From: an uncultured Chloroflexia bacterium
GTDB lineage: Bacteria > Chloroflexota > Anaerolineae > Promineifilales > Promineifilaceae
Assembly (NCBI GenBank): GCA_963747345.1
Contig: CAVVFA010000030.1
Coordinates: 265,910 to 329,909 of the forward strand
Length of the DNA stretch: 64,000 nt
Reading direction: 5' to 3'
Shown: in pieces, positions 1-64,000 of the stretch
Position numbering within the stretch: position 1 is the first letter of the stretch
Layout of the letters: every line of letters begins with the position of its first letter
The notes under the pieces: model-generated
Told to the model about the DNA's origin: nothing
Seen by the model: only the letters and a program-made list of their open reading frames with translations
The model's database searches: none
Made by a program: the position numbers and the translations under genes

Positions 1-796
1 TTTTGATACCGTGCTTGAATCAGAAAAGAGGATGGAATCCATCTACGGTGGCCCAATTGAAGACAAAGATATCCTTGAAATTGGCCCAGGCCAAGGCATG
101 ACACGAGCGTACTATTTTGGGCAGAAAAATCGGATTACCACACTCGATACAGATGTTATTGCGCGGGGAATAGATGTGCCAGCCTATTGGCAAATGCTGC
201 ATACAAATGGTATCGGACGAGTACTAAAGTCATTTGGGCGTGAACTCATCATAGGGCGCAAAGACCGATCAACATGGGCAGACATCATTGGCGCCAAAAA
301 GTTAACTGCGCCAGAAAATTTATATGGCGATATTTGCCAGGAAGTTCCCAAAGAAAACGCCTTTGATGTCGTGATGAGTTGGTCAGTTTTTGAGCATGTT
401 CCTGATCCAGACGCCGCATTAGACAATATTTTAAGAGCATTACGACCGGGTGGTATTTTTTATATCAGCTTACATCTATACACATCAAATTCTGGGCATC
501 ATGATATACGTGCTTTTACAGGCAATGAATATGCCTTGCCATTATGGGGCCACTTGCGGCCGTCTACCCAAGATATGATCACCCCTAGCTCTTATTTAAA
601 TGAATGGCGACTGTCACAATATCGGGAAACGTTTTCTGCAAAAGCGCCAGGCCATGTGGAAATTCTTGAGAAATTTGAACATCCAGAAGTATTTGGCCCC
701 GCGCTTCAAGGAGAACTTCGTGAAGAATTAGCCGATTACGATGACGATGAACTGCTTACCGTTAATGTTGTCTATATCGGTAAAAAACCGGAATAA
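1..796 (+). CDS. class I SAM-dependent methyltransferase (5-prime partial, reading frame open to window start)
   Basis: ORF 11-796 with no upstream in-frame stop; motifs LEIGPGQG (SAM-binding glycine motif), FEHV, LRPGG. Confidence 0.6.
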   Translation, partial: FDTVLESEKRMESIYGGPIEDKDILEIGPGQGMTRAYYFGQKNRITTLDTDVIARGIDVPAYWQMLHTNGIGRVLKSFGRELIIGRKDRSTWADIIGAKKLTAPENLYGDICQEVPKENAFDVVMSWSVFEHVPDPDAALDNILRALRPGGIFYISLHLYTSNSGHHDIRAFTGNEYALPLWGHLRPSTQDMITPSSYLNEWRLSQYRETFSAKAPGHVEILEKFEHPEVFGPALQGELREELADYDDDELLTVNVVYIGKKPE

Positions 797-838
797 TTCA
801 GACATTAAAAGTTGCTCAATTGAGAGCTAAAAGAAATG

Positions 839-877
839 AAAAAGCCTGCGGCGATAATCTCGCCGCAGGCTTTTTTG
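839..877. terminator. bidirectional Rho-independent terminator between convergent genes
   Basis: A-run, stem gcctgcggcga/tcgccgcaggc, then T6. Confidence 0.55.
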
Positions 878-904
878 TACCCAGATTTTATAGTGGAACA
901 GAAT

Positions 905-3152
905 CTAGCCGTGTTCTTTCAGTTTTGCCACGACTTTGTATGGCATGAGCGGAATCTCGTCGAACCAGATGCCCGTGGCATCATGCAGGGCGGCAATAAT
1001 GGCGGGAGCCAGCGGCAAGAAGGGCATTTCGGCCATGCCACGTGCCCCCCAGGGGCCAATCGGGTCTGGTATTTCCATGATGATGGATTCGACATGGGTG
1101 GGTATGTCTTTGATGCCAGGAATGAGGTATTGGCTCAAGTAAGGATTAAGAATGCGGCCATCTTTGAGCTGTAAATTTTCCATCAGCGCGTAGCCATGCG
1201 CTTGCACCACAGCCCCTTCAATCTGCCCTTCAACCAGCATGGGGTTGATGGCTTTGCCCACGTCATTGGCACAAACCACGCGGTCGATGCGGATGTGGCC
1301 GGTTTCCACATCTACCGTTAGCTCAACGGCTTCGGCAACATAACCATAGGCAAAGTTGGGCATACAAACGCCCGTTTCCGGGTCATAGGGTTGAGTCGGG
1401 AGGCGGAATATATTTTTCATGGGCGATGGCCGGGCGTTCCTCGTTTTGCCATTTCTCCAACGCTTTTTCGGCAGCCTGGCGAATGGAATTGCCTGCCATA
1501 AAGGTCATGCGCGAAGCCGAGACGGAGCCGGAATTGCCACTGCTGGCTGTGTCGGACATGTCGATTTCAACGAGAGCTACATCTACATTAACGGCCGTTG
1601 CTGCCATTTGTTTGAGCGCGGTGTGAGACCCTTGTCCCACCTCGGCGGCGGCGTGGTGCAAAATCACCTTCTCGATTTCTTTTCCGCCGTGTAACTCAAT
1701 AATCGCTTCACAATTCTCTGGAGCGCCAAAAGAAAAGCCAACATTCTTAAACGAACAGGCAATGCCTCGCCCTCTTTTTAACGATTGAGGATTAGAGACT
1801 AAAGATTGTACGCTGGAAAACTGTCCACCGTTCACTGTTAACTGTTCACTGTTAACTGATAACTGTTCACTGCCCCAGCCAACCCGTTCCGCACAAGTTT
1901 CAAGCACTTCGGTCAGACTGACGCCTTTGGGCATAGGCGTTTGCACGGTGAGCATACTGCCGTCTTTCAGGATATTTTTCAGACGTAGTTCAACGGGGTC
2001 GATGCCCAGCATTTCAGCCAGCTTGTTCATCTGGTTTTCGGCGGCAAATGCCCCTTGTGGGCCGCCAAATCCTCGAAAAGCACCGCCAGGCACGTTGTTG
2101 GTGGTGATGGCGTAGCTGTCGAGGTGGGCGTTGGGGATTTCGTAGGGGCCAGTGACCATGAGGTGGAAGTTGCCCAACACTTTGGTGCTGGTGTAGGCAT
2201 AAGCGCCACTATTCATGAACACTTCGGCGGAAACGGCCGTTATCATGCCATCATTTGTCGCGCCCCACTTTGTTTTAACCACCGCCTCGTGCCGTTTGTG
2301 ATGGCCGCGAATCGAATCTTCGCGGGACCAAACCATGCGCACAGGGCGGTCAATCCCTCGTTCATGCAAACGCATCGCCGCCAGCCCCAGCACAATCTGC
2401 AGTGACATATCCTCCCGTCCACCAAAGGCACCGCCAATGGCTGGATAGATGATGCGCACTTTCTCCAGCGGCAAACCCAAAGAGTGAGCTACTTGTTCCT
2501 GGTCTTCGTGTGTCCACTGCCCGCCAATTTCGATAGTAACGCGCCCTTCCTCATCCATATAACTGAGGCCCGCTTCTGGCTGGAGATACGCATGTTCCTG
2601 ATAAGGCAAGTGATATTCGCTTTCCACAACCACATCGGCTTCTGCCCAGCCAGCCTCCATATCTCCTTTGCGAATCTGATATTTCTTGAGGATATTGGTG
2701 CCATCAGCGCGGTTGACAATGACCTCATCCTTCATCGCCTCAAACATATCGGTGACGATGGGCAACTGTTCCCACTGAATCTGAATCTTGGCGCAGGCAA
2801 TAGCCGCCGCTTCTTCCGTTTCCGCCACGACGAGAGCCACATGGTCACATTCCCACAAGCTGATATCGCTGTAAGGTTTGGGGCTGCCGAGACCTACAAA
2901 AACGGGTTGATCTGGCACGATGAGGCCATATTCGTTGACAGGCACATCTTTTGCTGTGAAAACAGCAACAACACCAGGAACGGCTTCTGCGGCCGCTATA
3001 TCCATCGACAGCATACGGGCATGGGGTTGCTCGCTAAATAGCACTTTGCCATATAACAGGTTTTCTGGCGACCGGTCGCCAGAGTATTCAGCAAGCCCTG
3101 AAACTTTTCCTTTAGCATCCACACGCGGGATGGATTGGGTGTTAATTGTCAT
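905..3152 (-). pseudogene. xanthine dehydrogenase / aldehyde oxidase family molybdopterin-binding large subunit, split by apparent frameshift
   Basis: ORFs 1383-3152 (N-terminal hammerhead plus Mo-binding domains) and 905-1420 (C-terminal domain) overlap in different frames; 589+171 aa matches a normal ~760-aa subunit; frames join at the T5 run 1413-1417 (HEKYI / KNIFRLP). Confidence 0.7.
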
Positions 3153-3255
3153 AGAGTTCTCTCTGCTTAATACGAAACACGTGTGTGACGGTAAAAAATC
3201 TTAAAAACTGATAACCGTGACACCTTGAAGGTTGCCAACTTGTTCCAATGCCCGA

Positions 3256-3597
3256 CTATTCTTCATACGGGTTTTTTGAATGCGAATGAAGAGATGCTTC
3301 TCCTGTCCGCCGCCGTCCTTCCGGACTGGCAATCATAAATCCAAACATCAGGAATGATTGCATAATAACGACAACAAAGAGGATCAGAACTGCCATAATT
3401 ACCCAATTAGGAACCTGTCTAGGAAGACCCATACTGTAGAAAGTGCTGTATCTTAAAACGTTTGTGTCAAAGACATATTTCACTAAAAAGTAGGCAGCTA
3501 CAGTTGTGATTGCCAGCCAAATAAAGGCGATAATAGTTTTGCCTGTCATGCCTTGACGTGCTGCAGTTTCTTCATCTCTCTTCTTTTCAAGTCTCAT
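3256..3597 (-). CDS. small two-TM membrane protein inside the Mo-hydroxylase operon
   Basis: ORF with two hydrophobic helices; position between operon genes. Confidence 0.35.
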   Translation of the reverse strand: MRLEKKRDEETAARQGMTGKTIIAFIWLAITTVAAYFLVKYVFDTNVLRYSTFYSMGLPRQVPNWVIMAVLILFVVVIMQSFLMFGFMIASPEGRRRTGEASLHSHSKNPYEE

Positions 3598-3665
3598 AGT
3601 ACATCTCCAAAAATGGGTGTGGGGTGGCTTTGTAAGGCCACCAACCAGCCACAGCTATATCGGTT

Positions 3666-5105
3666 TTAGGATGCCGCTTCAGCCGCTTTTTCCACAGCCT
3701 CGATAATCTTGTAATAACCGGTGCAACGACATAAATTGCCAGCAAAGGCTTGTTGAATTTGAGCCAATTCTGGGGAAGGATTTTCTTCAAGCAGCATGGC
3801 GCCTGACATTAAAAAGCCAGGAATACAGTAGCCGCATTGCACAGCGCCCGTGTCGATAAAGGCTTGTTGCAGTGGATGAAGTGTGCCATTAGTCGCCAAG
3901 CCTTCGATGGTGGTGATGGTGGCGTTATGGGCACGGGGCGCTGGAACCAGGCAAGACATGACGGCCATGCCATCTAAAATAATGGTGCAAGCGCCACATT
4001 CGCCTTCAGCACATCCTTCTTTGGTTCCGGTGAGATAGCCTTCATCGCGCAGCCAGTGGAGGAGTGTTTTGTGTATGCCGCCAACGGCCGTTATCTTTTT
4101 ACCATTCACCGTTGCTGTAATCACCCCATCTTTATCATGACTAGCTGTAAACTCAGAGCCAGTGGGGAATTCGCCATGAGTATCGCCCCAGAGCATGGTG
4201 GGGGCTTGCGGCCAAGTGGTCCGTTCTGCCCCGTCACGCAGGGCGGCGAGGGCGCGTTTTGTGAGTACGCCCACCATTTCCGTGCGATAGACGGCTGGCC
4301 CGCGCACATCGTCGATGGGGGTGGCGGTGGCTGCCGCCAAGCGGGCGGCTTCGGCGATGGTTTCATCGGTCAACTGTTTGCCGACGAGATACGATTCTGC
4401 TTTGGGGGTGGGAATGATGGTGGGCGCGACACAGCCCTGGGTGATGGCGGCTTGTTTCACCGTTTCGCCATCCGCCTCAAAATCGAGAATCAGCGCCAGG
4501 TGGATGACGGAGATGGCCTGGGCACGGCGCAAGCCGAGTTTCACAAACACACCGCGAGCGGTGGCCGGCATGGGGGCAAAGCTGATGTCTACCAGCATTT
4601 CATCTGGCTGCATGACGGTTTTGCGCACGCCTGTGTAAAACTCGGAAAGCGGCACTTTTCTCTCCCCGTTGACTGAGGCCAGGGTGACGGTTGCATTTAA
4701 CGCCCACAGCGGCGAGATGGTGTCGTTGGCGGGGCTGCCGGTGATGATGTTGCCCGCCACGGTGGCGCGGTTGCGCAGCTGCGGCGAGGCAACTTCTCAG
4801 CAAGCCTGAGCCAGCGGGAGTGCTTGTGCCACCAGCAGCGGCGACGCGATGACCTGATTATGGGTCACGAGCGGGCCGAGGTGGATGGTGCCATCGTCGT
4901 CTTGGCTAATTTTGTTGAGGCCAGGGAGACGGGTGATGTCGATGAGCATGTGGCAGTTGCGGCGTTGTCCCCGTTCCAGTTCCAGAAGCAGGTCTGTTCC
5001 ACCAGCTACAAGTCGAGCAAAACGGCCGTTTTTAGCCAGCAGTTTCAAGGTTTCATCAAGGGTGGTTGGTGTTTCGTAACGTGAAATGGTGTGTGGTTGG
5101 TTCAT
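3666..5105 (-). pseudogene. fused FAD-binding (CoxM/XdhB-like) plus [2Fe-2S] (CoxS/XdhA-like) Mo-hydroxylase subunit interrupted by in-frame TGA
   Basis: ORF 4797-5105 (GGTDL FAD_binding_5 N-domain) and ORF 3666-4760 are in the same frame, separated by TGA at 4797-4799; downstream codons give [17 protein letters not shown] (conserved FAD-domain motif), then the CO-dehydrogenase flavoprotein C-domain and CxxGxCGxC...CGYC...CRCTGY ferredoxin motifs. Confidence 0.65.
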
Positions 5106-5184
5106 AGCTCAAGTATTCATTTAAGCGGCTCAGGTGTCAAGTGTTTTTGATAGGAAAATCGGGGCAGACGGTTGAAATCTTGGC

Positions 5185-5992
5185 TTAATTGCTCAGGCGT
5201 TTGCCTGTTCCTTGGCGGCGCAGCATGATGATTTCGGCCATGATGCTAATGGCAATTTCGTTGGGGTCTTCGGCGTTGAGTTCCAGGCCGATGGGAGAAT
5301 GAAAACGTGCCAAATCGGCTTCTGTGAGGCCATCTTCTTGCAGCAGGCGGATGGTTTCGGCCCAACGGCGGCGACTGCCCATCACGCCAATGTAGGGTGC
5401 GGGTGACTGGGCGAGGGTGGGCAGAATGTGGCGATCTACGGTTACATTGCGGGTGACGACGACGACGAATGTGTTGCCGCGTGATGGGGGCTGTTTTTTG
5501 CACGTCTTCAATGCTGCCGGGAATGTAGATGTCTGCTTCGGGGATGACGTCTGGCGAGACGAGTTCAGGGCGGTCGTCGCTGACGACGACGCGGTAGCCC
5601 ATCCATTTGGCGAGGCTGGCAACGGCTTGCCCCACATGGCCGCAGCCCAGCACCAAGACGGTGGCTGGCGGCTGATACCGTTCGCAATACACTTCTAGCT
5701 CGCCGCCGCATACGCCGGGGTCGCCGCGCTCGGCGTCGACGAGGGTGTAGGGGATGGTGCGCGGTTGTCCGTCTTGCAGCACTTCTTGGGCGATGGTGCG
5801 CACCCGTGCTTCTAATTCGCCGCCGCCGATTGTGCCACTGGAACGGCCGTTTTCGTAAAATATCATCTTGGCACCTGCATGGCGGGGGGTGGAGCCGCGT
5901 GTTTTGATGATGGTCGCCAGCACCACGGTTTCGCCAGCTTCTTGGGCGGCAAGGAGTTTAGCTACGATTTGGGGATTGGTATCGTTACTCAT
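5185..5992 (-). pseudogene. XdhC/CoxI-family Mo-cofactor insertion accessory protein, apparent frameshift
   Basis: ORF 5246-5992 has the XdhC_CoxI N-domain plus Rossmann start (LVLGCGHVGQA) then nonsense; ORF 5185-5637 in another frame carries the XdhC_C end (VVVTRNVTVD...YIGVMGSRRR...PIGLELNA...ISIMAEII); switch lies in the G5/T6 tract 5485-5500. Confidence 0.6.
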
Positions 5993-6143
5993 AAAAAATC
6001 ATTGAGGATTGAGACACCAGCCAGCGACCCAGCCAGTTCGTCCATCGGAACGTTGCAGGAGGAAAAAGGTTTGGGGGAATTGTTCTCCAGTCAATACAAC
6101 CTGGACTACCTCTTCTGTTGAGCCGACGATGGGTAAGGTGTAC

Positions 6144-6423
6144 TCAGCCTGGAAGGTCATTTGGTGGTCTTGCACAGGCGGGGTGGTCGGGGTGACCTAA
6201 AATGACGGATTCATTTCCAGCTATGGTTTTGCCACATTGGCCTCTGGCGGCACATTCTTCACTGCACACCAGGGTGCCTTGTTGTTGGGGAGCGCCTTCT
6301 ACAACGGGCGCTTCATCGCCGCCCCGACTACATCCCAAGACAACTAGCAGAAAAAAAAGAGCCAGCCCAAATAGGCTGACTACTGATTTGTGTTGATGCG
6401 GATGAATGAGAAACGGCCGTTTC
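6144..6423 (-). CDS. small Cys-rich lipoprotein (GTG start, about 93 aa)
   Basis: GGAGG 7 nt upstream of GTG; signal MKRPFLIH...LFFLLVVLGCS with lipobox; mature part has 4 more Cys. Confidence 0.3.
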
Positions 6424-6495
6424 ACGGAGCCTCCGATGATGATTTTCAATGAACTTTTTGTACGGTATTGTTCTGCTGTGTAAACTGCGGAGAAA

Positions 6496-6903
6496 TTAAC
6501 GCCAATCCCAGATGGCTTCCCCATCTAAGACACGCTGCACTTGTGTTGGGAAGGCCGTTGATTTTAACGGTTTGCTGATGAACCCATTAAAACCGGCGTC
6601 GCGGGCTTTTTGCACATCTTCTTCAAATGTACCGGCGGTGACGGCCACAACTTTTGCCCCAGCTAATATGGGATTACTTCTAACGGCTTCAAGCAGTTCA
6701 AAACCACTCCTTCCCGGCATATTAATGTCAACCAGAAACAGGTCTACTTGCGGCAGTTTGGGGGCAAATTCTAAGGCGGCATCGGCGGATTTGCGTGAAT
6801 AACATTGGTCAGCACCACCTAAGCGCAACAAATCCATCGTGACGAGCAGCGCGTTCGGGTCGTCTTCAACAACTATGATGTAAGCATCAGCTAGAGAGGT
6901 CAT
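6496..6903 (-). CDS. stand-alone response regulator receiver (CheY-like)
   Basis: IIVVEDD...DLFLVDINMPG...GFISKP receiver motifs. Confidence 0.75.
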   Translation of the reverse strand: MTSLADAYIIVVEDDPNALLVTMDLLRLGGADQCYSRKSADAALEFAPKLPQVDLFLVDINMPGRSGFELLEAVRSNPILAGAKVVAVTAGTFEEDVQKARDAGFNGFISKPLKSTAFPTQVQRVLDGEAIWDWR

Positions 6904-6990
6904 AAATTTTTAATCCAAAATATCAGATTTGATAGGTAATTTTATGTGGCGAGTGTATCAAAATAGAAGGGTATCATCAATGATTAAGCC

Positions 6991-8391
6991 CTAAGCGAGT
7001 TCAAGTAGGGGCAAAACGGCCGTTTCTTCTGCTTCATGAAGGGGAAGTGAAATGGTAAACGTACTACCTTTGCCTACTGTACTCGTAACGGTGAGCGATC
7101 CCCCGTGCCGTTCAATAAGATGTTTGGTAATGGGCAGTCCTAAACCAGTGCCAATCCGTTTACGGGCGGCCGTTTCATCAACCTGTCGGAACTCTTCAAA
7201 AATCGCTTGATGATATTCTGGCGGAATGCCAATACCGGTATCTTCAACCGAAATAGTAAGCGTTTTGGAGCTAGGGATGACACGCAAAGCTATATGGCCT
7301 TTTTCTGTATATTTCGCCGCATTGCCTAATAAGTTAATCAATGATTGCTTGATGCGCATTTGATCGACAGTTACAATCGGCCATTCATCAGGATATTCTC
7401 GCTCAAGCTCAATTTCGTAGTCTTTGTCTAACAACAAGCCTCGGGTACTGGTCATCGCCTCTTCGCAAATGTGATAGAGGTGTGTTTTTTCAAGGTGGAG
7501 CTTGAATTCACCCGATTCGATTTGAGCCATATCCAGCAAATCGTTCAAGACAGTCAATAAATGCCAGCCAGATTGTTCGATGCGTCCCAGGTAATCTTTT
7601 TGCCCATCAGTTACTACACCACGACCGCCCAAGGTTAAGATATGGGCAAAGTTTACAATGGAGTTCAAAGGTGTACGCAACTCATGACTGACGTTGTTCA
7701 TGAAGCGTGTACGCAAATCTCTTTCGCCAATGGCATCCTGCCGAGCTAAGTCCAGTTGACTGTTCATGAAGTTCAAACGGCCGTTTGTCATTCGTAATTC
7801 TTCTTGTGTGCTAAATAAATCATCACGCCGTTGTTGGGCACGCAAGTGTAAATGACTTGTCGATTCGACAGCAATTTGCCATTCAACTGCACTCAAGTAG
7901 GCAACCAAACTGAGCAAAAAGTTAATGGCGATGGGAGGTAAAAAATTGAGCAGTGTGTACACAGAGAGTTCGCCAATAAACCAGAAACCAATCATCATGA
8001 ATAATAAAGATAAACCCCAAGTAATAAAACCAGAGGATGGCGGTAAAATCATGCTGGAAATTATGATAAATAGACCGTAAAGATACGGATAGACACCTAT
8101 ACTATCTGGGTTATAATGGCTCATCATCACGAGTGTAATCATGACAAGATTGAGAATAGTAAAGATCCATCCACCCACTTCTTGATTGCCGCGCTTAATA
8201 AGGTTCCAGGCCACAACGATGCCAATTGGCCCCAAAATAGCATAAGCAAGAAACTGCCATCCATCTGCAAACCCGTATGTTACAGCAACTGCCAAACCGG
8301 TAAATATGATAATAATAGCAGTGACTGGGAAGATTATTTGACTGGAATCTGCACGTAGTTCTTGCCGGTATTCTTGATCCATAATGGCCAT
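6991..8391 (-). CDS. sensor histidine kinase with multi-TM N-terminal domain
   Basis: About 6 TM helices, H-box HELRTPLNSI, HATPase_c G-boxes (GTGLGL). Confidence 0.75.
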   Translation of the reverse strand: MAIMDQEYRQELRADSSQIIFPVTAIIIIFTGLAVAVTYGFADGWQFLAYAILGPIGIVVAWNLIKRGNQEVGGWIFTILNLVMITLVMMSHYNPDSIGVYPYLYGLFIIISSMILPPSSGFITWGLSLLFMMIGFWFIGELSVYTLLNFLPPIAINFLLSLVAYLSAVEWQIAVESTSHLHLRAQQRRDDLFSTQEELRMTNGRLNFMNSQLDLARQDAIGERDLRTRFMNNVSHELRTPLNSIVNFAHILTLGGRGVVTDGQKDYLGRIEQSGWHLLTVLNDLLDMAQIESGEFKLHLEKTHLYHICEEAMTSTRGLLLDKDYEIELEREYPDEWPIVTVDQMRIKQSLINLLGNAAKYTEKGHIALRVIPSSKTLTISVEDTGIGIPPEYHQAIFEEFRQVDETAARKRIGTGLGLPITKHLIERHGGSLTVTSTVGKGSTFTISLPLHEAEETAVLPLLELA

Positions 8392-8628
8392 TCTAACCTA
8401 TGGGAAACGTATCATCCGTTTATAGGGAGTGAATTTTTCATGAAGGCGTGTCCTGCTTCTTCCAAGAAATCCTTCCCCTATTTGTTACCTTGACGGTACC
8501 TTAACCCTTAAAATTCTTGTTAAGTCTTTCATTATATTAAATACGAATCTAAATTACAGCGGGAAAAGTGTACCAGTGGAGTCTCGTCATTTTTTTTGAA
8601 AGCGTCATCAATACAGCGTAACAAAAAC

Positions 8629-8670
8629 AGCAGCCCCGCAGTATCGAAAATTCTTGACACCGCGGGGCTA
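8629..8670 (-). terminator. putative terminator for the GT2/methyltransferase operon (minus strand)
   Basis: Stem agccccgc/gcggggct with a long loop, followed on the minus strand by GCTGTTTTTG. Confidence 0.35.
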
Positions 8671-8785
8671 CTTAAATGTTCTGTTTGTCTTGGTTGTGAG
8701 GTATCTTCTCAATATTCAGGTCTTTGCCGCGATCTATTGAGATGTCACGTTGTGAGGAGAGGATGTTAAAAACAAACGGCCGTTG

Positions 8786-9409
8786 TTACTTTTTGCGGGC
8801 CAGGGCCATTTGCCAGGGGAAGGAGTAGCCGTGCCAAAGGATATCAACAACACCGGAAAGCATTTGCCGGAAGGCTCGACCGCTGTAATTGTGAAGATGC
8901 TCTGGGTCATTTCCCCATTGTCCTATATGTTTGCCCCGTAGGAAATTTGCTCCCCGGAAGTATGGCTCATGAGGCACACTCATAATTAAATATTCTGATG
9001 AGACACGGGCTAATTCACGGACGCCAACGGCCGAGTCTGGGATATGTTCTAAAACTTCCAAGCAGGTGACTAAGGGAAACGAGTTGTCTGCGTAGGGTAA
9101 GGCGTGGATGTCGGCCACATTGGCCCGAAGTTGCGGAATGAGGTTGGCTCGTGACCATTGAATGGCCTCGAAGCTAAAATCTGCTCCGGTATAGTCGAGA
9201 TTTTGCCCTTGTCCCTGAAGAAATTCTAATAAGAACCCTTCGCCGCAACCAGCATCCAACATGCGGTTAACACCCGTCTGCTGAATTAAGCCCGCAATTT
9301 TCTGATGAAAATTCTGGATGAGGGCTGCTTGGTATTTGTTTGGATTTGTATGTTTTTGTAAATTGCCATGTCTTGCGTTGATTTGTTCTTCTTCTCTTGT
9401 CATTGCCAT
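8786..9409 (-). CDS. class I SAM-dependent methyltransferase (type 11-like)
   Basis: LDAGCGEG motif; 10-nt overlap with the upstream GT2 gene. Confidence 0.65.
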   Translation of the reverse strand: MAMTREEEQINARHGNLQKHTNPNKYQAALIQNFHQKIAGLIQQTGVNRMLDAGCGEGFLLEFLQGQGQNLDYTGADFSFEAIQWSRANLIPQLRANVADIHALPYADNSFPLVTCLEVLEHIPDSAVGVRELARVSSEYLIMSVPHEPYFRGANFLRGKHIGQWGNDPEHLHNYSGRAFRQMLSGVVDILWHGYSFPWQMALARKK

Positions 9410-10353
9410 ACTCGCCTGATGCTATATTCTTCGCCGGGATCATAGAGGTAGTAGCGCACCATTTCACCTAGCAAACCAATGGAGATTAATTGGAACCCCA
9501 ATATCATGCTGAGAATCCCGACAGTAAAAAGGGGTCTTGTGCCGATGGGGGGAATGTCGGCAGTGCCCATTAAGCGAAGAACCCATGAAATTGCAAAATA
9601 GATATTGATCAATACGCCGACCATAAAAACGGCTATTCCCGTCCAACCAAAGAGACGGAGTGGATTACGGGCGTAGCGCATCAAAAAGAGAACCATGATG
9701 AGATCCATAAAGCCACGAAAGGCTCGCCCTGTGCCATATTTTGATTCGCCTTTGTACCGTTCGTGATGGATAACGGGTTTTTCGACAACGCGGAATCCTT
9801 TCCATACGGCTAACAGGGGGACAAAACGGTGCAGATCGCTGTAGAGACGGATGCCTTTGATGACGCTGCGCCGATAGACTTTGAAGCCGCAGTTTAGGTC
9901 GTTGAATGTGGTTCCTGTTGATTTTGTAACGAGGTAGTTGAATAGTTTGGATGAGAGTTTCTTTTTTGACTGATCTTGTCGTTCGGTGCGCCAAGCGCTT
10001 ACGAGATCGTACCCTTTGTTTAGTTCGGCTATCATGGCTGGGATTTCGTCTGGGTCGTCTTGTAAATCGGCGTCCATGGTGATGAGGATGTCGCCTTCTG
10101 CTTGCTCGAAGCCAGCGACTAGCCCGGATGTTTTGCCGAAGTTGCGTCGAAATTCGATGATGCGGACGTGGGTTTTGTCTTGCTCGTATAGTTTTTCTAA
10201 CAGGGCCAGGGAATTATCGGTGCTGCCGTCATCAATGTAGACGATTTCGTAGGAAGGATCTAGCGGGATGAGAACGGCCGTTAATCGTTCATGCAATACC
10301 GCTAAATTTTCTTCTTCATTTAATAGTGGGATGATTACAGAGATTTCAGTCAT
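9400..10353 (-). CDS. GT2 polyprenol-phosphate glycosyltransferase (Dpm1/ArnC/GtrB-like) with C-terminal TM helices
   Basis: VIIPLLNEEENL...YIDDGSTD...DADLQDDP GT-A motifs; C-terminal hydrophobic segments. Confidence 0.7.
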   Translation of the reverse strand: MTEISVIIPLLNEEENLAVLHERLTAVLIPLDPSYEIVYIDDGSTDNSLALLEKLYEQDKTHVRIIEFRRNFGKTSGLVAGFEQAEGDILITMDADLQDDPDEIPAMIAELNKGYDLVSAWRTERQDQSKKKLSSKLFNYLVTKSTGTTFNDLNCGFKVYRRSVIKGIRLYSDLHRFVPLLAVWKGFRVVEKPVIHHERYKGESKYGTGRAFRGFMDLIMVLFLMRYARNPLRLFGWTGIAVFMVGVLINIYFAISWVLRLMGTADIPPIGTRPLFTVGILSMILGFQLISIGLLGEMVRYYLYDPGEEYSIRRVWQ

Positions 10354-10497
10354 AAGTAGGGTCGCAAAATACCAAGCAAGTTGTTAGATAAAGACGCTGG
10401 ATTCTACCATACGAATAAAGGGAAGCTAGGAAGAAGCGCGTTCACGCCCCCTCAAGTTTAGGAAGCGGAGGAGCGTGAACTTTTATTTGTAACGTGT

Positions 10498-11847
10498 TCA
10501 GGGTCGCCAGGGGATGGGTGGCACAACGGCCGTTTCTGCATAAGGCCCCGCCGCTAAATCATCAAAATACGCCTTCTCCAGCAGCAAGCTATATGAAAAG
10601 AGCGCATGTCCGGCCGTGCCAATATCCCGTGCCATCTGGATGCGTGCTGCGATTTCGTCAAACGAGCAGTAATGACCGCCGATGCCTGGAATGATATAAC
10701 GGCCGTTACTATCTGCTTCGAAATCCGCCACTAAAGTTCCCCATCGTTCTTGTGACCAATAAGGATTGTCATCTGGGCATACAGTGGTGCTACCCGGATA
10801 AATCATCGGCAAAATACCGTCTATCGTGCCATCTGCCAGCCATGCCTTTGAATCTTGATAATAAGAGGAGTAGCCTTCCTGGTACGCCTCCTCCCAACCC
10901 CACTCCGCTTTTTTCGTATGAACGGGCCACACCGCCGCTGATAGCCATAAATCTGGATGAGCCGTTAGCACTTCATCATAAATGCGTGCCACAAAATCAC
11001 TCACCTGTGCACGCTGCCAATCTTCATAACTGCTATAGCCAGCGGGGGCAGCCCCAAAACATTCGCCCGTTTCCGCCAAACTCACCGGATCGCAAGACAC
11101 ATAACTCTGAGCAAAACGAATACGATCGAGATGCAGCCCGTCTATTTCATATCGATCGGCAATGTCGTTCGCCACCGCAATGACATGATCCTCATGGAAT
11201 TCAGAGGCGGGTGCAGCCCACAAATATTGGTCTTCACCGCAAAAAACCTGGTTATCCATGAGCCACTGTAACCCGTTGACCACTTGCTCTTCGCCAACCG
11301 TCGTTGTGCCGTGTGCGGCGATGAGTTGATGGTAAAGTGGCGTGGGGCTGACAGTGGCATCGGGGATGGTACGGCATGAGGCTACCGGATACACATTCAA
11401 ATAAGCGTGCACCTGAAGACCTGATTCATGCGCCTTTTTAATCATATACGCCAGCGGATCACCCAATCCGTCCCATTCTGAACTAGGCGGCTGACCCAGG
11501 GCGCCATAATAGCCGCTGATTCGCTTGGCCCACGGTTCTATGTCTGAGTCGTAGTAAGCATCGGCTTCACCACGAATCTGGAAAAACAAAACGTTAAAAC
11601 CGGCAGCGGCGGCGTTTTGCACAATTTCATCAATTTTTGCTGGATGGGCACCATCCCATTCCGTCCAGTCAAAACGTGTCACCCATAATCCCCGGAATTC
11701 CGGTGGCGGTAGTGGCGCTGGTTTCACCACGATTGGCAAATAGATAAATTCAACAGAATCTTGGGCGGCTGTCAACCAAGCCCCCATCATGGAAATGACC
11801 AGCGTTGTTAATAAAGCCGCGAGTGTGATCAGTCGTCGTTTTGTCAT
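10498..11847 (-). CDS. secreted GHL10/DUF187 (YddW/YngK-like) glycoside-hydrolase-like protein
   Basis: N-terminal signal/TM; TIM-barrel-like composition; family assignment from recalled motifs only. Confidence 0.4.
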   Translation of the reverse strand: MTKRRLITLAALLTTLVISMMGAWLTAAQDSVEFIYLPIVVKPAPLPPPEFRGLWVTRFDWTEWDGAHPAKIDEIVQNAAAAGFNVLFFQIRGEADAYYDSDIEPWAKRISGYYGALGQPPSSEWDGLGDPLAYMIKKAHESGLQVHAYLNVYPVASCRTIPDATVSPTPLYHQLIAAHGTTTVGEEQVVNGLQWLMDNQVFCGEDQYLWAAPASEFHEDHVIAVANDIADRYEIDGLHLDRIRFAQSYVSCDPVSLAETGECFGAAPAGYSSYEDWQRAQVSDFVARIYDEVLTAHPDLWLSAAVWPVHTKKAEWGWEEAYQEGYSSYYQDSKAWLADGTIDGILPMIYPGSTTVCPDDNPYWSQERWGTLVADFEADSNGRYIIPGIGGHYCSFDEIAARIQMARDIGTAGHALFSYSLLLEKAYFDDLAAGPYAETAVVPPIPWRP

Positions 11848-11945
11848 GGTGTTCGTCCCTTGTTAGTACAAGCAATCTAGTTGCGCTACACCATACCGCA
11901 ACTGATCAACCAATCCCATGCAAAACCTGTTAATTTGAGAGGGAG

Positions 11946-11975
11946 ATTGTGGGAAAACGGCCGTTTTCCCACAAT
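11946..11975. repeat. 30-bp perfect palindrome ATTGTGGGAAAACGGCCGTTTTCCCACAAT centred on AACGGCCGTT
   Basis: Read directly; intergenic between GHL10 and gdhA. Confidence 0.7.
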
Positions 11976-12002
11976 AGACACCAGTTGCCAATTACCAAGA
12001 AA

Positions 12003-12038
12003 TCAAAAAAGCTCGGCACTCCAAAAAGTACCGAGCCT
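12003..12038 (-). terminator. Rho-independent terminator of gdhA
   Basis: Minus-strand hairpin ggctcggtac...gtgccgagc followed by T6. Confidence 0.5.
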
Positions 12039-12078
12039 CGTTTACAGTTGACTATTCACTGTCTCCGTTGACTGCTCG

Positions 12079-13329
12079 CTAAACCCAACCGCGCAGCCGC
12101 ACAGCCTGCGCCACGCGATCCACAGCAACCAGATACGCTGCCACGCGATTATTCACCTTCTTGATCTGTGCCATGTGATGAACATCATGGAACGCCTTCG
12201 TCATTTTTTGGTCAAGCCGTTCATACACCATGTCAGACGTCCAGTAATATTGGTAAGCATTTTGCACCATTTCCATGTAGGAGACAGTAACACCACCCGC
12301 ATTGCACAAGAAGTCTGGTAGTACGTACACCCCATTGTTAGCTAAAATCTTATCAGCTTCGGGTGTGGTAGGGCCGTTGGCAAGTTCCGCCACTATTTTT
12401 GCTTTAATGTGGGCCGCATTGCGACTGGTAATAACGTTTTCTAGCGCCGCAGGAGCCAACACCGTCACTTCCAGTTCTAACAGGGCGTCGTTAGAAATAT
12501 TGGTTGCCCCAGGGAAGTTGACGACAGAGCCGGTTTCTGCTTTGTGTTTTTTCACGGCTGGGGCATTTAAGCCATCCCAGTTAATAATACCACCGCGAGA
12601 ATCGCTGACAGCAACCACTTTCATACCTAACAACTCGTCTACCAGGGAATGATAGAAGGAACCTCCATTGCCATACCCTTGAATGGCACAAGTTGCCCCT
12701 TTTAACTGGATGCCCAATAAATTGGCAGCCTCCCGGGTGACGCAGATGCCGCCCCGCGCCGTGGCATCTTCTCGACCAGCAGAGCCGCCCAGAGCCAGGG
12801 GCTTGCCAGTAATGACGCCCGGTTCTCGATGGCCGACGAGTATTTCGTACTCATCCATCATCCACGCCATGATTTGAGGATTGGTGTATACATCCGGGGC
12901 GGGTACATCTTTAGTGAGGCCAATATAACGAGCAGCACAGCGCATGTAGCCCCGGCATAACCGTTCCAGTTCTGTTTGGGAGAGTTCGCGCGGGTTGCAA
13001 ACGACACCACCTTTTGCGCCACCTAAGGGGATATCGATAACGGCCGTTTTCCAAGTCATCCACGCCGCTAAAGCCCGCACGGTGTCGATGGTCTCTTCCC
13101 AGTGGAAGCGCAGGCCGCCTTTTGCTGGGCCACGGGCATCATTGTACTGCACACGATACCCACGAAACATGCGTGTTCGCCCGTCATCCATTTTCACCGG
13201 AATGGTGAAATGGAATTCGCGCATCGGTTCCCGCAGGAAGGCGTGCATATCTGGGTCAAGTTGTAAAATTTTAGCGGCCTCATCCAACTGTGCTTGTGCA
13301 ATTGCAAATGGATTTAGATTTTCGCTCAT
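12079..13329 (-). CDS. gdhA: NAD(P)-dependent glutamate dehydrogenase
   Basis: Glu/Leu/Phe/Val dehydrogenase family; GGAKGG motif; 416 aa. Confidence 0.85.
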
Positions 13330-13549
13330 TTGATTTTTCTCCTTTTTCTTCTCTGATGCTACCCGTTATTTTCAAAATGCCACAGGTGCATTCTGAAAGG
13401 CGCTATGAAGCGGAATGATGTCATGATTGTACATAATTTATCGAGAGGGCAAAACTAACAAATGTCACATCTCTACCCAATCAAAGACAGCTTTGGTAAA
13501 CTTCACCTTGATATTGTCTGTCATTTGGATTCTATAAATCGGGGATTGT

Positions 13550-14359
13550 ATGTTCAAACAACTCATTCCAGCCTTCTTCTTTAGCAGCTCAGTTGCTTCC
13601 CTGGCATTTTGGCGAGGGTCACTTTCTAAATCGGGCGTGGCGGGTGCCTTGCTTGTCGGCACGTTAACGTTTGGTCTCGGCGGCTGGTTTTGGGGAATAT
13701 TGTTAGGCATCTTTTTCATCAGTTCAAGTTTGCTCTCTCACTTTAAGGAATCTGAAAAGCGTCAAGCAGCAGAGAAATTTGAGAAGGGGCATCGTCGTGA
13801 TTTTGGGCAAGCCATGGCAAATGGCGGCACAGGCGCAATAATCGCCTTGCTGAACGTATTGCTGCCCTCCCCCGCCTGGTTTTTCATGTTTACTGGCTCC
13901 ATCGCCACGGTTACGGCCGATACCTGGGCCACTGAATTAGGCACCCTGAGCCAAAATCCACCACGTCTTATCACGACGGGCGAATCGGTGGAGGTTGGTA
14001 CATCGGGCGGTGTGTCTTTGTTGGGAACGGCCGTTTCCACGTTAGCAGGTCTCATCATTGGCCTGGCCGCCGGGCTGCTCGGCAAAAAATCAGTGTGGAA
14101 GATGGCCATCATCGGGGCATTCAGCGGGCTGGCGGGTTCTCTGTTTGACAGCTTACTGGGGGCGACCGTGCAACAAATCTATTACTGCGACACTTGCCAA
14201 AAAGACACCGAACGCAAAATCCATAAATGCGGCACAGAAACCCGCCAAATTCGCGGCTACGCCTGGCTCAACAATGACATGGTTAATTTGTTTGCATCGT
14301 TGATAGGCGGTGTTGTGGCTGTAGCCCTATGGTGGCTTTTACGAAATAAAAAAGAGTAA
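13550..14359 (+). CDS. DUF92/TIGR00297-family polytopic membrane protein (VTE6/polyprenol-kinase-like)
   Basis: Multiple TM helices; Gly-rich motifs; DSLLGAT motif. Confidence 0.45.
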   Translation: MFKQLIPAFFFSSSVASLAFWRGSLSKSGVAGALLVGTLTFGLGGWFWGILLGIFFISSSLLSHFKESEKRQAAEKFEKGHRRDFGQAMANGGTGAIIALLNVLLPSPAWFFMFTGSIATVTADTWATELGTLSQNPPRLITTGESVEVGTSGGVSLLGTAVSTLAGLIIGLAAGLLGKKSVWKMAIIGAFSGLAGSLFDSLLGATVQQIYYCDTCQKDTERKIHKCGTETRQIRGYAWLNNDMVNLFASLIGGVVAVALWWLLRNKKE

Positions 14360-14362
14360 ACA

Positions 14363-14426
14363 AGTTGCAGAGTGGCAAAGTTGCAGGGTAAAGACACCTT
14401 GCTACTTTGCCACCTTGCAACTCTGT
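14363..14426. repeat. imperfect palindromic repeat, family 2 (GTTGCAGAG / TGGCAAAG / CTTTGCTACTTTGCC modules)
   Basis: Related copy at 40417-40500; intergenic before the WD40 gene. Confidence 0.45.
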
Positions 14427-14438
14427 AACCTTTAACCT

Positions 14439-15368
14439 ATGAAAAAAGAAACTTGTCCAGCCGGTTTTAAGCTTCGGCATATTCTCAAAGCGAGTAATCG
14501 CGCGATTACTCGTATTGCTTGGTCGCCAAACGGCCGTTTACTGGCCTCTGCTTCCTATGATCAAACCGTGCGCCTCTGGAATACGGAAATCGGTAAGGAA
14601 CTGCGCGAGATTCTCGGGTACAGTGGTTCCGTTTTCACCGTCACCATAACCGCTGACGGCATCTATATGCTGTCAGCGTCTAAAAATTCGGTCAAGGTTT
14701 GGGATGTGGCGGGTGAAGACCGCCCACGAACCTTGCGGGGACACAAAGATTATGTGTATACCGTCGCTGTCACCCCAGACGGACGCACCGTGCTTTCTGG
14801 AGCTTATGATCAAACCATCAAATTATGGGATTTTGAGACTGGGGAAACGATAGCGACGATGCGGGGGCATAACGGCCGTGTCAACGACCTCGCCATTAGT
14901 GCCGACTCCCAAATTGCCTACTCCTGCGGTGGAGACAGCCTCATCAAGGTATGGAACCTCGACCAGCAGCGTGAAATCAACACCTTGCGCGGCCATACCG
15001 GCGAAATTCACGCCATCACCTTAAGCCCTGATGGCAGATTGCTTGCCTCAGCCGCTTACGACCACACCATTCGCCTCTGGGATACTGTCACGGGGCACCC
15101 CCTTACCAGCCTTGAAGCGCATACCAAGCCCGTTACTGGCGTTTCCTTTTCCGCAAATAACCAGTTTCTGGCCTCAAAATCGGCTGACGGTACTGTGCGT
15201 ATCTGGCGTTGTTCAGATTGGACAACCGTTGCCATTCTTGCTGAACCACATTCATCCTTTGCCTATTCCGCCATCGCCTTCCAACCGCAAGGCACTCAAC
15301 TCGCCACCTTAGGCGATAAAGACAAAGTTATTCGTATTTGGGATTGCGATTTTTCCGTTTGGGCGTGA
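14439..15368 (+). CDS. WD40-repeat protein (7 blades)
   Basis: Seven xxWD/WN repeats (RLWNTE, KVWDV, KLWDF, KVWNL, RLWDT, RIWRC, RIWDC). Confidence 0.8.
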   Translation: MKKETCPAGFKLRHILKASNRAITRIAWSPNGRLLASASYDQTVRLWNTEIGKELREILGYSGSVFTVTITADGIYMLSASKNSVKVWDVAGEDRPRTLRGHKDYVYTVAVTPDGRTVLSGAYDQTIKLWDFETGETIATMRGHNGRVNDLAISADSQIAYSCGGDSLIKVWNLDQQREINTLRGHTGEIHAITLSPDGRLLASAAYDHTIRLWDTVTGHPLTSLEAHTKPVTGVSFSANNQFLASKSADGTVRIWRCSDWTTVAILAEPHSSFAYSAIAFQPQGTQLATLGDKDKVIRIWDCDFSVWA

Positions 15369-15462
15369 TTCCAACTTCTGGTGGCTGATCCAATAGCCGT
15401 ACACAACCAAAAGTGATAGCATATCGCGCAGTGATAAGCGCACCCTATCTGTTTAGCATTCA

Positions 15463-16761
15463 ATGAAGGCCATGACCATTAGCAGTGATTTTCAAAACGA
15501 GTCACCCCAATCCGTCGATTTACTCGCCAGACGAAATCGCTTGTTGCGGTTGCTCAACAAAGCCAGCCAGGCACTGACCTCCACATTAGAAACAGAAGAA
15601 GTTTTAGAACGTCTCTTGCAAGTTGCCATTGAAATCATTGGTGCACACGGCAGTTCTGTTTGGCTGTGTCATGACGCGTATCCAGAACTACTGATATGCC
15701 GGGCGGCTTTCCACTCTGGTACGGGTGATAATGGCGGCGATGATGCCATGTTGGTGAATCAAATTTTAGAGCCAGGACAAGGCATTGCTGGTTGGACTGC
15801 GTTGACTGACCAGAGCACCATCGTTAATCAAGTTCAAGCGGATCCCCGCTTTTTCCCAAAAATAGACAAACGCAGTGGTTTTCATACGACCTCTCTGCTT
15901 GCGGTTCCCATGCGCGTTCAAGATAGGGTGATTGGCGTTTTAGAAGTCATCAACAAGCATAATGGCTTTTTTGATGATGAGGATTTGGCCGTGGCTGAAT
16001 CATTGGCGGCATCTGCTTCTATTGCTATTGAAAATGCGCGTCTGGTTGAGACGCTTCAATATCAAAAACAAGACCTGCAAGCCCAAAATGAAGAGCTAGA
16101 TGCCTTCGCTCATACCGTCGCCCATAATCTAAAAAGCCCCCTTTCCCGATTAGCTGGATTTGCCGAGCTGCTTATCATTGATGAGGATCATTTCACGGAT
16201 GAAGAAAAGAAAAACGTTAAGCAGCGCATCATCGACAATGCTTACCGCATGAATAGTATTGTGGATGAGCTCCTGCTTCTCTCTAGTGTGCGCAAAGCTG
16301 ATGTCACGTTACGGCCGTTATCCATGACTGATATTATCGATTCCACCATAGAGCGTGTTCAGTATCTCATCGACGAACACAAGGCCACCATCATCTTGCC
16401 CGAAACATGGCCGGCGGCGATGGGGCATGCGCAATGGATTGAAGAAGTGTGGGAGAATTATCTCACCAATGCGATGAAATACGGCGGTAATCCTCCGGTG
16501 ATTGGCCTTGGGGCGGAGAAGATTGAACATAGTATGGTTCAATTTTGGGTGCGTGATAATGGGCAAGGGATTCCTGCCGAGCAACAAACGTTTCTGTTCA
16601 CACCTTTCACGCGCTTGAATGAAGTGCGTATTAGTGGATACGGGCTGGGACTCTCGATTGTGCAGCGCATCATTCATAAATTAGGTGGCGCTGTCGGCCT
16701 GGAAAGTGAAGTGGGAAAAGGGAGTTTGTTCTATTTTACGCTGCCAGCACATGAAGAATGA
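15463..16761 (+). CDS. GAF-domain sensor histidine kinase
   Basis: GAF region, HisKA H-box (AHNLKSPL), HATPase_c (GYGLGLS). Confidence 0.75.
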   Translation: MKAMTISSDFQNESPQSVDLLARRNRLLRLLNKASQALTSTLETEEVLERLLQVAIEIIGAHGSSVWLCHDAYPELLICRAAFHSGTGDNGGDDAMLVNQILEPGQGIAGWTALTDQSTIVNQVQADPRFFPKIDKRSGFHTTSLLAVPMRVQDRVIGVLEVINKHNGFFDDEDLAVAESLAASASIAIENARLVETLQYQKQDLQAQNEELDAFAHTVAHNLKSPLSRLAGFAELLIIDEDHFTDEEKKNVKQRIIDNAYRMNSIVDELLLLSSVRKADVTLRPLSMTDIIDSTIERVQYLIDEHKATIILPETWPAAMGHAQWIEEVWENYLTNAMKYGGNPPVIGLGAEKIEHSMVQFWVRDNGQGIPAEQQTFLFTPFTRLNEVRISGYGLGLSIVQRIIHKLGGAVGLESEVGKGSLFYFTLPAHEE

Positions 16762-16808
16762 GGAGATTAGAGACTGGCATAATCTCCAATCTCTAATCTC
16801 CAATCTCA
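16762..16808. repeat. heptamer-based hairpin element (AGATTAG/AGATTGG family), locus A
   Basis: ggagattagaga-loop-tctctaatctccaatctc; immediately after the His-kinase stop. Confidence 0.55.
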
Positions 16809-16829
16809 ATTATGCATGTTCTTTTATAT

Positions 16830-19257
16830 TCATTCCTTATTTGTTTTTCTCCGGCGTAACCCCACCAACCCCGTCACAATAAATAACGGCATCAGCATGG
16901 CTGTCCCGCAGATACCACTGGTAAGGTCTGTGGCTTCTGGCTTTGCGCCAGGGGGTGATGGTTCGGGTTCGGTGTTGGCTGGTTGTGTCGCTGGGGGATT
17001 GGTAACGGCCGTTTCCCCCCCATCTCCCTCTTCCACCACTTCCACCTCAGTTGTCTCCGGCAGCACAATCGTCTCCGCGCCACCCGTTTCCACTATTTCA
17101 TACACCTGCCCTTCGTAGACCACCAGTACATTCTGTCCCAGCGCAAAGTATTGGCCTAGTTCTGGAGCAGCGGCGAGCAAATCGAAGTAGGTATCGGTGG
17201 CAAACCCGACCGGCTGCGGGTGTTTGTTTTTCAGGATCGAAGGTGGTGTCTGTGTAACGGCCGTTACGCCATACAAACGTCTTACTACCCACCAACTTAA
17301 CTGCCTCATCCACAGAGCCGTTCACATCCCCATCCGCCTTTTCCGCGCTCGGCAGCATCGTCGGTAAGGCCATCGGTGCTGCCGCTTCCGCCATATCGGC
17401 CGAGGCCGCTGCTTCATCCACAGCCTCGCTGCTCGGGGCAAAGAAACCACCCTCTTCCTCAGTCGGTTCCTCCGCGATTTCTTCCTCCACAATCACATTT
17501 CGCCCCGTTTGCGTGAAGATGTCATCTTCCTCAATAAGATAGCTGGTGTAGGGGGTGATAATGCCGTAGCGGATGCTCAAATTGACCACGCTCTGCACCA
17601 GTTCTGGATTATCCCCATGCAGCCGAATCTCACGCAGCAGATGGCCGATGGCCCGAGTCGCCCACAACCGCGGGATGAAATCATCGCCGCCGCGTGTGCG
17701 GAACAGATTGTCTTCATACACAAATTCCTGCGGCTCGCCGTTGACAATGCCTTTAAGCGTAATTGTCGCCGCCCCGCCGTCACGATACCGTCCCGTCAGC
17801 ACCAATTGATTGCCCGCAAACAGGTCTGGCAGCGTATCGGGGTACAGCTGCTCCACCACAATGCCGTCAAAATCCAGGCTGATGTCAGACAGCACCGGCG
17901 CACTGGCTTTGGCAAAGAAACTGCTCACTTCTTCGTCGATGGCCTCATGCGGGCGCACATAAGTCGTGGTGCCGCGATGGTTTTCCGCCAGCGCATCCAG
18001 CAAATTCGGGTCTACATCGTCGCCCACGCCAAAGACAAAAATGCGGGCATTACGGGGCATCGCCTGTGCCACAGCATCGAGCAGCAGCGGCGTCTCCACA
18101 ATGCCTTCGGTCGCCAGACCATCCGTTAAAAAGATGATGGTGGTGGGACGTTGGGGATCAAGCATAACGGCCGTTTCCAACAAAGCCTGACTAATATTTG
18201 TGCCACCAACCGCTTCCAAACTGTTGATGAAGCTGTCTACGCCACCCGGCTCGTCTGCCGAAACCAAATCTTGCTCATACAGGCGCACACCAGTCGAGAA
18301 CGGCACAATATTGAAGCGGTCTTCCGGGTTCAAATGCCCAACGACGTATCGCGCCGCCTCCTGTGCCTGCGCCATTTTCTCGCCTTCCATGCTGCCCGAG
18401 GTATCCATCACCACAATCACATCTTTGGCAATCACCTCGGCCACATCCACACTAGGCGCGACCAGCAGCGTGAAGAAACCATCCTGGTCTGCCTCTTTGT
18501 AACTGAGCAAATTCAGGCCAATATCTTCTGGCGAGACTGTGTAATACAGTTCAAAATCGGTGTCAGCGACCACATTGCTGTCTTCATACCCCGCCACTGC
18601 GTGAAAATCCCCGTCGCGGTTAATGGCAACGGCATGGCTGGGCGAATAAATGGCGCGAATCGCTTCGTCAGAAAAAATTTCCACGCGAATGCTCTGGTTT
18701 TCCAGCGGCGTGTTGGTATACAAGTCAGTTGATTGCGGATAGACGTAGTGGATGACGCCATTGTCAGCCGGCAGCACCTGCGTATATTCGATTTCCACGC
18801 GTCGCTCATCACGCGGCGGAATGGGGAAGACGTTGGCCTGGATGGCTTGCGTGCCCACGTATTCCAGCAGCGCCGGATCACGCAGTTGGCGCACGATTTC
18901 GTCGTAGATTTGACGCGCTTCCTCTTTCTCCAGGATTTTGGCTTCGATGGGCTGCCCATCCACCCACATGGTGAGTTGGTTCACCGCCGCCCCTTCAGGC
19001 AGCGGAAAGAGGTAAGTGCCTTCCAGCATCCAGTCGTTGTCGTTGACAAACAGCTGCTCGATGTGGGTGGTGGCAATCTGGTTGTCGATGGTGGTATTGA
19101 CGCGCTGGTATTCGATGGTCAAGCCGTTCATGTCCCACACAGGCGGCTCGATGGGCAGTGGTTCTGGAATGATGGGGTCGTCTTGGGCAACGGCCGTTCC
19201 CACCACACTCATCAAAATTACAAATAAAGTCAGGAATAACGCAATCGTTTTTCTCAT
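16830..19257 (-). pseudogene. secreted VIT plus vWA domain protein with C-terminal TM/basic tail; apparent frameshift near the 3-prime end
   Basis: Signal peptide; VIT region; vWA MIDAS motif (DTSGSM); the 719-aa ORF turns to nonsense after DPEKQTP while ORF 16830-17309 in another frame continues (GFATDTYFDLL... ending GLVGLRRRKTNKE); T5 run at 17227-17231. Confidence 0.65.
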
Positions 19258-19317
19258 GGCAAATGCCTCCTAAGCTGCTTGCTATGATTAAAAGACGTTG
19301 CAATAAAGAAAAAGGTT

Positions 19318-19363
19318 CCAGCGATTAACGATTAACGATTGGGGATTGACGATTGGGGCATTC
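19318..19363. repeat. direct tandem heptamers CGATTAA/CGATTGG x6
   Basis: cgattaacgattaacgattggggattgacgattgggg. Confidence 0.5.
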
Positions 19364-19399
19364 ACGGCAAAAAGCGCGAAGCAGGCAAAGATTCTGGTT

Positions 19400-19722
19400 T
19401 TTCTCTGCCAATTTTTGCAACGAATTACACGAATTAGGTAAAAGCGGGAAAGTTTTTGGAAATAAAATTGTGCAAAACCCGCTTTTCCTTGAAGGAAACC
19501 ACAATTTTGCGTGTTGGTAATTTTAAGAACTTTTTGTGGTTTACCTATCACTAATTTTGGGTTTAGGTAAACAGCAGAAAGTTTACTGAAGACCGGGACG
19601 CTAAAATCTGCGGTTTCCTTCAAGGAATCGGCAAGGTTTCGCATGATTTATTTTTGAAAATTTCTTGCCGATTCCCTAATTCGTGATAATTCGCGGAAAT
19701 TCGTTGCAAAAATTTCGGAACC
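19400..19722. repeat. nested inverted-repeat element (MITE-like or structured leader) in a 490-bp intergenic region
   Basis: Outer inverted repeat atttttgcaacgaatt...cacgaattagg / cctaattcgtg...aattcgttgcaaaaat; inner perfect 16-bp inverted repeat ttccttgaaggaaacc / ggtttccttcaaggaa. Confidence 0.4.
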
Positions 19723-19749
19723 CCAGCAAATCCTAAAGAACCAAAGAGT

Positions 19750-20697
19750 TTAATTTCGGGCTGGTGCATCTGGCAGCACCGTCACCACATGGCCGTATTC
19801 GAGGGTACGGGCATGGTTTACAGCGGCAGCGACGGCGGCGGCGGCAGAAGAACCGACTTCAATGCCTTCACACAACGCCAACATCTCTTGCATCGCATCC
19901 GCTTCTACGCGGGTGATGGTCATGGCGGCATCAGCCACTATCTCATTGTAGATGGCTGGGCGGATAGCCGTGGGCATATGCTTCAAACCTTTGATGCCCT
20001 CTTTGGCACTGGCTGGCTGGACGGCGATGTTTTTAATATCTGGGTTAAACGCTCGCAGCCGACGAGCTGTGCCTAGAAATGTGCCGCTGGAGCCTAAAAC
20101 CGCCACAAAATCGGTGACTTGGCCTTGCGTTTGCGCCCAGATTTCGGGCGCCATTGTTTCGTAGTACGCTTGCCAGTTGGCGGGATTGTCGTATTGACGG
20201 GCATAGAACAACGTGGGGTCGCTCTTGGCAATTTCGCGGGCGGCACGAATGGCCCCATCGGAGCCTTGGCTGCTGTCGGTAAGAATGACTTGCGCACCCA
20301 GGCCGCGCAGGTGGGAGATGCGTTCATCTCCAACGTTTTCTGGCACACACAGCAGCAGTTTGTAACCACGTGCTTTGCCGAGCAGTGCGTAAGCCATCGC
20401 CATATTGCCCGAGCTAGAATCGAGTATGGTCATGCCGGGCCATAGCTGCCCATTTTCTTCGGCGGTGCGAATAATGTGCAGCGCCGCCCGGTCTTTGACG
20501 GAGCCACTGGGATTAAACCATTCAGCTTTGGCATAGAGCTGCACGGTTTCTGGGAGATTGGCGGCAACGGCCGTTTGCTTCAAATGCAATAAGGGTGTGT
20601 TACCAACTTGGGCTTCTACGCTCAGTGGGGAATAGGAATAGATGTGTTTGGTGGTGAGTGAATTAAGCATGTGGGCAAGTATAGAAGCGGGATTCAC
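19750..20697 (-). CDS. PLP-dependent cysteine synthase family enzyme (CysK/CysM/CBS-like)
   Basis: SGSVKDRAA Lys-PLP motif; fold-type II. Confidence 0.7.
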   Translation of the reverse strand: MNPASILAHMLNSLTTKHIYSYSPLSVEAQVGNTPLLHLKQTAVAANLPETVQLYAKAEWFNPSGSVKDRAALHIIRTAEENGQLWPGMTILDSSSGNMAMAYALLGKARGYKLLLCVPENVGDERISHLRGLGAQVILTDSSQGSDGAIRAAREIAKSDPTLFYARQYDNPANWQAYYETMAPEIWAQTQGQVTDFVAVLGSSGTFLGTARRLRAFNPDIKNIAVQPASAKEGIKGLKHMPTAIRPAIYNEIVADAAMTITRVEADAMQEMLALCEGIEVGSSAAAAVAAAVNHARTLEYGHVVTVLPDAPARN

Positions 20698-20774
20698 GCA
20701 TTTCCAGCACCATGCAAAACATTCATGATTTTTATAGTATCTATAGATGATTTCTATATAATGCCGGTTTGGAG

Positions 20775-23618
20775 TTAAGCAATTTGGTGCAGAACGGCCG
20801 TTACCACCCCATCCAACGTCTGCATCCCCTCATTCACAACCACATCAATCGTCACTAGTGCCGCAATTTCAAGATAGACGGTTTCTGCCTTCATGCGCCC
20901 TTCCTGATCCATTGCCGGTTGGCTTTTGACAAAAGCGAGTAGTTTTTGGGCATCTGCCAGGTTGCCTTCACGCCCCCAAAGCTGCGCGAGGCTCACCAAG
21001 ACATCCAGCACCAACGGCGTCGCCTGCATCTCGTGGCCGATGGACAGCGCTTCTCGGATATACGCTTTTGCATCCGCCAGAGCCCCCTGGGCGATGGCGA
21101 CATTGGACAGCGTTTCTAACGAGCCAGCAATGCCCCATTGGAAGCCAAACTCACGCCAGACCAATACACTCTGTTCGCACAACTGCCGTGCCTCTTCATA
21201 GTGCCCCGACTGCCAATAAATATTGCCCAAATTGTTGGACAGCGCGGCTTCGCCCCAACGGTCGCCAATTTCTAGACAGAGGAGTAAGCCTTGTTTGTAC
21301 CAGGTCTCTGCTTGCGCATAGTTTCCGGAATCCCCAGCGATGTTGCCCAGATTTTTGTACGTCATGGCAATGCCTTGACGGTCGTCTAGTTTGCGGAAGA
21401 GGATGAGGCTTTGCTGGCACAACGTTTCCGCCGTGGCGTACTCGCCCAAGCGCCAAGAAATATTACCCAGTTCGTTAAGCCGCCGCGCTTTGTTGTGTTC
21501 GTCGCCGATACGGTCACAGATTTCCAGTCCATCTTGGTAGAACTGGCGGGCTTTGTCATACTCGCCTTGGTCGGCGGCGATGTGGCCGAGCGTGGCCAGG
21601 GCGCTCGCCATGCCGCCCACAAAGGGAATGATCTGGCACAGGGCTAAACTTTCTTGGCACCACTGTTCTGATTCTTCATACAGTCCTTGGCGGTAGGCGA
21701 TTCTGCCTAATAAATTGAGGGTGAACACAGTTTCGCGCTGCATGTGCACGCGGCGGAAGAGGGGCAAACTTTCTTCTAACAGGAGGCGTGCTTGCTCATA
21801 ACGGCCGTTTCGGTAAGCAAACTGCCCTTCGCGTGCCAACAATTTCCCCCAGAGTACATCATCCACGGCGTCACTGTTTTGGTCTCGTAATTGGCGCAAG
21901 TGGATAACGGCCGTTCCGAATAAGTCACGTCCTTCTTCCAACCAGCCACGCATGTCATAAAAATGAAAAAGGGTGTCGCAAGCCAGTTGCACCCACGCGA
22001 CTTGTTGTCGATTAAGCGCCCAATGCCAGGCCGCCCGCACATTGTCAATTTCTTGCCCGATTTCTTTTAGGATTTCGGCTTGTTGTGCGGGTTTTTGCTG
22101 GGGGTTTCGTTCGTGCAAAAAACGGGCAAAGTGGTGAGCGTGACTGTCGCAGGCTGAGACCATTTCGTCAGAAAACAGATCGTTTCCCACTAAGATATGT
22201 GGCTCTTTATTGAGCATTTCCACAGCAAACAGGCGTAGGAGTTCGTGCATTTCATACCGCGAAACGGCCGTTTCGCCAATGGCCGTTTCGCCACTCATTA
22301 TCTGTCCTTGCAAAAATGATTTATCAGCCAACTGCCCCAGCATGAAAAATGAAGTGTGGGAAACAGCCAGCGCATCTGCCCACCTAAAACCACCCCGGAA
22401 AACGGCCAAGCGACACACCACATGCTGCTCTTCCGCCGAAAGCAGCGCCCAGGAATAATCAAACACAGCCCGCAAAGAACGATGGCGGGGTGGAATATCC
22501 CGCCAATTGGTAGCCAGAAACTCAAAATTATGGGCAATTTCTTTGGCAATTTCTGCGCAGGTCAGCAGACGCGCCCAGGTTGCCGCGAGTTCAATTGCCA
22601 GCGGAAAGCCATCGACCAATTGGCAAATCTCAACAATTGCCGACTTATCCGCTTCTGCCAAGACAAAATCAGAACGGACATGGCGAACGCTTTGCACAAA
22701 AAGCTGAACGGCGCTGTACTGTTCAAAATCCAGATGGGGTTTTGCTGGTTCCGGCAGCATCCCCGTGACGCGCCGCATCGGGAACGACATGCCGCTGACT
22801 TCAAAGGCCCACTCGCCATGTAGATTGAGTCGTTCTCTGGAAGTGATCAGGAATTGCACCTGTGGGGCTTGACTAATAATGTCGGCTACCAATTGCGCTT
22901 CCATCATCAGGTGTTCAAAGTTATCCATTACCAGGAGCAGTCTTTTATCGCGGAGGTGGTTGATTAGTTGGGTATGCTGCGCGAGTCCATCGATGAAGGA
23001 AAAGTCGATGTTGTTGGCAATGGTGGAGAGGAGGAAATCGGGAGAAATCAGGGTGGCTAAGGGGACGAAGTAAACACCATCAGGAAAGAAAACGGCCGTT
23101 TCCTCCGCAGCTTGTAGCGCCAATCTTGTTTTGCCGATACCACCTGGCCCTATCAGGGTGAGAATACGGCAGTCGGGATCATGCAGTTGCGCCTGGATGG
23201 CAGCTAATTCTTCTTGGCGACCCACAAACGAGGTGGGCTGAATGGGTAAGAAGATGTTGGCGGCAACTGACGGCGTGGTGGTTGGGGAGAGAGGGGTTGA
23301 TGGGGAAACGGCCGTTTGAAATAGTTCGTCTAAAAACTGATTCGGTTGAGGATGCTGCGCACTCACCAAGAAGCGGGCTGCCCATTCATGCGAAAAGCCA
23401 CCCCGTTGCACGATCAAGCGTGTCAAATTCTCGACATCAGACGTTTTTGACGGTAAATGTCCTTTGCGCCAATACTCAATAGAAGAGCCGCCCTTCTTGC
23501 CTAATGCGTATCCTAAATTGTCTTGTACTGCTTGTAAACTTTTAGACTCTCGATGCCGAATCTGATAAACAGCTTCCGTTAACAGTCGGGCAAATGACTC
23601 GGCGGAGACGTTTGCCAT
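20775..23618 (-). CDS. STAND ATPase: XRE-like HTH plus NB-ARC P-loop NTPase plus C-terminal TPR array
   Basis: Start MANVSAES preceded by GGAGGG; Walker A GPGGIGKTRLAL; more than 10 TPR-like repeats at the C-terminus. Confidence 0.7.
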   Translation of the reverse strand: MANVSAESFARLLTEAVYQIRHRESKSLQAVQDNLGYALGKKGGSSIEYWRKGHLPSKTSDVENLTRLIVQRGGFSHEWAARFLVSAQHPQPNQFLDELFQTAVSPSTPLSPTTTPSVAANIFLPIQPTSFVGRQEELAAIQAQLHDPDCRILTLIGPGGIGKTRLALQAAEETAVFFPDGVYFVPLATLISPDFLLSTIANNIDFSFIDGLAQHTQLINHLRDKRLLLVMDNFEHLMMEAQLVADIISQAPQVQFLITSRERLNLHGEWAFEVSGMSFPMRRVTGMLPEPAKPHLDFEQYSAVQLFVQSVRHVRSDFVLAEADKSAIVEICQLVDGFPLAIELAATWARLLTCAEIAKEIAHNFEFLATNWRDIPPRHRSLRAVFDYSWALLSAEEQHVVCRLAVFRGGFRWADALAVSHTSFFMLGQLADKSFLQGQIMSGETAIGETAVSRYEMHELLRLFAVEMLNKEPHILVGNDLFSDEMVSACDSHAHHFARFLHERNPQQKPAQQAEILKEIGQEIDNVRAAWHWALNRQQVAWVQLACDTLFHFYDMRGWLEEGRDLFGTAVIHLRQLRDQNSDAVDDVLWGKLLAREGQFAYRNGRYEQARLLLEESLPLFRRVHMQRETVFTLNLLGRIAYRQGLYEESEQWCQESLALCQIIPFVGGMASALATLGHIAADQGEYDKARQFYQDGLEICDRIGDEHNKARRLNELGNISWRLGEYATAETLCQQSLILFRKLDDRQGIAMTYKNLGNIAGDSGNYAQAETWYKQGLLLCLEIGDRWGEAALSNNLGNIYWQSGHYEEARQLCEQSVLVWREFGFQWGIAGSLETLSNVAIAQGALADAKAYIREALSIGHEMQATPLVLDVLVSLAQLWGREGNLADAQKLLAFVKSQPAMDQEGRMKAETVYLEIAALVTIDVVVNEGMQTLDGVVTAVLHQIA

Positions 23619-23846
23619 TGTTTTAACCCTCCATTCCGAAAATTCGGAGTAAGTTCGGAATATTTTTCTACATACTCGGAGTAGGAACGTAATAGTATAG
23701 GATGATCTCCCCTGTGGCAATATAAAATTGCTTACGTTGGGCATATGCCCACACCTGCTAAGTTGATGAGGGAGCCACAGTTTAGTTTTCACCGTTTTGC
23801 ATGGCGTGAACCCCATTTTATTCTAGTAGGAGGAATAAAAAGACGT

Positions 23847-26800
23847 ATGTTGAAATCAAAAGGTATTCGTATTGTAGTTGTTCTGACCATTTTAGGGGCA
23901 GGCGCATGGCTGTTGTTTCAATCCAGCAGCTTGGCTCCGGAAACGGCCGTTCGTCAAGATGCTGTCCAGTTAGCCTTGGCCCCTGGTCGTCAAGATCGTG
24001 GTACCGGTATATCCGCCCCAGACGCAGATTCCCCATCCATCGTCCCCGGTGAGCCGGTTTCGCCAGTCGTTGTAGATATCAATTCAATCCCCAGCCGATC
24101 CGCAAATGTGGATCAACTCAGGCTGGCATATGAATCCGGGCAGATGGATTTGAGCGCCAACGAAGGCCCCGTGAGTGACGCTGCCTATCAGGCCCTGATT
24201 GATGCCTCCAAGAAGCAGGGTGTTGATACATCTGTGCAAAATTATGATGTGCAATCAAGAATGTTAAACCAAACCGATATCCAGCCCTTTGGCGTACTCG
24301 GCGCTGGAGTCAGTTTCAAAGCCATCGACTACACTCAATCATTGCAAGGCGTCCCGCCTGACCCCGATATCATGGTCGGTAAAGACCACGTGGTAGTGGG
24401 AGTCAACACCAGCTTCCAGGTGTTTAACAAAACGGGAACCAGCCTGATTGGGCCAACTTTATACGAAGATTTCTGGGGCAACAATTGTGCCACCGGAGCC
24501 AGCACCGTGGTGATGTTTGACCCCTATTCGGCTTATGATGAGGAAAACGGCCGTTACGTGCTAGGTATCACTGCCTACGACACCGCCGTCAATGGCGGCG
24601 ACAACGGTTGGGCCTGTATTGCCGTCTCCCAAACAGACAGCGCCACCGGGCAATGGTATCTCTACTCCTTTGATGGCAATCCAGGAACTGGCACAGATTA
24701 CTTCTTCGACTATCCCCATATCGGCATAGGCCAAAACGCCCTTTATCTTGGCTCCAACATGTTTGGCGCTTCCTTTGTGCGCAACCACATCCTCGCCTTT
24801 GAAAAAGATAAGATGTACGCTGGACAATCTGCAAACTCCGTCAAAATCAACGTGGGCAGCACTAACTTCACCTTACAGCCCGCCAAAATAAAAGGGTATC
24901 TAACGGGTGGCTGGCCCACCAACGCCAACGAACCTCATTACTTCGTTGATGCCCAATACGGCAACAATCAAAACACATTGACGGTCTGGAAATTCTCTGA
25001 TCCATGGGGAACGCCTTCCTTTACCCAGGCTGGCACAGTCACTGTCAACAGCTACAGCCTCACCGTCGATCAACCGCAGCTTGGCGGCAGCAACCTCCAG
25101 GGGAACGACAATCGCTTGCTCGACGTAGAATACTGGGGTGGCAAATTATGGGCGACCCATGCCGTTGGTTGTAACCCAGGGAGCGGCACCGTCAATTGTG
25201 TTCGCTGGTATGAAATCAACATCAGCAGCGGCACGCCCAGTCTCGTACAACAAGGCACCTTCTCCAGCAGTGGTGAATACCGCAGCTTCCCCGACCTGGG
25301 CGTCAATGCCTGTGGCGACATGATGGTTGGTTACACCAAGACAAGCAGCAGCATGTACCCTGGCGTCTATGTTGCCGGCCGTGAAGCCGCTGATCCAGTT
25401 GGGCAATTGAAATCTGAAACATTGGTTCACGCGGGTGAAGATTATTACACCGCCTACGACAGTGCCCCTCGTCGCTGGGGTGACTACACCGGTATGGCGT
25501 TGGATCCAGATGGGCGTACCTTCTGGTATCTCGGTGAATATTCCCGTAACCAGGCCACCGCCCGCTGGTCTACTTGGGTTTCTGCCCACACCTGGTCTGA
25601 CTGTAATCTTGGGCCAACACCAACCCCTGGCCCCACAGCCACAGCCACAAATACACCCTTGCCCACAAATACGCCTGGCCCCATCTCCTGTTTCACCTAT
25701 AACAGTGCAGATGTGCCAAAGAGCATTTCAACCAGTGGTACGCCTATTATTAGCTCTGTTCTCAATGTGGGCAGCGGCGGCACCATCGCTGATGTTAATG
25801 TCCTGAATTTGAATGGGACACATACCTACATTGGCGACTTAGACTTCAATCTGACCAGTCCGTCTGGAACACAAATACAAATCATGGCAAGTTCTTGCAC
25901 CAGCACTGACAACTTTAATTTGAATTTGGATGATGAAGCTGCCGCTGGCAGTTGGCCGTGTCCACCGGTTGGTGGCGGTACATACCGACCCAGCAATGCG
26001 TTGTCCGCTTTTGACGGGCAAAACAGCACTGGCACTTGGACTCTGCGCATTGATGATAATGCCAATTTGGATGGCGGCAGCCTAAACGGTTGGAGCCTTG
26101 AAATCTGTGCTGAGGGTACTGGCCCGGTTGCTACAAATACGCCCGTACCACCGACTGCCACAAATACGCCAGTGCCGCCAACCGCAACGAATACACCTTT
26201 GCCCACAGCCACCAACACCCCTGGCCCGACAGCAACTAATACGGTTATGCCCACCGCGACCAATACGCCAGTTTCTGGCGGCAGTGACGTGATCTACATG
26301 AGCTCATCTACAAACGGCAATGTTGGCTTCGCCTTCAATGATGAAGACATTGTGGCCTACGATACTGGTACTGGCACCTGGTCGCTGTACTTCGACGGCT
26401 CCGATGTTGGCGTCACAGGCGATATCAATGCCTTTTCGCTGTTGTCAGATGGGTCTATTCTCATGAGCTTTGATGCCACGACAACCGCAGGCGCGGCCGG
26501 ATCAGTGGATGATTCCGACATTGTGCAGTTCTTCCCCACTTCGACCGGCAGCAACACGGCCGGTACATTCAGCTTCTTCTTTGATGGTTCGGACGTGGGC
26601 CTGACGACAAATGATGAGGATATTGATGCCATAGCTATATCAACTGATAGTAAATTGGTAATTAGCACGATCGGAAATGTCAGCGTTTCCGGCGCATCAG
26701 GGGGAGATGAAGACCTGCTTATCTTCACGGCCTCAGCCTTTGGCTCTACAACCAGCGGCAGTTGGGCATTACACTTTGATGGCTCTGATGTAGCATTGAA

Positions 26801-27035
26801 TACGTCGAGCACTGAAGATGTTAATGGTGCCTGGATTGACAGTACCTCTGGTGCGGTTTATCTGACAACACTTGGCGCTTTCTCTGTTACCGGTGTGAGC
26901 GGTGACGGCGCGGACATATTTGCTTGTGCTGGCTCTTTTGGTTCAACCACAACTTGTGCTTTCAGCATGTATTGGGATGGCTCGGCCAATGGGTTTGCCG
27001 GTGAGGTCATGGACGCCTTTGATATCGTTCGTTAA
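23847..27035 (+). CDS. large secreted protein: unknown N-domain, proprotein-convertase P-domain, Thr/Pro-rich TNTP linkers, four C-terminal FDGSDVG repeats
   Basis: N-terminal TM/signal; P-domain (THTYIGDLDFNLTSPSGT...GTWTLRIDD...LNGWSLEIC); ATNTPxP linkers. Confidence 0.6.
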   Translation: MLKSKGIRIVVVLTILGAGAWLLFQSSSLAPETAVRQDAVQLALAPGRQDRGTGISAPDADSPSIVPGEPVSPVVVDINSIPSRSANVDQLRLAYESGQMDLSANEGPVSDAAYQALIDASKKQGVDTSVQNYDVQSRMLNQTDIQPFGVLGAGVSFKAIDYTQSLQGVPPDPDIMVGKDHVVVGVNTSFQVFNKTGTSLIGPTLYEDFWGNNCATGASTVVMFDPYSAYDEENGRYVLGITAYDTAVNGGDNGWACIAVSQTDSATGQWYLYSFDGNPGTGTDYFFDYPHIGIGQNALYLGSNMFGASFVRNHILAFEKDKMYAGQSANSVKINVGSTNFTLQPAKIKGYLTGGWPTNANEPHYFVDAQYGNNQNTLTVWKFSDPWGTPSFTQAGTVTVNSYSLTVDQPQLGGSNLQGNDNRLLDVEYWGGKLWATHAVGCNPGSGTVNCVRWYEINISSGTPSLVQQGTFSSSGEYRSFPDLGVNACGDMMVGYTKTSSSMYPGVYVAGREAADPVGQLKSETLVHAGEDYYTAYDSAPRRWGDYTGMALDPDGRTFWYLGEYSRNQATARWSTWVSAHTWSDCNLGPTPTPGPTATATNTPLPTNTPGPISCFTYNSADVPKSISTSGTPIISSVLNVGSGGTIADVNVLNLNGTHTYIGDLDFNLTSPSGTQIQIMASSCTSTDNFNLNLDDEAAAGSWPCPPVGGGTYRPSNALSAFDGQNSTGTWTLRIDDNANLDGGSLNGWSLEICAEGTGPVATNTPVPPTATNTPVPPTATNTPLPTATNTPGPTATNTVMPTATNTPVSGGSDVIYMSSSTNGNVGFAFNDEDIVAYDTGTGTWSLYFDGSDVGVTGDINAFSLLSDGSILMSFDATTTAGAAGSVDDSDIVQFFPTSTGSNTAGTFSFFFDGSDVGLTTNDEDIDAIAISTDSKLVISTIGNVSVSGASGGDEDLLIFTASAFGSTTSGSWALHFDGSDVALNTSSTEDVNGAWIDSTSGAVYLTTLGAFSVTGVSGDGADIFACAGSFGSTTTCAFSMYWDGSANGFAGEVMDAFDIVR

Positions 27036-27055
27036 TTTGTGACAGTGTACTAGAA

Positions 27056-27093
27056 TAAAAAAAGAGGGTCTCATGACGAGACCCTCTTTTTTG
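27056..27093. terminator. bidirectional Rho-independent terminator
   Basis: A7, stem agagggtctc/gagaccctct, then T6. Confidence 0.6.
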
Positions 27094-27111
27094 TCTGGCT
27101 TCGCAAGTTAT

Positions 27112-27757
27112 TTATTCAACGGGTTCGCCATTTTCCCCGCACAGGACAAAATTACCGTTTTGGTCTGTGTGGTATGTGTATTGTTCACCGCCGGTTTCAA
27201 TTGTGATTTGATAGCCTGGGGTGATAACTTGGGCATAGGCATAACCTGGAGCCGGACAGCCTAATGAACTGTCTCCCCATTCTTTCGCTTCTGTGCTGAC
27301 AACGGTAATCTCGCTTATGTCGCTGCCTAACCGTGTTGCTAAATCTTGGCTAATCAGATGAGCTGCGGCTACGGATTGGTCTGGCACGCCTGGTTTGGGG
27401 GCTTCTTGTGGTTGTCCCGCTCCGGGTTCTGAGGTGATAGCTGATAAGTCAACCTCGGCTGGATAAGCTGAACCGGTAATGATTCCTGAGGTTGTTTCCG
27501 CATTTTGATCAGGGTATGGATCGTAGGTGGCTGCGGGTAGTGCTGCACCTGGGTATGAGTCTTGTGGCTCTGGAGTTGGCGCATTGGCTGGGTAGGATTC
27601 GTCGGTGGCGGCTGGGGTTTTGGCGGCAACGGCCGTTTCCAGGGCAGATTTTGTCTCAGTAGCTTCCGGGGCGACGGTGGGTTCGCCCCCTCCGCTTGAA
27701 CAAGCGGCAAACACTAAAACGGTTATACTCATTACAAAAATGGTCAAATACTTCATA
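27112..27757 (-). CDS. lipoprotein of unknown function
   Basis: Signal MKYLTIFVMSITVLVFAAC (lipobox); Pro/Ala/Glu-rich linker; C-terminal globular part. Confidence 0.45.
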
Positions 27758-27906
27758 GGTTTCCTCCGTTCTGAAAATAAAACTCGATGTCGATTCAAGG
27801 TTCAACGACACCGCCTAGGATTCTAACATGGATAACGATCCAGCGAGCCTGTTTGTTCCAAACTATTCATTTTGACAAAGTGAGCAGAAATTTTTATAAC
27901 CATGCC

Positions 27907-28818
27907 ATGACTGATCGCAAACTATCGTTCCGATTATCACAGCAAATGCGCTGGCGGTTACTCCTACTGCCCTACGCTTTGGGTATCATCGTTCTTGTTG
28001 TCATTCCCGCGCTGTTTTCTTTTGGCCTCGCTTTTTTCCATTACGATGCCCTGTCGCCGCCTGTTTGGGCTGGCACGCTCAATTTCACCCTGGCCTATAC
28101 AGACGAGTTGTTTAGCCTGAGTATTCGCAATTCGTTGGCGCTGATTCTCATTCCGGTACCGTTGCGGTTGTTTGGTGCTTTTTTTCTGGCGCGATTGATG
28201 CAGAGAAACGGCCGTTTCCTCTCCTGGTTCCGATCTGCTGTGTATTTGCCCACGATTGTGCCGGGAGCTGCCTTTGCCCTGGCCTGGCTGTGGATTCTCA
28301 ACCCGTTGTATGGGCCGCTTAATTTATTTCTGGAAAGCATCGGTCTCAACGGCCCCGCCTGGCTTGTCGATCCCACTTGGGCGAAGCCAGGCTTGGTGCT
28401 GATGGCGCTGTGGCAAATTGGCGAAGGCTTCATCGTCAGTCTGGCGGCGCTGTATGACATTCCGGTTGATTTGGAAGATGCGGCGTGTATTGATGGCGCG
28501 GGTTCCTGGGCGACACTGCGCCACATCATCCTGCCCATCATCGCCCCCATTTTGCTCCTGCTCACCTTCCGCGACGCCATCTTCACTTTCCAGGAATCGT
28601 TCACCCACATTTATTTGATGACCGAAGGCGGCCCCTACTACGCCACCTTCACCTTGCCCTTCTTTATTTATGAGCAAGGTTTCGACCTACGCGCCTTTGG
28701 CACAGCCAGCGCCGCTCTGTGGGTGATGTATGCCATCACCGGCCTGATTGTGGTGGCGCTTTACATCATCGCCAAGCAGTGGAACATCGGCACGACGGAG
28801 GATTCGCTTGTCCTCTAG
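27907..28818 (+). CDS. ABC sugar transporter permease (MalF/UgpA-like)
   Basis: 6 TM helices; EAA loop EDAACIDGAGSWATLRHIILP. Confidence 0.75.
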   Translation: MTDRKLSFRLSQQMRWRLLLLPYALGIIVLVVIPALFSFGLAFFHYDALSPPVWAGTLNFTLAYTDELFSLSIRNSLALILIPVPLRLFGAFFLARLMQRNGRFLSWFRSAVYLPTIVPGAAFALAWLWILNPLYGPLNLFLESIGLNGPAWLVDPTWAKPGLVLMALWQIGEGFIVSLAALYDIPVDLEDAACIDGAGSWATLRHIILPIIAPILLLLTFRDAIFTFQESFTHIYLMTEGGPYYATFTLPFFIYEQGFDLRAFGTASAALWVMYAITGLIVVALYIIAKQWNIGTTEDSLVL

Positions 28819-29668
28819 TAATCAACGGTGGCTCGGTCTGGAGACCGGCCGCAGCAAAGGATTTAGGCAATTGGGCATCACCTTACTGCGTGTATTCGCG
28901 GCAATTCTTTTACTACTGCCGCTGTTGTTTATGGTGACGACATCACTCTATCCCCCAGGCGAGCCGCTGCCAACGACGCTGCGCCTTTTGCCTGCCCGTC
29001 CCACATTTGCCAATTATCAGCGCATCTTTGAACTGCTGCCGCTGTGGCGCTATACCTTCAATTCGCTGGTCGTGGTGCTGTTGGCCGTGCCGATTACGTT
29101 GGTGGTCAGTTCGTGGGCGGGACTGGGCATGGCGCGGCTGTCTCGGCCAGCACAGCGGCGTTGGATTGTGATTTCGCTGGCGGTGCTCATGGTTCCCGGC
29201 ATCGCGTTGTGGTCTACCCGCTTTTTGCTCTACCGCACGCTGGGCTGGTACGACACGGTGTGGGCGTTAGTCGCCCCCGCCTGGATGGGAACCAGTCCCT
29301 TTTACATCCTCATGTTTTACCGTGCCTGCCGCCGCATTCCGTCAGCCCTGTTTGACGCGGCGCTGATTGATGGTGCAGGTGTGCTGCGCATCTGGTGGTC
29401 GATTATTTTACCGATGGCTCGCACAACGGCCGTTGGTGTAGCCCTCCTCACGTTTGTTTTTTACTGGGGCGACTTCATCAGTCCCCTACTCTATCTGCGC
29501 ACGGGGGACAAATACACTTTGCCCGTTGCCCTGCAAACCTTGCAGCAGCTCAGCCGCTCCGACTGGTCGCTCATGCTCGCCGCCGCCGTCTGGACGATGG
29601 CGATCCCCATTTTGCTGTTTTTGCTGCTCCAACCTGTTTTTAATAGAGGTCAAAGAGAAAGTTCATGA
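28748..29668 (+). CDS. ABC sugar transporter permease (MalG/UgpE-like); start uncertain (possibly TTG near 28871)
   Basis: EAA loop DAALIDGAGVLRIWWSIILP; 6 TM helices. Confidence 0.7.
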   Translation: MWWRFTSSPSSGTSARRRIRLSSSNQRWLGLETGRSKGFRQLGITLLRVFAAILLLLPLLFMVTTSLYPPGEPLPTTLRLLPARPTFANYQRIFELLPLWRYTFNSLVVVLLAVPITLVVSSWAGLGMARLSRPAQRRWIVISLAVLMVPGIALWSTRFLLYRTLGWYDTVWALVAPAWMGTSPFYILMFYRACRRIPSALFDAALIDGAGVLRIWWSIILPMARTTAVGVALLTFVFYWGDFISPLLYLRTGDKYTLPVALQTLQQLSRSDWSLMLAAAVWTMAIPILLFLLLQPVFNRGQRESS

Positions 29669-29712
29669 TTAACGATTTACGATTCAGAGGATTAATGATC
29701 AACGTATTAAAG
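29665..29712. repeat. GATT-heptamer direct repeats overlapping the 5-prime end of the solute-binding-protein ORF
   Basis: atgattaacgatttacgattcagaggattaatgatcaacg. Confidence 0.4.
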
Positions 29713-31017
29713 ATTAGTGCGTATCGCTGGCCTAAAATCTTTAATCTTCAATTTTTAATCTTAATTTTTTTATTTCTCACAGCTTGTACGAGCCAACCTA
29801 CGCAAGAAACCATCTCCTTCATGGTGTTTGGTGATCCGGCAGAATACAACGCCTACAAGGAACTGGTGGATGCGTTTAACGGCAGCCAGGCAGAGGTGGT
29901 GGTGGAGTTAACCCACGTGCCATCGCCCAAAGAGTACCGCACGCGGCTGGTGACGGAGTTTGCCGCCGGCACACCATCCGACGTAACGCTGATGAACTAT
30001 CGCCGCTACGCCAGTTTTGCCGCCAATGATATGCTCGCGCCGCTTGGCCCGTTTTTGGCAGAAAGTGATCTCATCAGCCTGGAAGATTTTTACCCCGTGG
30101 CGACGGATGCCTTCATGTGGCAAGGGGAACTGATGTGCATCCCGCAAAACATTTCCAGTCTGGTGGTGTATTACAACGAAGATTTATTTGATGCCGCCGG
30201 ACTCCCCTATCCGGCTGACAAGTGGACGTGGGCTGAGTTTGTGCAAACGGCCGTTTCCCTCACTCGAGACACCGACGCAGACGGCACCATCGACCAGTAC
30301 GGGCTCGGCATTGAACCCTCTCTGTTCCGGCTGGCTCCGTTTGTGTGGCAAAACGATGCGCCCATCGTCGATGATGACGTGCAGCCCACCCGCCTCACAT
30401 TGACGCGCCCCCCGTCACTGGCGGCATTTCAATGGTTCACCGACCTGCATAACGTGCATGGCGTCGTGCCGGGGCGCGTAGAAGAAGCCGCGCAGGACAG
30501 CGAAAGCCGCTTCCTGGCCGGAACCACCGCCATGTACCTCAACAGTCGGCGCGGCGTGCCAACCTACCGCGAAATCGACTCGTTCACCTGGGATGTGGCC
30601 TCACTGCCGAACAACAAAACATCTGCGGGCATTCTCCACTCCGACGCCTACTGCCTCTCGCAAACAACCGTCAACAAAGAAGCGGCGTGGCAGTTTATCG
30701 AATTTGCGAATTCAGTTGAAGGGCAAACCATCATTGCCGGTTCAGGGCGAACCGTGCCGTCGCTCATCGCTGTGGCTCAGTCTGACGCCTTCTTAAACCC
30801 CAGCCAGCCGCCCAGCCGCGCCCACGTGTATCTGGACAATGCCAGCGTGATGCGGCGCGTGCCTGTCATCAGCACCTGGGAAGAAATCGAAAGTGTGGCC
30901 GACGAGGAAATCGAACGCGCCTTCTACGGCGACATCACTGTCGAAGAAGCCGCAAATCTGGCTTTCTGGCGTACGGAGGAATACTTTTTTATGGGGGAAA
31001 CGGCCGTTACTCGTTAA
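29665..31017 (+). CDS. ABC transporter extracellular solute-binding lipoprotein (family 1); start may be the second ATG at 29695
   Basis: ATGA overlap with the upstream permease; lipobox FLTAC; the 5-prime end overlaps a GATT-heptamer repeat. Confidence 0.7.
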   Translation: MINDLRFRGLMINVLKISAYRWPKIFNLQFLILIFLFLTACTSQPTQETISFMVFGDPAEYNAYKELVDAFNGSQAEVVVELTHVPSPKEYRTRLVTEFAAGTPSDVTLMNYRRYASFAANDMLAPLGPFLAESDLISLEDFYPVATDAFMWQGELMCIPQNISSLVVYYNEDLFDAAGLPYPADKWTWAEFVQTAVSLTRDTDADGTIDQYGLGIEPSLFRLAPFVWQNDAPIVDDDVQPTRLTLTRPPSLAAFQWFTDLHNVHGVVPGRVEEAAQDSESRFLAGTTAMYLNSRRGVPTYREIDSFTWDVASLPNNKTSAGILHSDAYCLSQTTVNKEAAWQFIEFANSVEGQTIIAGSGRTVPSLIAVAQSDAFLNPSQPPSRAHVYLDNASVMRRVPVISTWEEIESVADEEIERAFYGDITVEEAANLAFWRTEEYFFMGETAVTR

Positions 31018-31103
31018 TCAATTGAAACCCTGCCACAAGGTAATGCCCGACTAGAACCTTAAATTCTAATCGGGCAGTTTAGAAATTTGGGGCTAAACGG
31101 CCG

Positions 31104-32897
31104 TTATCCCCCAACTTCTCCATTATCAACAGGCTGGGGCTGTGTCTTTTCCAGGAGCATCAAACCCATCAAGCCATCGATCATGCCTGTGCCGCTGCCA
31201 TTACCACTCACCGACACATCCGGCACAATGCGCACACCCTGGTCGCCCACAATCTGCATCATTTGCAACGTGGTATAGCCATGTGTTCCCAGTGCGTTTA
31301 CACCATCACGATACGCTTCTGCTTTGGCCTGACCCGTCCGCCGAATGGCTTCTGCCTCACCAGCCGCGCGTAACTTCGTCGCTTGCGCTTCACCGCCAGC
31401 CCGTTTAATGGCTGCCTGCGCTTGCAGTTCCGCAATCTGCACCCCTTGTTCAGACGTTACCATGTCCCGTTGAATATCTGCCAGGGCGGTGGCGCGAACC
31501 AGGTCTTGCCGTTCGTCTTGGGCCAGCTTTTGCGTTTCGTATGTTTTACGCTCTTCTTCCGCAATCTTGCGGTTGGTTTGCGTGAGCATCAGTTCATCAG
31601 GCGGGGTGATATCACCCAGAAGCGTGTCCAAAGCCTGCACGTCGTACGCGCTGATGGCGCGACGGATATGGTCGGTGGCTTCTTCCTGGCGCTCACTACG
31701 GGCGCTCAAGAAGTCCAGCACCGTATATTCCTGAGCCGAGTTGCGGAAGTAGTTGCCCACAATCGGCTGCAACACATGGTCTACCAGATTTTGCACCGAG
31801 CCGACCCGCGAAATCACCTTGGGCGCTTCAGGCGCACCGATGTGGATAATTTGAGCCACGTCCAGATTGAAGGCGAAACCATCCTTTGACCGTACAGTTA
31901 TGGGCGACAGATGCGCGTCATACTTGTGCGCTTCGGTGCGTCCGGCCCAATTGAGCACGATGTTGGTGGTGGGAACCAGTTCCACTTTCATGACACGGGT
32001 GTTGATGGGGTGCTTGCCGGGATACAACGGCGTTACCCACACACCTTTATGGCCTGGATCAACCAGATTGCCGTGCTTGAAGCCGTCGCCGCTCACATCC
32101 ATGTGGGCTTTACCCACGAAGGCGATGACGATGCCCACATGTCCAATCGGAATTTCAGTCATCGGGAACTGTTCCACATGGACAAACCAGGGGTTCAAGT
32201 TCCAGGAACCGGAAAGTAACACATCTTCTTGTAAGCCACGCCGTCCACCGTTGTTAAGGAAGGTTTGCGCATCCTGGAAGCTGTTATGATCCTGTATGAT
32301 GGGACCAGCGATTTCGCCATTATCAATAGGCTGACCGTCTAAAGTAGTGACAATACCCACTTTGTCTGGCTCGATTTGATAGACGAGCAAATCACGGGCA
32401 GGCATGTTGTGCTTATCCGCATTGTCGGTGCTAATGACAGTAAACAGTGCCGGGTTGATGCGGTAGGTACCAGCCGTGAGAATCGCCAACTGCCGCCCTT
32501 GCTCGCCACCGTTCATCAAGAATTGGGCGGCATCCTGGAAGTTATGACTTTCCACCACTTTGCCTAAGATGCGATGGGCGGGCGTCGGACTGCCATCGGC
32601 AGCGACGACCAGTCCAATTTGACCTTGCGGGATGATGGTAACGGCCGTTTTCTTGACAGTGAATCGCCAGGGATAAAAGCCAAAATGCCAGCCAGGAGCC
32701 AGGGTTTGTGCCTGATAACCCGCCTCGCCTTTGAGGGCGATATGCCGCCCAGGAGGCAGCCGGGGGCCGAACTTTTTAATGACGACGCCGACTTCGCGTT
32801 CATTGATAACCACCAGGCCTAACAAGGATTTGCTGAAGAGCAAAAGAATGAATAGGCCGACTAATACAATACCCATAACCGTTAAAAACGTTACCAT
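31104..32897 (-). CDS. flotillin-like SPFH/band-7 protein (FloT/YqiK family)
   Basis: Start MVTFLT with GAGGA; N-terminal TM; SPFH domain; C-terminal EA-rich coiled coil (AELQAQAAIKRAGGEAQA...). Confidence 0.65.
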   Translation of the reverse strand: MVTFLTVMGIVLVGLFILLLFSKSLLGLVVINEREVGVVIKKFGPRLPPGRHIALKGEAGYQAQTLAPGWHFGFYPWRFTVKKTAVTIIPQGQIGLVVAADGSPTPAHRILGKVVESHNFQDAAQFLMNGGEQGRQLAILTAGTYRINPALFTVISTDNADKHNMPARDLLVYQIEPDKVGIVTTLDGQPIDNGEIAGPIIQDHNSFQDAQTFLNNGGRRGLQEDVLLSGSWNLNPWFVHVEQFPMTEIPIGHVGIVIAFVGKAHMDVSGDGFKHGNLVDPGHKGVWVTPLYPGKHPINTRVMKVELVPTTNIVLNWAGRTEAHKYDAHLSPITVRSKDGFAFNLDVAQIIHIGAPEAPKVISRVGSVQNLVDHVLQPIVGNYFRNSAQEYTVLDFLSARSERQEEATDHIRRAISAYDVQALDTLLGDITPPDELMLTQTNRKIAEEERKTYETQKLAQDERQDLVRATALADIQRDMVTSEQGVQIAELQAQAAIKRAGGEAQATKLRAAGEAEAIRRTGQAKAEAYRDGVNALGTHGYTTLQMMQIVGDQGVRIVPDVSVSGNGSGTGMIDGLMGLMLLEKTQPQPVDNGEVGG

Positions 32898-33070
32898 GTT
32901 GATAATCCTCTTGACGCACACAAAATAGAGACCGGCTTGCTGCTGCGCCATCCAGGCAAACCGAAATACGCTGCCAGCAACGACACAGGTCAGTTTGGAT
33001 ACCCGCCTTCGCGGGTATGACAGACATGGGATGACTGTGTTGTTTCTGCTAGCTAGCAGAATATAAAAAT

Positions 33071-33088
33071 GTGAAACGGCCGTTTCAC
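33071..33088. repeat. 18-bp perfect palindrome GTGAAACGGCCGTTTCAC
   Basis: Read directly; intergenic. Confidence 0.65.
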
Positions 33089-33358
33089 ACCAAAACAGAG
33101 TGATATAGGGGTTTCTAGGTGAGCGTTACGCTCAGGGAGGGAAGGAAAAAAGTTGGTTGCTATTCATAATCCACCACCACCGGGGCTGTTACTATCTTGC
33201 TGATTCTCACGTCAAGCCCCTGTCGACGAGAGGAATATTGATGCTTATAATTAGGTGGGAAGAAAATAATGCTTCGACCCATATACGGGGAATATTAGCA
33301 ATATTCCCCGATAATGTCAATATATTCCGGTCTGATTCCAGCACGACCCCTTTTTTAT

Positions 33359-34402
33359 ATGACTGAATCACTTGCTACCACATCCGCTAGCGTCTTGATT
33401 GTAGATGACAATCCGGTGAATTTGCGCTTGCTTATTCGTATTTTGACCGATATGGGTCATAAAGTGCGTCCGGCGAAGAACGGCCGTTTAGCCCTCGACT
33501 CTGCCCAATCTGCCCCACCCGACCTGATTATGCTCGACATCATGATGCCGGAGATGGACGGCTTTGAAGTACTGCGCGAACTCAAGCGAGACCCCAACCT
33601 GCGCGATATTCCGGTACTCATCATCTCCGCGTTGGATGACATGCCCAGCGTGGTCAAAGGCATCAAACTCGGCGCGGACGATTACCTGCCCAAACCATTC
33701 GAGCAAATCTTGCTGAAAGCCCGCATCGAAGCCTGTCTGGAGAAAAAATCGCTGCGTGACCGCGAAAAAGAGTATTTACAGCAAATTGAAGCGGAGAAAA
33801 AGCGAGCAGACGAACTGCTGCATGTTATCCTGCCCGACCCGGTAGTGGCGGAATTGAAGGCCACGAATCAGGTGCAGCCGCGTCTTTACCAAAATGTGGC
33901 TGTCATGTTTGCCGATGTGGTCGGTTTTACGCCCTACAGCGAAAGCCATTCGCCACAGGATGTCATCAGCAATTTGCAAACAATGGTTGAAGCATATGAA
34001 ACGATTGCCCTGGCATACAAGCTGCAAAAAATCAAGACGATTGGGGATGCCTTCATGGCAACGGGCGGCCTGCTCGTGCCCATGGAGAATCCGGTGGCGC
34101 AGTGCATCGCGGGCGGCCTGGAAATGATTGAGATGATGCACACCTTACCCGCCCAATGGCAGGTGCGCATTGGCATCCATGTGGGGCCGGTGATGGCGGG
34201 CATTGTGGGGCACCGGCAGTATTTGTTTGACGTGTGGGGGGATACGGTGAACACGGCGCAGCGCATCGAAAGTCATGGGCAGCCGGGGGCGATCAACTTG
34301 AGTCGGGCGGCTTTTGCACAGGTGGATGGGGGGATAACGGCCGTTGCTATCCATACCATCCCCGTCAAAGGCAAAGGCTCCCTGGAAATCATTCAAATCT
34401 AA
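33359..34402 (+). CDS. response-regulator receiver fused to class III adenylate/guanylate cyclase
   Basis: REC (VLIVDDN...IMLDIMMPEMDG...KP) then cyclase homology domain (FADVVGFT...KTIGDAFM...GIHVGPVMAGIVG). Confidence 0.75.
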   Translation: MTESLATTSASVLIVDDNPVNLRLLIRILTDMGHKVRPAKNGRLALDSAQSAPPDLIMLDIMMPEMDGFEVLRELKRDPNLRDIPVLIISALDDMPSVVKGIKLGADDYLPKPFEQILLKARIEACLEKKSLRDREKEYLQQIEAEKKRADELLHVILPDPVVAELKATNQVQPRLYQNVAVMFADVVGFTPYSESHSPQDVISNLQTMVEAYETIALAYKLQKIKTIGDAFMATGGLLVPMENPVAQCIAGGLEMIEMMHTLPAQWQVRIGIHVGPVMAGIVGHRQYLFDVWGDTVNTAQRIESHGQPGAINLSRAAFAQVDGGITAVAIHTIPVKGKGSLEIIQI

Positions 34403-34427
34403 AACACAATCACTATGGTTCGTAATT

Positions 34428-34820
34428 CTATTCTAGTTGTGTCCAGCCTTTGTGTTCTTTACCAATTTGCAAAGCTCCAAAAAGAAGAAGTGCGCTTAAA
34501 AAACCAGAAATTGATGAAACAAAGCTTAGTCCCGTCAGCAAACTTGTAATAAATGACAGAAAAGTTGTTGCCACAAAGCCCCAGAACCCCCATTTCTTCC
34601 AACGAAACAAGGCGATTACGAAGATGATTCTCAGAATATTATCAAGTATAAAGTATGGAAATAACCAGACTGGTATGTTTGGATCAATCTCTCTGGCAGT
34701 TAGACTATTGCATAAATTGAATAGGATAAATAATGAATTTCCAAACAATAAAAAAACCAACCAAGCTGTAAGAAATTTATGCCTAATTTTTTGTGTCGTC
34801 ATGTACCGGCTCCTTTCCAA
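34428..34820 (-). CDS. AT-rich cargo gene: small 4-TM membrane protein
   Basis: ORF in an AT-rich insert between duplicated eamA tails. Confidence 0.4.
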   Translation of the reverse strand: MERSRYMTTQKIRHKFLTAWLVFLLFGNSLFILFNLCNSLTAREIDPNIPVWLFPYFILDNILRIIFVIALFRWKKWGFWGFVATTFLSFITSLLTGLSFVSSISGFLSALLLFGALQIGKEHKGWTQLE

Positions 34821-34840
34821 GAATTAATTTAATTTTAACT

Positions 34841-34977
34841 TATTCACTACGTCTCGTCAGCACCACCAACCCCGCGAACAACAGGCCAATCCCCAACCAG
34901 GCTAGTGGCTCCAATGATTCGCCCACCACGAAAATACCCAAGAGGGCTGCGGTTAACGGTTCGGCTAGGGTGAGGGA
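34841..34977 (-). repeat. eamA 3-prime-tail copy 1 (encodes SLTLAEPLTAALLGIFVVGESLEPLAWLGIGLLFAGLVVLTRRSE*)
   Basis: Translated by hand; peptide identical to the resident eamA C-terminus apart from about 17 synonymous changes; no palindrome at its edge. Confidence 0.65.
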
Positions 34978-36329
34978 ATGGTTCGTTTTTGACAATTATC
35001 TTCGCCGGGGAAATTAAATGGCGCACTTTCAGAATCAACTTGTGGCCCAACAAAGTTAACATCAATAGGAATTTGCTTATAGCTTTTATCCAGCGCATCA
35101 AATAAATAAAAATCCTCATTCGTGCGAAGCAAGAGTTGATCTACACTGCCTACCGCATGGACTTCATCAATTGGACCTTCTGGGAAATCAGCGGCAAAAA
35201 AAGAATCGAAAATAGATCCACTTTCTATATCTACCCAATAGATGTGCGTGGTGGTTGTGAAATTTTGCCATTCTCGACCTGCAAATACCAATCGTGTCTC
35301 ATCTAAACTCCACCAAATGTTGTCACCAGTTATTCCGCCAAAATCGCTTTCCGTCGGACTCACTTGATATAAACTGTTTGTGCTTGTATCAACAATATCA
35401 ACCCATCCGATGCCAGTTTCTCCTTGATCTTTACTTTGATAACCAGCATAAGCCACATAACGGCCGTTAGGAGACCAGACAATGTACTGAATCCCAATCT
35501 TCTCCGTATGAAATGTTAATTGCTCACGCACATCACCATCAGGGGACGTCCGAAAGAGTTGTGTGAGGCCATCTTCATCTACATGTTTAAATGCAAGCCA
35601 CTGACTGTCTGGAGACCAAGCAAACGTATATGCCTTACCATCAGCTGTTAAAATCTGCGGGTTGCTCGAATCGGCTAGGTTTACAATGCCAATATCTGTG
35701 AATTCCGCGTCTTCATAATACTGTTCGCCATATAAAATGTTATAAGCCAACCACTTCCCATCAGGGGATAGACGGGTCACTTCATTGTAGGCTCCTTCTG
35801 GTGAAAGCAATATTTCCCAATCCAAATCTGGTTTTTGCCAAACAATATCTCCATTTAGATTAACTAAACCCTGACTCGTGTAGATTTGACATCCATCTCC
35901 ATACCAAAGATCGCCAAATGGATGATCTATTTTCCCTCTAACTTGCCGTACATTAGCATTGCCAATATCTAAAATGGCTACAAAATCCCCCTGATCATCA
36001 AAATTACGGTAGCCGACTAGCGGGCCTTTCAAGAAAGCGCTTTCACCATCAAAATTTTCGCTTTTGACCTGATCTGGTATTACTTGTTCTGTCACAGGGG
36101 TCATTGTTTCTATTACTGGCGTGTTATGAATTAAAGTTGAAGTTGGCTCAGGTATCTCCGTAATTGTTTCCATTGGGGTATTCTCTGAAATTCCAGCCGG
36201 ATGCGTCGCTGTTGGCTCGGGGTTCTTTGTTTCAACATCTGTCGCTGTACAAGCAGCAAGAATAAAAATGATAATAAATAGAATTTTTCCGCTAAAAAAT
36301 TTTATCTGGTTATTGATGGAAAACTTCAT
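34965..36329 (-). CDS. AT-rich cargo gene: TolB-like beta-propeller lipoprotein
   Basis: Lipobox ILAAC; repeated WSPDG/WSPNG blades; the 3-prime end runs into repeat copy 1. Confidence 0.55.
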   Translation of the reverse strand: MKFSINNQIKFFSGKILFIIIFILAACTATDVETKNPEPTATHPAGISENTPMETITEIPEPTSTLIHNTPVIETMTPVTEQVIPDQVKSENFDGESAFLKGPLVGYRNFDDQGDFVAILDIGNANVRQVRGKIDHPFGDLWYGDGCQIYTSQGLVNLNGDIVWQKPDLDWEILLSPEGAYNEVTRLSPDGKWLAYNILYGEQYYEDAEFTDIGIVNLADSSNPQILTADGKAYTFAWSPDSQWLAFKHVDEDGLTQLFRTSPDGDVREQLTFHTEKIGIQYIVWSPNGRYVAYAGYQSKDQGETGIGWVDIVDTSTNSLYQVSPTESDFGGITGDNIWWSLDETRLVFAGREWQNFTTTTHIYWVDIESGSIFDSFFAADFPEGPIDEVHAVGSVDQLLLRTNEDFYLFDALDKSYKQIPIDVNFVGPQVDSESAPFNFPGEDNCQKRTIPSP

Positions 36330-36378
36330 GCGTTGTTCATCCTCGTTAGCTTTACTATTCAGTTCTATTCATTCCGAT

Positions 36379-36525
36379 TATTCATTACGTCGTGTCAGCA
36401 CCACCAGCCCCGCGAATAACAGGCCAATGCCCAACCAGGCCAGCGGCTCCAGCGATTCACCCACTACGAAAATGCCTAAGAGGGCGGCGGTTAACGGTTC
36501 GGCTAGGGTGAGGGAAACGGCCGTT
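36379..36525 (-). repeat. eamA 3-prime-tail copy 2 ending in AACGGCCGTT (36516-36525)
   Basis: Same 46-aa peptide (one change, S to N) with many synonymous differences; upstream in-frame TGA shows it is an orphan tail. Confidence 0.65.
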
Positions 36526-36591
36526 GCCACTCATACCATCCCCGTCAAAGGCAAAGGCTCTCTGGAAATCATCCAAATTCAATCACCGTAA
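36526..36591 (+). repeat. duplicate of the REC-adenylate-cyclase 3-prime tail (TAVATHTIPVKGKGSLEIIQIQSP*), fused to eamA-tail copy 2 at the palindrome
   Basis: Compare 34346-34402 (TAVAIHTIPVKGKGSLEIIQI*); differences mostly synonymous. Confidence 0.6.
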
Positions 36592-36846
36592 ATATTTTAA
36601 TAGGGTGAAAAAAGATGAAATCATCGTTATCAAACCGCCAAAGAAAAATAATAATGCAAACAGGTATGATAGCAATTTTGAAACATCAGACTCAGCCCAA
36701 CCTTTCGGAGCTAATGGTCTCTGACGATTTTCTCTTTCCCAAAATTCATCCCATTTTTTCGTATCTTTCAGCATCTTATAGACTAAGAAACAGCCAATGC
36801 TGAATGCAATTATTGAGATAATTAGCGGAAAAATTACGTCAATCAT
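36583..36846 (-). CDS. AT-rich cargo gene: small 2-TM membrane protein
   Basis: ORF only; hydrophobic N- and C-terminal segments. Confidence 0.35.
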   Translation of the reverse strand: MIDVIFPLIISIIAFSIGCFLVYKMLKDTKKWDEFWERENRQRPLAPKGWAESDVSKLLSYLFALLFFFGGLITMISSFFTLLKYLR

Positions 36847-36880
36847 GATCTTCTACCTCTAAAATCAAACTGTGATTTCT

Positions 36881-37793
36881 TTATTCACTACGCCTAGTCA
36901 ATACCACCAGCCCCGCGAATAACAGGCCAATCCCCAACCAGGCCAGTGGCTCCAATGATTCGCCTACCACGAAAATGCCCAGGAGAGCGGCGGTTAACGG
37001 TTCGGCTAAGGTGAGGGAAACGGCCGTTGCTGAACTCACCGTCTTCAACCCAATTGTAAACAGCAAATAAGCACAAGCCAACGTGATCACGCCCAAATGG
37101 AGCGATACCACAAACCCGCTTGGCTCCGTTAGCCAGCTCATATCCAATACAAAGCAGAGCGGCAGCATCAACAGCGCCCCCAGGCCAAAAACGACTCCCG
37201 CAACAACGGTAGACGGCCGTTCTCCGACCAAGAATTTACTGGCAATGGTATACACCGCATACGCCGCGCCTGCGCCCACCGCCAACAGCATCCCGCCCAC
37301 ATCGACCTGAATGCTTTGGCCGCCGCCGATGAGCAGCGTGCAGCCCACAATCGCCAAACCTGTCGGCAATCGCCCACTGCCGCCCCGGCCACGTCCGAAA
37401 CACGATCCAGGTCAGCAATCCGGCCATAATCGGCGAACTACCGATGCCCACAATCGTGCCCATCGCCACGCCTGCTCGCGCCACACCCGCAAAAAACAAA
37501 AGTTGATAGCCCACCATCCCCAATACAGCCAAAACCAACGGCACAATCGGCCATCGACCGCCGTGCCGCCAGCCGCCACGCGCAAACATCAAGCCTGCCA
37601 ACAGCGCCCCGCCCAGCACCATCCGCACCGTTCCCACCGCCAGCGGCGATGTGCCGGCTGGCGCAAAGGTTTGGGCCGTGCCAGTGGTCCCCCACAGTGT
37701 TGCGGCTAATAAAACAAACCAGGCGCCTGAGATTGTGCGGGATTTTGCGGCCATTAAAAGACTGAGATTGAAGATTGGAGATTGGGAGACCAA
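36881..37793 (-). pseudogene. DMT-superfamily (EamA-like) transporter, apparent frameshift between the two EamA domains; its last 46 codons are tail copy 3 (36881-37028)
   Basis: ORF 37236-37793 (EamA domain 1) degenerates after IMAGLLTWIVF; ORF 36881-37369 in another frame carries EamA domain 2; switch at 37370-37400 (C4/G-rich). Confidence 0.6.
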
Positions 37794-37820
37794 TCTCTAA
37801 TCTCCAATCTCTAATCTCTC
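37763..37820. repeat. heptamer-based hairpin element, locus B
   Basis: gagattgaagattggagattgg-gaga-ccaatctctaatctccaatctctaatctc then T5; overlaps the hydrolase stop. Confidence 0.55.
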
Positions 37821-38636
37821 TTTTTCTAGCCAGTTTTGAATGGTTTCAGCAACCAGTAACGGCCGTTCCATGGGCAGCATGTGGCCTAAATCCGCCATCT
37901 CTACAAAAGTGGCTGACGGTTGTAGTTCTTGCCACAACTGCCAGGAATCGGGGAACAAGGTGTCTGATTTCGTAGCACGAATCGCCAGGGTGGGCTGTGT
38001 CACCTGCGGAATGCGCTCCCACACGGAAAGTGGGAGTCGGGCATAAACACGGGCTTCCCACTCACGTGGATAGGTTAAGACAAACTCGCCGTTCTCTTCA
38101 TGTATGCCATTGTTAACATAATCCCACAACACGGCGTCGGACCAGCGCTCAAAAACAGACTTGACTCTGAAATGGTCAAACGCCGCCTGCCGCGACTGCC
38201 AACGATTGCGCCGGTTCAAGGCTCGCAGCACAAAGGGCTGTTCTGCCGCTTTGTCAGGATGGGCGGCGGCCAATTGCAAAATCTGCGGCGGCAAAAACAC
38301 CGGTTCGATCAGCACGATGGCGCGGAACAAATCAGGGCGCTGCACAGCGGCATACATCGTCGCCACCGCCCCCAGCGAATGTCCCATGCCGATGACATCA
38401 CGCAAGCCTTCCTGGTCGAAGAACTGAATCAAATCGTCAGTGAAATCCTGCCAACTGGTTAGTTCATCGGGATTGGCTGTGGGGCCATAACGGCCGTTGT
38501 TTCATCGCCAGCACGTGATAATTTGCCAGAAATGGCTCCATAAATTGCTGATAACAGGCAGGTGGATACGCGTTGGCGTGGGCAAAATGGAGCAGCGAAC
38601 CGCTGCCCCCGAAGTCTACAAAAGGAATGGAAAACA
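37797..38636 (-). pseudogene. alpha/beta-hydrolase fold protein (about 280 aa) with a frameshift inside an AACGGCCGTT palindrome
   Basis: N-part in frame a (MFSIPFVDFGGSGSLLHFAHANAYPPACYQQFMEPFLANYHVLAMKQR), C-part in frame b (GRYGPTANPDELTSWQDFTDDLIQFFDQEGLRDVIGMGHSLGA...); frames switch at 38489-38498. Confidence 0.55.
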
Positions 38637-38696
38637 TGGGGAATTGTTAATTGTAAATTGCCAATTGTCAATGAAAAAATGTATATCTGTTAACTT

Positions 38697-39317
38697 GTGT
38701 ATGAGAAACCGGACTTGACATTTGAGAAACCATCGGCAACCCTATATCATCTCGTGAACACAAGTGATTTGAAACCCATCTCTAACTTCTGCGTAAAGGC
38801 ACTTATCAACAGCTTGCCGCACAAACTACCGGTAACTGATTACCGAAAACTGATTACCCAAAATGGTGACATGATGACACAAGACCAAGAACCCATCCGC
38901 ATTATTATCGAGGAAGAAGACATTCCGCTGATGCCCGAAGACAAAAATCGACGGGGTCCAGATGTTAAAGGCGCGGCTCAAAATGCAGCCAACAGTGCGG
39001 GACAAGTGGCAGGCAGTACCGCCAAAAAAGCCTGGGATAGTGAATCACGCAAGAAAGTAACGGGAACCGTTTCTCGAGGTGTGGCCTCGGTCACAGCCAA
39101 GAGCAGCAAAGCCATCGCCAACAAAACAGCCGACATCATTGAGCAGCAAACCCGCCAACAAGTGGAAGCCATGCAGGCCCGCGCTCAAGAAATCGACTGG
39201 AAGGCGGAAGCACAAAAAGGAACCGCGACCGGATTGAAATGGCTCAGTCAACAAGTAAGCGAACTGTCTAACCGCTTCACAACACCCACTGAAAAAGATC
39301 CCCCAAAGAATCCATAA
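38697..39317 (+). CDS. hypothetical protein (possibly starting MMTQDQEP at 38870); Ala/Lys/Gln-rich
   Basis: ORF only. Confidence 0.3.
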   Translation: MYEKPDLTFEKPSATLYHLVNTSDLKPISNFCVKALINSLPHKLPVTDYRKLITQNGDMMTQDQEPIRIIIEEEDIPLMPEDKNRRGPDVKGAAQNAANSAGQVAGSTAKKAWDSESRKKVTGTVSRGVASVTAKSSKAIANKTADIIEQQTRQQVEAMQARAQEIDWKAEAQKGTATGLKWLSQQVSELSNRFTTPTEKDPPKNP

Positions 39318-39406
39318 AAACAGCCTCTTTATCCAGCTTAATCAAGTTCCGTTCACTTCTCACTAATTTTGATTGGACACAGGGTGGCAAGCAATTGAAA
39401 TCTGAA

Positions 39407-39808
39407 TCAGGTGGCAGCATAAGGACGATCTTGCCACAACTGTAGGCATACAGCCGCACCCAGCCCCACTTCTGCGAAGAGGACGATGCCCAGTATGAAC
39501 CAAAATCGGGCAGACGCTGACAGCGTGATGAAGCTGAAAGATGAAAGAACATTTGCAGGCAGCCAATTCAAATTCACGATGCCCAAAGTGGCAAAAATTA
39601 CCACTAACAGCAAGGTAATCATTCCCCCAAAACACAAAGCCAACGCAATGTCTAAAAACTGTAACTGAAATCGCTCTGGCTGAGGGCGCGGTTGGGCTTC
39701 AACTTGTAGCATGATGCGATTCACCAGTCCCGGAGGTAAAGCCACCTGCGGGTAGCTTTGCAACACCTCGTCAATCATTGATTCTGTACGTTGATTGTCA
39801 TCGTTCAT
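39407..39808 (-). CDS. putative membrane anti-sigma factor
   Basis: Overlaps the 3-prime end of the ECF sigma gene; single TM after a cytoplasmic N-domain. Confidence 0.45.
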   Translation of the reverse strand: MNDDNQRTESMIDEVLQSYPQVALPPGLVNRIMLQVEAQPRPQPERFQLQFLDIALALCFGGMITLLLVVIFATLGIVNLNWLPANVLSSFSFITLSASARFWFILGIVLFAEVGLGAAVCLQLWQDRPYAAT

Positions 39809-40358
39809 AGGATTCTTCCAGATCTTCAAGTTTTTCCCGCAGTAAACGCCTGGCTCGATAAATGCCTGTTTTAACGGTGCCTAAGGGCATTTCTGTAACT
39901 TCGGCGATTTCTGTATAGCTCATTTCTTGCAGGTGGCGCAAGGTAATTAACAGCCGGTAACTCTCTGGTAAATTATCGATGGCATTGTGCAATGATAACT
40001 TGATTTCTTCAGAGAGCAGATCGGTTTCGATGGCAGCACGAGTATCAGGAAGGGTAACGGCCGTTTCCGTATCCAGCGCCAATAGTTCAGTTTTTAAGCG
40101 GGGCAGTCTGTTGTAACAAAGATTTATGACAATGCGATACAGCCAGGTGCTGAACTGCGCCTTTGCCTGAAATCGGGGTAATCCCTGCCACGCACGCATA
40201 AACGCTTCTTGTGCCACATCTTCAGCCTCTTGTGGGCTGTTTAATGTGCGGAACGCCAGATTGTAAACGAGGGCAGCGTGCATCGTTACCAACGCCTCAA
40301 AGGCGCTTGTATCGCCCTGTCTGGCCTGTTTGATCAACGCTTCTTCATCCTGACTCAC
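39798..40358 (-). CDS. ECF-family RNA polymerase sigma factor
   Basis: Sigma-70 region 2 (LVYNLAFRTL...EDVAQEAFMRAW) and region 4 (SYTEIAEVTEMPLGTVKTGIYRARRLLR). Confidence 0.8.
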   Translation of the reverse strand: MSQDEEALIKQARQGDTSAFEALVTMHAALVYNLAFRTLNSPQEAEDVAQEAFMRAWQGLPRFQAKAQFSTWLYRIVINLCYNRLPRLKTELLALDTETAVTLPDTRAAIETDLLSEEIKLSLHNAIDNLPESYRLLITLRHLQEMSYTEIAEVTEMPLGTVKTGIYRARRLLREKLEDLEESYER

Positions 40359-40416
40359 AAAATCACACTGTTCCTTACTGTATTAGACAATGATTATCTA
40401 AAAAAGTTTCAATGAG

Positions 40417-40500
40417 GGGCAAAGTGGCAAGGTTGCAGAGTTTTAAGGTGGTAGTGTGACCAGGTTACTTTGCTACTTTGCCCCCTGGCAACCCTGCCAC
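40417..40500. repeat. imperfect palindromic repeat, family 2, second copy
   Basis: ggcaaagtggcaaggttgcagag ... ctttgctactttgccccctggcaaccctgccac. Confidence 0.45.
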
Positions 40501-40580
40501 TTCTCAAATCTGTGAAACTTTTTCTACACAGTACGGTCTAATTTAGTGAAAGGCTCAAAAATATCAGGTCGGAGGTTTAC

Positions 40581-40739
40581 ATGAAGGATTTTATTGAAAC
40601 GTTAGCCATTCTGCTTTCACTCGCATTAATTGCGAGTCCGGTGATTGGCTATGCTATTTTTAACCGCTATCTAAAACGAAAAGAAACGGCCGTTCTCGAA
40701 GAGTATGGCCTTATTTCCAAAAAGGAGAAACAATCATGA
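40581..40739 (+). CDS. 52-aa single-TM peptide (below the ORF-track cutoff), ATGA-coupled to the next gene
   Basis: MKDFIETLAILLSLALIASPVIGYAIFNRYLKRKETAVLEEYGLISKKEKQS, translated by hand. Confidence 0.25.
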   Translation: MKDFIETLAILLSLALIASPVIGYAIFNRYLKRKETAVLEEYGLISKKEKQS

Positions 40740-41161
40740 ATGACGCCATTGAAGCACTTGCCATTGGTCTTTCAGTTACAATGATTTTTAGCATTCCCTT
40801 TGCATTCTTCGCGTTTATGCGCTATTTGCGCTACAAGGAAACGATTGCCTTAGCTGAACGAGGTCTGCTGCGCCCCCAACGCCAAAACAATGACCGGCAA
40901 ACGACAAAATGGGGCTTTGTCATCTCAGCCGTGGGTTTGGCGTTCACCTGTGGCTTATGGCCCATAGGTTTTATGGGTGACGCCCCTAAATTCCCGTTAG
41001 GTTTTGGTCCCTGGATGTTAATCGGCCTGCTGCCCTTATTTTTTGGCATCGCCCTCATTTGCATCGGCGAACTCAACAGAGAAGATCGTCTAGCAGAGGA
41101 TGCAATTGACCAGATAGATCCGATCCCACCGCACAAAACGGGAGGGGTACCCTATGAATAA
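40736..41161 (+). CDS. 3-TM membrane protein of unknown function
   Basis: ORF plus hydrophobic segments. Confidence 0.35.
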   Translation: MNDAIEALAIGLSVTMIFSIPFAFFAFMRYLRYKETIALAERGLLRPQRQNNDRQTTKWGFVISAVGLAFTCGLWPIGFMGDAPKFPLGFGPWMLIGLLPLFFGIALICIGELNREDRLAEDAIDQIDPIPPHKTGGVPYE

Positions 41162-41360
41162 TCGCTGGTTTGCAGAAGCAGAAGAAGGTATCCGTTATTT
41201 TCTGGGAATGATCCAGGATATGTTTTTCACCTTCCAGAAAAAAGTCATCAAGTAACAAAAAGGGCTGATAAATTCAGCCCTTTGTTACGTCGTACAGTTA
41301 TTCAGACATACCACTCCGCAAGCGATCTATAGTCGCCGAAATTGTATATCTTGATTGTTT

Positions 41361-42575
41361 TTATTTGCGATCTAGCACCACGATACCAGGCAGGTCTTTG
41401 CCTTCCAACAGTTCCAGGCTGGCGCCGCCACCGGTGCTGATGTGGGTCATTTGGTCGTCAAGGCCAGCTTTGCGCACGGCCGCCGCAGAATCGCCGCCAC
41501 CAATCATCACTTGCACACCATGTTTGGTCAGGTCAGCCAAAAGCAGTGCCAAAGCGTTGGTGCCTTTGGCAAAGGTGTCAAATTCAAACACACCCATGGG
41601 GCCATTCCAGATAACAAGTTGGGAACCTTGCAGTTCTTCGTTGAATTTTTCCAGCGTGTCGGGGCCAATGTCTAAAGCCATTTCATCTGCTGGAATTCCC
41701 CACACAGAAACGGTGGTGGCTGGAGCATCAGCCGAAAATTCGGGAGCCACAACCACGTCCAACGGCAAAACGATGCGATTGGCAGCCATTTCCATGAGCC
41801 GTTTGGCTTCTGGCAGGGCATCTTCTTCCACGAGGGAGGTGCCGATCTGGTGGCCTTGGGCTTTCAGGAATGTGTTTGCCATGCCGCCACCGATGAGAAT
41901 TTTATCGGCCGTTTTCAGCAGATTTTCGATGAGTTTGATTTTGTCGGAGATTTTAGCGCCACCCATGATGGCAATGTAGGGATGGGCAGGATTGGTAACG
42001 GCCGTTCCCAGCGCATCCAACTCCTTCCCCATTAAGAACCCAGCCACAGCCGGGCCACCTTTGGCACGAATAGCTTTAGCCGCACCTTCCGTGCTGGCAT
42101 GAGCGCGGTGCGCAGAGCCAAACGCATCACCCACATACACATCAGCCAAGTCAGCCAATTGTTGGGAAAGCTCTTCGTCGTTCTTTTTTTCGCCAGGTTC
42201 AAAGCGTGTATTTTCCAGCAAAATAACATCACCGGGCTGCATAGCAGCAACGGCGGCTGTCACCTGCGAGCCAACCACCTCGTCCATCTTCAGCACGGGG
42301 CGACCCAACAACTCGCTCAATTTCACAGCCACCGGCCCCATCGAAAATTGCGTGTCTTCTGCTGACTTAGGACGACCCAGGTGTGAACAGAGAATGAGCG
42401 CTGCGCCATTGTCGAGCAAGTAGTTGAGGGTTGGCAGGGCTGCTTGAATGCGGTTGTCATCGGTTACATAGATGTCGTCGTTGGGGTCTTTGCTGCTCAG
42501 AGGCACGTTAAAATCCACGCGCACAAGAACCTTCTTGCCATTTACATCAATATCTTGAATCGTTTTTGTTTTCAT
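41361..42575 (-). CDS. pgk: phosphoglycerate kinase
   Basis: Full-length PGK homology (VLVRVDFNVP..., hinge and C-domain motifs). Confidence 0.9.
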   Translation of the reverse strand: MKTKTIQDIDVNGKKVLVRVDFNVPLSSKDPNDDIYVTDDNRIQAALPTLNYLLDNGAALILCSHLGRPKSAEDTQFSMGPVAVKLSELLGRPVLKMDEVVGSQVTAAVAAMQPGDVILLENTRFEPGEKKNDEELSQQLADLADVYVGDAFGSAHRAHASTEGAAKAIRAKGGPAVAGFLMGKELDALGTAVTNPAHPYIAIMGGAKISDKIKLIENLLKTADKILIGGGMANTFLKAQGHQIGTSLVEEDALPEAKRLMEMAANRIVLPLDVVVAPEFSADAPATTVSVWGIPADEMALDIGPDTLEKFNEELQGSQLVIWNGPMGVFEFDTFAKGTNALALLLADLTKHGVQVMIGGGDSAAAVRKAGLDDQMTHISTGGGASLELLEGKDLPGIVVLDRK

Positions 42576-42741
42576 GAATCAATCCTTCTTGAAGAGATTT
42601 ATCTGAGTATTTCTAATATGAATGGGGGTATGAAATACATCAATTTAATTGTTTATATTGCAGAGTGTTTCCAGCAGAAAACTATATAACGAATCTGCCT
42701 TGTTTGCTAGTGACGATTGTCACTTTTTTTGAATTAGTTTT

Positions 42742-43077
42742 CTATTGACCCGATTCGTATTTGATAACCTGCACTTTTTCTACTGTGATGAGACCGTTTG
42801 TCACTGCTTCGTCAAGGAAGGGCAGGATGCGCTGGATATATTCTTCGCTGTCCACAATCTCAATGATAAGGGGGGCATCGAGTGATAAGCGTAAAAATTT
42901 GGTCGTATGAATCTTGCTGCGTGGGCCAAAACCAGAAATGCCTCGGATAACAGTCGCCCCCGCTAATTCTAGCTCTTTGGCTTTGTGGATAATTGCCTCA
43001 TAAAGCGGTTTCCCCTGGTACTTATCAGACTCACCGATGAAGATGCGTAATAGTTGCCCTTGTTCATGCAGTTTCAT
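42742..43077 (-). CDS. DUF190 (PII-like) protein commonly paired with CrcB
   Basis: 111 aa; directly downstream of crcB. Confidence 0.6.
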   Translation of the reverse strand: MKLHEQGQLLRIFIGESDKYQGKPLYEAIIHKAKELELAGATVIRGISGFGPRSKIHTTKFLRLSLDAPLIIEIVDSEEYIQRILPFLDEAVTNGLITVEKVQVIKYESGQ

Positions 43078-43090
43078 ATGCCAGACTCCT

Positions 43091-43480
43091 CTACCCGCCG
43101 CGCAGCGTGACAGTCAGGTAATTTGCCAAAGCCATCCCCACAAACACAAAAACGATACCGAGGACGGTGCTGGCGATGATGTTGAGAAAAGCGATGCCAA
43201 ACTGCCCATCGCGCAGCAGATTTACATTTTCTAAGGCATAGGTTGAGAAGGTTGTGAATGCACCTAGCCCACCCACAAGAATGAGAACCCGTAAGTTGGG
43301 CGATATTGCCATCTCTTCAAATAATTGAGAGAGAAACCCAATCAGAAAGCAGCCAATCATATTGACAACGAGGGTTCCCCAGGGGAAATTTTGCCCTAAT
43401 ACATTATAAGCGATGCCAGAAATGACAAAGCGCAGTATGGCACCAATGGCACCCCCTACGCCGATTGCGACGAATTGCAA
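43091..43480 (-). CDS. crcB: fluoride ion channel CrcB/Fluc
   Basis: 4-TM 129 aa; GGxGAxxRY-like N-terminus; TFSTY motif region. Confidence 0.8.
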   Translation of the reverse strand: MQFVAIGVGGAIGAILRFVISGIAYNVLGQNFPWGTLVVNMIGCFLIGFLSQLFEEMAISPNLRVLILVGGLGAFTTFSTYALENVNLLRDGQFGIAFLNIIASTVLGIVFVFVGMALANYLTVTLRGG

Positions 43481-43495
43481 GGTTGTTCCTCCATA

Positions 43496-44656
43496 TTATC
43501 TTCCTTGCCCCAATGATAAATACCGGTCATTAGCGCCGGAGGAATCGGGACTGAAAAAGAGCATCAAATCTTTTGTTTGTTCAGGGACGGATAGCACGAT
43601 CCAGCCATCTGCTTCACCACCAGGGTATAGATTGTAATCGAGTGCTGGAGCCGGATCTACAACAGAGGCTGGCTTAAACTCGTTGCCTGAGTTTGTGCGA
43701 ATTGAGAATGGGGAATAAGAAATATTATCCCCTTCATCGTCAAGGCCGATATAGCGGGCATTCAGTTTAACCATGATGTATTCTTTGCCCGTTTCTGGTG
43801 GATCATTGAACTGGTTTGTTTCCAGGATTTGCTTCCACGCTTCTTCCCCTTTGACGACATCAATAACGCTAATTTGCCAATCTTCGCCTGTGGCGGTCTG
43901 CCCAAAAGGAACGGGCTGTTCGGGGTCTGTCCCTAAATCGGTACGGGTGATGTTGACCATTGCTTCGTTAAACGGGATGCTTGTATTTGCTTCTAGCGCT
44001 ACATAGACGGGCGGATATTCGTAGTCGCCAATATCAAACACAAGCATGAGATTGTCTTCGTTTTCTTGAATGACGAAGGTGTCCCATCCTTCATATTCAG
44101 TGCGTGCTGGTACGCTGCGCTCTAACCAGGGGTCTTGAGATATGAGGTCGTTTTCGTGCGAGTAATATTTTATGAGTGCATCACCAGTGAGGCCGTAAGC
44201 TAAAAACTGTTCTTCTGTGAGGTTGTTGTTTTTGATGCGTAGTTTTACGTTGAGGTATTCTTCTCCAGGGGAAGGCAATTGGTTATGGGGATGGGCTTTA
44301 TGAAGCGTTTGCCAAGCCTGTTCACCTCGTTCCATTTCTAACAGTTCAATTGTCCATTGGTGTTCGTTGACGATACTGCCAGGGGGCAAGGGATTGACGC
44401 GGGTTTGTCCTGCAATTTCTTGTGGGGTTTCTGGGCTGTTATCGGCGTTGGTGAAAGGGACGAGTTCTGCAATGGTGGTGGCGATACTCGGGTTTTGCTC
44501 GTTTTCTGGGGTGTCGTCGCTGGGCTGTTGTGCTGCCTGCCGTCCTAGCTGATAGGCAAAGAAGGTGAAGATTAAAAGTAGGAGTAGGAAGAAGGTGATG
44601 AGGATAATGATGAAAAACGGCCGTTTATCCAAAGAAGTTCCATGTTTTGCACTCAT
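43496..44656 (-). CDS. membrane-anchored protein with two DUF4352-like Ig-fold repeats
   Basis: N-terminal TM; two about 130-aa repeats (EYLNVKLRIKN... / EYIMVKLNARY...). Confidence 0.45.
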   Translation of the reverse strand: MSAKHGTSLDKRPFFIIILITFFLLLLLIFTFFAYQLGRQAAQQPSDDTPENEQNPSIATTIAELVPFTNADNSPETPQEIAGQTRVNPLPPGSIVNEHQWTIELLEMERGEQAWQTLHKAHPHNQLPSPGEEYLNVKLRIKNNNLTEEQFLAYGLTGDALIKYYSHENDLISQDPWLERSVPARTEYEGWDTFVIQENEDNLMLVFDIGDYEYPPVYVALEANTSIPFNEAMVNITRTDLGTDPEQPVPFGQTATGEDWQISVIDVVKGEEAWKQILETNQFNDPPETGKEYIMVKLNARYIGLDDEGDNISYSPFSIRTNSGNEFKPASVVDPAPALDYNLYPGGEADGWIVLSVPEQTKDLMLFFSPDSSGANDRYLSLGQGR

Positions 44657-44670
44657 AATAAATCATTACC

Positions 44671-45342
44671 TCAGGGCAAACAAACTACCTGCGTTTCGTA
44701 AATGGCGTTGTTTGCTAAAGGATTGAGCGCCCAAAATTGGTCTAACGTGATACCGGCGCTGGAACTGAATCCCAACGGGGTATCCCCTTCTATCGCCACA
44801 GCCGTTTGATGTCCAGGGCAATAAGCGGGATTAGCGACAGGTATCGACAGCGTATTGCCTACGACCATCTCCGTTGAGGAAATGCCAAAACGCGCCATAA
44901 GCGGGATCGATGTGGTGTAGAGCCTTGCCAAACTGTAGAGGGTATCGTTGCCCGTGACGGTGTGGTAGACAAAAGTATACATGTCTGCGGAGGGAACGGC
45001 CGTTGCTGGAATAGGCGTTATCGTGGGCGGCGGCGGCGGCTCAGGTGTGTTCGTCAGCACAATCTGCTCCGCTGGTTGCTCAACCTGAGGCTCTACAACG
45101 AACGTTTCTCCCCCCGTTCCCTCTTGTGAAACAAGAATAACTTGATCTTCCGGTACTGGATTCACCACAATCTCCTGCCCTTCTACGACCACAGTGTATG
45201 AATTGTCTGGTGGGCGACGCTGCAAATACATCACCGTCAGAAAAACACCAAACGCCATCAAAATGGCTAAAATAATAATCGTGATCAACACATAAGGTTT
45301 TACTTCTGTTTGTTGCATAGCGTTTCCAAGATAGTAGGTCAA
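44671..45342 (-). CDS. membrane-anchored LysM-domain protein with Pro-rich linker
   Basis: TM then LysM (YHTVTGNDTLYSLARLY...GNTLSIP). Confidence 0.55.
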   Translation of the reverse strand: MTYYLGNAMQQTEVKPYVLITIIILAILMAFGVFLTVMYLQRRPPDNSYTVVVEGQEIVVNPVPEDQVILVSQEGTGGETFVVEPQVEQPAEQIVLTNTPEPPPPPTITPIPATAVPSADMYTFVYHTVTGNDTLYSLARLYTTSIPLMARFGISSTEMVVGNTLSIPVANPAYCPGHQTAVAIEGDTPLGFSSSAGITLDQFWALNPLANNAIYETQVVCLP

Positions 45343-45520
45343 CCGTGACTTGCCTCGATAATAACAGTCACCATAAATTTATGTTACACTTGTCATAAGA
45401 TAATAGCAAGCAAGAAAATAGTCAGGGGAGCACTCATATCAACCGTCCACCCATTTCACATGAACCAGCAAATCCGCCACACCCTACTCGGTTTTGCCCA
45501 CTTTCAAGAAGGAGTAATCC

Positions 45521-46675
45521 ATGATCTATCAACGAGAAGAAAAAGAAATCATTGAAAAAAACAGCCTCGCCCCCTATGCGCTCAAAAGTTATGCGTCCAA
45601 AGGGCGCATCCATGAGGAAAATGAGTCAACCAGCCGGACTGCGTTTGAACGAGACCGAGATCGCATTATTCATACCACTGCATTTCGTCGGCTGGAATAT
45701 AAAACTCAAGTTTTCGTTTTCTATGAAGGAGACCATTACCGCACCAGACTCACCCACACGCTAGAAGTAGCCCAACTCGGCCGTTCTTTGGCACGTGGGT
45801 TAGGTTGTAATCAAGACCTCACAGAAGCTATTTGCCTCGCTCACGACCTGGGTCATGCCCCCTTTGGACACGCTGGCGAGCATATCCTCAACCAACTTAT
45901 GGCCGAATATGGCGGCTTCAACCACAATACGCAAAGCTACCGCGTTGTCACTGAATTGGAACACCGTTACCCGCAGTTTAACGGGCTTAATCTCACCTAC
46001 GAAACCCGCTCTGGCATGATCAAACATGAAACAGCCTATGACAAAAGTGATGCCACTGGCTACGAGCCGGAAAAACGCGCCTCTCTGGAAGCCCAAATTT
46101 CCAATCTGGCAGATGAAATCGCTTACAACGCCCATGATTTAGATGATGCGCTGAGAGCGGGGTTATTTACCCCCCAAGATTTAGAGGAACTAACCATTTG
46201 GGGGGAACTGACCGATTCTGTGAGTTGGCAAAACGAGGCATCCCTTTCTGATATTTGCCGCCATGAAATTATTCGAGAGTTGATCGGCCGTTCCATCAGC
46301 AATGTGCTTACCTACACGTCAAACAATTTGGAAACTCACCAACTCGATACTCCTGAAAAAATTCAAACTCATTCCGAAAATATTGTGGGGTATTCAGAAG
46401 AATTTGGGAAAAAGATTCAGCAGCTTAAAAGCTTTTTGTATCAGCATATGTACCGTCATTATCGGCTTATGCGGATGCAGTTTAAGGCAGAGCGGTTCAT
46501 TTCAGAGATGTTCAATGTCTACCTGAGTGATCCACGTATGCTGCCAGATACGGCTCAAGCGAATCTGGAAACAATACCACTCCCGCGTGTCATCACAGAT
46601 TATATCGCCGGCATGACAGACCGCTATGCCCTGGATGAATGGAAGAAGATTTTCGACCCGTATGAACGGACTTAG
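45521..46675 (+). CDS. dgt: dGTPase-like HD-domain deoxynucleoside triphosphate triphosphohydrolase
   Basis: HD motif HDLGHAPFGH; GGAGTAA ribosome-binding site. Confidence 0.75.
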   Translation: MIYQREEKEIIEKNSLAPYALKSYASKGRIHEENESTSRTAFERDRDRIIHTTAFRRLEYKTQVFVFYEGDHYRTRLTHTLEVAQLGRSLARGLGCNQDLTEAICLAHDLGHAPFGHAGEHILNQLMAEYGGFNHNTQSYRVVTELEHRYPQFNGLNLTYETRSGMIKHETAYDKSDATGYEPEKRASLEAQISNLADEIAYNAHDLDDALRAGLFTPQDLEELTIWGELTDSVSWQNEASLSDICRHEIIRELIGRSISNVLTYTSNNLETHQLDTPEKIQTHSENIVGYSEEFGKKIQQLKSFLYQHMYRHYRLMRMQFKAERFISEMFNVYLSDPRMLPDTAQANLETIPLPRVITDYIAGMTDRYALDEWKKIFDPYERT

Positions 46676-46695
46676 GATTTTTCGTATCCATTCAG

Positions 46696-46800
46696 ATCCC
46701 TCGTTCCACACTCCGCGTGGAATGAGGGGTTGGACGCTCTGCGTCGAGGCGAACGCGGAGCGTTCGGGCAGGCATTCCCACGTAGAACGTGGGAACGAGA
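46696..46800 (+). ncRNA. candidate structured RNA: three consecutive hairpins closed by an outer stem (tentative)
   Basis: ttccac-actccgc-gtggaa; gacgctctgcg...cgcggagcgttc; ttcccacg-tagaa-cgtgggaa; outer ctcgttcc...ggaacgag. Confidence 0.25.
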
Positions 46801-46840
46801 AGGGGGTGAATGGTTACGATTTTTCTGTGGGTTAAACGAA

Positions 46841-46877
46841 AAAGCCGCGCTCAATGATAGAATTGAGCGCGGCTTCT
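46841..46877 (-). terminator. Rho-independent terminator for the minus-strand gene ending at 46906
   Basis: Stem aagccgcgctcaat/attgagcgcggctt; T5 on the minus strand. Confidence 0.5.
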
Positions 46878-46905
46878 AAAAGTTGTTTGAAATGCTAACT
46901 GTTGG

Positions 46906-47983
46906 CTAGAAGTCTAGCGTATCGTCATCATCCATAGCTTGGCCGTCTTGTTGAAGCTGTTCAACGCGTCCTTCAATATCGGCCGCATAATCACCTTCTT
47001 TACGCCAGACATGGAACTTAATAGACAAGCGGTCGAAATAACTTTCAGGCGGTTGTTCAGCTTCGTTGCCATACTCAATCTCAGTGACAATGGCATTCAA
47101 GATAAGAGAAACGGTTTCCAAAACAACAGTTTCCCCTTCACGAGCCAAAATTTGCTCGGTACCCTTCGTCGCCAGCTTTGCTTTGAGCCCTTCATCATGG
47201 AAAGCATGTTCGCTCATCAGAATTTTGGTTCGGGTGCGGATGTCATTTTTATCGAACAGCCACACTTCAAATGCGGTGACATTTTTCGGTGTATCTGAGC
47301 CAAGCGATTCTGCAATGGCAATACCACAGTCGCCCAAGAACTCTTGCCCTTCATTTTCAATGGGGAACGAGTATTCAAACCGATCATCCCCACGAACGTA
47401 CGTGCTGTCTACACTAGCAATGGGTGTGGTTTCTGCACCGTGGTCTGTATCTGCTACCGGCGCCACATCAGGCATGGCCTGGGATGACTCAGATGATGTC
47501 AAGGCATTTCGGCGGTTAAGCACAAAAATGATGGCACCTATCAAAACAAGCAGCAGCAGCCCCAAGAGGAATATAGGAACCAGGCTGTTGCTTTCGCCTT
47601 CTTCCGCAGCAGTTGCTTCCTCACCTGTTGTAACGGGAGCCGCCCCAATATCAGCGCAACCTACGCCATTAACAACAGCTGCGGATGCATTTAAGCGTGC
47701 CTGTTCTGCCGGATCGGTTGAACGCGAAGCCAGATCACATGTTGCCTCAACGCCAGCCCATCCACCTAAAGCTTCTTGCACTTTTTGCGTATTACCATCA
47801 AAGGAATACGCATCGGCAACTGCCCTTACGTAACATCTTGATATGGTTGTGCGAATGCATTGGGGGTAGCCTCATCCCACTGAACAGGGAACAACCCCAA
47901 CCCAACACAACCAGACCAATCACCAGGCCAAGGACAAAAACGACTAACAATGAAATTGCGGGATTTTTGCGAACAAAATCCAT
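46906..47983 (-). pseudogene. two-TM membrane protein with an acidic C-terminal cytoplasmic domain; apparent frameshift in the N-terminal region
   Basis: ORF 47798-47983 (MDFVRKNPAISLLVVFVLGLVIGLVVLGW...) and ORF 46906-47781 in another frame; the 291-aa frame stays protein-like for about 30 codons upstream of its GTG; switch about 47815-47850. Confidence 0.4.
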
Positions 47984-48279
47984 GTGTCACCTACCTTACT
48001 AGCTCATGAATGAGACGACATAGTGACATCCCCTCTGCATTTTGTAGTTTACCATAACAGAATCCCCAGTCAAGTTATGTTTAATTGTTTCCACGAGTGA
48101 ATGGTTTCCTTCTCTCTTTTGCCTGTGGTATACTTTTTCCGATTCGTAGCGATACAGGCGTCTTGGGAGAGACTCAGAGTTTAAATGTATGCCATGCATA
48201 ATTACTCGAGGTGAATTTCTTGGTCTCTGGTTAGCCGCTTCAATTATAATAGGTAGGTATCCCCATTCCATCAGGAGAT

Positions 48280-49206
48280 TTGAAGGTGAAGCATTTTCTG
48301 AGCATTGCAGACTTAACCTCCGACGAACTACAGAATTTATTAGATTTAGGCATGTCGCTAAAAGCCGAACTGCGCGAGGGTGGGAACAAACCCGTCTTAA
48401 AAGGTAAGAATTTAGCACTTGTTTTCATGAAACCTTCGTTACGAACGCGCGTTTCTTTTGAGATTGGCATGGTGCAATTAGGCGGGTACGCTTTCTACCT
48501 ATCTCCGGCAGAAATAAAACTGGGCGGGCGCGAAAGTGTGCCAGATGTGGCGCGTGTCTTATCTGGTTATGTGGATGGGGTGATGGCACGAGTTTTTGAC
48601 CACCAGCACATTCTTGATTTAGCTGAATATGCCTCTGTTCCCATTATCAATGGCTTGTCTGATTATAATCATCCGGCACAAGGGCTCACTGATGTTTTCA
48701 CTATTTTGGAAGTGAAAGGGAAAACGGAAGGGCTTAAAGTGGCGTATGTGGGTGACAGTAATAATGTGACGCGGTCGCTTATGTTTGGGGCGATGAAGCT
48801 GGGTATGCACATGACGATTGCCTCACCGCCGGGCTATAGCTTTAATGAGCAAGACTTAGCTGAAGCGAGAGCGATGTCCACGTATGGCGCGACTGTTGAG
48901 ACGTTTGATGATCCGATAACGGCCGTTGCCGATGCAGATGTGATTTATACAGATGTATGGACGAGTATGGGGCAAGAAGAAGAAACAGAGCGACGATTGA
49001 AAGTATTCCCACCGTTTCAGGTGAACCAAGCCCTGGTCAACACAGCCAAGCCAGATTGTATTGTAATGCACTGTCTTCCGGCCCATCGTGGCGAAGAAAT
49101 CACAAACCAAGTTGCAGACGGACCAAACTCCGTCATATTCCAACAAGCAGAAAATCGGCTGCACGCCCAAAAAGCCATCTTGGTTAAATTAATGGCAGGC
49201 AGTTAA
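48280..49206 (+). CDS. argF: ornithine carbamoyltransferase
   Basis: SLRTR carbamoyl-phosphate motif; HPAQ; DVWTSMG; [10 protein letters not shown]. Confidence 0.85.
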
Positions 49207-49253
49207 TTCAAGAAAAGTGATAATCAGTCTAGTAGTACCGTGGAGATTCGTGA

Positions 49254-51542
49254 ATGGCAAATAATCGAGCACGCTACGAAGAAGCGTTAAATCGGGGACA
49301 TTCCTATAGCTGGGATCAACGCTATGAAGAGGCTATTCAAGCCTTTGAAATTGCTGCCAGTGAAGAGTCCCATGAGCCAGCCCCGTATGCCGGGCTAGGT
49401 ATGGCTTACCTGGAACTAAAAAACCTGCAAAAAGCGCTAGAAAACTACAAACTGGCCGCTAAATATTCAAAAGGCGAAGTTATCTACTTGCGTGAAGTTG
49501 CTCGCGCCCAAGAAAGCCTCGGCTTATTTGAAGAAGCTGGCAAAACATACATGGCTATTGGTGAGATTGAACTAACCCGGAATCACCTCGAAGAAGCTAT
49601 GAACAACTGGCATCTTGCTATTCGCTTGGAGCCTGATTTATTGCGTGCCCACCAGCGTCTCGCCTCCATCTATCAACGGCAAGGCGCAGTGCGTAATGCT
49701 ATCCAAGAATACTTAGCCATTGCCCGCATTTTGCAAGGCCAGGGAAGTAACGAGAAGGCGTTGCAGGCGTGTCAATTAGCCTTGCAATTAGACCCGCGCA
49801 ACCCAGATATCCTGACAGCCATCGAATTAGTTAAGCAAGGCGAACCCATCTTTCGTGATGCCCAAACCAAAACTGGGGGCAAACCCAAACCGAAAGCGGG
49901 CAGTGGGCTCTTGAACCGTGTTTCATTGGAGACGGTTCAAGCCGCTAAAGATTGGAAGCCAGACGCCCACGTTGTCGAAACTGTTGCACCCGTAGAAGAA
50001 GCAAAACAAACGGCTATGGAAGAATTGGCTGGTGGCTTGTTTGGGGATGATGATAGTGAGGAAATGCTTACCCCCGCCGTCTTAGAAAGAGGGCATTTGA
50101 TTAGCCTGGCGCTCGATTATCAACGGCGAGGGATGGTTAATGAGGCGATAGATGCCTATGAAAAAGCATTGGCCTCTGGTTTGTCAGGGGCGGCGGCGCA
50201 CTTCAATCTGGGATTGCTTTATCAGGATAAATTGCGCTTTGAAGATGCCATTCATGAATTTGATATTTCGGTTCAAGATAAAGAATATCGCTTAGCCAGC
50301 TATTTTGCTTTGGGTGAGTCTTATCGGGCGCGTGGATTGTTGGATGAATCGATTGAAAATTTCATCAATGTGCTAAAAATCGTTGATATGCGGACGGTGC
50401 GACACGATCAAGCAGATCGGCTGATTGAGTTGTATGAAAACCTGTCTGATGGATTAATGACGCAAGGCGAAAAAGATAAGGCCACAGATTTTGCGAACTC
50501 GTTGGTGGAGTTCCTCAGCCAGAAGGGGTGGGAAGACAAGGTCAAGGAAGCTCGGAAACGGCTTGATACGATTTCTGATGCGGGCATGATGATTTTGGGC
50601 GATGTGCTCACGGCCGGTTCTGAGCAAGTGCTTGAATCATTGTTCCTTAGCCAGGAATATGCACGGCGTAATATGTATAACACGGCTATCGAAGAGACTT
50701 TCCGTGCTATCCAATTGTCGCCAGATTATTTGCCGGCGCATGTGCAGTTGGGTGAAGTATTAGCGCATCAAGGGCGGATGGAAGTAGCGGCGTCTAAATT
50801 TTTTATGATTGGTGATACGTATAAGGCTCGCGGCGATATGAATGGCGCTATTCTCTCTTATGAGAAGGTGCTGGATATTATGCCGCTTGATTTATCGGTG
50901 CGGGCGCGGTTGATTGATTTGTTGAAGCAACAAGGCCAGATTGACCATGCGCTAGAGCATTATATGGCGATGGGGGATGCGTATTATCAACTAGCGCAAG
51001 TTGATAAGGCGCGTGATACCTATAAAGAAGCCCTGCGCCTTGTGCCGCGAGGTGACGATCAAGATCAATCCTGGAAGCGTCGAATTTTGCGGGCGATTGC
51101 GGAGATTGATATTCAACGATTCCAATGGCAGCGTGCCCTTCCGTCTGTGCAGGAATTGCGTGAATTAGAGCCGGATGATGAATGGACGGCGATTACGTTG
51201 ATTGATTTGTATTACAAATCGGGACAGCCGAATAATGCGGTTAAGGCGCTGGACCAATATTTGATGCAGTTGGTGCGTAAGGGACGCGGCGTCAAAGTTA
51301 TTGGTATTTTGGAAGATATGATTGAACAACGGCCGTCTGATCCCAATTTGGCGGATCGTTTGGTACGTTTGTATTTGCAGCAGAAACGGCAGCAGGATGC
51401 GGTGGCGGTGTTGGATAAGTTGGGCGAAGCGCAGTTAGAAGCGGGTGATAATGCAGTGGCGGTGATTACGATCGAGAAGATTCTGAAGCTGAATCCGCCT
51501 AATAAAGCCAGTTATGAACAATTGTTGAAGCAGCTCAGATAA
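49254..51542 (+). CDS. tetratricopeptide-repeat protein (762 aa)
   Basis: More than 12 TPR-like units throughout. Confidence 0.7.
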   Translation: MANNRARYEEALNRGHSYSWDQRYEEAIQAFEIAASEESHEPAPYAGLGMAYLELKNLQKALENYKLAAKYSKGEVIYLREVARAQESLGLFEEAGKTYMAIGEIELTRNHLEEAMNNWHLAIRLEPDLLRAHQRLASIYQRQGAVRNAIQEYLAIARILQGQGSNEKALQACQLALQLDPRNPDILTAIELVKQGEPIFRDAQTKTGGKPKPKAGSGLLNRVSLETVQAAKDWKPDAHVVETVAPVEEAKQTAMEELAGGLFGDDDSEEMLTPAVLERGHLISLALDYQRRGMVNEAIDAYEKALASGLSGAAAHFNLGLLYQDKLRFEDAIHEFDISVQDKEYRLASYFALGESYRARGLLDESIENFINVLKIVDMRTVRHDQADRLIELYENLSDGLMTQGEKDKATDFANSLVEFLSQKGWEDKVKEARKRLDTISDAGMMILGDVLTAGSEQVLESLFLSQEYARRNMYNTAIEETFRAIQLSPDYLPAHVQLGEVLAHQGRMEVAASKFFMIGDTYKARGDMNGAILSYEKVLDIMPLDLSVRARLIDLLKQQGQIDHALEHYMAMGDAYYQLAQVDKARDTYKEALRLVPRGDDQDQSWKRRILRAIAEIDIQRFQWQRALPSVQELRELEPDDEWTAITLIDLYYKSGQPNNAVKALDQYLMQLVRKGRGVKVIGILEDMIEQRPSDPNLADRLVRLYLQQKRQQDAVAVLDKLGEAQLEAGDNAVAVITIEKILKLNPPNKASYEQLLKQLR

Positions 51543-51577
51543 CGACAGTGTGGCAGCAAATTTTTCTATAGACGAGG

Positions 51578-51608
51578 GGCTTGGTAACGGCCGTTACCGA
51601 GCCTTTTT
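51578..51608 (+). terminator. Rho-independent terminator built on a 16-bp palindrome GGTAACGGCCGTTACC
   Basis: ggcttggtaacggccgttaccgagcc followed by T5. Confidence 0.55.
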
Positions 51609-51719
51609 ATTACCCCCCGATTAGGGTTTCCGAAAACAGAGGCACTCCACCACGATTAGGGTAAAATATGGGGTGCAATACAAGCGCACAAAAATAGTTT
51701 AACCTGGATAGGCATCATT

Positions 51720-52535
51720 TTGCTCGATACAATCTTTAATTACCCCTTGAACATCACCTGGCTTGATGTAATCGATATATTGCTCGTAACCTTCATTATT
51801 TTCGGGCTATTTATGCTTATCCGAGGCACGCGAGCTGTGCAAATGCTGCGTGGCTTTATCCTATTGGGGTTTCTTATCTTTCTGGTGGCTCGGTTTTTGC
51901 TGAGTTCTGTCATTGAACTACCCGCCTTTACCTTGCTGGTAAAAACAACCTATCCCATCTTGCTGCTTTCTATTCCCGTCATCTTTCAACCGGAAATCAG
52001 ACGTGCTTTAGAGCAGTTGGGGCGCACGGGCAGCATTAAACGGTGGTTTCGGCGAAACGAGATCAGCCCCATCATTTATGATGTGAAAGATGCGAGTTTG
52101 CGCCTTTCACAACGGCGTCATGGGGCGTTAATCGTCTTTGAAAAAGATACTGGTTTGCAAGAGTACATCGATACTGGTATCTTGATGAACTCTGAGGCAT
52201 CGCCAGAACTGTTGCTCACTATATTCAACAAAAACACAGAACTCCACGACGGCGCTGTGATTATTCAGGGGAATCTCATTGCCGCTTCGGCGTGTGTGAT
52301 GCCGCTTTCCACCAGCAGCTTATCAGACAGCCAGATGGGGTTGCGCCACCGCGCCGCGTTGGGAATCAGTGAGGTGAGTGATGCGGTGGCGGTTGTCGTG
52401 TCTGAAGAAACGGGTCAGGTCTCTATTGCCCATAACGGCCGTATCATCCGCAAACAAGATCCGTCACGATTAGATGAGCAGCTAGATGCGTATCTGCAAA
52501 ATAGCGGGCGAAAGAGGAAAAAAACGAAAAAATGA
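51720..52535 (+). CDS. cdaA: diadenylate cyclase (c-di-AMP synthase) CdaA
   Basis: 3 N-terminal TM helices; DisA_N motifs DGAVII and GLRHRAALG. Confidence 0.8.
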   Translation: MLDTIFNYPLNITWLDVIDILLVTFIIFGLFMLIRGTRAVQMLRGFILLGFLIFLVARFLLSSVIELPAFTLLVKTTYPILLLSIPVIFQPEIRRALEQLGRTGSIKRWFRRNEISPIIYDVKDASLRLSQRRHGALIVFEKDTGLQEYIDTGILMNSEASPELLLTIFNKNTELHDGAVIIQGNLIAASACVMPLSTSSLSDSQMGLRHRAALGISEVSDAVAVVVSEETGQVSIAHNGRIIRKQDPSRLDEQLDAYLQNSGRKRKKTKK

Positions 52536-54040
52536 ACACATTTCGACGCTTCCTCTCCAAACTCGCGATATTTATCTTATCGCTGCTGCTGGCTATGCTC
52601 ATCTGGATAATTGCCTCTCAAGAAAATGACCCGACTTTGCTCCAATCCTTCCAGCTTCCAGTCGATATTGTAGGCAAACCAGAAGATAGTAATCTTGACA
52701 TATCGACTGAGACCATCATTGTCGTTGTGGAAGCATCCTCTTCTGTGATGCAGACACTTGGCCCAGACAATTTTTCGGCCGTTATTGATTTAAGAGATGT
52801 GGTTGTAGGTGAAGAAGTTGCTTTGCCTGTAACCGTCAACACAAAAACATCCGGTGTTTCTATCAACTCCCATTCACCAGAAACAGTTGATGTGCTTTTG
52901 GAACAGTTAGTGACGAGAGATGTGCCGGTTGTTTTGGATATCCGTGGCAGCGTTGCCCGTGGACACACGCAAGGGGATGCGTTGATTGATCCGGCGGTTA
53001 TCACGGTTGTGGGCACAGCCGAACAAGTGGAACCGCTGAATGCTGCCCGCGTCACCGTCTTTCTAAACAATGTGCGTGATACCTTTACATCGATGCCCTT
53101 CCCTGTTTTTTATGATCGGCAGGGGCAGATTGCGAGTGTCAGCGGCCTGGATAAGGTCAGCGCAGAATCGGTGGCTGTCACGATTCCCGTCCAGGAATCT
53201 GCCGATTTTGCGGAGAAGATTATTGATGTGGACTGGAGCGGCTCTCCAGCCGACGGCTATCGACTGCTGAGTATCAATGTGGATCCGCCCAGTGCGCTTT
53301 TGCAAGGTTCCCCCTCACGGTTGAATGCCTTGACCCAATTGACCACGGAACCCATTGATATTACTGGGCTAACAGAAACGTTTGCACAGCCGGTTACGTT
53401 GGAGCTGCCAACCGGTATCACGCTGGATGCGGTGCAAGGGTATACGGTGACGGTGGAGATTGAGCCGATTTTGACAACGGCCGTTTACAATCGCCCCATA
53501 GAATTCCAAGGAATAGAGACAGGCATGGATGCCATCGCCACCCCTGAAGAAGCCCGGGTAGTCTTGTTTGGCCCATTGCCCATCCTTGATTCCCTGACAG
53601 AAGACGAGGTACACGTTACCGTCGATGCCTTTGGCCTTGTTACTGGCACCTACAGCCTGGAACCTGTCGTCACTTTCCCAGAGCGAGGGCTGGAACTGCG
53701 CTCCATCCAACCCCCGCTGATCACCGTCGAGATTACGCCGACAATGACCAATACCATTACCAATACAGAAACATCACGCCTTTACGATGGCGTAAAAATG
53801 GCGCGTACTGAGTTTAGTAGCCATCTAAAAATCACTTCCTTACCAGCAATGACCCGCTTCGGCAGCCAGACCGATCCCCTCTCCCTTTGGGGGAGGGTTA
53901 GGGTGGGGGCATTCGCGGAACTTATTTATAGACGATTACCTGTCGAAGCACCCCATCCAATCACACCTATAGTGAGCACACCGAGAATTATCGCCAACTG
54001 GGTCTGTGCCTTACCAAAAGAGAATAATTATGAGTTATAA
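52532..54040 (+). CDS. cdaR: CdaA regulatory protein CdaR (YbbR-repeat protein); C-terminal about 100 aa atypical
   Basis: ATGA coupling to cdaA; N-terminal TM; four YbbR-like repeats. Confidence 0.65.
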   Translation: MNTFRRFLSKLAIFILSLLLAMLIWIIASQENDPTLLQSFQLPVDIVGKPEDSNLDISTETIIVVVEASSSVMQTLGPDNFSAVIDLRDVVVGEEVALPVTVNTKTSGVSINSHSPETVDVLLEQLVTRDVPVVLDIRGSVARGHTQGDALIDPAVITVVGTAEQVEPLNAARVTVFLNNVRDTFTSMPFPVFYDRQGQIASVSGLDKVSAESVAVTIPVQESADFAEKIIDVDWSGSPADGYRLLSINVDPPSALLQGSPSRLNALTQLTTEPIDITGLTETFAQPVTLELPTGITLDAVQGYTVTVEIEPILTTAVYNRPIEFQGIETGMDAIATPEEARVVLFGPLPILDSLTEDEVHVTVDAFGLVTGTYSLEPVVTFPERGLELRSIQPPLITVEITPTMTNTITNTETSRLYDGVKMARTEFSSHLKITSLPAMTRFGSQTDPLSLWGRVRVGAFAELIYRRLPVEAPHPITPIVSTPRIIANWVCALPKENNYEL

Positions 54041-55397
54041 ACCCTTAGTCGCCCTCGTTGGACGTCCCAACGCAGGCAAATCAACCTTATTCAACCGCAT
54101 CGTCGGACGGCGGCTTGCTGTCGTTTCCGAAGTGCCTGGAACCACCCGCGACCGGCTGTACGCCGACTCCGAATGGGCGGGCAGCGTCTTCACCGTCGTC
54201 GATACCGGCGGCATCGAAGTGACCGAAGGCTGGCAGACCGAGCCGTTGTCCGAAGACTCCGTACTCTTCCTGCCTGCGATTCGCACCCAAGCGGCCATCG
54301 CCATCCAAGACGCCGATGTCATCGTGCAAGTGGTAGATGGCCGAGCGGGCATCACCGCCGCCGACCAGGAAGTCGCCGATATTCTGCGCCAGACGAAAAA
54401 GCCCGTTATCATCGCCGCCAATAAACTGGAATCCATCAATAGAAGAGACGATGCTTACGAATTCTATGAATTAGCCTTGGGCGAAGTCTTTGCCGTCTCT
54501 GCGCTGCATGGCAGTGGCACCGGCGATTTGCTCGATGCCATCACCGAGGCCATCCCCTTTGTTCCCGAAGAGGATGAAGATGACGATACCATCAAAATCG
54601 CCATCCTGGGCAAGCCCAATGCCGGCAAATCGACCCTGCTCAACAAACTCATTGGTGAAGAACGGGCTATCGTCAGCCCCATTGCTGGCACAACCCGCGA
54701 TGCCATCGATACCAAGCTCACCTTTGAGGGACAGGAATTTACGCTTATCGATACCGCCGGTATTCGCCGTCCCGGCAAGATTGACCCCGGTGTGGAAAAA
54801 TACAGCGTTCTCCGGGCCATCAAAGCGTTGAGCCGTGCCGATATTGCCTTGCTGCTCATTGATGCCGAAGCGGGCATCACCGCCCAAGATACGCATATTG
54901 CGGGGATGCTCACGGAAGAAAACTCCGGTGTTATCGTGCTGGTGAACAAATGGGATGCCGTCGTTAAAGACTCGTTTACGATTTATGATTATGAAAAAGA
55001 GTTACGTGAGGCGTTGAAGTTCATTCCGTACGCGCCCATCATCTTCATTTCTGCTAAAACGGGCAAGCGCGTCGAGAAGATTTTGCCTAAAGCGTTGGAA
55101 GTTCAAGAAACGCGCCACCAGCGCATCCCCACCTCTGAGTTGAACAAATGGATGCGTGACGTGATCACCGTGCATCCACCGCCCAGTCATAATGGCTTGC
55201 GCGTCAAGTTTTTCTACACGACCCAAGTTACCACCGCCCCCCCGACGTTTGTGATGTTTGTCAATAAACCAGAATGGGTGCATTTTAGTTATCAACGGTA
55301 CCTGGAAAATAGACTGCGGGAAGAATATCCGTTTGAAGGCTCTCCCATGCGCCTTGTTTTTAGAGCGAGAAGCGAAGACCGCTTCGATACCAAATAA
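54030..55397 (+). CDS. der: ribosome-assembly GTPase Der/EngA
   Basis: Two G domains (GRPNAGKST, GKPNAGKST) plus KH-like C-terminus. Confidence 0.85.
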   Translation: MSYKPLVALVGRPNAGKSTLFNRIVGRRLAVVSEVPGTTRDRLYADSEWAGSVFTVVDTGGIEVTEGWQTEPLSEDSVLFLPAIRTQAAIAIQDADVIVQVVDGRAGITAADQEVADILRQTKKPVIIAANKLESINRRDDAYEFYELALGEVFAVSALHGSGTGDLLDAITEAIPFVPEEDEDDDTIKIAILGKPNAGKSTLLNKLIGEERAIVSPIAGTTRDAIDTKLTFEGQEFTLIDTAGIRRPGKIDPGVEKYSVLRAIKALSRADIALLLIDAEAGITAQDTHIAGMLTEENSGVIVLVNKWDAVVKDSFTIYDYEKELREALKFIPYAPIIFISAKTGKRVEKILPKALEVQETRHQRIPTSELNKWMRDVITVHPPPSHNGLRVKFFYTTQVTTAPPTFVMFVNKPEWVHFSYQRYLENRLREEYPFEGSPMRLVFRARSEDRFDTK

Positions 55398-55410
55398 TAT
55401 ACTTGTTTGC

Positions 55411-55444
55411 AGACCTCCGAGGTTTTAAAAACCTCGGAGGTCTT
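55411..55444 (+). terminator. perfect 14-bp inverted repeat hairpin after der
   Basis: agacctccgaggtt-ttaaaa-aacctcggaggtct. Confidence 0.45.
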
Positions 55445-55475
55445 TGTAGAACGAGAAAGAGAAAAGGCTACAGCA

Positions 55476-56552
55476 ATGGCTGATCAATCCAATCAAATTA
55501 ATGATTATTACGTACAAACCCGACCTGGTTTAGAAGAAATCGCCTGGTTAGAAATTCGAGATATGCTGCCGTATGCTAAATTTGGCGAATATCTATTTGC
55601 CAAAGAGCAAAATGGCGTCGTCACCTTTTCTTATAAGGGGAATATGGCCGATGTCAATCAACTGCTGACCAGTGAAGATGAGTTTTTGCAAGCGCTGTCG
55701 ATACCCAAGCTGTCTCGGGGACGGCAAGATTTGGCTATGATTCAGGAAGCTGTGGCAAAAGGTGAAGAATTTGGCCGCGCTACCAACCAGTTCTTGCGCT
55801 TCCGACAGTTTAGCCACCCGCCATCGTACCGCGTCATTTGCCGGAAGTTTGGCACGCATGAGTATCGCCAATCTAATGTGGAACAGGTTGTTCTTGATGC
55901 GATGATGAAGCGCTATCCACGTTGGCAGCCCATTACCGATGGGCCGCAGGTGGAATTGTGGATCAACTTGCTCGGCTCTCAATTGTTGTGTGGGTTCCGC
56001 ATCACGGACAAAGGCATGAAAAAGCAGCATAAACTGCGCAAAGCCTCGCCTAGTTCGCTGCGCCCATCCGTGGCGGCCGCGATGGTGGGGCTGACGCAGC
56101 CAGATGATGATGATGTCTTTCTGGATCCGTTTTGTGGGGATGGCATTATGTTGCAAGAGCGAAAGCTGTTTGGCAATTATGCCCATTTATGGGGAGCCAA
56201 TGAGGGTATCAGCCAGGTTTCAGTTGCTGAAATGAACCTGGCTTCCAAGAAAAGCAATCGGCTCTCGACGGACATCACGTTGGCGACTTGGGTCAATTTG
56301 AAGCTGCCTTTGGAAGATGAGTCGGTAGACAAGATTGCGACCAACTTGATGGAAGTGGAGATGGATTTGGGTTCTGTTTTCAAGGAAATTGGGCGTGTCT
56401 TAAGGCCGGAGGGAACGGCCGTTATCCTCAGCAGTGAATACGACAAAATCAAAGACACCATCCGCTACCGTCCCGAACTGGAAATCATGACCGGCTACTC
56501 CGTCAAACCCGCCAGCCAGTGGGGTCGGATTTACATCATCAAACGCAAATAG
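55476..56552 (+). CDS. THUMP-domain RNA methyltransferase (RlmL/Trm-like)
   Basis: THUMP-like N-terminus; DPFCGDG SAM motif. Confidence 0.65.
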   Translation: MADQSNQINDYYVQTRPGLEEIAWLEIRDMLPYAKFGEYLFAKEQNGVVTFSYKGNMADVNQLLTSEDEFLQALSIPKLSRGRQDLAMIQEAVAKGEEFGRATNQFLRFRQFSHPPSYRVICRKFGTHEYRQSNVEQVVLDAMMKRYPRWQPITDGPQVELWINLLGSQLLCGFRITDKGMKKQHKLRKASPSSLRPSVAAAMVGLTQPDDDDVFLDPFCGDGIMLQERKLFGNYAHLWGANEGISQVSVAEMNLASKKSNRLSTDITLATWVNLKLPLEDESVDKIATNLMEVEMDLGSVFKEIGRVLRPEGTAVILSSEYDKIKDTIRYRPELEIMTGYSVKPASQWGRIYIIKRK

Positions 56553-56559
56553 AAAAACT

Positions 56560-56617
56560 GAGATTGGAGATTAGAGATTGGAACGTGAAGCAATCTCCAA
56601 TCTCTAATCTCCAATCT
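56560..56617. repeat. heptamer-based hairpin element, locus C (21-bp perfect stem AGATTGGAGATTAGAGATTGG)
   Basis: A-run, stem, 10-nt loop, stem, then a T-rich stretch. Confidence 0.6.
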
Positions 56618-56622
56618 TATTT

Positions 56623-57931
56623 ATGAAAGTTTACCTCCACAGCATCGGCTGCCGCCTGAACCAGAGCGAAATCGAGACCATGGCCCGCCAGCTTCTTGCC
56701 GCCGGACATGAGATTGTCACAGAAACGGCCGTTGCCGATAAAGTCATCATCAACACCTGCGCCGTCACCGCCGAAGCCGCCAGCGACGCCCGCAGTCATG
56801 ACGCGGCGCATCCACCGCCAAAACGACGCCGCCGAAATTCTGCTCACTGGCTGTTACGCCACCATCGCCCCCGACGAACTGGGTAAAGTGGCCGGAGCCG
56901 GACGCATCGTCCTCAACAAAGACAAAGCTAACCTCGTGCCCCTGCTCGACCCCAAAGCCCGCATCGACCTGCCCCTGTTTGACCAGGAACCCGTCATGCG
57001 CGAATTTTTGGCAGGCACGGCGGGCAATACCCGCGCCTTCATCAAAGTGCAGGATGGCTGCAACAACAAATGCACCTTCTGCGTCACCACGATTGCGCGA
57101 GGCGAAGGCCAAAGCCGCCACTTGGGCGACATCATCGCCGAAATTCAGGCGCTGACCACCGCTGGCTACCAAGAAGCGGTGCTTTCAGGCGTGCATATGG
57201 GCAGTTATGGCTACGATTTTGGCAACCGAGCTGGACTGATGGAACTGGTGCAGGCCATCCTCGACCACACCGACATCCCCCGCTTGCGCCTCTCCTCGTT
57301 GGAACCGTGGGACATTGCGCCCGGCTTCTTTACCCTGTGGCAAAACCCGCGCTTGCTGCCCCATCTGCACATGCCCCTGCAATCTGGTTGTGACCGCACG
57401 TTGCGGCGCATGGCGCGGCGTACCAATCAGGTCAGCTTCCGTGAACTGGCTGACGCCGCCCGCGCCCACATCCCCGACCTCAACCTGAGCAGCGACATCA
57501 TCGTCGGTTTCCCTGGCGAAACGGAAGATGAGTTCCAAACCAGTCTTGATTATGTGCGTGAGATTGGTTTTTCGCGGCTGCACGTCTTCACCTACAGCCA
57601 GCGCCCCGGTACGGCCGCCGCCACCATGCCCGACCAGATTCCAGGCCCCGTCAAAAAAGAGCGCGTGCAGCGCATGATTGCCCTGGGCAACGAGATGAGC
57701 CTCGCCTTCCACCAGCAGTACGAAGGCAAAACGATGAATGTGCTCTGGGAAAGCAGTGTCGGTGCGAACAGCCACGGCCTGCGCTGGGTGGGCTACACGG
57801 ACAACTACATCCGCGTCAACGGACACGGCCCTGCTGATTTGTTTAATAGGGTGACGACTGTGAGGTTGGAAAACGCGAGGGTTGATGGCATGGATGGCGT
57901 GATTTTAGGTAAGGGCCAGGCAATCGTGTAA
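56623..57931 (+). pseudogene. MiaB/RimO-family radical-SAM methylthiotransferase, apparent frameshift after the N-terminal MTTase domain
   Basis: ORF 56623-56886 (MKVYLHSIGCRLNQSE...IINTCAVTAEAASDARS then nonsense); ORF 56696-57931 in another frame (...ILLTGCYA..., CNNKCTFC radical-SAM motif, TRAM end); switch at 56775-56800. Confidence 0.7.
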
Positions 57932-58048
57932 AACCGTTGCCACGCAGAACCTTTTCATCACCGATTGCCTTACCCGCGTGGTAATCGAGCGACGTGATGC
58001 GTGAAATGGCATCGCGTTTGGCATAGAACATACCCCATCGCATAGCTC

Positions 58049-58666
58049 TTACTCGTCTTCCTCAAATACCTGCGTGGTAAAGATAAACAAGTCAGCGGTG
58101 CGCCAGGCATCAGGGCGTAAGCCGGCCTTGCGGCAAATGGCTTCCAGGTATTCATCCCGCGACCAGCCAAACATGCCCGGCACTTGCGGCAGCAGCAAGC
58201 CCCGCTTTTGGCCGCCGACGATAACGAGACCGTGTACGCCTAACTCAATCTCTTCGATGTGGGTAACGGCCGTTAACGCCGAGAGGATCGAGATTTCAAT
58301 GTGGAGGGTGGGCAGCTCAACGGCCGTTACCGGTGGAAACCTCGGATCACGCAGCGCCGCCTTCACCGCCATCACCGGCACTAACTCAATCAGCCGTTCA
58401 TCCGCAGTCATATGGCCGATGCAGCCGCGCAGCCGGGCGGCAGTATCGGGGGGCAGGCCAGGCTGCCAGCGGGTGCGCAGCGTAACAAATACCCCCGCTT
58501 TCTGCTGAAGAATGGGGTCATCTGTTTGTGACGGAGGAAACCGCTTGGCTTGCAGGTAATAGCCAATTGCTTCACGCGCTAAAACAAGCAGCTCACGCTG
58601 CTGCGCGTCGTTCAATGTCAAAATAGGGTGGGGAACTGCCTGGGATTCACTTTCTGTGCTTGTCAT
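58049..58666 (-). CDS. AMMECR1-domain protein
   Basis: About 200 aa with the conserved RGCIG motif. Confidence 0.6.
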   Translation of the reverse strand: MTSTESESQAVPHPILTLNDAQQRELLVLAREAIGYYLQAKRFPPSQTDDPILQQKAGVFVTLRTRWQPGLPPDTAARLRGCIGHMTADERLIELVPVMAVKAALRDPRFPPVTAVELPTLHIEISILSALTAVTHIEEIELGVHGLVIVGGQKRGLLLPQVPGMFGWSRDEYLEAICRKAGLRPDAWRTADLFIFTTQVFEEDE

Positions 58667-58930
58667 TGCTCACCTTCCTTCGCACAAAAATATTGTAGCA
58701 CAGAAAGCAATCAGCCTTCTTCTTGAATTTGCTCTTTCCGAGTCGTATACAAAGTCCGCCTTCGCGGACTAAAAACAGCCGGATTGAGAATTGCTGTTTT
58801 GCTCCCCCGCTTTTGACGCCAATTTTCCTCACTGTTATACTCCTCGCTTGCTGGAAAGTAGTCGAGGTGTCACAACATGTGGGAGTCAACGACCACAAAT
58901 CAACACCCAGCAATCAATTGAGGCAGAATA

Positions 58931-60373
58931 ATGGCAAAACAAGACAAACTCACCCCGCGCAGCGAGGATTTCAACGAATGGTACAACACCGTCGTGCAAA
59001 AAGCGGATATGGCCGACTATGGGCCAGTGCGTGGCACGATGATCGTCAAGCCCTATGGTTGGGCTTTGTGGGAAAATATACAAGGCGCGTTAGACAGCCG
59101 CTTTAAAGCCACAGGTGTGCAAAACGCCGGCTTCCCCATGTTTATCCCCATGAGCTTCTTGCAAAAAGAAGCGGCCCATGTGGAAGGCTTTGCCCCTGAA
59201 CTCGCCGTCGTCACCATTGGCGGTGGGCAGGAACTGGCAGAACCTCTCGTCGTCCGTCCCACCTCGGAGACGATGATTGGACACGCCTACTCCAACTGGA
59301 TTCAGAGCTACCGTGATTTGCCGATGCTGCTCAATTTGTGGAACAGTGTTGTCCGCTGGGAACTGCGCACCAAGCTCTTCCTGCGCACCCTGGAATTCTA
59401 CTGGCAAGAAGGCCACACCGCCCACGCCACCGCCGAAGAAGCGGATGAACGCACCCGCCTGATGCTGGATGTGTACACCGACTTTGCTGTCAACGAAGCG
59501 GCCGTGCCTGTGATTCCTGGTATTAAATCAGATATGGAACGGTTTGCTGGGGCCAACGAAACCATGACCATTGAAGCGATGATGGGCGATGGCAAAGCGC
59601 TGCAATCGGGTACTTCTCACAATTTGGGCGAAAATTTTGCCAAAGCGTTCGATATTCAATACCTCGATAAGAACAACGAATTGCAAAATGCGTGGACAAC
59701 TTCCTGGGGTTTGAGTACCCGCTTCATCGGCGCCATTATCATGACGCATGGTGACGACCACGGCTTGATTTTGCCGCCCCGTTTGGCTCCTTATCAGACA
59801 GTGATTGTGCCGATTTACAAGAATGATGAAGAAAAAGAAGCCGTTCTCGAAGCGACCAATCGCATTCAGCAAGAACTCATTGCCGCTCATGTTCGTGTTA
59901 AAGTCGATGACCGCGAAAACTTGACCCCTGGCTTCAAGTTCAACGACTGGGAAATGCGCGGCGTACCAACCCGCATTGAAATCGGCCCGCGTGATGTGGA
60001 GAAGAATTCGGTGGCCTTAGCCCGCCGCGATATTCCAGGACGGGATGGCAAGCAGTTTGTGTCGCAGGATGGCATTGCGCAAACGGTGGCTGATTTGCTG
60101 GTGACGGTGCAGCAAGCACTCCTGGATCGGGCGACCAAATTCCGTGACGACAATACGCATGACGTGGACAACTATGATGATTTCAAAACGGCCGTTTCCA
60201 CAGGATTTGCTCGCGTGTGGTGGGCAGGAGACAGCGCCGAAGAGACCCAGGTCAAAGAAGAAACCAAAGCCACCATCCGCTGCTTCCCCATCGACCAGCC
60301 CGGCGGCACAGGCACCTGTTTCTTCACCGGCAAACCAGCTGATAGAATCGCCATCTTTGGCCGCGCTTATTAA
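58931..60373 (+). CDS. proS: prolyl-tRNA synthetase, archaeal/eukaryal-type (no INS editing domain, about 480 aa)
   Basis: Class II motifs; length and N-terminus typical of the arch/euk-like ProRS found in some bacteria. Confidence 0.8.
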   Translation: MAKQDKLTPRSEDFNEWYNTVVQKADMADYGPVRGTMIVKPYGWALWENIQGALDSRFKATGVQNAGFPMFIPMSFLQKEAAHVEGFAPELAVVTIGGGQELAEPLVVRPTSETMIGHAYSNWIQSYRDLPMLLNLWNSVVRWELRTKLFLRTLEFYWQEGHTAHATAEEADERTRLMLDVYTDFAVNEAAVPVIPGIKSDMERFAGANETMTIEAMMGDGKALQSGTSHNLGENFAKAFDIQYLDKNNELQNAWTTSWGLSTRFIGAIIMTHGDDHGLILPPRLAPYQTVIVPIYKNDEEKEAVLEATNRIQQELIAAHVRVKVDDRENLTPGFKFNDWEMRGVPTRIEIGPRDVEKNSVALARRDIPGRDGKQFVSQDGIAQTVADLLVTVQQALLDRATKFRDDNTHDVDNYDDFKTAVSTGFARVWWAGDSAEETQVKEETKATIRCFPIDQPGGTGTCFFTGKPADRIAIFGRAY

Positions 60374-60379
60374 AACAAA

Positions 60380-60435
60380 AGATTAGAGATTGGAGATTTG
60401 GGATCGATAATCTCCAATCTCTAATCTCTAATCTC
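60380..60435. repeat. heptamer-based hairpin element, locus D
   Basis: agattagagattggagat-loop-atctccaatctctaatct. Confidence 0.6.
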
Positions 60436-60445
60436 AGGTATTTAT

Positions 60446-62177
60446 ATGAAACTTTCACGAGCATTTGGCAAAACATTACGAGAAGCACCGGCCGACGCCG
60501 AACTAGCCAGCCATCAACTCCTCATTCGAGCAAATTACGTACGGCCGATTGGGGCGGGTATTTACGTATTTATGCCATTGGGCTACCGTGTCATCCGCAA
60601 AATTTGGGAGATTATGGCGCAGGAGATGGATGCCATCGACGGGCAGGAAATGTGGATGCCCAACCTGAATCCGGCGGCGCTGTGGCAGGCAACCGGGCGC
60701 TGGGACACGGTAGATGTGCTCATGAAAGTGAAAGCGGGCGGCGGGCGTGAATATGCCCTGTCAGCTACTCACGAAGAAGTAGTGACGGAACTGTGCCTGC
60801 GCGACATCGAAAGTTACCGTGATTTGCCGCGCATGATCTACCACATCAGCAAGAAGTTCCGGGATGAACCGCGTGCGCGTGGCGGCTTGCTGCGCCTGCG
60901 TGAGTTCATCATGAAAGACGCCTACACCCTCGACCCCGACGAAGAATCCTTCGACGCCTATTATCCCCAGATGCTCCAGGCGTATTACAATATTTTTGAA
61001 CGGGTTGGCACACCCGCTGTCGCCGTGCAAGCCGATACCGGCAGTATGGGCGGCAAAACCTCGCACGAGTTTGTTGTGCCGCACGAAGAAGGCGAAGATA
61101 CCTACATCGCCTGTACCGAATGCGATTATGCGGCTAATGTGGAAGCGGCCGAATTCGTGCGTGAAGGTGACAAACCGGCTGAGTTGGCCGAGTTGGTCAA
61201 AGTCGCCACGCCGGATTGCAAGACAATTGCGGATGTGGCGGCGTTTGTGGGTGTCGAGACGAACCAGACGGTGAAGGCTGTCTTTTTCTGGCGGTGGCCG
61301 TTAGGAGAAAGTGAGGAGAAACGGCCGTTTCGTATTCATACTTGTGCGCGGCGATTTAGATATCAACGAAATCAAACTCATCAATGCGTTGGGCGGCGGG
61401 CAGCTTCGTGCCGCCACCGAGGAAGAAATTCGGGCGGCGGGAGCAGAACCGGGCTACGCCTCAGCCATTGGCTTGGACATCGCCCAAGATTTTGAGCAGC
61501 CAGGCGTGTTTGTCATGGCCGACACCTCCATTGAGGCAGGTGGCAACTTCGTCGTGGGCGCAAATGATGCTGGCTATCATTTCACCGGAGCCAACTACCC
61601 GCGCGACTTCGCCGTCAGCCAAATTGCTGACATTGCCCAGGCGGATACGGGACACAAATGTCCCCACTGCGGCGCGGCAATCGAAGCACGGCGCTGCACG
61701 GAAGCGGGACACTGTTTCAAACTAGGCACCCGTTACTCTGACCCGACTGGTGCTACTTTCCTCGATGAAAATGGCAAGCCACAACCCATCTTCATGGGCT
61801 CATACGGCATTGGGCTAGACCGGCTGATGGCGACGATTGTGGAACAACATCATGACGAACAGGGCATTGTCTGGCCGGATGCGGTCGCGCCGTATCAAGT
61901 TCATTTGCTCCATCTGGGCAAGGGCGACGACGTGAAAGAAGCGGCGGATAACCTGTATGCGGAACTACGCCAGGCTGGTTTGGAAGTGCTGTACGATGAC
62001 CGCGAAGCCAGCGCGGGTGTGAAGTTTAACGATGCGGATTTGATGGGGCTGCCTTGGCGCGTGACGGTTGGTGGACGTGGACTGGCGCAAGGTACGGTCG
62101 AAGTGAAGCGCCGTAATCAGGAAGATCGTGAATCCGTGCCGTTGGCCGAGTTAATTTCTTTTCTCAAATCAGCGTAG
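60446..62177 (+). pseudogene. proS: prolyl-tRNA synthetase, bacterial-type (with INS region), apparent frameshift inside an AACGGCCGTT palindrome
   Basis: ORF 60446-61495 (MKLSRAFGKTLREAPADAE...) becomes nonsense after KAVFFW; ORF 61311-62177 in another frame continues (...GRFVFILVRGDLDINEIK... anticodon-binding end); switch at 61317-61330. Confidence 0.7.
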
Positions 62178-62355
62178 CTATTTGATCTTAAGCTGAAACT
62201 CCATTTTTATCCTCAATCATGTTATTTCCATAAAGGTTGGCTTTTTTGCAAAGCCAATCTTTATTTGGATATTCCTCTGGTCTTTTGATAAATTATTAGG
62301 CACAATCTGGTTGTAGGTTGATTGCCCCGCTTCTTTAATTTTGGATACTGCATAA

Positions 62356-64000
62356 ATGGATAGCCCACGACTCTCACTTTTGCTTATATCTGCTGATGCC
62401 CAACTCGCTGACGAGTGGGTGGCGATGCTGCAACAGTCTGTGCCGATGGTTGAGGTGGTGTTTGTGGTGGAAACGGCCGTTTCCCTTCCCCAAGCTCTAG
62501 AAAAACTCAACCACGCCCCCTGATGTGGTTTTGCTGTATAGTGATGACGAGTTGGAGATAACGGCCGTTGTTGACCAGTTCCCCCACGCCCCAATTATTC
62601 TCATTACAGATAACGACGACACCCAAACTGAGTCAATGGCACAGACCTCGGTGGTAACTGATGTTTTGCCACGAGCGCAACTCACCGCGCCGCTGTTTGT
62701 GCGTGTGTTGTACCATGCGTATCAAGTGCGCCACTATGCCACTATCCGAGACAAAGCGCGTGAGCATCGTCAGATTTCTGAGGCGCTATTGCGGGCGGGT
62801 GTGGAGATGAATGCCATCCTGAATTACGATGAGATGCTGGATAGCATATTAAAATATGCAGCTTATTTCTTCCCCTACGATATGGCAACCATCATGCTCG
62901 TAGAGGAAGACTTGGTGCGCATTGAACGGCTGCGGACGGCTGATGTAGACAAGTCGGTGCAATGGGCGATGGAAAAAGCTGCGAATACGATATTCTCCCT
63001 TGCCGAGACTCGGAATTTGAGAGAAGTTGTGGAAAACGGCCGTTATCTTATCATTCCAAACATCGACAACTACCCAGATTGGATCCATATTCGATCCGAT
63101 TTTTACATTCGTTCATGGATAGGTGTTCCTTTAATTGTAAAGGGGCAGATCATGGGCATCTTAACGCTAGACAGCCTGCGGCCAGATGTCTATCAAGATG
63201 ATGATGGACAGATGTTGGCGGCATTTGCGGCCCAGGCGGCATTGGCTTTGCATAATGCCCATATCCACCAAAACCGTCAGCGAGAGGTTTCAGAATTATC
63301 AGCGCTTCATGCCATTGCCCAGACCAGCACAGAAGCCATGACGGTGGATGAACTGCTTACCCGCTGTACGCAGATTGTCGCTGAGAAACTATACCCGGAC
63401 AGCTTTGGCTTTATTCTCGTCAACGATGATGGTGTTACTATGAGTGCCCATCATGCGTTTCATAACCGTCTGCCAGTCTTGCATCCTAAAAAACTGCCGA
63501 TTGGCACGGGCGTGGTCGGCCAAGTTATTCAAATGGGGCAAATGCGCCATGTTTCTGATATTCGAACGGATACAAAATATGCGGATATTGTGGCGCATAC
63601 ACATTCAGAGTTATGTGTGCCATTGCAGGTGCGGGGGCAAATAATTGGCGCTATTAATGCGGAAAGCATTTTGTTTGGTGCCTTTACCGAAGCAGATGAA
63701 CGGTTCCTGGTGGCCTTGTCGCAGCAATTAGCGACTGGGATTGAACGAATTCAACTGCTGGAAGCGGAACGTAAAAATCGAGAAGAGGCAGAAAAATTAC
63801 GTGATGCAGCCGCTTTTTTGACGACATCATTAGATTTGGAGCAAGTTTTTAACAATATTTTGAGCAGGTTGGAGGAAGTTGTACCGCATGATAGCGCTTC
63901 TGTGATGTTGCGGCATGGAGAAGAATTGGTGATTGTCGCCGCACGCGGTTTTGCAGAGCCAGGCAGGCTTATAGGCCAGAGCTTTCAGGCTAATTTGCTT
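62356..64000 (+). CDS. multi-GAF sensor protein with N-terminal receiver-like domain (3-prime partial); apparent frameshift at C5 62516-62520
   Basis: Hand translation: MDSPRLSLLLISADAQ...LNHAP(P)DVVLLYSDDEL... then at least two GAF domains; open to the window end; missed by the ORF track because there is no stop. Confidence 0.5.

Follow-up and report, generated by a model that had tools for sequence, protein, structure and literature searches.

The 10-base palindrome AACGGCCGTT, which occurs about once per kb in a 64-kb window (the whole stretch of 64,000 nucleotides analysed here) from an uncultured Chloroflexia bacterium, is best explained as a lineage-specific highly iterated palindrome of Ardenticatenales/Promineofilaceae-type Chloroflexota and a functional analogue of cyanobacterial HIP1; we put the probability that it is a HIP-class element at roughly 85%. 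The HIP1 phenomenon would in that case be repeated outside cyanobacteria, in a member of the Chloroflexota as well as in its relatives and their phages, and AACGGCCGTT would offer a second system, beside HIP1, for learning what such words do. A literature search found no publication describing AACGGCCGTT as an iterated palindrome.

An exact search of the window returned 61 perfect copies, where the original prediction had counted about 65, against an average of 0.04 (never more than 1) in 100 dinucleotide-preserving shuffles and 0.25 expected under an order-3 Markov model. The hyper-abundance is therefore real, and all 39 positions listed in that prediction match real copies within about 11 nt. 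One-mismatch variants, previously put at about 10, number nine against about 1.9 expected, giving an all-or-none spectrum (61 perfect vs 9 one-off) in which 7/9 variants deviate at positions 1, 2 or 10. These are AACGCCCGTT (1367..1376), AACGGCCGTG (14871..14880; the same in L081, L082, L085 and L087), TACGGCCGTT (16310..16319; the same in L082 and L087), AATGGCCGTT (22278..22287), GACGGCCGTT (37212..37221), ATCGGCCGTT (41904..41913 and 46283..46292), AACGGCCGTC (51328..51337) and AACGGCCGTA (52434..52443); the variant at 22278..22287 is read as a C-to-T change at CpG because L082 carries the intact word at the orthologous site. A..T flanks surround ACGGCCGT in 61 of its 66 occurrences in the window, 66 of the 90 CGGCCG hexamers fall within ACGGCCGT, and both GGCC and CGGCCG outside the motif stand at background level, neither depleted nor over-represented. 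The 10-mer is the true unit in the window. Cyanobacterial HIP1 has the same all-or-none spectrum of perfect copies and few one-off variants, and its CGATCG core is not over-represented outside HIP1 (Elhai, PMC4390886); AACGGCCGTT parallels it in the spectrum, and CGGCCG outside the full word behaves as CGATCG does.

The copies are spaced slightly more evenly than random (CV 0.78, P=0.03). When their 30-nt flanks were compared at a 60% cut-off (3660 comparisons), extended sharing was confined to a local trio at 34336, 36516 and 37019, with four further pairs barely reaching the cut-off in one 30-nt flank each. The proposed checks against Markov expectation and for confinement to a repeat family, run on the window, thus found the word enriched and its flanks unique, and a repeat family is therefore rejected. 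An assembly artefact is also rejected, as independent NCBI, ENA and Logan assemblies hold AACGGCCGTT in frame at orthologous sites, and JGI viral contigs are dense in it as well. For one local mosaic the suggestion that the motif marks a recombination junction holds: in the chimeric fragment 36378-36578, a duplicate of the EamA gene's 3' end (36378-36530) and one of the cyclase gene's 3' end (36516-36578) are joined exactly at AACGGCCGTTGC, a perfect copy plus GC (36516..36527). The copy at 34336..34345, in the cyclase ORF 33314..34402(+), starts the 63-nt repeat D3 that recurs at 36516-36578, and the copy at 37019..37028, in the EamA ORF 36881..37369(-), ends repeat D1.

There is no preference for coding over non-coding DNA: ORFs make up about 91% of the window and hold 54/61 copies (P=0.49). 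Within genes every one of the three phases is used, as had been claimed: xxA-ACG-GCC-GTT (X-T-A-V) by 37 copies, AAC-GGC-CGT (N-G-R) by 12 and xAA-CGG-CCG-TTx (R-P) by 5. T-A-V is the most over-represented tripeptide in the window (39 observed vs 8 expected, about 5-fold) and is encoded ACG-GCC-GTT in 37/39 cases, where codon usage predicts 2.7%; N-G-R is also about 5-fold in excess (14 vs 2.9), with AAC-GGC-CGT codons in 14/14. Since three frames are used and the T-A-V excess is carried by ACG-GCC-GTT codons, the word has been imposed on DNA as such, overriding codon usage and amino-acid sequence, and proteins are altered. Imposition on DNA rather than selection on protein had been proposed from the start, and the excess of both tripeptides in motif codons and the different ancestral residues at orthologous sites bear it out. 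The T-A-V footprint is found in the roughly 45 closest homologues and is absent from distant ones.

Copies were assigned to ORFs and frames. The X-T-A-V frame is read at 1590..1599 and 2232..2241 (ORF 1383..3152(-)), 4083..4092 (3666..4760(-)), 7015..7024 (6991..8391(-)), 10273..10282 (9400..10353(-)), 10525..10534 (10498..11847(-)), 20793..20802, 21906..21915, 22263..22272, 23091..23100 and 23307..23316 (all in the NB-ARC/TPR ORF 20775..23816(-)), 23942..23951 (23745..27035(+)), 27628..27637 (27112..27798(-)), 29425..29434 (28748..29668(+)), 30246..30255 and 30999..31008 (29665..31017(+)), 32640..32649 (31104..32951(-)), 40056..40065 (39798..40358(-)), 44995..45004 (44671..45342(-)), 53476..53485 (52532..54040(+)), 56414..56423 (55407..56552(+)), 58265..58274 and 58319..58328 (58049..58666(-)), 62472..62481 (62217..62594(-), an uncertain gene) and 62560..62569 (62525..64000(+)); it gives G-T-A-V in the phosphoglycerate kinase gene (41997..42006 in 41361..42575(-)) and I-T-A-V in the carbamoyltransferase gene (48918..48927 in 48280..49206(+)). 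N-G-R is read at 5021..5030 (4797..5105(-)), 5842..5851 (5246..5992(-)), 7776..7785 (6991..8391(-)), 10698..10707 (10498..11847(-)), 21800..21809 (20775..23816(-)), 24546..24555 (23745..27035(+)), 28207..28216 (27787..28818(+)), 33479..33488 (33314..34402(+)), 35459..35468 (34965..36329(-)) and 63035..63044 (62525..64000(+)), and R-P at 6412..6421 (6144..6524(-)), 37858..37867 (37797..38432(-)), 44616..44625 (43496..44656(-)), 56724..56733 (56696..57931(+)) and 61320..61329 (60446..61495(+)). Copies at 8775..8784, 38489..38498 and 40685..40694 lie between ORFs.

In relatives at 75-77% nucleotide identity, 23/29 window copies are perfect at the orthologous position (P=1e-15), whereas 10-mers in general are kept in 8-13% of cases and those encoding the same amino acids in 14-23%; the call to look for the motif at orthologous sites was thus answered positively. 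The closest relative, L087 (91% nucleotide identity), keeps 7/7. Genomes sharing orthologous copies agree at only about 50-56% of third codon positions, and retention of the word lies far above what synonymous divergence allows. HIP1 is conserved at orthologous positions (PMC5861425), and the retention of AACGGCCGTT parallels this. Copies kept in L081, L085 and L087 are found in the glutamate dehydrogenase gene 12079..13329(-) (13039..13048, K-T-A-V) and the DUF92 ORF 13550..14359(+) (14026..14035, G-T-A-V); the copy at 14529..14538 in the WD40 ORF 14439..15368(+) (N-G-R frame) is kept in L081, L082 and L087, and that at 20566..20575 in the PALP ORF 19750..20697(-) (Q-T-A-V) in L081, L082/3 and L085. 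In the VIT/VWA gene, the copy in its frameshifted 3' part (17004..17013, minus strand, E-T-A-V) is kept in L081, L082/3, L085 and L087, and those at 17256..17265 (N-G-R frame) and 19189..19198 (G-T-A-V) in the ORF 17098..19257(-) are kept in four relatives. The E-T-A-V copy at 18166..18175 in this ORF is common to L087 only and is a recent gain: L081, L082/3 and L085 have AGCAGCCAAT, AGCGGCCGCT and AGCGGCCAAT there, encoding E-A-A-N or E-A-A-A. The L082 orthologue lacks the copies at 21800..21809 (where it has ATCGGTCAAT) and 23307..23316.

New copies arose in place via clustered, amino-acid-changing substitutions and not by transposition. In the prolyl-tRNA synthetase gene 58931..60373(+), the copy at 60187..60196 (K-T-A-V) shares its ACGGCCGT core with L009 and L002, seven other relatives have K-E-A-I-like codons, and the change from K-E-A-I to K-T-A-V has CGGCCG-containing intermediates in L003 and L005. 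The VIT/VWA site changed from E-A-A-N to E-T-A-V, other gains differ at 3-7 per 10 nt, and the ancestral residues at motif sites of the VIT/VWA family are PAA, AAA/AAN and DGV.

The ACGGCCGT core is found at 0.3-2 per kb in at least 14 related genomes. The 10-mer is the dialect of L004, L081-L087 and L090, the bare 8-mer predominates in L001, L009, L089 and L091, an intermediate state is seen in L002 (where the 10-mer accounts for about half of the 8-mers), and in L007 and L008 an alternative palindrome, TGCCGGCA, replaces ACGGCCGT; neither was found in the other phyla compared. The core in the relatives is the 8-mer, and the trait is common to a clade. Tailed-phage and prophage contigs bearing terminase, portal, capsid or tape-measure genes have 1.7-3.7 cores per kb, a density that equals or exceeds that of the host, with the frames used as in the window; a plasmid-like contig falls within this range too and has the same frame use.

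The proposed resemblance to HIP1 and DNA uptake sequences holds for density, frame use and conservation. To say that it works like HIP1 fixes no mechanism, because the mechanism of HIP1 is itself still unexplained. Our first choice, which we hold tentatively and at somewhat less than even odds, is a drive by methylation-linked repair or recombination; blended with HIP-class identity, the overall reading is slightly favoured. AACGGCCGTT would be bound by a dimeric, sequence-specific protein of the host, the most likely player, to judge from HIP1 and its alternates, being a solitary DNA methyltransferase on the CGGCCG/GGCC core, partnered by a reader with a link to mismatch repair or recombination. 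Near-matches beside the methylated core would be corrected towards the full word in a one-way ratchet saturating at about one site per kb, with a lost site corrected back or selected against, and any DNA long replicating in the lineage, phages included, would as a consequence converge on the word. Some environmental genomes have 4mC and 5mC methylation specific to CGGCCG (Nanomotif supplement). A word of ten fixed bases with flanks, however, exceeds typical Type II methyltransferase specificity, and a different reader may define it; the recommended search, covering the window and roughly 300 kb of related DNA, found no DNA methyltransferase, Vsr-type nuclease or other candidate reader, and the window has no restriction gene.

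An uptake signal is our second choice as the cause. A drive by uptake or by recombination would account equally well for the phage enrichment, for the doubled tripeptides and for a density of about 1 per kb, and conservation at orthologous sites fits selection for function and biased repair alike. A dedicated recombinase, another cause suggested at the outset, may instead be responsible. The classical restriction footprint that had been suggested is unlikely: genomes normally avoid restriction targets, and this word is enriched. GGCC, and CGGCCG outside the motif, show no depletion, and in phages the word is as dense as in the host or denser.

Flank bias around the copies had been described as (T/G/A) before and (T/A) after the word; this is a genuine bias (per-position P from 1e-4 to 1e-8), for which GG-W-AACGGCCGTT-W-CC is the better notation, and it stays symmetric even after sites are oriented by reading direction. 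AACGGCCGTT is a double-strand DNA word of 10 invariant bases within a weaker 16-bp palindrome. Larger palindromes include a 30-bp perfect one, ATTGTGGGAAAACGGCCGTTTTCCCACAAT (11946..11975), which has the copy at 11956-11965 at its centre and lies between ORFs, downstream of the glutamate dehydrogenase gene; an imperfect one, TGGGGCTAAACGGCCGTTATCCCCCA, holding the copy at 31096..31105 between convergent ORFs; and a 20-bp perfect one, TGTGAAACGGCCGTTTCACA (33070..33089), with the copy at 33075-33084 in its middle, which lies between divergent genes and whose hairpin, read on the minus strand, precedes a U-run. An intrinsic-terminator-like hairpin on the plus strand (51574..51613) is built around the copy at 51586-51595, about 30 nt past the stop of ORF 49254..51542, and has a 15-bp stem and a GGCC loop; UUUUUAUU follows the hairpin.

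The palindromic word AACGGCCGTT was found by exact search in 61 perfect copies in the 64-kb window, where a mean of 0.04 copies (maximum 1) was obtained in 100 dinucleotide-preserving shuffles and 0.25 copies are expected under an order-3 Markov model, corresponding to an enrichment of 240-1500-fold. Every position listed in the original prediction, which had put the number at ~65, matches a real copy within ~11 nt, and the excess over k-mer background that it proposed is borne out. One-mismatch variants number 9 in the window (~1.9 by chance) beside the 61 perfect copies, and the copy spectrum is therefore nearly all-or-none; seven of the nine deviate at position 1, 2 or 10. The 8-mer core of the word, ACGGCCGT, occurs 66 times in the window and is flanked by A and T in 61 instances, the 10-mer being the unit in this genome, whilst the inner 6-mer CGGCCG lies within ACGGCCGT in 66 of its 90 occurrences; the other 24 are at about background level, as is GGCC generally. 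Flanking bases tend, more weakly but symmetrically, toward GG-W to the left of the ten invariant bases and W-CC to the right, and the 16-mer form of the palindrome is GGAAACGGCCGTTTCC. This preference stays when the sites are oriented by the reading direction of the gene (P from 1e-4 to 1e-8 per position), and since the two sides then fall on different codon positions it is a signal at the DNA level. Being a perfect palindrome, the word is without orientation; its copies are spaced at a mean of 1024 nt, slightly more evenly than random (CV 0.78, P=0.03).

Under a simple ORF model that covers ~91% of the window, 54 of the 61 copies (88%) lie inside ORFs, the same as for random placement (P=0.49), and the genes that carry them include those for prolyl-tRNA synthetase (ProRS; 58931..60373, plus strand), phosphoglycerate kinase, glutamate dehydrogenase and a carbamoyltransferase, alongside other housekeeping genes. 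Three reading frames are used, namely X-T-A-V (xxA-ACG-GCC-GTT; 37 copies), N-G-R (AAC-GGC-CGT; 12 copies) and R-P (xAA-CGG-CCG-TTx; 5 copies). T-A-V tops the over-represented tripeptides of the window ORFs (39 observed, 8 expected), and ACG-GCC-GTT encodes 37 of the 39, where codon usage predicts 2.7% (P=6e-56); N-G-R is present 14 times (2.9 expected), with the codons AAC-GGC-CGT in all. Because the excess of both tripeptides resides in nearly one codon set, it is the DNA word that has reshaped the proteins and not the reverse. The tripeptides encoded by the word are ~5-fold enriched, and the copies are found at poorly conserved residues. Selection at the protein level for a peptide motif, to which the frequency of T-A-V might be attributed, deserves next to no credence: the same DNA word stands in three frames and between genes, a single codon triplet accounts for 37 of the 39 T-A-V, and homologues outside the clade carry other residues at those positions, and so the view that the word is imposed at the DNA level stands. 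A mobile repeat (MITE or REP-like) merits as little, for although some intergenic copies lie within long palindromes, 88% of copies are in genes, housekeeping genes included, and their flanks are unique save for one local mosaic. When 30-nt flanks were compared between all pairs, extended flanking sequence was common only to the local trio at 34336, 36516 and 37019, four further pairs just touching the 60% cut-off in one 30-nt flank only; confinement of the copies to one repeat family, the outcome named beforehand as counting against the original prediction, was thus not what was found. As a class, REP/MITE-type dispersed repeats (intergenic, imperfect palindromes of 20-40 nt that share extended sequence) were rejected in view of the intra-ORF location and the unique flanks, and an assembly artefact was rejected as the word is present in independent assemblies and conserved in-frame.

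The origin of individual copies can be followed in related genomes. In a gap-free alignment of ProRS from eleven genomes, codon 420 lies within K-E-A-I (AAGAAGCCATCC) in most, and within K-T-A-V with ACGGCCGT in the window and the related loci L009 and L002; at codon 303 the core is present in L001, L009 and L002, and the window has K-E-A-V. L003 and L005 have intermediate ProRS sequences in which CGGCCG is already present. Eleven orthologous genes, spanning ~14 kb of the window, were codon-aligned with three genomes of 75-77% nucleotide identity, in which third codon positions are only 50-56% identical. Of 29 window copies so compared, 23 are matched by a perfect 10-mer in the relative (P=1e-15), against a retention of 8-13% for any 10-mer and of 14-23% for 10-mers encoding the same amino acids, so that the conservation at orthologous positions which had been proposed as a check is clearly present. 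A closer relative (L087, 91% identical) has kept 7 of 7 copies plus both one-off variants. Lineage-specific copies differ from the orthologue at 3-7 of the 10 positions, with amino acids changed (e.g. E-A-A-N to E-T-A-V), and the ancestral residues at four motif sites of the VIT/VWA gene (~16833-19269, minus strand), as judged from 120 homologues, are PAA, AAA/AAN, DGV and, at one site, variable. Such amino-acid-changing differences, taken with the retention at orthologous sites, indicate that copies arise in place through clusters of substitutions at residues under little constraint, and that they are retained from then on.

The ProRS of the window is 85% identical to that of MAGs labelled Ardenticatenaceae or Anaerolineae, and the DNA of a contig labelled Promineofilaceae is 91% identical to window positions 12079-19333; on these similarities the window is assigned to the chromosome of an Ardenticatenales/Promineofilales-type member of the Chloroflexota. 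The distribution of the word was followed in 80 loci that surround ProRS in many phyla and, the ProRS synteny being short for large-scale orthologue work, in a second set around homologues of the window VIT/VWA gene (L081-L092). Among the ProRS loci, ACGGCCGT ranks first among 8-mer palindromes in the closest Chloroflexota alone (L001, L002, L003, L004, L005 and L009); in L007 and L008, labelled Ardenticatenaceae, its place is taken by TGCCGGCA, at 7-10 copies in 8-9 kb, and Caldilineaceae and all other phyla have neither. In the second set ACGGCCGT is present at 0.85-1.7 per kb in eleven loci, L092 being almost without it, and across relatives the density of the core ranges from 0.3 to 2 per kb. 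The word is found in dialects, with the 10-mer in the window, L004, L081-L087 and L090, mainly the bare 8-mer in L001, L009, L089 and L091, and an intermediate state in L002, where 11 of 23 8-mers form the 10-mer. One-off variants of the 8-mer in L001 and L009 deviate at positions 1 and 8. In keeping with the distribution of the DNA word, T-A-V is found 2-4 times in each of the ~45 VIT/VWA homologues nearest the window (at least 70% identity) and mostly not at all in more distant ones.

Several observations on these loci can be added. Read backwards letter by letter, ACGGCCGT gives exactly TGCCGGCA, which is equally its complement, and L007 and L008 have little or no CGGCCG; between palindromic 8-mers a mirror relation has a chance of 1 in 256, and it may be either coincidental or meaningful. 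CGGCCG is also nearly missing from the related loci L006 (1 in 14 kb) and L007 (0 in 8.4 kb), where ~3-5 are expected in these small samples, a scarcity that could reflect an EagI-type restriction system in relatives without ACGGCCGT. In L089, four copies of ACGGCCGT at 18416, 18542, 18668 and 18794 are spaced exactly 126 nt apart within a 312-aa gene that is, by synteny and size, the counterpart of the WD40-repeat gene of the window (14439..15368); here the motif probably sits in each repeat unit and has been multiplied by repeat duplication. L091 has a defence-type island at ~1-9.8 kb with BrxC/BrxD-like, AbiEii and Macro/DarT genes and a GC content down to 0.38. A stretch of ~7 kb without ACGGCCGT (6250-13200) starts at the edge of the island and includes its Macro/DarT end, whilst the left part of the island and the remaining locus have ~1 ACGGCCGT per kb. 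The gap is consistent with recently acquired DNA still without the word, though it also spans the native VIT/VWA gene.

The word is not restricted to chromosomes. A scan of IMG/VR for two 10-mer copies lying 34-64 nt apart returned 21 stretches, many of them saturated with the core far above the two copies demanded by the search. ACGGCCGT is present 49 times in the 13.2 kb examined of L094, 44 times in 14.7 kb of L093, 31 times in both L098 (15.0 kb) and L112 (14.3 kb), 29 times in 14.0 kb of L110, 22 times in 12.9 kb of L102 and 20 times in 10.8 kb of L099, that is at 1.7-3.7 per kb, at or above chromosomal density and in the reading frames used by the host. Genes for terminase, portal and major head proteins are found on L098, for portal and/or head-protease/major-head proteins on L102 and L112, and for a tape measure protein on L099; these tailed-phage contigs may be prophages. 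The genes of L094, for ParA, an anti-repressor (Ant), an FtsK-like protein and a transglycosylase, suggest a plasmid or an integrative (ICE-like) element. Paired TGCCGGCA in viral sequences consists mostly of chance matches in GC-rich phages, among the matches listed. As a sharp signature, the word lends itself to binning, and it could also be used to assign phages and plasmids to their hosts among the Chloroflexota of wastewater and soil.

Seven copies in the window lie between ORFs or at the edge of one, and several of these form the centre of longer palindromes, including a perfect 30-bp palindrome 3' of the glutamate dehydrogenase gene (11946-11975) and a 20-bp palindrome at 33070-33089. 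A hairpin at 51574-51613, ~30 nt past a stop codon, has a 15-bp stem and a GGCC loop followed by UUUUUAUU (a U-run), and looks like a textbook intrinsic terminator. The word had also been predicted to mark recombination junctions, and one such case is present. The segment 36378-36578 is a chimera of two gene ends: on the left it repeats the 3' end of an EamA transporter gene (compare 36881-37033), on the right that of a cyclase gene (34336-34398; 92% identical), and the two halves join exactly at AACGGCCGTTGC. As the word is the only long identity between the two unrelated loci, microhomology alone is a sufficient explanation of the join. The EamA 3' end itself exists in three copies of 84-88% identity (34840-34992, 36378-36530 and 36881-37033), the first of which has GAATGGTTCGTT in place of the word present in the other two, and the EamA gene (36881-37793) is seemingly split into the overlapping ORFs 37236..37793 and 36881..37369.

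HIP1 (GCGATCGC), the iterated palindrome of cyanobacteria, has been known for ~30 years, with methylation-directed repair, chromosome architecture and DNA uptake all still under discussion in the debate on its origin and function. In VSP repair in E. coli, near-cognate sequences are pushed toward the cognate word. All of the tested properties of the present word match the HIP class. HIP1 and its cyanobacterial alternates are short GC-rich palindromes, over-represented tens- to hundreds-fold, at ~0.3-2.7 per kb (PMC4390886, PMC5861425) which, like the word, are dispersed with unique flanks through coding and non-coding DNA in all frames and are often symmetrically extended to 10 bases; their inner methyltransferase-type 6-mer is unenriched alone, their one-off variants deviate mostly at outer positions, they are conserved at orthologous sites (PMC5861425) and they have been implicated at rearrangement junctions. 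Related cyanobacterial lineages also swap one palindrome for another, and the GCCGGC-type alternate of Elhai resembles TGCCGGCA (PMC4390886). The likeness to HIP1 and to uptake sequences that was suggested at the outset is thus confirmed in density (~1 per kb), frames and conservation. HIP1 proper is excluded, the word being AACGGCCGTT in a genome of the Chloroflexota; since sequence and phylum both differ, it can only be termed HIP-like. Further differences are the lack of an internal GATC, the 10-base invariant core with a 16-bp consensus, and the high density in tailed phages, for which no HIP1 counterpart was found in the literature; the HIP1 story is defined by matching, usually solitary methyltransferases that recognise the word or its core, and none matching the present word was found in the DNA examined. 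The literature found on iterated palindromes concerns cyanobacteria only, and no report was found of iterated palindromes in Chloroflexi or of ACGGCCGT as a genomic repeat, although subscription journals were thinly covered and an earlier mention is possible. What is new is a HIP-type word (or, in its bare form, ACGGCCGT) of different sequence and phylum (Chloroflexota, Anaerolineae), whose core is longer and whose abundance in phages is documented.

For the mechanism, our first choice, held at a probability of roughly 0.4, is a methylation-linked repair or recombination drive of the type proposed by Elhai. The CGGCCG/GGCC core would be the target of a solitary methyltransferase, and a repair or recombination activity that reads the methylation would resolve mismatches toward the full word, giving a one-way ratchet that would saturate near one site per kb and resist loss. 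Such a drive would account for one-off variants that deviate at the edges, for a bare core no commoner than background, for the switches between dialects and for the way in which phage DNA has converged on the word. It has a precedent in the VSP repair of E. coli (Dcm/Vsr, CCWGG-related words), in which methyltransferase-linked mismatch correction toward the cognate word is likewise a one-way ratchet, but the VSP effect is modest, few-fold on 4-5-mers, compared with hundreds-fold on a 10-mer here. Ten invariant bases plus flanks are long for a methyltransferase, which weighs against the model. Six-frame translations of the window contain no DNA methyltransferase signatures; its only methyltransferase-like gene (55407-56552, plus strand), with a UPF0020 (RlmK/L-like) domain and the motif FLDPFCGDG, probably encodes an RNA methyltransferase. 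Six-frame translations of 30 related or viral loci yielded just two generic phage N6_N4 DNA methylases, and neither a Vsr nor a C5-methyltransferase gene came to light in the window and the related or viral loci examined. Methylated CGGCCG is listed for unrelated bins, with nothing for this clade, in the Nanomotif supplement. The two phage genes, on motif-bearing viral contigs, lie at 10199-11494 (minus strand) of L107 and 7024-7947 (minus strand) of L113, the former with ~190 additional N-terminal residues; their closest PDB relatives are of DpnA and CcrM type, from which specificity cannot be inferred. It is possible, albeit with less probability than the methylation-linked drive, that the word belongs to an independent, non-cyanobacterial HIP system acting as a lineage-wide 'self-DNA watermark', in which a dimeric reader of the 16-bp palindrome would favour marked DNA, so that marked chromosome, plasmid or phage DNA would gain in repair, recombination or uptake.

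The second choice after methylation-linked drive, and a doubtful one, is a signal for DNA uptake or transformation-recombination like the DUS of Neisseria and the USS of Pasteurellaceae, whereby a surface or periplasmic receptor would prefer word-bearing DNA and the word would build up in the genome by molecular drive, as fragments from conspecifics were taken up and recombined again and again. The perfect copies, which far outnumber one-off variants, would be expected of such a signal, and the intergenic copies inside terminator-like palindromes recall the inverted DUS pairs of Neisseria. To our knowledge, neither natural competence nor a sequence-specific uptake receptor is known in this phylum, the Anaerolineae included; no competence genes were found in the 64-kb window. 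Known uptake sequences are non-palindromic and come from two proteobacterial families only, whereas the word is a palindrome without the asymmetry of DUS and USS; its abundance in tailed phages at or above the host level is not predicted, unless these are long-resident prophages, and the switch of the sister lineage (L007 and L008) to a wholly different palindrome exceeds the known DUS dialects. The word does match DUS (Neisseriaceae) and USS (Pasteurellaceae) in its core of ~10 nt with weaker flanks, its density of ~1 per kb, its mostly perfect copies, and its location both in genes, with preferred frames and inflated tripeptides at poorly conserved residues (PMC2817400), and in intergenic terminator hairpins. 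USS double their tripeptides and likewise prefer poorly conserved positions (Findlay and Redfield 2009, PMC2817400), and methylated HIP1 has been reported to boost transformation up to 100-fold, with HIP1 abundance correlating with type IV secretion system DNA-uptake genes (bioRxiv 10.1101/2024.09.10.611283 and 10.64898/2026.06.24.733823).

A Chi-like recombination or anti-degradation 'self' mark working from either side, with a helicase-nuclease or other repair complex reading the word so that marked DNA would be repaired and not degraded, is unlikely. It would suit the word-rich phages and plasmid-like element, as a mark shielding their DNA within the host, and the one chimeric junction exactly at the word, yet that junction needs nothing beyond microhomology. 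Known Chi sites span 5-8 nt and are asymmetric with a strand skew, and a palindrome gives no orientation. Chi-type hotspots and KOPS-type skewed words were for this reason rejected as classes, although a Chi-like role has been suggested for HIP1 by Kamoku and Nielsen. Less likely again is a protein-binding site in nucleoid or chromosome architecture, maintained because chromosome structure is under selection, as proposed by Xu, Lawrence and Durand for HIP1, which is conserved and periodic (PMC5861425). Strong positional conservation, the slightly even spacing and a 16-bp palindromic consensus typical for a dimeric DNA-binding protein are in line with such a site, but 64 kb is too short for the 10-90 kb periodicity reported for HIP1 and the origin of the sites is left without explanation. 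Neither is the high density in phage structural-gene modules and the plasmid-like element predicted, and the abundance in tailed phages argues against a purely architectural role as it does against restriction. A classical restriction-modification footprint, offered as one option in the original prediction, is highly improbable: the word does contain the cores GGCC (HaeIII-type) and CGGCCG (EagI-type), but restriction targets are normally depleted, and here the full word is enriched in host and phages alike with GGCC and non-motif CGGCCG at background. Restriction targeting, mobile repeats and peptide selection are effectively excluded.

A second, unrelated word in another phylum with the same behaviour (density, rewritten proteins, orthologous conservation and lineage dialects) suggests a general mechanism behind the HIP phenomenon, not a peculiarity of cyanobacteria. 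The word also shows that a DNA-level drive can move the frequency of specific tripeptides ~5-fold. Closely related genomes in three states provide natural contrasts for finding the genes responsible. If the watermark reading is true, comparison of gene content inside this single order, across sister lineages with ACGGCCGT, AACGGCCGTT, TGCCGGCA or none, together with cyanobacteria, could reveal the long-sought HIP machinery.

Rfam and tRNA scans of the window gave no matches. The VIT/VWA gene (16833-19269, minus strand) is split over two frames in the window, with one additional base near 17217 and a second 1-nt difference near 16843 relative to L087 (91% identical), where the gene is intact and 812 aa long; the split reflects either a pseudogene formed by frameshift or an error of assembly. 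At the junction of the ORFs 37236..37793 and 37797..38432, the 14-nt unit CCAATCTCTAATCT forms a perfect tandem duplication (37790-37817) which belongs to a 27-nt inverted repeat (37757-37783 and 37799-37825).

Follow-up and report, generated by a model that had tools for sequence, protein, structure and literature searches.

The window analysed here, a stretch of 64,000 nt of Chloroflexota DNA, harbors four inverted repeats with arms of tandem heptamers (hairpins A to D, Table 1). They follow a common plan of (AGATTRG)2-4, a loop and (CYAATCT)3-4. Hairpin A reads GGAGATTAGAGACTGG, loop and right arm, and hairpin B GAGATTGAAGATTGGAGATTGG, loop, CCAATCTCTAATCTCCAATCTCTAATCTC. The core of hairpin C is perfect over 22 bp, with AGATTGGAGATTAGAGATTGGA paired to TCCAATCTCTAATCTCCAATCT. 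Hairpin D has a perfect core of 19 bp, and the AGG Shine-Dalgarno-like motif stays outside its stem. Hairpins B, C and D are each located between co-directional genes.

All four repeats reported in a preliminary description of this DNA are present in the sequence at the positions given there. The double heptamer AGATTRGAGATTRG (at most one mismatch) has 19 matches in the window, all within the four loci, compared with 0.05 expected from shuffles. RNA folding of A to D yields -24 to -38 kcal/mol with z-scores from -4.3 to -8.4 on either strand, and TRF reports arrays of period 7 (and 14) at four of four loci. The arms are made up of AGATTGG and AGATTAG units as described, apart from the left arm of A, which is short and degenerate. 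The position directly after stop codons also holds, with the correction that the hydrolase at B is a minus-strand gene whose TAG stop (37797-37799) falls within the right arm of B. Hairpin B is the only one of the four loci with both an A-tract on its 5′ side and a T-tract on its 3′ side. At D, the gene on the 3′ side is a bacterial-type ProRS, so that D separates the two genes of a conserved proS-proRS pair.

A known RNA family was discarded as an explanation since Rfam gave no matches at the gathering threshold across the whole window, and CRISPR was discarded since the loci have no spacer-repeat organisation. A fifth, degenerate copy with AGATTAA-like units at 29700-29770 was left uncounted because its fold (z = -1.3) is no better than that of shuffles.

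Table 1. Hairpins and terminators in the window, with their arms, folding values and gene settings.
Feature	Position	Strand	Arms or units	Label	Folding	Setting
Hairpin A	16762-16808	.	Left: AGATTAG AGACTGG (16764-16777), short and degenerate; right: 3.5 CYAATCT units, (T)AATCT CCAATCT CTAATCT CCAATCT (16779-16806)	I17 (16 nt, 94%)	z -4.3 / -5.6	Stop of GAF-HisKA-HATPase kinase (+, ends 16761); convergent VIT-VWA gene (-)
Hairpin B	37763-37820	.	37765-37785 and 37790-37817		z -6.2 / -5.8	Co-directional minus-strand pair, abhydrolase then EamA
Hairpin C	56559-56619	.	56561-56581 and 56597-56617	I3	z -8.4 / -8.1	Starts 6 nt past TAG stop (56552) of THUMP/UPF0020 methyltransferase; ends about 4-5 nt ahead of MTTase ATG (56623)
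Hairpin D	60380-60435	.	60380-60400 and 60407-60434	I1, I8	z -7.6 / -7.9	Starts 6 nt past TAA stop (60373) of archaeal-type proS; ends 10 nt ahead of bacterial-type ProRS ATG (60446)
Other hairpin	14363-14422	.	GTTGCAG/GTGGCAA 8-mers	I4	-42.6 kcal/mol, z -7.6	Between co-directional + genes 13550-14359 and 14439-15368
Nested hairpin	40401-40523	.	GCAAAGT/GGCAAGG-type units	I2, I13	-52 kcal/mol, z -4.6	
Canonical bidirectional terminators	839-875 and 27058-27092		Short GC stems with A and T tracts	I11, I18		

Distribution, anatomy and arm order

The pattern was scanned in species-representative genomes, one per species. Among the matches listed, Chloroflexota account for 86 of 116 loci with the AGATTRG hairpin architecture. 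The carriers comprise at least about 50 species or assemblies from the NCBI classes Ardenticatenia, Caldilineae and Anaerolineae, which bears out the proposal of a dispersed family of heptamer-based repeats. In bacteria outside Chloroflexota, only one of 33 arrays among the matches listed forms a hairpin with the G-rich arm first (FR) and the rest are plain tandem arrays; the few listed cyanobacterial matches (L024, L036, L113) are plain arrays only. Likewise, none of the 101 arrays on viral contigs takes the hairpin form, all being plain tandem. Among the matches listed, the hairpin copies are thus essentially confined to Chloroflexota. A BLAST comparison of the window with the 116 scan loci found nothing in common except the repeat itself, and literature searches with the AGATTRG unit as a string returned primer coincidences only. 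The AGATTRG hairpins are a previously undescribed family, yet an ordinary kind of dispersed repeat.

The 45 hairpins of the family have a median of 23 pairs, a loop of 8 nt and a folding energy of about -40 kcal/mol. Loops range from 3 to 46 nt with unrelated sequences, and the unit number varies. Among the matches listed, between roughly a third and a half of the AGATTRG arrays are palindromic, and solo tandem arrays make up about 45% of those in Chloroflexota. The order of the arms is nearly fixed: in Chloroflexota, 42 hairpins have the G-rich arm first and one is reversed (RF), and 61 arms have a partner on their 3′ side but only two have one on their 5′ side (both counts among the matches listed). 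The G-rich arm also comes first in every other unit-built hairpin seen, with the units TAGTGCG, GAGCAGT, GAGCGRT, AATTGTG, GACGGAR, AAACGTR, GGGTAATT, ACACGGA and TAGTCTNN. The variable R/Y positions covary weakly between the arms, with 30% non-Watson-Crick combinations against about 44% expected (chi-square 8.3, a value inflated by the choice of the best register). The A/G (R) pattern gave no significant signal of genome-specific subfamilies (p = 0.38).

Position relative to genes

On crude longest-ORF maps, 30 of the 45 family hairpins lie outside ORFs, though ORFs cover 89% of the DNA. Their median distance is 1 nt to the upstream stop and about 15 nt to the next start. They fill short, mostly co-directional spacers, in which they adjoin the upstream stop codon or overlap with it. 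The 29 hairpins whose gene context could be classified comprise 21 tandem, three convergent and five divergent cases, and divergent spacers are not depleted (5/29 compared with a background of 21%). Solo arrays favour neither strand with respect to the genes. In co-directional contexts, a comparison for RNA-level selection counted 12 G.U and 15 A.C mismatches on the sense strand, without asymmetry (p = 0.70).

The preliminary description proposed that the elements can act as bidirectional transcription terminators. An intrinsic terminator consists of a GC-rich stem and a loop of 3-8 nt followed by a U-tract. Like such terminators, the elements are strong stem-loops directly after stop codons; hairpin A lies between convergent genes, hairpin B has the tracts described above, and site D of one relative (L122) is occupied by a canonical terminator. 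The wider data argue against the proposal. The 10-nt flanks of the 45 family members are not T-rich (T = 0.29 in the 3′ flank), a U-tract is lacking, and the stems are long and of lower GC content, whereas the canonical terminators of the window are short GC stems flanked by A and T tracts. The survey of strong hairpins in the window spacers (120-nt windows, crude ORFs), too noisy for a general claim, served only to locate canonical terminators. Hairpins C and D are not called by a consensus terminator scan, and on the coding strand the A-tracts of both are found on the 5′ side. Nor, judged from the gene positions, are they placed at the end of a transcription unit: C and D are situated within apparent operons and precede the next start by 5 and 10 nt, which leaves no room for a promoter, and in L120 the corresponding gene pair is only 15 nt apart. 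Most family members are flanked by co-directional genes, without avoidance of divergent spacers. We therefore consider terminators a very unlikely explanation.

Turnover at orthologous sites

At two orthologous sites, relatives with 79-99% protein identity possess other hairpins, composed of ACACGGA, CACAGAG or TAGTCTNN units or of unique sequence, or nothing. Site D holds the AGATTRG hairpin in the window, a unique GC hairpin plus an ORF in L119 (99% ProS identity), an ACACGGA-unit hairpin in L117 and L118, a TAGTCTNN-unit hairpin in L121 and a canonical terminator in L122, the flanks of which are common to L122 and the window. In L120 (97% ProS identity) the site is empty. Site C holds four different hairpins in relatives. 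This comparison shows gain and loss of AGATTRG hairpins between close relatives, and their replacement by other hairpins at the same site. A total of only four copies in the genome, together with identical orthologous hairpins in related genomes, had been named beforehand as the mark of conserved terminators; the different hairpins or empty site found in relatives (91-99% identity in ProS, 79-95% in the methyltransferase) and the presence of the family in at least about 50 other species favour a dynamic family instead. The AGATTRG hairpin itself occurs in four copies in the 64-kb window and in none in about 98 kb from close relatives.

A strong hairpin nevertheless persists in five of six alternative states at site D and four of four at site C, which suggests that a stem-loop is needed or tolerated at these particular positions. 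The unit conserved in relatives is proS with the downstream ProRS, spanning D, and what precedes proS is different in every relative; that C and D bracket a segment of MTTase, AMMECR1 and proS, as pointed out earlier, is coincidental. A metagenome protein scan with the THUMP methyltransferase found no relatives, and a second one with ProS returned mostly distant loci (66-71%), useful only as a negative control.

The hairpins might be a by-product of replication slippage and fold-back (template-switch) synthesis at short tandem arrays, without a selected function and permitted only in the handful of non-coding bases that follow stops. Heptamers are the commonest size of bacterial repeat units, which has been ascribed to polymerase slippage (PMC4679880). 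Such an origin is consistent with the large share of solo arrays and their lack of strand bias, with arms that differ in unit number and have nearly independent R/Y patterns, with the absent asymmetry of G.U and A.C mismatches, and with the many other 7-8-mer units that make like hairpins in these genomes. A neutral process should, however, yield both arm orders and not the 42:1 among the matches listed, and independent slippage does not predict an identical unit in at least about 50 species across classes. The retention of a strong hairpin at sites C and D, while the sequence family changes, also argues against it, and we regard slippage as unlikely, though it retains some weight.

Another explanation places the function in the DNA itself. 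BIMEs in E. coli are binding arrays for gyrase and IHF, and the AGATTRG arrays could by analogy be putative binding sites for a conserved nucleoid-associated or topology protein of Chloroflexota. The exact heptamer kept across classes, the strand-symmetric mismatch pattern and the solo arrays without transcription-strand bias would suit such a protein, for which we know of no candidate binding AGATTRG. A fixed operator geometry is hardly compatible with loops of such variable length and with changing unit numbers; moreover, close relatives swap in unrelated units at sites C and D, and their 98 kb are devoid of copies. This makes DNA-binding arrays a highly improbable explanation.

Relation to known repeats

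REP, BIME and REPIN elements of Proteobacteria are similar in that they are short extragenic palindromes just 3′ of coding regions and inside operons, dispersed, different between relatives and likely transcribed as RNA stem-loops. REPs are defined by a GTAG/CGTC tetranucleotide that is unpaired at one end of a stem-loop with a stem of 5-13 bp and a total of 20-40 bp, the stem and loop sequences being conserved within a family, and Chloroflexi are among the reported carriers of GTAG-type REPs (PMC3733652). They are associated with a RAYT gene, encoding an IS200/IS605-type Y1 transposase, that has the repeats on its flanks. The AGATTRG elements could be non-autonomous mobile DNA of the REPIN/REP or MITE type, with a transposase that works on single-stranded hairpins, for instance a HUH enzyme of the RAYT/IS200 type, making the copies in trans. 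Their dispersal, the presence/absence polymorphism with the empty site in L120 and the uneven copy number between the window and its relatives agree with mobility, and the fixed arm polarity would suit a structured substrate. In the strict sense, the classification as REP/MITE-like is not supported. Across 45 hairpins, the 8 nt next to the stem ends contain GTAG, CGTC or their complements 0-1 times per tag and flank, with 0.9 expected by chance. Stems of about 23 bp, in elements of 45-60 bp or longer, exceed those of REPs, and the arms are 7-mer tandem arrays instead of unique sequence. Different from a MITE, in which terminal inverted repeats enclose a conserved internal sequence and a target-site duplication flanks the element, the whole element is a palindrome without a conserved core. 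Target-site duplications are no more frequent than by chance, their length distribution equals that of the control, and comparison of the filled site D of the window with the empty site of L120 reveals no duplication. No transposase family was found among 73 ORFs flanking 42 hairpins, RAYT usually being single-copy. Because the loops are unrelated and the unit numbers variable, the copies are not replicas of a master, and the R pattern is without significant genome-specific subfamilies. We consider mobile DNA quite unlikely.

Abundant intergenic heptamers are also known from other filamentous bacteria. Chloroflexus aurantiacus, a member of the same phylum, has heptamer satellites of the form (GATAGRA)n (PMC6749651), and the TAACTGA direct repeats of Beggiatoaceae and cyanobacteria are located upstream of start codons in fixed orientation, with only one inverted case reported (PMC4679880). 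In contrast to these repeats, described as direct tandem arrays, the hallmark of AGATTRG is the inverted, hairpin-forming array that abuts stops. The closest counterpart is found in filamentous cyanobacteria, in which STRR (short tandemly repeated repetitive) 7-bp repeats that form hairpins between genes such as hupS-hupL are "not unusual" and have been suggested to affect the stability of transcripts or to couple translation (PMC2670836). Both consist of tandem 7-bp units scattered through the intergenic regions of filamentous bacteria, and in both some copies fold as a hairpin between co-transcribed genes (here 21 of 29 classifiable copies between co-directional genes). The two differ in phylum and unit and are alike in kind of element but separate families. 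The STRR units are CCCCAGT, TTGGTCA and CAACAGT. Possible further differences are that the AGATTRG unit spans several classes and that, among the matches listed, palindromes form about a third to half of the arrays with an arm order of 42:1.

Our preferred reading, to which we give about an even chance, is that the four loci belong to a dispersed palindromic heptamer-array family, (AGATTRG)n - short unrelated loop - (CYAATCT)n, widespread in filamentous Chloroflexota, which is a counterpart of the cyanobacterial STRR hairpins, REP-like in position, and constitutes an intercistronic stem-loop with fast turnover. Its RNA function and its mode of spread are inferences. The array would be transcribed together with its flanking genes and would fold in the mRNA as a long stem-loop. 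This structure may act as an intercistronic or 3′-end barrier that keeps 3′ exonucleases off the upstream message and could also attenuate read-through or couple stop to restart, a role probably other than that of a canonical intrinsic terminator. Slippage would locally remodel the number of units and the A/G pattern of the arms. Against this reading stand the absent RNA-level signature in the mismatches, the weak covariation of the arms, the occupation of divergent spacers and the solo arrays without strand bias.

The expression of operons, the rearrangement of genomes and the quality of assemblies are all shaped by palindromes dispersed between genes. To our knowledge, work on them has been limited almost entirely to Proteobacteria (REP) and cyanobacteria (STRR, HIP1). 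The AGATTRG family provides an easily searchable repeat marker for Chloroflexota, including the filamentous Promineifilaceae and Ardenticatenaceae, which are abundant in wastewater metagenomes. It also shows a very fast exchange between hairpin families at fixed operon junctions, and the natural filled and empty alleles offer material for testing the effects of intercistronic stem-loops. The rule of the G-rich arm first is simple and testable, and current models for the origin of REP or STRR do not predict it.

The near-fixed polarity and the identical unit across classes are unexplained by a generic stem-loop function. As a long shot, the G-first order and the one heptamer kept across Chloroflexota classes could reflect a dedicated polar repeat-building, either by G-strand-first templated or slippage synthesis with fold-back copying at breaks or stalled forks beside stop codons, or through a conserved factor that recognises AGATTRG. 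We know of no description of such a process in bacteria; if true, it would be a transposase-free route to make and renew palindromes. The two further unit-built hairpins of the window (14363-14422 and 40401-40523, Table 1) are of the same class as A to D with different units, and both have the G-rich arm first.

The AGATTRG hairpins and their gene context

The preliminary description reported four heptamer inverted repeats, and all four (A-D, see table) were confirmed by sequence reading, shuffles and folding. On the plus strand, each comprises two to four AGATTRG units (R = A/G), a short loop and three to four units of the complement CYAATCT (Y = C/T). Allowing at most one mismatch, the 64-kb window contains 19 double heptamers versus 0.05 expected from dinucleotide shuffles, and all 19 fall within A-D; a relaxed 12-mer search of the window added only two stray matches. 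Hairpin C has a perfect core of 22 bp and hairpin D one of 19 bp, and minus-strand folds of all four gave similar minimum free energies (MFE) and z-scores. Rfam yielded no matches across the entire window. The four hairpins are real and non-random, and they are members of a large lineage-wide family.

Gene neighbours were identified by Pfam. The earlier statement that each hairpin directly follows a stop codon holds for A, C and D, the exception being B, which includes the stop. Three of the four hairpins thus occupy apparent operon junctions without promoter space. Compared with intact orthologues, the MTTase gene (56623-57931) and the bacterial-type ProRS gene (60446-62177) show frame shifts near 56797 and 61300, respectively, with at least 86% identity on either side, and the EamA gene (36881-37793) is seemingly split; all three probably stem from indel errors in the assembly, pseudogenes being the less likely reading. 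The archaeal-type proS and bacterial-type ProRS genes lie in tandem (58800-62177), a pairing conserved in the relatives' loci L117-L122. Ahead of proS lie a conserved promoter-like TTGACG-17-TATACT belonging to that gene and a leader of some 100 nt, and the sequence farther upstream differs in every one of these relatives.

Features of the window and of relatives' loci (L numbers; identities are those of ProS or the methyltransferase, MTase)
Feature	Position	MFE (kcal/mol; plus strand for A-D)	z	Description
Hairpin A	16762-16808	-24.4	-4.3	3' of GAF-HisKA-HATPase kinase stop; opposite convergent VIT-VWA gene
Hairpin B	37763-37820	-35.3	-6.2	Flanked by two minus-strand genes; abhydrolase TAG stop within right arm; EamA transporter next
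Hairpin C (site C)	56559-56619	-37.6	-8.4	Begins 6 nt past THUMP/UPF0020 methyltransferase TAG; ends about 5 nt ahead of MiaB-like MTTase ATG (56623)
Hairpin D (site D, ProS 100%)	60380-60435	-32.7	-7.6	Begins 6 nt past archaeal-type proS TAA; ends 10 nt ahead of bacterial-type ProRS ATG
Site D, L119 (ProS 99%)				Unique GC-rich hairpin and additional ORF
Site D, L120 (ProS 97%)				Empty, TAAGAATTAGGAAACCTTATG
Site D, L117 (ProS 96%)	11443-11560			Hairpin of ACACGGA units
Site D, L121 (ProS 93%)				(TAGTCTNN)6 hairpin
Site D, L122 (ProS 92%)				Canonical terminator; flanks common to window
Site D, L118 (ProS 91%)	11443-11510			Hairpin of ACACGGA units
Site C, L203 (MTase 95%)	1250-1385			Hairpin of CACAGAG/CACGGAG units
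Site C, L204 (MTase 87%)				GC-rich hairpin
Site C, L205 (MTase 80%)				Small degenerate AGATTRR hairpin, TAA stop in first unit
Site C, L206 (MTase 79%)	4068-4225			Hairpin of CACAGAG/CACGGAG units
8-mer hairpin	14363-14422	-42.6	-7.6	GTTGCA/GTGGCA family (GTTGCAG/GTGGCAA type), G-rich arm first
8-mer hairpin	40401-40523	-52	-4.6	Same family, G-rich arm first
Bidirectional terminator	839-875			Short GC stem, A and T tracts, convergent genes
Bidirectional terminator	27058-27092			As above
Bidirectional terminator	about 41330			As above
Period-7 array	1819-1872			AACTGTT x7.7, apparently within ORF
Period-7 array	19322-19358			CGATTAA/GATTGGG
Period-7 array	29667-29769			GATTAAC/AATCTTT
Period-7 array	38642-38672			AATTGTC
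Unique palindrome	55409-55443			GCAGACCTCCGAGGTTTT/AAAACCTCGGAGGTCT
Same, L204	2940-2975			Small changes
AACGGCCGTT-centred hairpin	11946-11975
AACGGCCGTT-centred hairpin	51578-51603

The hairpins had also been proposed to act as bidirectional terminators, which was not borne out. Over 45 hairpins the flanks lack T enrichment (3' T = 0.29) and a consensus scan called neither C nor D, on which grounds the canonical terminator was rejected. The window's real bidirectional terminators are of a different build (see table), and it is quite improbable that the AGATTRG elements are true terminators.

Distribution and arm order across genomes

When one genome per species (GTDB representatives) was scanned with the query AGATTRGAGATTRGAGATT, at least 116 loci matched. 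Among the 116 matches listed, 86 are from Chloroflexota MAGs or genomes, representing at least about 50 assemblies and the NCBI classes Ardenticatenia, Caldilineae and Anaerolineae. Carriers include Ardenticatenaceae, Promineifilaceae/Ca. Leptofilum, Caldilineaceae, Anaerolineales and one 11-Mb 'Chloroflexia' MAG; the nearest relatives of the window by ProS are labelled Promineofilaceae. There is no synteny between the window and the 116 listed loci, the repeat alone being held in common.

The arms follow a strict order. In the Chloroflexota loci among the matches listed, 122 arrays include 42 hairpins with the G-rich arm (AGATTRG) first and one in the reversed order; the other bacteria listed contributed one G-first and no reversed hairpin from 33 arrays, and viral contigs neither form from 101. 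As an internal control, 61 arms had a partner 14-mer (at least 12/14 complementary, within 80 nt) on their downstream side and only two had one on the upstream side. The G-rich-arm-first rule applies beyond the AGATTRG unit: among other perfect inverted repeats of at least 14 bp, the 5' arm is G-rich in 30 and C-rich in 12 cases in the Chloroflexota loci, versus one and five in control loci, and hairpins of other 7-8-mer units in Chloroflexota loci are all G-first.

The 45 hairpins have a median stem of 23 pairs, a median loop of 8 nt (3-46) and a median MFE of -40 kcal/mol. Stems open with GAGATT and close with AATCTC, loops are unrelated, and unit number varies from arm to arm and from copy to copy. 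Tandem arrays without a partner arm (solo) constitute about 45% of the listed Chloroflexota arrays and have no preferred strand with respect to genes. The 35-kb viral contig IMGVR_UViG_3300031949_000113 (L220, L227, L260, L279, L283) carries at least seven AGATTRG triple-heptamer arrays, all solo and none a hairpin.

On a crude longest-ORF gene map, which makes the following figures approximate, 30 of 45 hairpins lie outside ORFs although ORFs occupy 89% of the DNA. The 29 classifiable hairpins are co-directional in 21, convergent in three and divergent in five cases, against 220, 72 and 78 background spacers. Co-directional hairpins lie a median of 1 nt from the upstream stop and about 15 nt from the next start, and the element boundary often provides the stop codon (cTGAGATT, TAGAGATT). 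The favoured reading, with roughly even chances of being correct, is that the hairpins are co-transcribed and would act as intercistronic or 3'-end stem-loops.

Origin, turnover and classification

As to the REP/MITE-like family proposed earlier, the dispersed heptamer family stands and the tagged REP or MITE does not: neither GTAG/CGTC tags nor target-site duplications exceed chance, and REP stems, at 5-13 bp, are far shorter. The 73 neighbouring ORFs include no transposase and no recurrent family (144 families, at most three members each); mobile DNA mobilised in trans is an improbable explanation.

Orthologous sites differ in state among relatives (see table), so that the elements are not conserved orthologous terminators, the alternative raised in the preliminary description. 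No AGATTRG double heptamer occurs in about 98 kb of relatives versus four clusters in the 64-kb window. Hairpin copies therefore turn over much faster than flanking genes, and sites C and D usually retain some strong hairpin. In the relative assembly ERZ24842465 and others, hairpins of ACACGGA, CACAGAG or CACGGAG units replace AGATTRG at the same junctions; thus, genomes apparently differ in the unit family preferred at a given site. In contrast to this rapid turnover, the unique palindrome at the Der-to-methyltransferase junction is conserved in L204, a relative of 87% identity.

Arm-to-arm covariation at R/Y positions is weak (GC 47, AT 15, GT 15, AC 12), G.U pairs are not favoured over A.C in sense transcripts of co-directional contexts (12 versus 15, p = 0.70), and the A/G pattern is without significant genome specificity (p = 0.38). 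Together with the lack of strand bias in solo arrays, these null results fit young elements remodelled at the DNA level; they are no proof of an RNA function. A neutral by-product of slippage or fold-back is unlikely, if less so than mobilisation in trans, and arrays that serve to bind a protein are very improbable. Two unexplained features, the 42:1 arm order and the shared unit across classes, give a new repeat-building mechanism a small probability.

In filamentous cyanobacteria, STRR are 'usually made up of 7 bp repeats' and can form hairpins between genes, e.g. hupS-hupL, which is called 'not unusual' there; the roles suggested for them are transcript stability or translational coupling (PMC2670836). 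Chloroflexus aurantiacus carries (GATAGRA)n heptamer satellites (PMC6749651), and Beggiatoaceae carry TAACTGA direct repeats 5' of start codons (PMC4679880). The limited literature searched held no description of the AGATTRG hairpins or their polarity rule. The hairpins are most suitably classed as a new STRR-like family of palindromic heptamer arrays that resembles REPs in position.

Other repeats in the window

The further period-7 arrays with other units indicate that the genome has a general heptamer-repeat habit; the inverted array at 29700-29770 folds no better than shuffles.

The palindrome ACGGCCGT occurs at 66 sites in the window (e.g. 1591, 11957, 31097, 51587) versus 0.9 expected, about one per kb and mostly within ORFs, and forms the decamer AACGGCCGTT in 61 cases; the runner-up 8-mer palindrome has eight copies, and HIP1 of cyanobacteria, GCGATCGC, is absent. 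Many Ardenticatenaceae, Promineifilaceae and Leptofilum loci (8-21 kb) and close relatives contain 15-29 copies per locus; other lineages have none. The pattern resembles that of a highly iterated palindrome of the HIP1 kind, here in Chloroflexota. A review of HIP does not mention CGGCCG or Chloroflexi (PMC4390886), and this palindrome may be more novel than the AGATTRG hairpins. Several hairpins are centred on AACGGCCGTT, e.g. GGTAACGGCCGTTACC followed by TTTTT.

Follow-up and report, generated by a model that had tools for sequence, protein, structure and literature searches.

Minimal mobile elements are known from Neisseria (PMC1797815, citing Saunders & Snyder 2002); in the account given by the citing article, homologous recombination in the flanking DNA is held responsible for their exchange. 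At T6SS and Rhs loci, runs of orphaned 3' gene regions have been explained by homology-facilitated illegitimate recombination, a process found to be infrequent in the cases where measurements were made (PMC5361080). In cyanobacteria, site-specific or illegitimate recombination and enhanced transformation have been reported (PMC4390886; bioRxiv 10.1101/2024.09.10.611283) for HIP1, the highly iterated palindrome GCGATCGC (PMC4390886, PMC5861425, bioRxiv 10.1101/2024.09.10.611283). The role of such palindromes has been an open question for about 30 years, and the movement of small flexible genes without obvious mobile elements is poorly documented beyond a few model groups. The locus described here provides a readable record from an uncultured Chloroflexota bacterium, with alternative fillings, a stack of two such fillings, and displaced gene tails by which the donors can be dated.

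Conserved flanking genes and a variable slot

The window, i.e., the whole stretch of DNA analyzed, is 64 kb long, and its nearest named relatives are Chloroflexota/Ardenticatenaceae MAGs. The conserved left flank of the locus is a cyclase gene (33359..34402, plus strand; ORF start possibly at 33314) that encodes a response-regulator receiver and a class III adenylate/guanylate cyclase (Pfam Response_reg, 8.9e-30; Guanylate_cyc, 4.3e-43). Its orthologues share 84-97% amino acid identity and the same synteny. The conserved right flank is the body of eamA (37029..37793, minus strand), an EamA/DMT transporter gene with Pfam EamA on both halves of the protein. The two genes are convergent, and the variable slot lies between them. 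An earlier note on this DNA had taken both host genes to be intact; as sequenced, however, eamA is frameshifted in the window, where a 1-nt insertion near 37364, absent in three relatives (L120, L081, and L082), breaks it into two ORFs.

The gene order Band_7, cyclase, eamA, and alpha/beta-hydrolase is kept in the related loci L081, L082, and L084/L085. No fewer than six distinct fillings or downstream sequences were found in the cyclase/eamA slot, with each of six related lineages having its own. In L081 the slot is filled by geneC alone, and in L084/L085 by a DUF389 gene. In L082/L083, a geneA homologue is accompanied by a displaced tail that is truncated and by a gene for a 460-aa choice-of-anchor-D protein. 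L086 and L120 differ again, each with unrelated sequence downstream. The locus is a hotspot, as had been proposed from the window alone: relatives with the same flanking genes hold different cargo. Its make-up is that of a slot in conserved synteny with differing whole-gene cassettes, and neither mobility genes nor transposon terminal repeats were found in it.

Cargo genes

Three genes occupy the slot in the window, all on the minus strand. geneA (34428..34820) encodes a 130-aa hydrophobic protein without a family match, and its homologue at the same position in L082/L083 has 44% amino acid identity. Gene X (34965..36329) encodes a predicted lipoprotein of 454 aa with PD40/TolB-like beta-propeller repeats (Pfam PD40, 5e-9; weak NCBIfam matches to TolB and peptidase propeller). 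As the earlier note had recognized, the 3' end of gene X is fused into the first eamA tail copy (et1, see below), which supplies its last 13 nt including the stop codon. Gene X is complete, because its homologues also end in ...NCQ; homologues at 65 and 55% identity occur in unrelated contexts. geneC (36583..36846) encodes an 87-aa hydrophobic protein, 84% identical in amino acids to the one that fills the slot of L081. The cargo is AT-rich, with a GC content of 34-45% vs. 55-64% in the flanks, in agreement with the initial reading.

Pfam and NCBIfam searches detected no recombinase or transposase domains in the cargo, and no recombinase was found within 3 kb of it or in any related locus. There was no tRNA in 30000-41000, no Rfam family and no attC-like structure at the locus, so the claim that integrase, transposase and attC-like sites are lacking held up in the domain, tRNA and Rfam searches. 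The cargo gave no toxin, immunity or defence matches. The tail sequences were not found in viral contigs, and no phage link was detected.

Displaced gene tails

The 3' end of eamA is present three times on the minus strand, each copy being 138 nt long with its stop codon. Copy 1 (et1, 34840..34977) and copy 2 (et2, 36378..36515) are displaced, and copy 3 (et3, 36881..37018) is the resident tail at the eamA body. The 45 codons of et1 encode a peptide identical to that of the resident tail; et2, which ends in ...RRNE, carries an S/N change, the sole non-synonymous one among the three. Pairwise differences amount to 15, 13, and 17 of 138 nt, and repeats of this length at 88-91% identity cannot be due to chance. 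Alignment and Nei-Gojobori estimates (dS 0.46-0.60, dN 0-0.01) agree with the three near-synonymously diverged copies first seen by eye, the coordinates of which had been off by one base. The tail of the cyclase gene is duplicated as well, also as previously noted. Its functional last 18 codons plus stop (ct1, 34346..34402, plus strand) recur as a displaced copy (ct2, 36526..36591, plus strand) that is collinear with L081 over the end of the cyclase gene and the DNA downstream of it. The two are 92% identical over the 63-nt repeat, palindrome included; ct2 has one I-to-T difference, and its stop codon TAA is changed to CAA. No inverted repeats were found within the tails, the palindrome itself being the sole one.

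When all tail comparisons are taken together, dS ranges from 0.31 to 0.60 and dN from 0 to 0.02. For reference, the cyclase gene differs from that of L086, the closest relative, by a dS of 0.38, and the eamA body differs from that of L120 by 11.5%. Between et1 in the window and the orthologous displaced copy in L091 there are 10 synonymous and 0 non-synonymous changes. Under neutral decay in situ, the chance of this pattern is roughly 0.28^10 (∼3e-6), which indicates that these differences were imported from functional alleles. From the pattern of substitutions, the displaced tails evidently stem from functional eamA alleles of diverged lineages, with a dS of ∼0.3-0.6, near that of the core gene. 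The proposal that the copies had evolved as functional coding DNA elsewhere is borne out by this synonymous-only divergence; the donors, in contrast, were not sibling genomes as suggested, being ∼9-12% diverged in nucleotides. The lack of amino acid changes in displaced tails, even in an arrangement common to two lineages, could instead reflect selection on the tails. Gene X has a dS of just 0.12 between the window and L091, far below the tail dS, and the cargo and the tails therefore differ in history. Crossovers located within the tails or close to them would give rise to such separate histories.

A hyper-abundant palindrome

As had been observed before, AACGGCCGTT sets the exact end of eamA tail copies 2 and 3. 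This sequence is a 10-nt palindrome with the core CGGCCG. It lies in the cyclase gene at 34336..34345, where it is read as Thr-Ala-Val and forms the left boundary of the 2180 bp that the window has in excess of L081; at 36516..36525, where it joins et2 to ct2; and in eamA at 37019..37028, where it is again read as Thr-Ala-Val, on the minus strand. The reading frame of the palindrome is the same in the two genes. The cyclase-gene palindrome is found at the same position in L081, L082, L084, L085, and L086, and the position of the eamA palindrome is kept in L081, L082, L085, L091, and L120.

The palindrome had been regarded as a feature of the locus and its site of integration. This view was not upheld: AACGGCCGTT occurs 61 times in 64 kb vs. 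0.04 times expected (∼1 per kb). Close relatives have 0.5-1.5 copies per kb, whereas distant ones have none. For a decamer that is hyper-abundant genome-wide, occurring in both gene tails is nothing unusual. We found no description of the AACGGCCGTT motif in the literature searched.

Joints between fillings

Comparison with relatives showed that the window is collinear with L081 at 31095-34402 and 36516-38681, with 2180 extra bp between two palindromes. It is collinear with L082 at 33256-34928, via geneA into the displaced tail. The window thus consists of the filling geneA plus X, followed by the filling geneC, joined head-to-tail at the palindrome. In L091, an independent contig and assembly, the order is eamA body, palindrome, et2', X, AACGAACCAT, and et1', without the geneC unit. 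There, the et2 equivalent is attached to the eamA body and serves as its functional tail.

The three displaced-tail joints are not alike. At 36516, et2 is joined to ct2 through an intact palindrome, and this joint is a single instance. It falls exactly on the longest exact one-strand match between the cyclase and eamA 3' regions, AACGGCCGTTGC(T), a stretch of 12-13 nt made up of the palindrome plus GC(T). The joint of gene X and et1 carries AACGAACCAT (34978..34987, minus strand), a palindrome-like remnant that matches AACGGCCGTT at 6/10 positions, in the same register as the palindromes of copies 2 and 3 (∼2% by chance); this joint is identical base for base in L091. The in-register remnant hints at a possible palindrome role at et1 too, which would favour a palindrome-specific process. 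In L082, codons ∼18-46 of the displaced tail are kept and the joint lies mid-tail, with no palindrome; this tail differs from the resident one of L082 at 20/87 nt (16 synonymous changes, 2 non-synonymous). Since just one of the three joints has an intact palindrome, the palindrome does not act as the general integration site. The variable joint positions fit illegitimate joining and do not fit a site-specific recombinase with a fixed core. When relatives are compared, clean alleles of the slot part exactly at the stop codons, and the palindromes do not mark these limits. This sharp limit, like the much lower divergence of gene X than of its flanks, may be an indirect sign of transfer by natural transformation and homologous recombination in the flanks.

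Discussion

We consider it somewhat more probable than otherwise that the locus is a slot of the minimal mobile element type, filled by homologous recombination in the flanking genes, sometimes with an illegitimate far end that leaves displaced tails. Small AT-rich genes for surface or membrane proteins, all co-oriented with eamA, would be swapped in and out of the slot, the donor DNA coming from related lineages ∼10% or more diverged and the conserved flanking genes serving as homology. Most swaps would be clean. Occasionally one end would be homologous and the other joined illegitimately upstream of the recipient's own tail; the tail copy of the incoming fragment would then become functional, and the old tail would be pushed outward as a fossil. 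In a first such event, X may have come with the tail et2 and displaced et1, which stayed beside geneA. In a second, a complete geneC-type filling would have been joined to a complete geneA+X-type filling by means of the 12-13 nt of identity in AACGGCCGTTGC, supplied by the genome-wide palindrome present in both genes. The et2/ct2 joint would be the only novel joint requiring an illegitimate event at the palindrome. The illegitimate border of this second event lies at the longest available microhomology, and its other border was presumably homologous. The form of the DNA (linear or circular), its entry route, the order of events and the role of the palindrome (plain microhomology vs. dedicated site) are what we infer around the tandem of two fillings.

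The earlier note had proposed a circle formed via the palindromes. The joint does have exactly the geometry expected if two whole intergenic alleles were connected palindrome to palindrome, but the circular intermediate does not follow from it: linear DNA with one homologous and one illegitimate end gives the same product in one step. A palindrome-bounded module that left the donor chromosome as a circle by palindrome-to-palindrome recombination, and re-integrated at a palindrome or via short gene-tail homology, would carry exactly the et2/palindrome/ct2 joint. A crossover in the palindrome plus cyclase tail would reproduce the observed gene order. The motif is maintained and hyper-abundant, the X/et1 joint has its in-register decamer, and cyanobacterial HIP1 has been linked to recombination and transformation (PMC4390886; bioRxiv 10.1101/2024.09.10.611283). 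The mid-tail joint of L082 and the clean alleles that part at stop codons speak against such a circle. Moreover, at ∼1 palindrome per kb, palindrome-specific integration should land genome-wide, yet the 64 kb contain no other palindrome-flanked duplicated segment. We regard the circle as unlikely, although it deserves consideration. A more doubtful proposal is that AACGGCCGTT itself is a HIP-like recombination site in this Chloroflexota clade, in frame near many gene ends, which lets whole intergenic modules move between related genomes, as circles or otherwise, without an element-encoded recombinase. If so, the tandem joint would be its natural product and the 6/10 remnant at copy 1 an older, decayed one. 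Tandem duplication via short repeats is a common process, and unequal sister-chromosome exchange at the two palindromes, the longest shared identity, would duplicate the intergenic unit and yield the same joint, one unit being replaced later by a foreign filling through homologous recombination. This takes two events rather than one, the right homology arm for the replacement would be merely the 138-nt tail, and the 9-12% difference in both the cyclase tails and the et2/et3 pair means that at least one whole unit, flanks included, is foreign anyway. Such duplication in situ is improbable.

The tandem direct repeats of a target-gene 3' end recall the classic footprint of accretion (partial tRNAs: bioRxiv 10.1101/2020.12.28.424599), which would suit an integrase acting in trans on the eamA tail as att site, with integrase-less, cis-mobilisable modules accreted in tandem like CIMEs or degenerate tycheposons. 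The searches described above revealed no integrase at or close to the locus, its cargo included, and none in related loci; nor did they reveal a tRNA or, in viral contigs, any tail sequence. The extent of the repeat varies (full 138 nt, full plus palindrome, 87 nt), whereas a fixed crossover core common to all copies would be required and none was seen. One joint fuses the tails of two different genes, which att x att recombination at eamA would not do. We therefore hold this explanation to be very improbable. The precision of the joint, and an inserted unit that runs exactly from palindrome to palindrome (2180 or 503 bp), would also be expected if an EagI-like enzyme cut CGGCCG in incoming and resident DNA and the compatible ends were ligated. 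Such ligation would not discriminate between loci or orientations, whereas the unit occupies its cognate locus, in its cognate orientation, among ∼1000 sites per Mb, and genomes normally avoid restriction sites rather than enrich them; this is less probable still. An assembly chimera of two co-existing strains comes last in probability. The organism is known from metagenome-type assemblies alone, related contigs are short and of low coverage, and the locus is polymorphic in the population. Nevertheless, the two sides of the joint share 12-13 nt only, too little for a k-mer or overlap join, which makes a de Bruijn chimera implausible there. The three tails are 9-12% different and are thus not collapsed or duplicated reads. 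The independent assembly L091 has the tail-X-tail arrangement too, and L082 and L083 both carry the displaced tail.

The locus also brings to light, outside cyanobacteria, a hyper-abundant palindrome comparable to HIP1, with one natural recombination joint exactly on it. If palindrome joints turn out to recur, the metagenomes of this clade could be used to test directly, without culturing, whether such motifs promote recombination or gene transfer.

Among described systems, integron cassette arrays were rejected: the repeats between genes are coding tails without internal inverted repeats, and there is no integrase. As in tycheposons (bioRxiv 10.1101/2020.12.28.424599), tandem cargo is separated by partial 3' ends of the target, and new arrivals would push older ones outward. 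The target here, however, is a protein-coding gene instead of a tRNA, repeat extents vary, one tail-to-tail joint links two genes, and there is no recombinase; a tycheposon or other integrase-borne island was rejected, with no tyrosine or large serine recombinase within 3 kb or in related loci and no tRNA in the region searched. AACGGCCGTT resembles HIP1 in being a short palindrome, hundreds of times over-represented and mostly inside genes, with exact copies far exceeding near-misses and positions conserved between diverged relatives. It is not HIP1 proper, given a different motif of 10 nt vs. 8 and a host whose nearest named relatives place it in the phylum Chloroflexota.

The C-terminal displacement arrays of Rhs, CDI and T6SS loci (PMC5361080) share with this locus an anchor gene followed by displaced 3' fragments, each with cargo, with the presumably newest unit adjoining the gene body and each event probably having one homologous and one illegitimate end. 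Two orphaned eamA tails were found in the window and one in L082/L083. Unlike the variable toxin tips of those arrays, the displaced ends here encode the same peptide; EamA is a transporter, the cargo gave no toxin or immunity matches in the searches run, and a variable toxic tip with an immunity gene was rejected. Further differences are the joint that links the tails of two different convergent genes and the unusually long microhomology, which comes from a genome-wide palindrome. With the minimal mobile elements of Neisseria, as the citing article presents them, the locus has in common a slot between conserved genes, alternative whole-gene cassettes and low-GC cargo without mobility genes. 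It differs from that account in its gene ends duplicated as scars, its two stacked fillings and its host among the uncultured Chloroflexota.

Variable DNA Between Two Convergent Genes

The relatives of this locus were reached through cyclase homologues (84-97% aa identity). Their contigs keep the synteny Band_7 / cyclase -> <- eamA / alpha-beta-hydrolase, and the DNA in the slot between the convergent cyclase gene (33359..34402, + strand, in the window) and eamA (body 37029..37793, - strand) differs from contig to contig. L081 carries geneC only, and L084/L085 carry a DUF389 gene. In L082/L083, which come from two separate runs, a geneA homologue is followed by a truncated displaced eamA tail, a 460-aa choice-of-anchor-D protein and the resident tail. 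L086, with the closest cyclase (91% nt identity), has yet another sequence downstream, and the sibling eamA of L120 has its own. The relatives thus show the opposite of one identical arrangement everywhere; because the same flanking genes enclose different fillings, the locus is a real hotspot, as an earlier note had proposed.

The nearest named proteins are from Chloroflexota/Ardenticatenaceae MAGs, and a search with the 49-aa tail protein matched L120 only. L081 (a JGI contig) contains the tail-plus-palindrome pattern, and an exact DNA scan for it found none in a metagenome contig collection without samples of this kind. The metagenome scan with the C-terminal half of EamA gave relatives at ≤55% identity only, none with the palindrome or duplicated tails. 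In the genome-contig scan with the cyclase, the best among the matches listed was 58% identical (L001) and lay in another gene neighbourhood.

Duplicated Tails and Cargo Genes

The window has the final 45 codons of eamA, stop included, three times on the - strand: the displaced copies et1 (34840-34977) and et2 (36378-36515), and the resident et3 (36881-37018). Both et2 and et3 end exactly at the 10-nt palindrome AACGGCCGTT; after et1, the corresponding place in register is taken by AACGAACCAT, which agrees with the palindrome in 6/10 nt. The pairwise differences are 15, 13, and 17 per 138 nt, with one amino-acid change (S/N, in et2), dS of 0.46-0.60 and dN of 0-0.01 (Nei-Gojobori). A second cyclase-tail copy, ct2 (36526-36591, +), follows the et2 palindrome; it differs from the native copy (34346-34402) by one I/T change and by CAA in place of the stop TAA. 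Both duplications had been described in the earlier note, and both hold. Homogenising gene conversion that keeps the tails protein-identical was rejected, as the copies within the genome are still 9-12% apart.

The displaced tails are readable as short ORFs on the - strand, of 51 aa from TTG (34840-34995) and 50 aa from GTG (36378-36530). That of L082, at about 1662-1751, reads as an ORF of about 30 aa from ATG. Given their own starts and unchanged residues, the displaced tails may be translated as small membrane peptides.

Between the tail copies lie geneA (a 130-aa hydrophobic ORF), gene X (34965-36329; a 454-aa PD40/TolB-like beta-propeller lipoprotein) and geneC (an 87-aa hydrophobic ORF). 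This cargo is AT-rich, as claimed (34-45% GC vs. 55-64% in the flanks). The final 13 nt plus stop of gene X are supplied by et1, and gene X is complete up to the joint because its homologues end at ...NCQ. A programmed -1 frameshift joining X to et1 at CAAAAAC seems unlikely, the slippery site being weak. We searched the slot region for a recombinase, a defence gene, a tRNA, an Rfam family and a convincing terminator and found none, in agreement with the reported lack of an integrase.

One claim failed, namely that both host genes are intact: a 1-nt insertion near 37364, missing from L120, L081, and L082, splits eamA of the window into two ORFs of 185 aa and 162 aa. The eamA of L120 has a 1-nt deletion of its own at about 733-760. 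This points either to independent decay of eamA in this lineage or to sequencing errors in both contigs.

Two Fillings in Tandem

By BLAST, window 31095-34402 and 36516-38681 match L081 continuously, the window having 2180 extra bp from the cyclase palindrome (34336) to the junction palindrome (36516), and window 33256-34928 aligns with L082, starting in the cyclase, crossing geneA and ending in the displaced tail. From this collinearity the window consists of two complete fillings, geneA+X and then geneC. Each is bounded by a cyclase tail of its own (left) and an eamA tail of its own (right), and one palindrome joins the two head-to-tail; the palindrome-to-palindrome joint of the earlier note (et2, palindrome, second cyclase tail) is indeed present. 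L091, an independent 1.7-kb contig from another sample, reads eamA body-palindrome-et2'-X-AACGAACCAT-et1', where et1' and et2' are the counterparts of et1 and et2. In its lineage the working eamA tail is et2, and the geneC unit is absent. L091 confirms the tail-X-tail structure and gives the predicted one-filling form.

A Hyper-Abundant Palindrome

AACGGCCGTT occurs in 61 exact copies in the 64-kb window vs. 0.04 expected (e.g., at 1590, 2232, and 63035), with only nine one-mismatch variants. In 39 of the 57 intragenic copies the frame is xxA-ACG-GCC-GTT (Thr-Ala-Val), which is also the frame of the cyclase and eamA palindromes, and the flanks are G-rich 5' and C-rich 3'. The palindrome was noted in the window, L081-L087, L091, and L120; its density is 0.5-1.5 per kb in close relatives, and it is absent in more distant ones. 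In the cyclase gene and in eamA it keeps its position between lineages whose dS is about 1. We did not find a description of the motif in the literature searched; one motif search returned primers only.

BLAST homology to L081 and L084 begins at 31096, but this point was rejected as a second palindrome breakpoint: homology runs on upstream through a conserved hairpin, and the palindrome there merely overlaps the Band_7 stop codon. This hairpin, GCCCGACTAGAA...TTCTAATCGGGCA (window 31040-31105, L081 about 2700-2766, L084 about 160-223), lies directly downstream of the Band_7 gene and probably acts as a terminator that the lineages have conserved. We also discarded the idea that palindromes captured X, since none border its 65% homologue in L087.

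Other repeats were seen in the window. Intergenic heptamer arrays of AATCTCC/AATCTCT, often in inverted pairs (16763-16820, 37757-37825, 56560-56631, and 60379-60448), gave 12 matches to a 20-mer vs. 0 expected, and one of them lies directly upstream of eamA. Cyanobacteria have similar short tandem heptamer repeats. A 51-nt repeat pair, ACCTTGCTACTTTGCCACCTTGCAAC..., is found at 14396-14446 and 40467-40517 (73% identity).

Joints and Proposed Mechanism

No exact match longer than AACGGCCGTTGC(T), 12-13 nt, is shared on one strand by the 3' regions of the cyclase gene and eamA, and the et2/palindrome/ct2 joint falls exactly on this sequence. No selection acts on the position of this joint, because collinear DNA restores both working genes; the sequence therefore shows that recombination took place at the palindrome. 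This is the sole joint that requires an illegitimate event at the palindrome. An assembly chimera is unlikely, as the joint shares only those 12-13 nt. The remaining two displaced-tail joints are off an intact palindrome, one at the 6/10 remnant at 34978 and one mid-tail in L082, and the retained tails vary in length (138 vs. 87 nt). This variation argues against a site-specific recombinase with a fixed core and for illegitimate end joining. Three observations contradict an integrase acting in trans: the repeat extents vary, one joint runs from the tail of one gene into the tail of another, and no integrase, tRNA, or phage link is present. IMG/VR yielded no relatives of the tails or cargo, and a phage or satellite vector was dropped as a candidate.

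The earlier note had read the locus as a circular, palindrome-specific mobile module. The circle is geometrically sound, and integration via palindrome plus cyclase tail yields the observed order, but no observation requires a circle and the 64 kb hold no palindrome-bounded duplications elsewhere. Such a module is unproven, and two of the three joints count against it; of that interpretation we retain the hotspot, the origin of the tails from functional alleles and the palindrome-to-palindrome joint. Restriction and ligation at CGGCCG would not find the locus, with the cognate site and orientation to be picked out among about one site per kb.

In the simplest single-step account, DNA from a diverged relative would pair homologously in one flanking gene, and its far end would join at a microhomology upstream of the recipient's own tail, so that the donor tail turns functional and the recipient tail is displaced. 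Outward from eamA, the oldest event would be that of et1 beside geneA; X would then have arrived with et2, and lastly geneC with et3 and ct2, the donor cyclase palindrome being joined to the recipient eamA palindrome. Events could equally well have run in the mirror-image order, with the cyclase gene as anchor.

History From Divergence

Among the five tails of the window and L091 all distances are roughly similar (7-12% nt, dS 0.31-0.60) and hardly any residue has changed, which bears out their origin as functional alleles. For comparison, cyclase dS is 0.38 between the window and L086, and the eamA body is 11.5% diverged from L120; tail divergence matches the core divergence of the window genome from its nearest relatives. 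Gene X, compared with L091 (210-1574), has dS of 0.12 overall and dN/dS of 0.36. Since this dS is below that of the tails, the cargo is younger than the tails flanking it, an age gap that would be expected if exchange crossovers fall in or beside the tails. X is mosaic between the two lineages: its first third has a dS of 0.04 and the rest 0.16, which suggests an internal recombination breakpoint near 36080, and its dN/dS suggests a surface lipoprotein under relaxed or diversifying selection.

Between et1 and et1', which have a common joint with X, there are 10 synonymous and 0 non-synonymous changes. The probability of this pattern under neutral decay in place is about 3e-6, so either recombination brought the tail differences in from functional alleles or selection acts on the fragment. 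The displaced and resident tails of L082 differ at 20 of 87 nt (16 synonymous changes, two not), and the displaced one again resembles a relic left by a functional allele that had diverged.

Comparison With Known Systems

The system is best classed as a hotspot of the minimal-mobile-element kind that bears 3'-end displacement scars. The clean replacements (L081, L084/L085) are scar-free, with divergence beginning exactly at the stop codons, and are like the minimal mobile elements of Neisseria (PMC1797815). The scars follow the same logic as homology-facilitated illegitimate recombination and the "orphaned 3' region" arrays of T6SS/Rhs loci (PMC5361080). Of the side results, the most notable is a HIP-like, hyper-abundant palindrome that occurs in Chloroflexota and carries one natural recombination joint; AACGGCCGTT behaves like HIP1 of cyanobacteria (PMC4390886, PMC5861425), although sequence and phylum differ.

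What the first reader, a model, noticed from the sequence alone, without database searches (positions are those of the whole stretch)
38489..38498. Frameshifts located exactly inside AACGGCCGTT palindromes (alpha/beta hydrolase and bacterial-type proS)
In the alpha/beta-hydrolase gene the reading frame changes within ATAACGGCCGTTGT (38489-38498). In bacterial-type proS it changes within GAGAAACGGCCGTTTCG (61320-61329). In both cases protein-like sequence continues in the other frame immediately across the motif. With about one motif per kb, two of eight frameshifts landing inside the 10-mer is unlikely by chance. There are two explanations. One is systematic basecalling indels at a methylated motif, typical of nanopore data at R-M sites. 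The other is that the process creating the palindromes (insertion or conversion) is itself mutagenic. Either would be informative about the motif's biology.
Basis: partly seen in the sequence, partly recalled or inferred. Interest (0 to 1): 0.6.

Follow-up and report, generated by a model that had tools for sequence, protein, structure and literature searches.

The report
Assembly frameshifts near, not inside, palindromes
Two broken genes were reported to be frameshifted exactly inside copies of a very abundant 10-base palindrome, but one extra base lies 13 bases outside its palindrome and the other sits at the edge of its palindrome, and both belong to at least 11 single-base errors scattered through this draft genome piece, so the finding is most likely an ordinary assembly artefact.

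Summary
Both palindromes and both frameshifts exist, but "exactly inside the palindrome" does not hold.

- **Hydrolase:** DNA alignment with a close relative (L001) shows one extra base at 38475/38476. That is 13-14 nt outside an intact, in-frame, conserved palindrome.
- **proS:** the extra base lies at 61318-61321, at the 5' edge of the palindrome. It is most parsimoniously G61318, 2 nt outside.
- **All lesions:** a systematic survey of about 50 kb of coding sequence found 11 frameshifts (nine +1 insertions, two -1 deletions) and one in-frame TGA. Each sits in a gene that is otherwise intact and 90-98% identical to intact orthologues.
- **Distances to the nearest motif:** 2, 13, 25, 37, 64, 192, 235, 336, 362, 1024 and 1082 nt.
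- **Chance:** one of 11 within 2 nt gives p=0.13. Overall proximity gives p≈0.02. That falls to p=0.24 without the two lesions that prompted the idea, and to p=0.18 when intergenic extra bases are added.
- **Motif copies:** 60 of 61 carry no lesion, and all 8 shared with relative L004 are read identically.
- **Origin of the motifs:** they arise by substitution in frame, not by insertion.

Best reading: insertion-biased consensus errors of a draft metagenome-assembled genome (MAG, 410-kb contig), falling near motifs largely by chance. Interest is low. The palindrome family itself is the interesting object.

The parts
38489..38498 (.). AACGGCCGTT palindrome inside the alpha/beta-hydrolase gene. 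It is intact, in frame (CAA CGG CCG TTA = Q-R-P-L on the minus strand) and conserved in relative L001.
38475..38476 (-). Actual hydrolase frameshift: one extra C (minus strand CAG[C]CAAT; GG on the + strand where L001 has a single G). It lies 13-14 nt outside the palindrome. Gene span 37797-38637 (-).
   Evidence: DNA alignment with L001; orthologue protein alignment WPHSNPDEL
61320..61329 (.). AACGGCCGTT palindrome in bacterial-type proS. It encodes N-G-R-(F) in the downstream frame, and the site is also a motif in L003.
61318..61321 (+). proS frameshift: one extra base in GAGGA[G]AAAC. Either G61318 was inserted into the ancestral GAA AAC, or one A of the run 61319-61321 was. With it the perfect palindrome is 14 bp (GAAACGGCCGTTTC). 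Gene span 60446-62177 (+).
62506..62506 (+). +1 insertion (GAAAAA[C]TCA) in the response-regulator/GAF gene 62356->64000, 25 nt from the palindrome at 62472-62481.
   Evidence: tblastn and DNA alignment with L002
56796..56797 (+). +1 insertion (AGT[C]ATG, or AG[T]CATG) in mtaB 56623-57931, 64 nt from the palindrome at 56724-56733.
17217..17220 (-). +1 insertion in ACA CC[C/G] CAG of the VIT/VWA gene 16830-19257 (-), about 37 nt from the palindrome at 17256-17265. That palindrome is itself in frame (R-N-G-R-Y).
37364..37364 (-). +1 insertion (minus strand GCC[G]ACA) in the EamA transporter gene 36881-37793 (-), 336 nt from any motif.
6177..6177 (-). +1 insertion in a 141-aa hypothetical gene (about 6000-6425, minus strand). 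Deleting the base restores the full ORF of the L004 orthologue. 235 nt from a motif.
5480..5480 (-). +1 insertion in xdhC 5185-5992 (-), 362 nt from a motif.
1398..1400 (-). +1 insertion (CC->CCC on the minus strand) in the xanthine-dehydrogenase Mo-binding subunit gene 905-3152 (-), 192 nt from a motif.
47835..47895 (-). Two separate 1-nt deletions (about 47894/5 and 47835/6) in a membrane-protein gene 46906-47986 (-), more than 1 kb from any motif.
4797..4799 (-). In-frame TGA in the CO/xanthine dehydrogenase flavoprotein-[2Fe-2S] gene 3666-5105 (-), where L004 has TTA (Leu). 222 nt from a motif.

Best explanation
The two frameshifts are ordinary single-base consensus errors of a draft metagenome-assembled genome. 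The window's proteins are recorded on one 410,197-bp NCBI/ENA contig of an Anaerolineae (Ardenticatenaceae/Promineifilaceae-like) MAG.

The window carries at least 11 such indels and one nonsense substitution, about one per 5 kb, mostly +1 insertions of G or C. The palindrome AACGGCCGTT occurs about once per kb, so some lesions fall near a copy by chance. One falls at the edge of a copy (proS), one 13 nt away (hydrolase), and the rest 25 to more than 1000 nt away.

**Shown here**
- The exact or near-exact positions of the lesions.
- Their absence from close relatives.
- The integrity of the palindromes.
- The lack of a robust statistical association with the motif.

**Inferred**
- That the lesions are sequencing or assembly errors rather than real mutations. 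No reads are available.
- That the assembly is long-read based.
For: 1. **Lesions mapped against relatives.**
   - Hydrolase 38475/6 and EamA 37364, against L001.
   - proS 61318-21, against L002/L003 and 40 orthologues.
   - GAF 62506, against L002.
   - XdhMo 1398, XdhC 5480 and hyp141 6177, against L004, which is 91.6% nt identical over 10 kb.
   - MtaB 56797 and VIT 17217-20.
   - Two deletions near 47.9 kb and a TGA at 4797-99.
2. **Each broken gene has one lesion** (one gene has two). It is otherwise 90-98% identical to intact orthologues on both sides of the break. This is not what decaying pseudogenes look like.
3. **Directional bias.** Nine of 11 frameshifts are +1. One-base indels against L004 run 8 window-extra to 1 window-missing.
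4. **The motif is read cleanly.** There are 61 perfect copies against 9 one-mismatch variants, and 8 of 8 copies shared with L004 are identical.
5. **Monte Carlo tests.** One of 11 within 2 nt gives p=0.13. The 9 lesions not used to raise the hypothesis give p=0.24. Sixteen lesions including intergenic ones give p=0.18.
6. **Published background.** Long-read assemblies are known to carry frameshifts and premature stops that pseudogenise genes (PMC12007338 abstract; PMC11649196, section on coding sequences).
Against: - No reads, quality values or platform information are available, so "error" is inferred and not shown.
- The proximity trend for the 11 coding frameshifts is nominally significant (sum-log p=0.018; 5 of 11 within 64 nt, p=0.007).
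- Divergence between the window and L004 is somewhat higher 16-60 nt from motifs (11.7% against 8.4%, permutation p≈0.02).
- The proS insertion lengthens the perfect palindrome from 12 bp (ancestral GAA form) or 10 bp (ancestral GAG form) to 14 bp.
- A frameshift in pgk of an unrelated nanopore MAG (L071) lies about 47 nt from a motif copy.
- Most insertions are not in homopolymers, which is less typical of nanopore consensus errors (my knowledge).
Confidence: 0.7

Rival explanations
1. Motif-linked sequencing artefact. AACGGCCGTT (core CGGCCG/GGCC) is methylated, or forms hairpins, and perturbs single-molecule basecalling or consensus in its neighbourhood. Insertion errors would then be locally enriched around motif copies.
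For: - The proS lesion is at the motif edge.
- Five of 11 coding frameshifts lie within 64 nt of a motif (p=0.007), and the sum-log test gives p=0.018.
- A frameshift lies 47 nt from a motif in the nanopore MAG L071.
- Methylated motifs are a recognised source of systematic nanopore error (my knowledge). PMC11649196 discusses platform-specific systematic errors that are removed by adding PCR (unmethylated) reads.
Against: - Modified-base effects act within a few nucleotides (my knowledge), yet four of the five "near" lesions are 13-64 nt away.
- 60 of 61 copies carry no lesion, and 8 of 8 copies shared with L004 are read identically.
- There are few degraded copies.
- The signal disappears when the two hypothesis-generating lesions are left out (p=0.24), or when intergenic extra bases are added (p=0.18).
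- Methylation of the motif is untested.
Confidence: 0.15
2. Real, motif-associated mutagenesis. Either the palindromes are sites of nicking and repair, or they drive quasi-palindrome (template-switch) synthesis. Both would generate +1 insertions and substitutions in a patch of tens of nucleotides around them.
For: - The proS insertion extends the perfect palindrome to 14 bp (GAAACGGCCGTTTC). This is the signature expected of quasi-palindrome correction (Ripley model, my knowledge).
- There is a proximity trend.
- Divergence against L004 is higher 16-60 nt from motifs.
- The flanks of motif copies are slightly more self-complementary than composition predicts (p≈0.015).
Against: - It would require about a fifth of the surveyed genes to be freshly inactivated while remaining 90-98% identical to intact orthologues.
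- Six of 11 lesions are 190 to more than 1000 nt from any motif.
- The insertions as a group do not stabilise local hairpins compared with control insertions.
- The motifs themselves arise by in-frame substitution, not insertion.
- A one-base extension of a palindrome by a random inserted base has about a 1 in 4 chance.
Confidence: 0.07
3. Real pseudogenisation unrelated to the motif. The genome would be in decay, or from a mutator lineage, and the lesions would be true mutations.
For: - Lesion types are mixed (insertions, deletions, one nonsense codon).
- proS could be dispensable, because an archaeal-type ProRS gene lies next to it.
Against: - There is a single lesion per gene, with no further degradation.
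- The strong +1 bias is opposite to the usual bacterial deletion bias (my knowledge).
- Relatives keep all these genes intact and syntenic.
- The lesion density is about 1 per 5 kb.
Confidence: 0.05

Closest known systems
Gene-fragmenting indel errors in long-read or draft assemblies (for example as addressed by Kastor, PMC12007338; also Watson & Warr 2019, my knowledge)
   Same: Single-base indels and an occasional premature stop split genes that are otherwise intact and highly conserved. Density is about 1 per 5 kb, and orthologues in other assemblies are intact.
   Different: The platform and the reads are unknown here. Most lesions are +1 insertions outside homopolymers, whereas nanopore consensus errors are typically homopolymer deletions (my knowledge).
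Methylation-motif-associated nanopore basecalling errors (Dam/Dcm-type systematic errors)
   Same: A short palindromic motif that could be a methyltransferase target (core CGGCCG/GGCC), and one indel right at its edge (proS).
   Different: Those errors recur at many copies of the motif and lie within it. Here 60 of 61 copies are clean, and the other lesions are 13 to more than 1000 nt away.
HIP1 (GCGATCGC), the highly iterated palindrome of cyanobacteria (PMC4390886, PMC5861425)
   Same: A palindromic oligomer over-represented by orders of magnitude (61 copies against 0.04 expected), at about 1 per kb. It is embedded in coding sequence through codon choice, conserved at orthologous sites, and shared by related genomes.
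   Different: The sequence is different (AACGGCCGTT, core ACGGCCGT) and so is the phylum (Chloroflexota/Anaerolineae). A link to orphan methyltransferases was not tested. This concerns the setting of the finding, not the frameshifts themselves.
Quasi-palindrome templated frameshift mutagenesis (Ripley model; my knowledge)
   Same: The proS insertion makes an imperfect palindrome more perfect (12 -> 14 bp).
   Different: Only one lesion fits. The other insertions do not improve local complementarity. Whether the change is a real mutation is unknown.

Membership tests
Assembly/consensus indel artefact | The lesion is absent from orthologous DNA of close relatives assembled independently | tested here: met
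   L001, L002, L003, L004, L005 and L009 all carry intact genes at the 11 frameshift sites and at the TGA site. These are relatives, not the same strain.
Assembly/consensus indel artefact | The broken genes are otherwise undegraded, and lesions are frequent and directionally biased | tested here: met
   Identity is 90-98% aa on both sides of each break. There are 11 frameshifts and 1 stop in about 50 kb surveyed. Nine of 11 are +1, and one-base indels against L004 run 8:1.
Assembly/consensus indel artefact | The lesions are not supported by accurate reads, or are removed by polishing | not testable with these tools
   No reads are available. The window's own contig could not be retrieved, and only its length and sources are known.
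Methylation-motif-linked basecalling error | Errors lie within a few nucleotides of the modified base | tested here: not met
   Only proS (distance 0-2 nt) qualifies. The hydrolase lesion is 13-14 nt away and the others 25-1082 nt.
Methylation-motif-linked basecalling error | Errors recur at many copies of the motif | tested here: not met
   There are 61 perfect copies against 9 one-mismatch variants. All 8 copies shared with L004 are identical. 46 copies lie in surveyed coding sequence, and one has an adjacent lesion.
Methylation-motif-linked basecalling error | The motif is actually methylated in this organism | not testable with these tools
   This needs raw nanopore signal or PacBio kinetics. 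No DNA methyltransferase gene was recognised among the window ORFs scanned with Pfam, which did not cover every ORF.
Quasi-palindrome templated frameshift | The mutation increases complementarity of an imperfect inverted repeat | tested here: inconclusive
   proS fits, with the perfect palindrome reaching 14 bp. For the set of 9 insertions, the change in folding energy is no different from control insertions.
Highly iterated palindrome (HIP-like) family, as the setting of the finding | A palindromic oligomer over-represented by orders of magnitude, in coding and non-coding DNA, and conserved among relatives | tested here: met
   61 copies against 0.04 expected. About 1 per kb in L002-L004 and L020, fading with phylogenetic distance. 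In-frame use is biased to x-T-A-V.
Highly iterated palindrome (HIP-like) family, as the setting of the finding | A cognate (orphan) DNA methyltransferase recognising the core | not tested
   Outside the 64-kb window, and no genome-wide search was possible.

The most novel reading that the evidence does not exclude
The neighbourhood (up to about 60 nt) of AACGGCCGTT copies is truly mutation-prone in this lineage. One possible cause is motif-directed nicking followed by error-prone patch repair or template switching. That would produce both the excess of +1 insertions near motifs and the higher substitution divergence 16-60 nt from them. The process that maintains the palindromes would then have a measurable mutagenic footprint.
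Probability: 0.05. Interest if true: 0.7.

Novelty: not a real feature. Interest (0 to 1): 0.15.

Why it matters
As stated, the finding would have tied a hyper-abundant palindrome to either a methylation-dependent sequencing artefact or a mutagenic process. Either would have been a handle on the motif's biology. The evidence instead shows generic consensus errors.

The practical value is a warning. This MAG carries about one gene-breaking error per 5 kb, including in proS, mtaB and the xdh genes. Its pseudogene calls should not be interpreted biologically, and the frameshifts say little about the palindrome.

The palindrome family itself is a HIP1-like element in Anaerolineae, with a strong Thr-Ala-Val reading-phase bias and conservation across relatives. 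It remains the object that merits study.

Tried and rejected
1. **Retrieving the window's own contig or an independent assembly of the same strain.** Exact-protein look-ups failed. Cluster look-up showed only one 410,197-bp NCBI/ENA contig. The GTDB representative scan found only relatives, at most 96% aa identical.
2. **Metagenome scan with the 1013-aa protein.** It gave only relatives at about 56% identity. These were useful solely for the VIT junction, through L009.
3. **A chimeric five-junction protein query.** It returned only MtaB and XdhMo homologues. XdhC and the flavoprotein were then resolved through the syntenic contig L004.
4. **Candidate frameshifts rejected.**
   - Near 6500, the response regulator ends at a true stop.
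   - Near 40724, there are two separate small ORFs.
   - Gene boundaries at 9400, 28750, 39800, 52530 and 54010 are ordinary overlaps.
5. **Hairpin or quasi-palindrome stabilisation by the insertions.** There is no general effect.
6. **Extended palindrome around the motif.** Only a weak excess of flank complementarity was found.
7. **Palindromes created by insertion.** Rejected, because motif-less orthologous sites differ by substitutions only.
8. **Elhai 2015 (PMC4390886).** It holds no occurrence of the search terms 'Chloroflex', 'CGGCCG', 'very short patch' or 'Vsr'.

Full report
**What is at the coordinates**

AACGGCCGTT occurs at 38489-38498 and at 61320-61329. It is one of 61 perfect copies in the 64-kb window, against 0.04 expected from shuffles. 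The flanks are weakly symmetric: G-rich on the 5' side and C-rich on the 3' side.

- The alpha/beta hydrolase is split into 38464-38637 and 37797-38432 on the minus strand.
- Bacterial-type proS is split into 60446-61495 and 61311-62177 on the plus strand.
- Pfam domains continue from one frame into the other.

The organism is an Anaerolineae MAG close to Ardenticatenaceae/Promineifilaceae, judging by the names attached to homologues. The window's own truncated products are on record from a single 410,197-bp contig held by NCBI and ENA.

**Where the hydrolase frame changes**

In the upstream frame the palindrome encodes Q-R-P-L. RPLW is invariant in 50 homologues. The same frame continues through W-P-H-S, exactly as in the closest orthologues (…RPLWPHSNPDEL…).

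A JGI contig (L001) is nearly identical over this stretch. Across more than 60 nt it differs by one thing only: the window has CAG**C**CAAT where L001 has CAGCAAT. The extra base is therefore at + strand 38475/38476, 13-14 nt outside the palindrome. The palindrome itself is intact, in frame and conserved.

**Where the proS frame changes**

Forty orthologues read …(S/E)-E-E-N-G-R-F-V-F-I-L-V-R-G-D.
- In the window, S-E-E is in the upstream frame and N-G-R-F (AAC GGC CGT TTC, the palindrome) is in the downstream frame.
- The sequence GAG GAG A AAC GGC therefore has one base too many.
- Relatives L002 and L003 both have GAG GAA AAC. The most parsimonious event is thus insertion of G61318, 2 nt before the 10-mer.
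- The alternative is an extra A in the run 61319-61321, which overlaps the first two bases of the 10-mer.

The frameshift is at the edge of the palindrome and not demonstrably inside it. With the extra base the perfect palindrome grows to 14 bp (GAAACGGCCGTTTC).

**All lesions in the window**

I surveyed the window in three ways:
- a codon-usage frame plot;
- Pfam scans of adjacent ORFs;
- tblastn of every ORF from syntenic relatives against the window. The relatives were L001, L002/L003, L004 (91.6% nt identity over window 1-10,400), L005/L006, L009, L021 and L043.

About 50 kb of coding sequence could be checked this way. The lesions found are listed below.

| Gene | Lesion | Position (+ strand) | Distance to nearest motif (nt) |
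|---|---|---|---|
| xdh Mo-binding subunit | +1 insertion | 1398-1400 | 192 |
| xdhC | +1 insertion | 5480 | 362 |
| 141-aa hypothetical gene | +1 insertion | 6177 | 235 |
| VIT/VWA gene | +1 insertion | 17217-20 | about 37 |
| EamA transporter | +1 insertion | 37364 | 336 |
| alpha/beta hydrolase | +1 insertion | 38475/6 | 13-14 |
| mtaB | +1 insertion | 56796/7 | 64 |
| proS | +1 insertion | 61318-21 | 0-2 |
| response-regulator/GAF gene | +1 insertion | 62506 | 25 |
| membrane-protein gene | two -1 deletions | about 47894/5 and 47835/6 | >1000 |
| CO/xanthine dehydrogenase flavoprotein | in-frame TGA (L004 has TTA, Leu) | 4797-4799 | 222 |

Each gene is otherwise intact and 90-98% identical to its orthologues on both sides of the break. 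One-base indels between the window and L004 run 8 window-extra to 1 window-missing.

**Is the association with the motif more than chance?**

The motif occurs once per 1049 nt. All figures below come from Monte Carlo placement of lesions over the surveyed coding bases.
- One of 11 within 2 nt: p=0.13.
- Two of 11 within 14 nt: p=0.055.
- Five of 11 within 64 nt: p=0.007.
- Sum of log distances: p=0.018.

These are post-hoc tests on a hypothesis that two of the lesions generated.
- The nine other lesions give p=0.24.
- Adding five intergenic window-extra bases seen against L004 (all more than 460 nt from a motif) gives p=0.18.

I conclude there is no robust association and certainly no targeting of the 10-mer.

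Seen from the motif side:
- 46 copies lie in surveyed coding sequence, and only one has an adjacent lesion;
- all 8 copies shared with L004 are read identically;
- there are only 9 one-mismatch variants against 61 perfect copies.

The motif is therefore not a site of systematic miscalling.

**Does the palindrome-making process cause indels?**

The motifs sit in frame within conserved codons. Orthologous sites that lack the motif differ by substitution only.
- L021 hydrolase: ATCGGCCGTT, H-R-P-L.
- L002 proS: AGTGGCCGTT, S-G-R.

The motifs are thus not insertions. The nine insertions do not, as a group, stabilise local hairpins compared with control insertions at neighbouring positions. A general quasi-palindrome (template-switch) origin is therefore unsupported. 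Only the proS case fits, and a one-pair extension by a random base has about a 1 in 4 chance.

**Best explanation**

The lesions are generic, insertion-biased consensus errors of a draft MAG. A long-read origin is inferred, not shown. Supporting points:
- high lesion density;
- one lesion per otherwise pristine gene;
- the +1 bias;
- intact, syntenic orthologues in several independent assemblies.

Long-read assemblies are known to carry such gene-fragmenting errors (PMC12007338; PMC11649196).

**Residual observations that keep the rivals alive**
- The nominal proximity trend.
- Higher window-L004 divergence 16-60 nt from motifs (11.7% against 8.4%, permutation p≈0.02).
- A pgk frameshift about 47 nt from a motif in a nanopore MAG (L071). 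Two pgk frameshifts in another nanopore MAG (L042) lie far from motifs.

One untested way to reconcile these observations is that motifs sit preferentially in variable protein segments, where strain mixtures make consensus calling harder.

**Verdict**

The palindrome family itself, HIP1-like but in Chloroflexota, deserves separate attention.

Noticed in passing
whole window (61 sites, e.g. 1590, 11956, 38489, 61320); loci L002-L004, L020-L049: AACGGCCGTT behaves like a HIP1-type highly iterated palindrome in an Anaerolineae lineage. It occurs 61 times against 0.04 expected, with only 9 one-mismatch variants. It is present at about 1 per kb in the closest relatives and fades with phylogenetic distance, although the 8-mer core ACGGCCGT stays frequent in more distant Ardenticatenaceae/Promineifilaceae MAGs. 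Orthologous sites are conserved (8 of 8 against L004).
   Followed up: partly
motif copies inside ORFs, window-wide: There is a strong reading-phase bias. Of 57 copies in long ORFs, 39 are read as x-Thr-Ala-Val (A ACG GCC GTT), 13 as Asn-Gly-Arg and 5 as (K/E)-Arg-Pro (the longest ORF was used as a proxy for the gene).
   Followed up: partly
window 16781-16807, 37764-37818, 56560-56618, 60386-60435: Arrays of the heptad GAGATT[G/A] occur in inverted orientation in intergenic spacers (REP-like hairpins, possibly terminators). There are 17 matches against 0.1 expected.
   Followed up: no
window 58931-60373 and 60446-62177: An archaeal/eukaryote-type ProRS (480 aa, with the ProRS-C_1 domain) and a bacterial-type ProRS (576 aa once corrected) lie side by side. 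The pair is conserved in L002 and L003.
   Followed up: partly
window 4797-4799 (-): An in-frame TGA lies in the FAD-binding/[2Fe-2S] subunit of the xanthine/CO dehydrogenase operon, where L004 has TTA (Leu). The same operon carries two more lesions (xdhC at 5480, the Mo subunit at 1398), so three of its genes are broken within 5 kb.
   Followed up: yes
window 200-10040 versus L004: Substitution divergence is higher 16-60 nt from motif copies (11.7%) than overall (8.4%), with permutation p≈0.02 from 9 motifs. The motif bases themselves are conserved (4.4%).
   Followed up: partly
window 1-10400 versus L004: One-base indels are asymmetric, with 8 extra bases in the window against 1 missing. This includes 5 in intergenic DNA (865, 877, 3193, 3609, 3620), which suggests the true error rate may be nearer 1 per 1-2 kb.
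   Followed up: partly
L071:10515-10609; L042:6760-7175: The phosphoglycerate kinase orthologues in two long-read MAGs are also frameshifted. MFD09964.bin.1.113 (L071) has one frameshift about 47 nt from a motif copy. Ca. Leptovillus affinis AalE_BATAC.251 (L042) has two, both far from motifs.
   Followed up: partly
window 11941-11980: The intergenic motif copy at 11956 is extended by 10 complementary bases on each side (gggagattgtgggaaAACGGCCGTTttcccacaat), giving a 30-bp perfect palindrome. It is the only long extension among the 61 copies.
   Followed up: no
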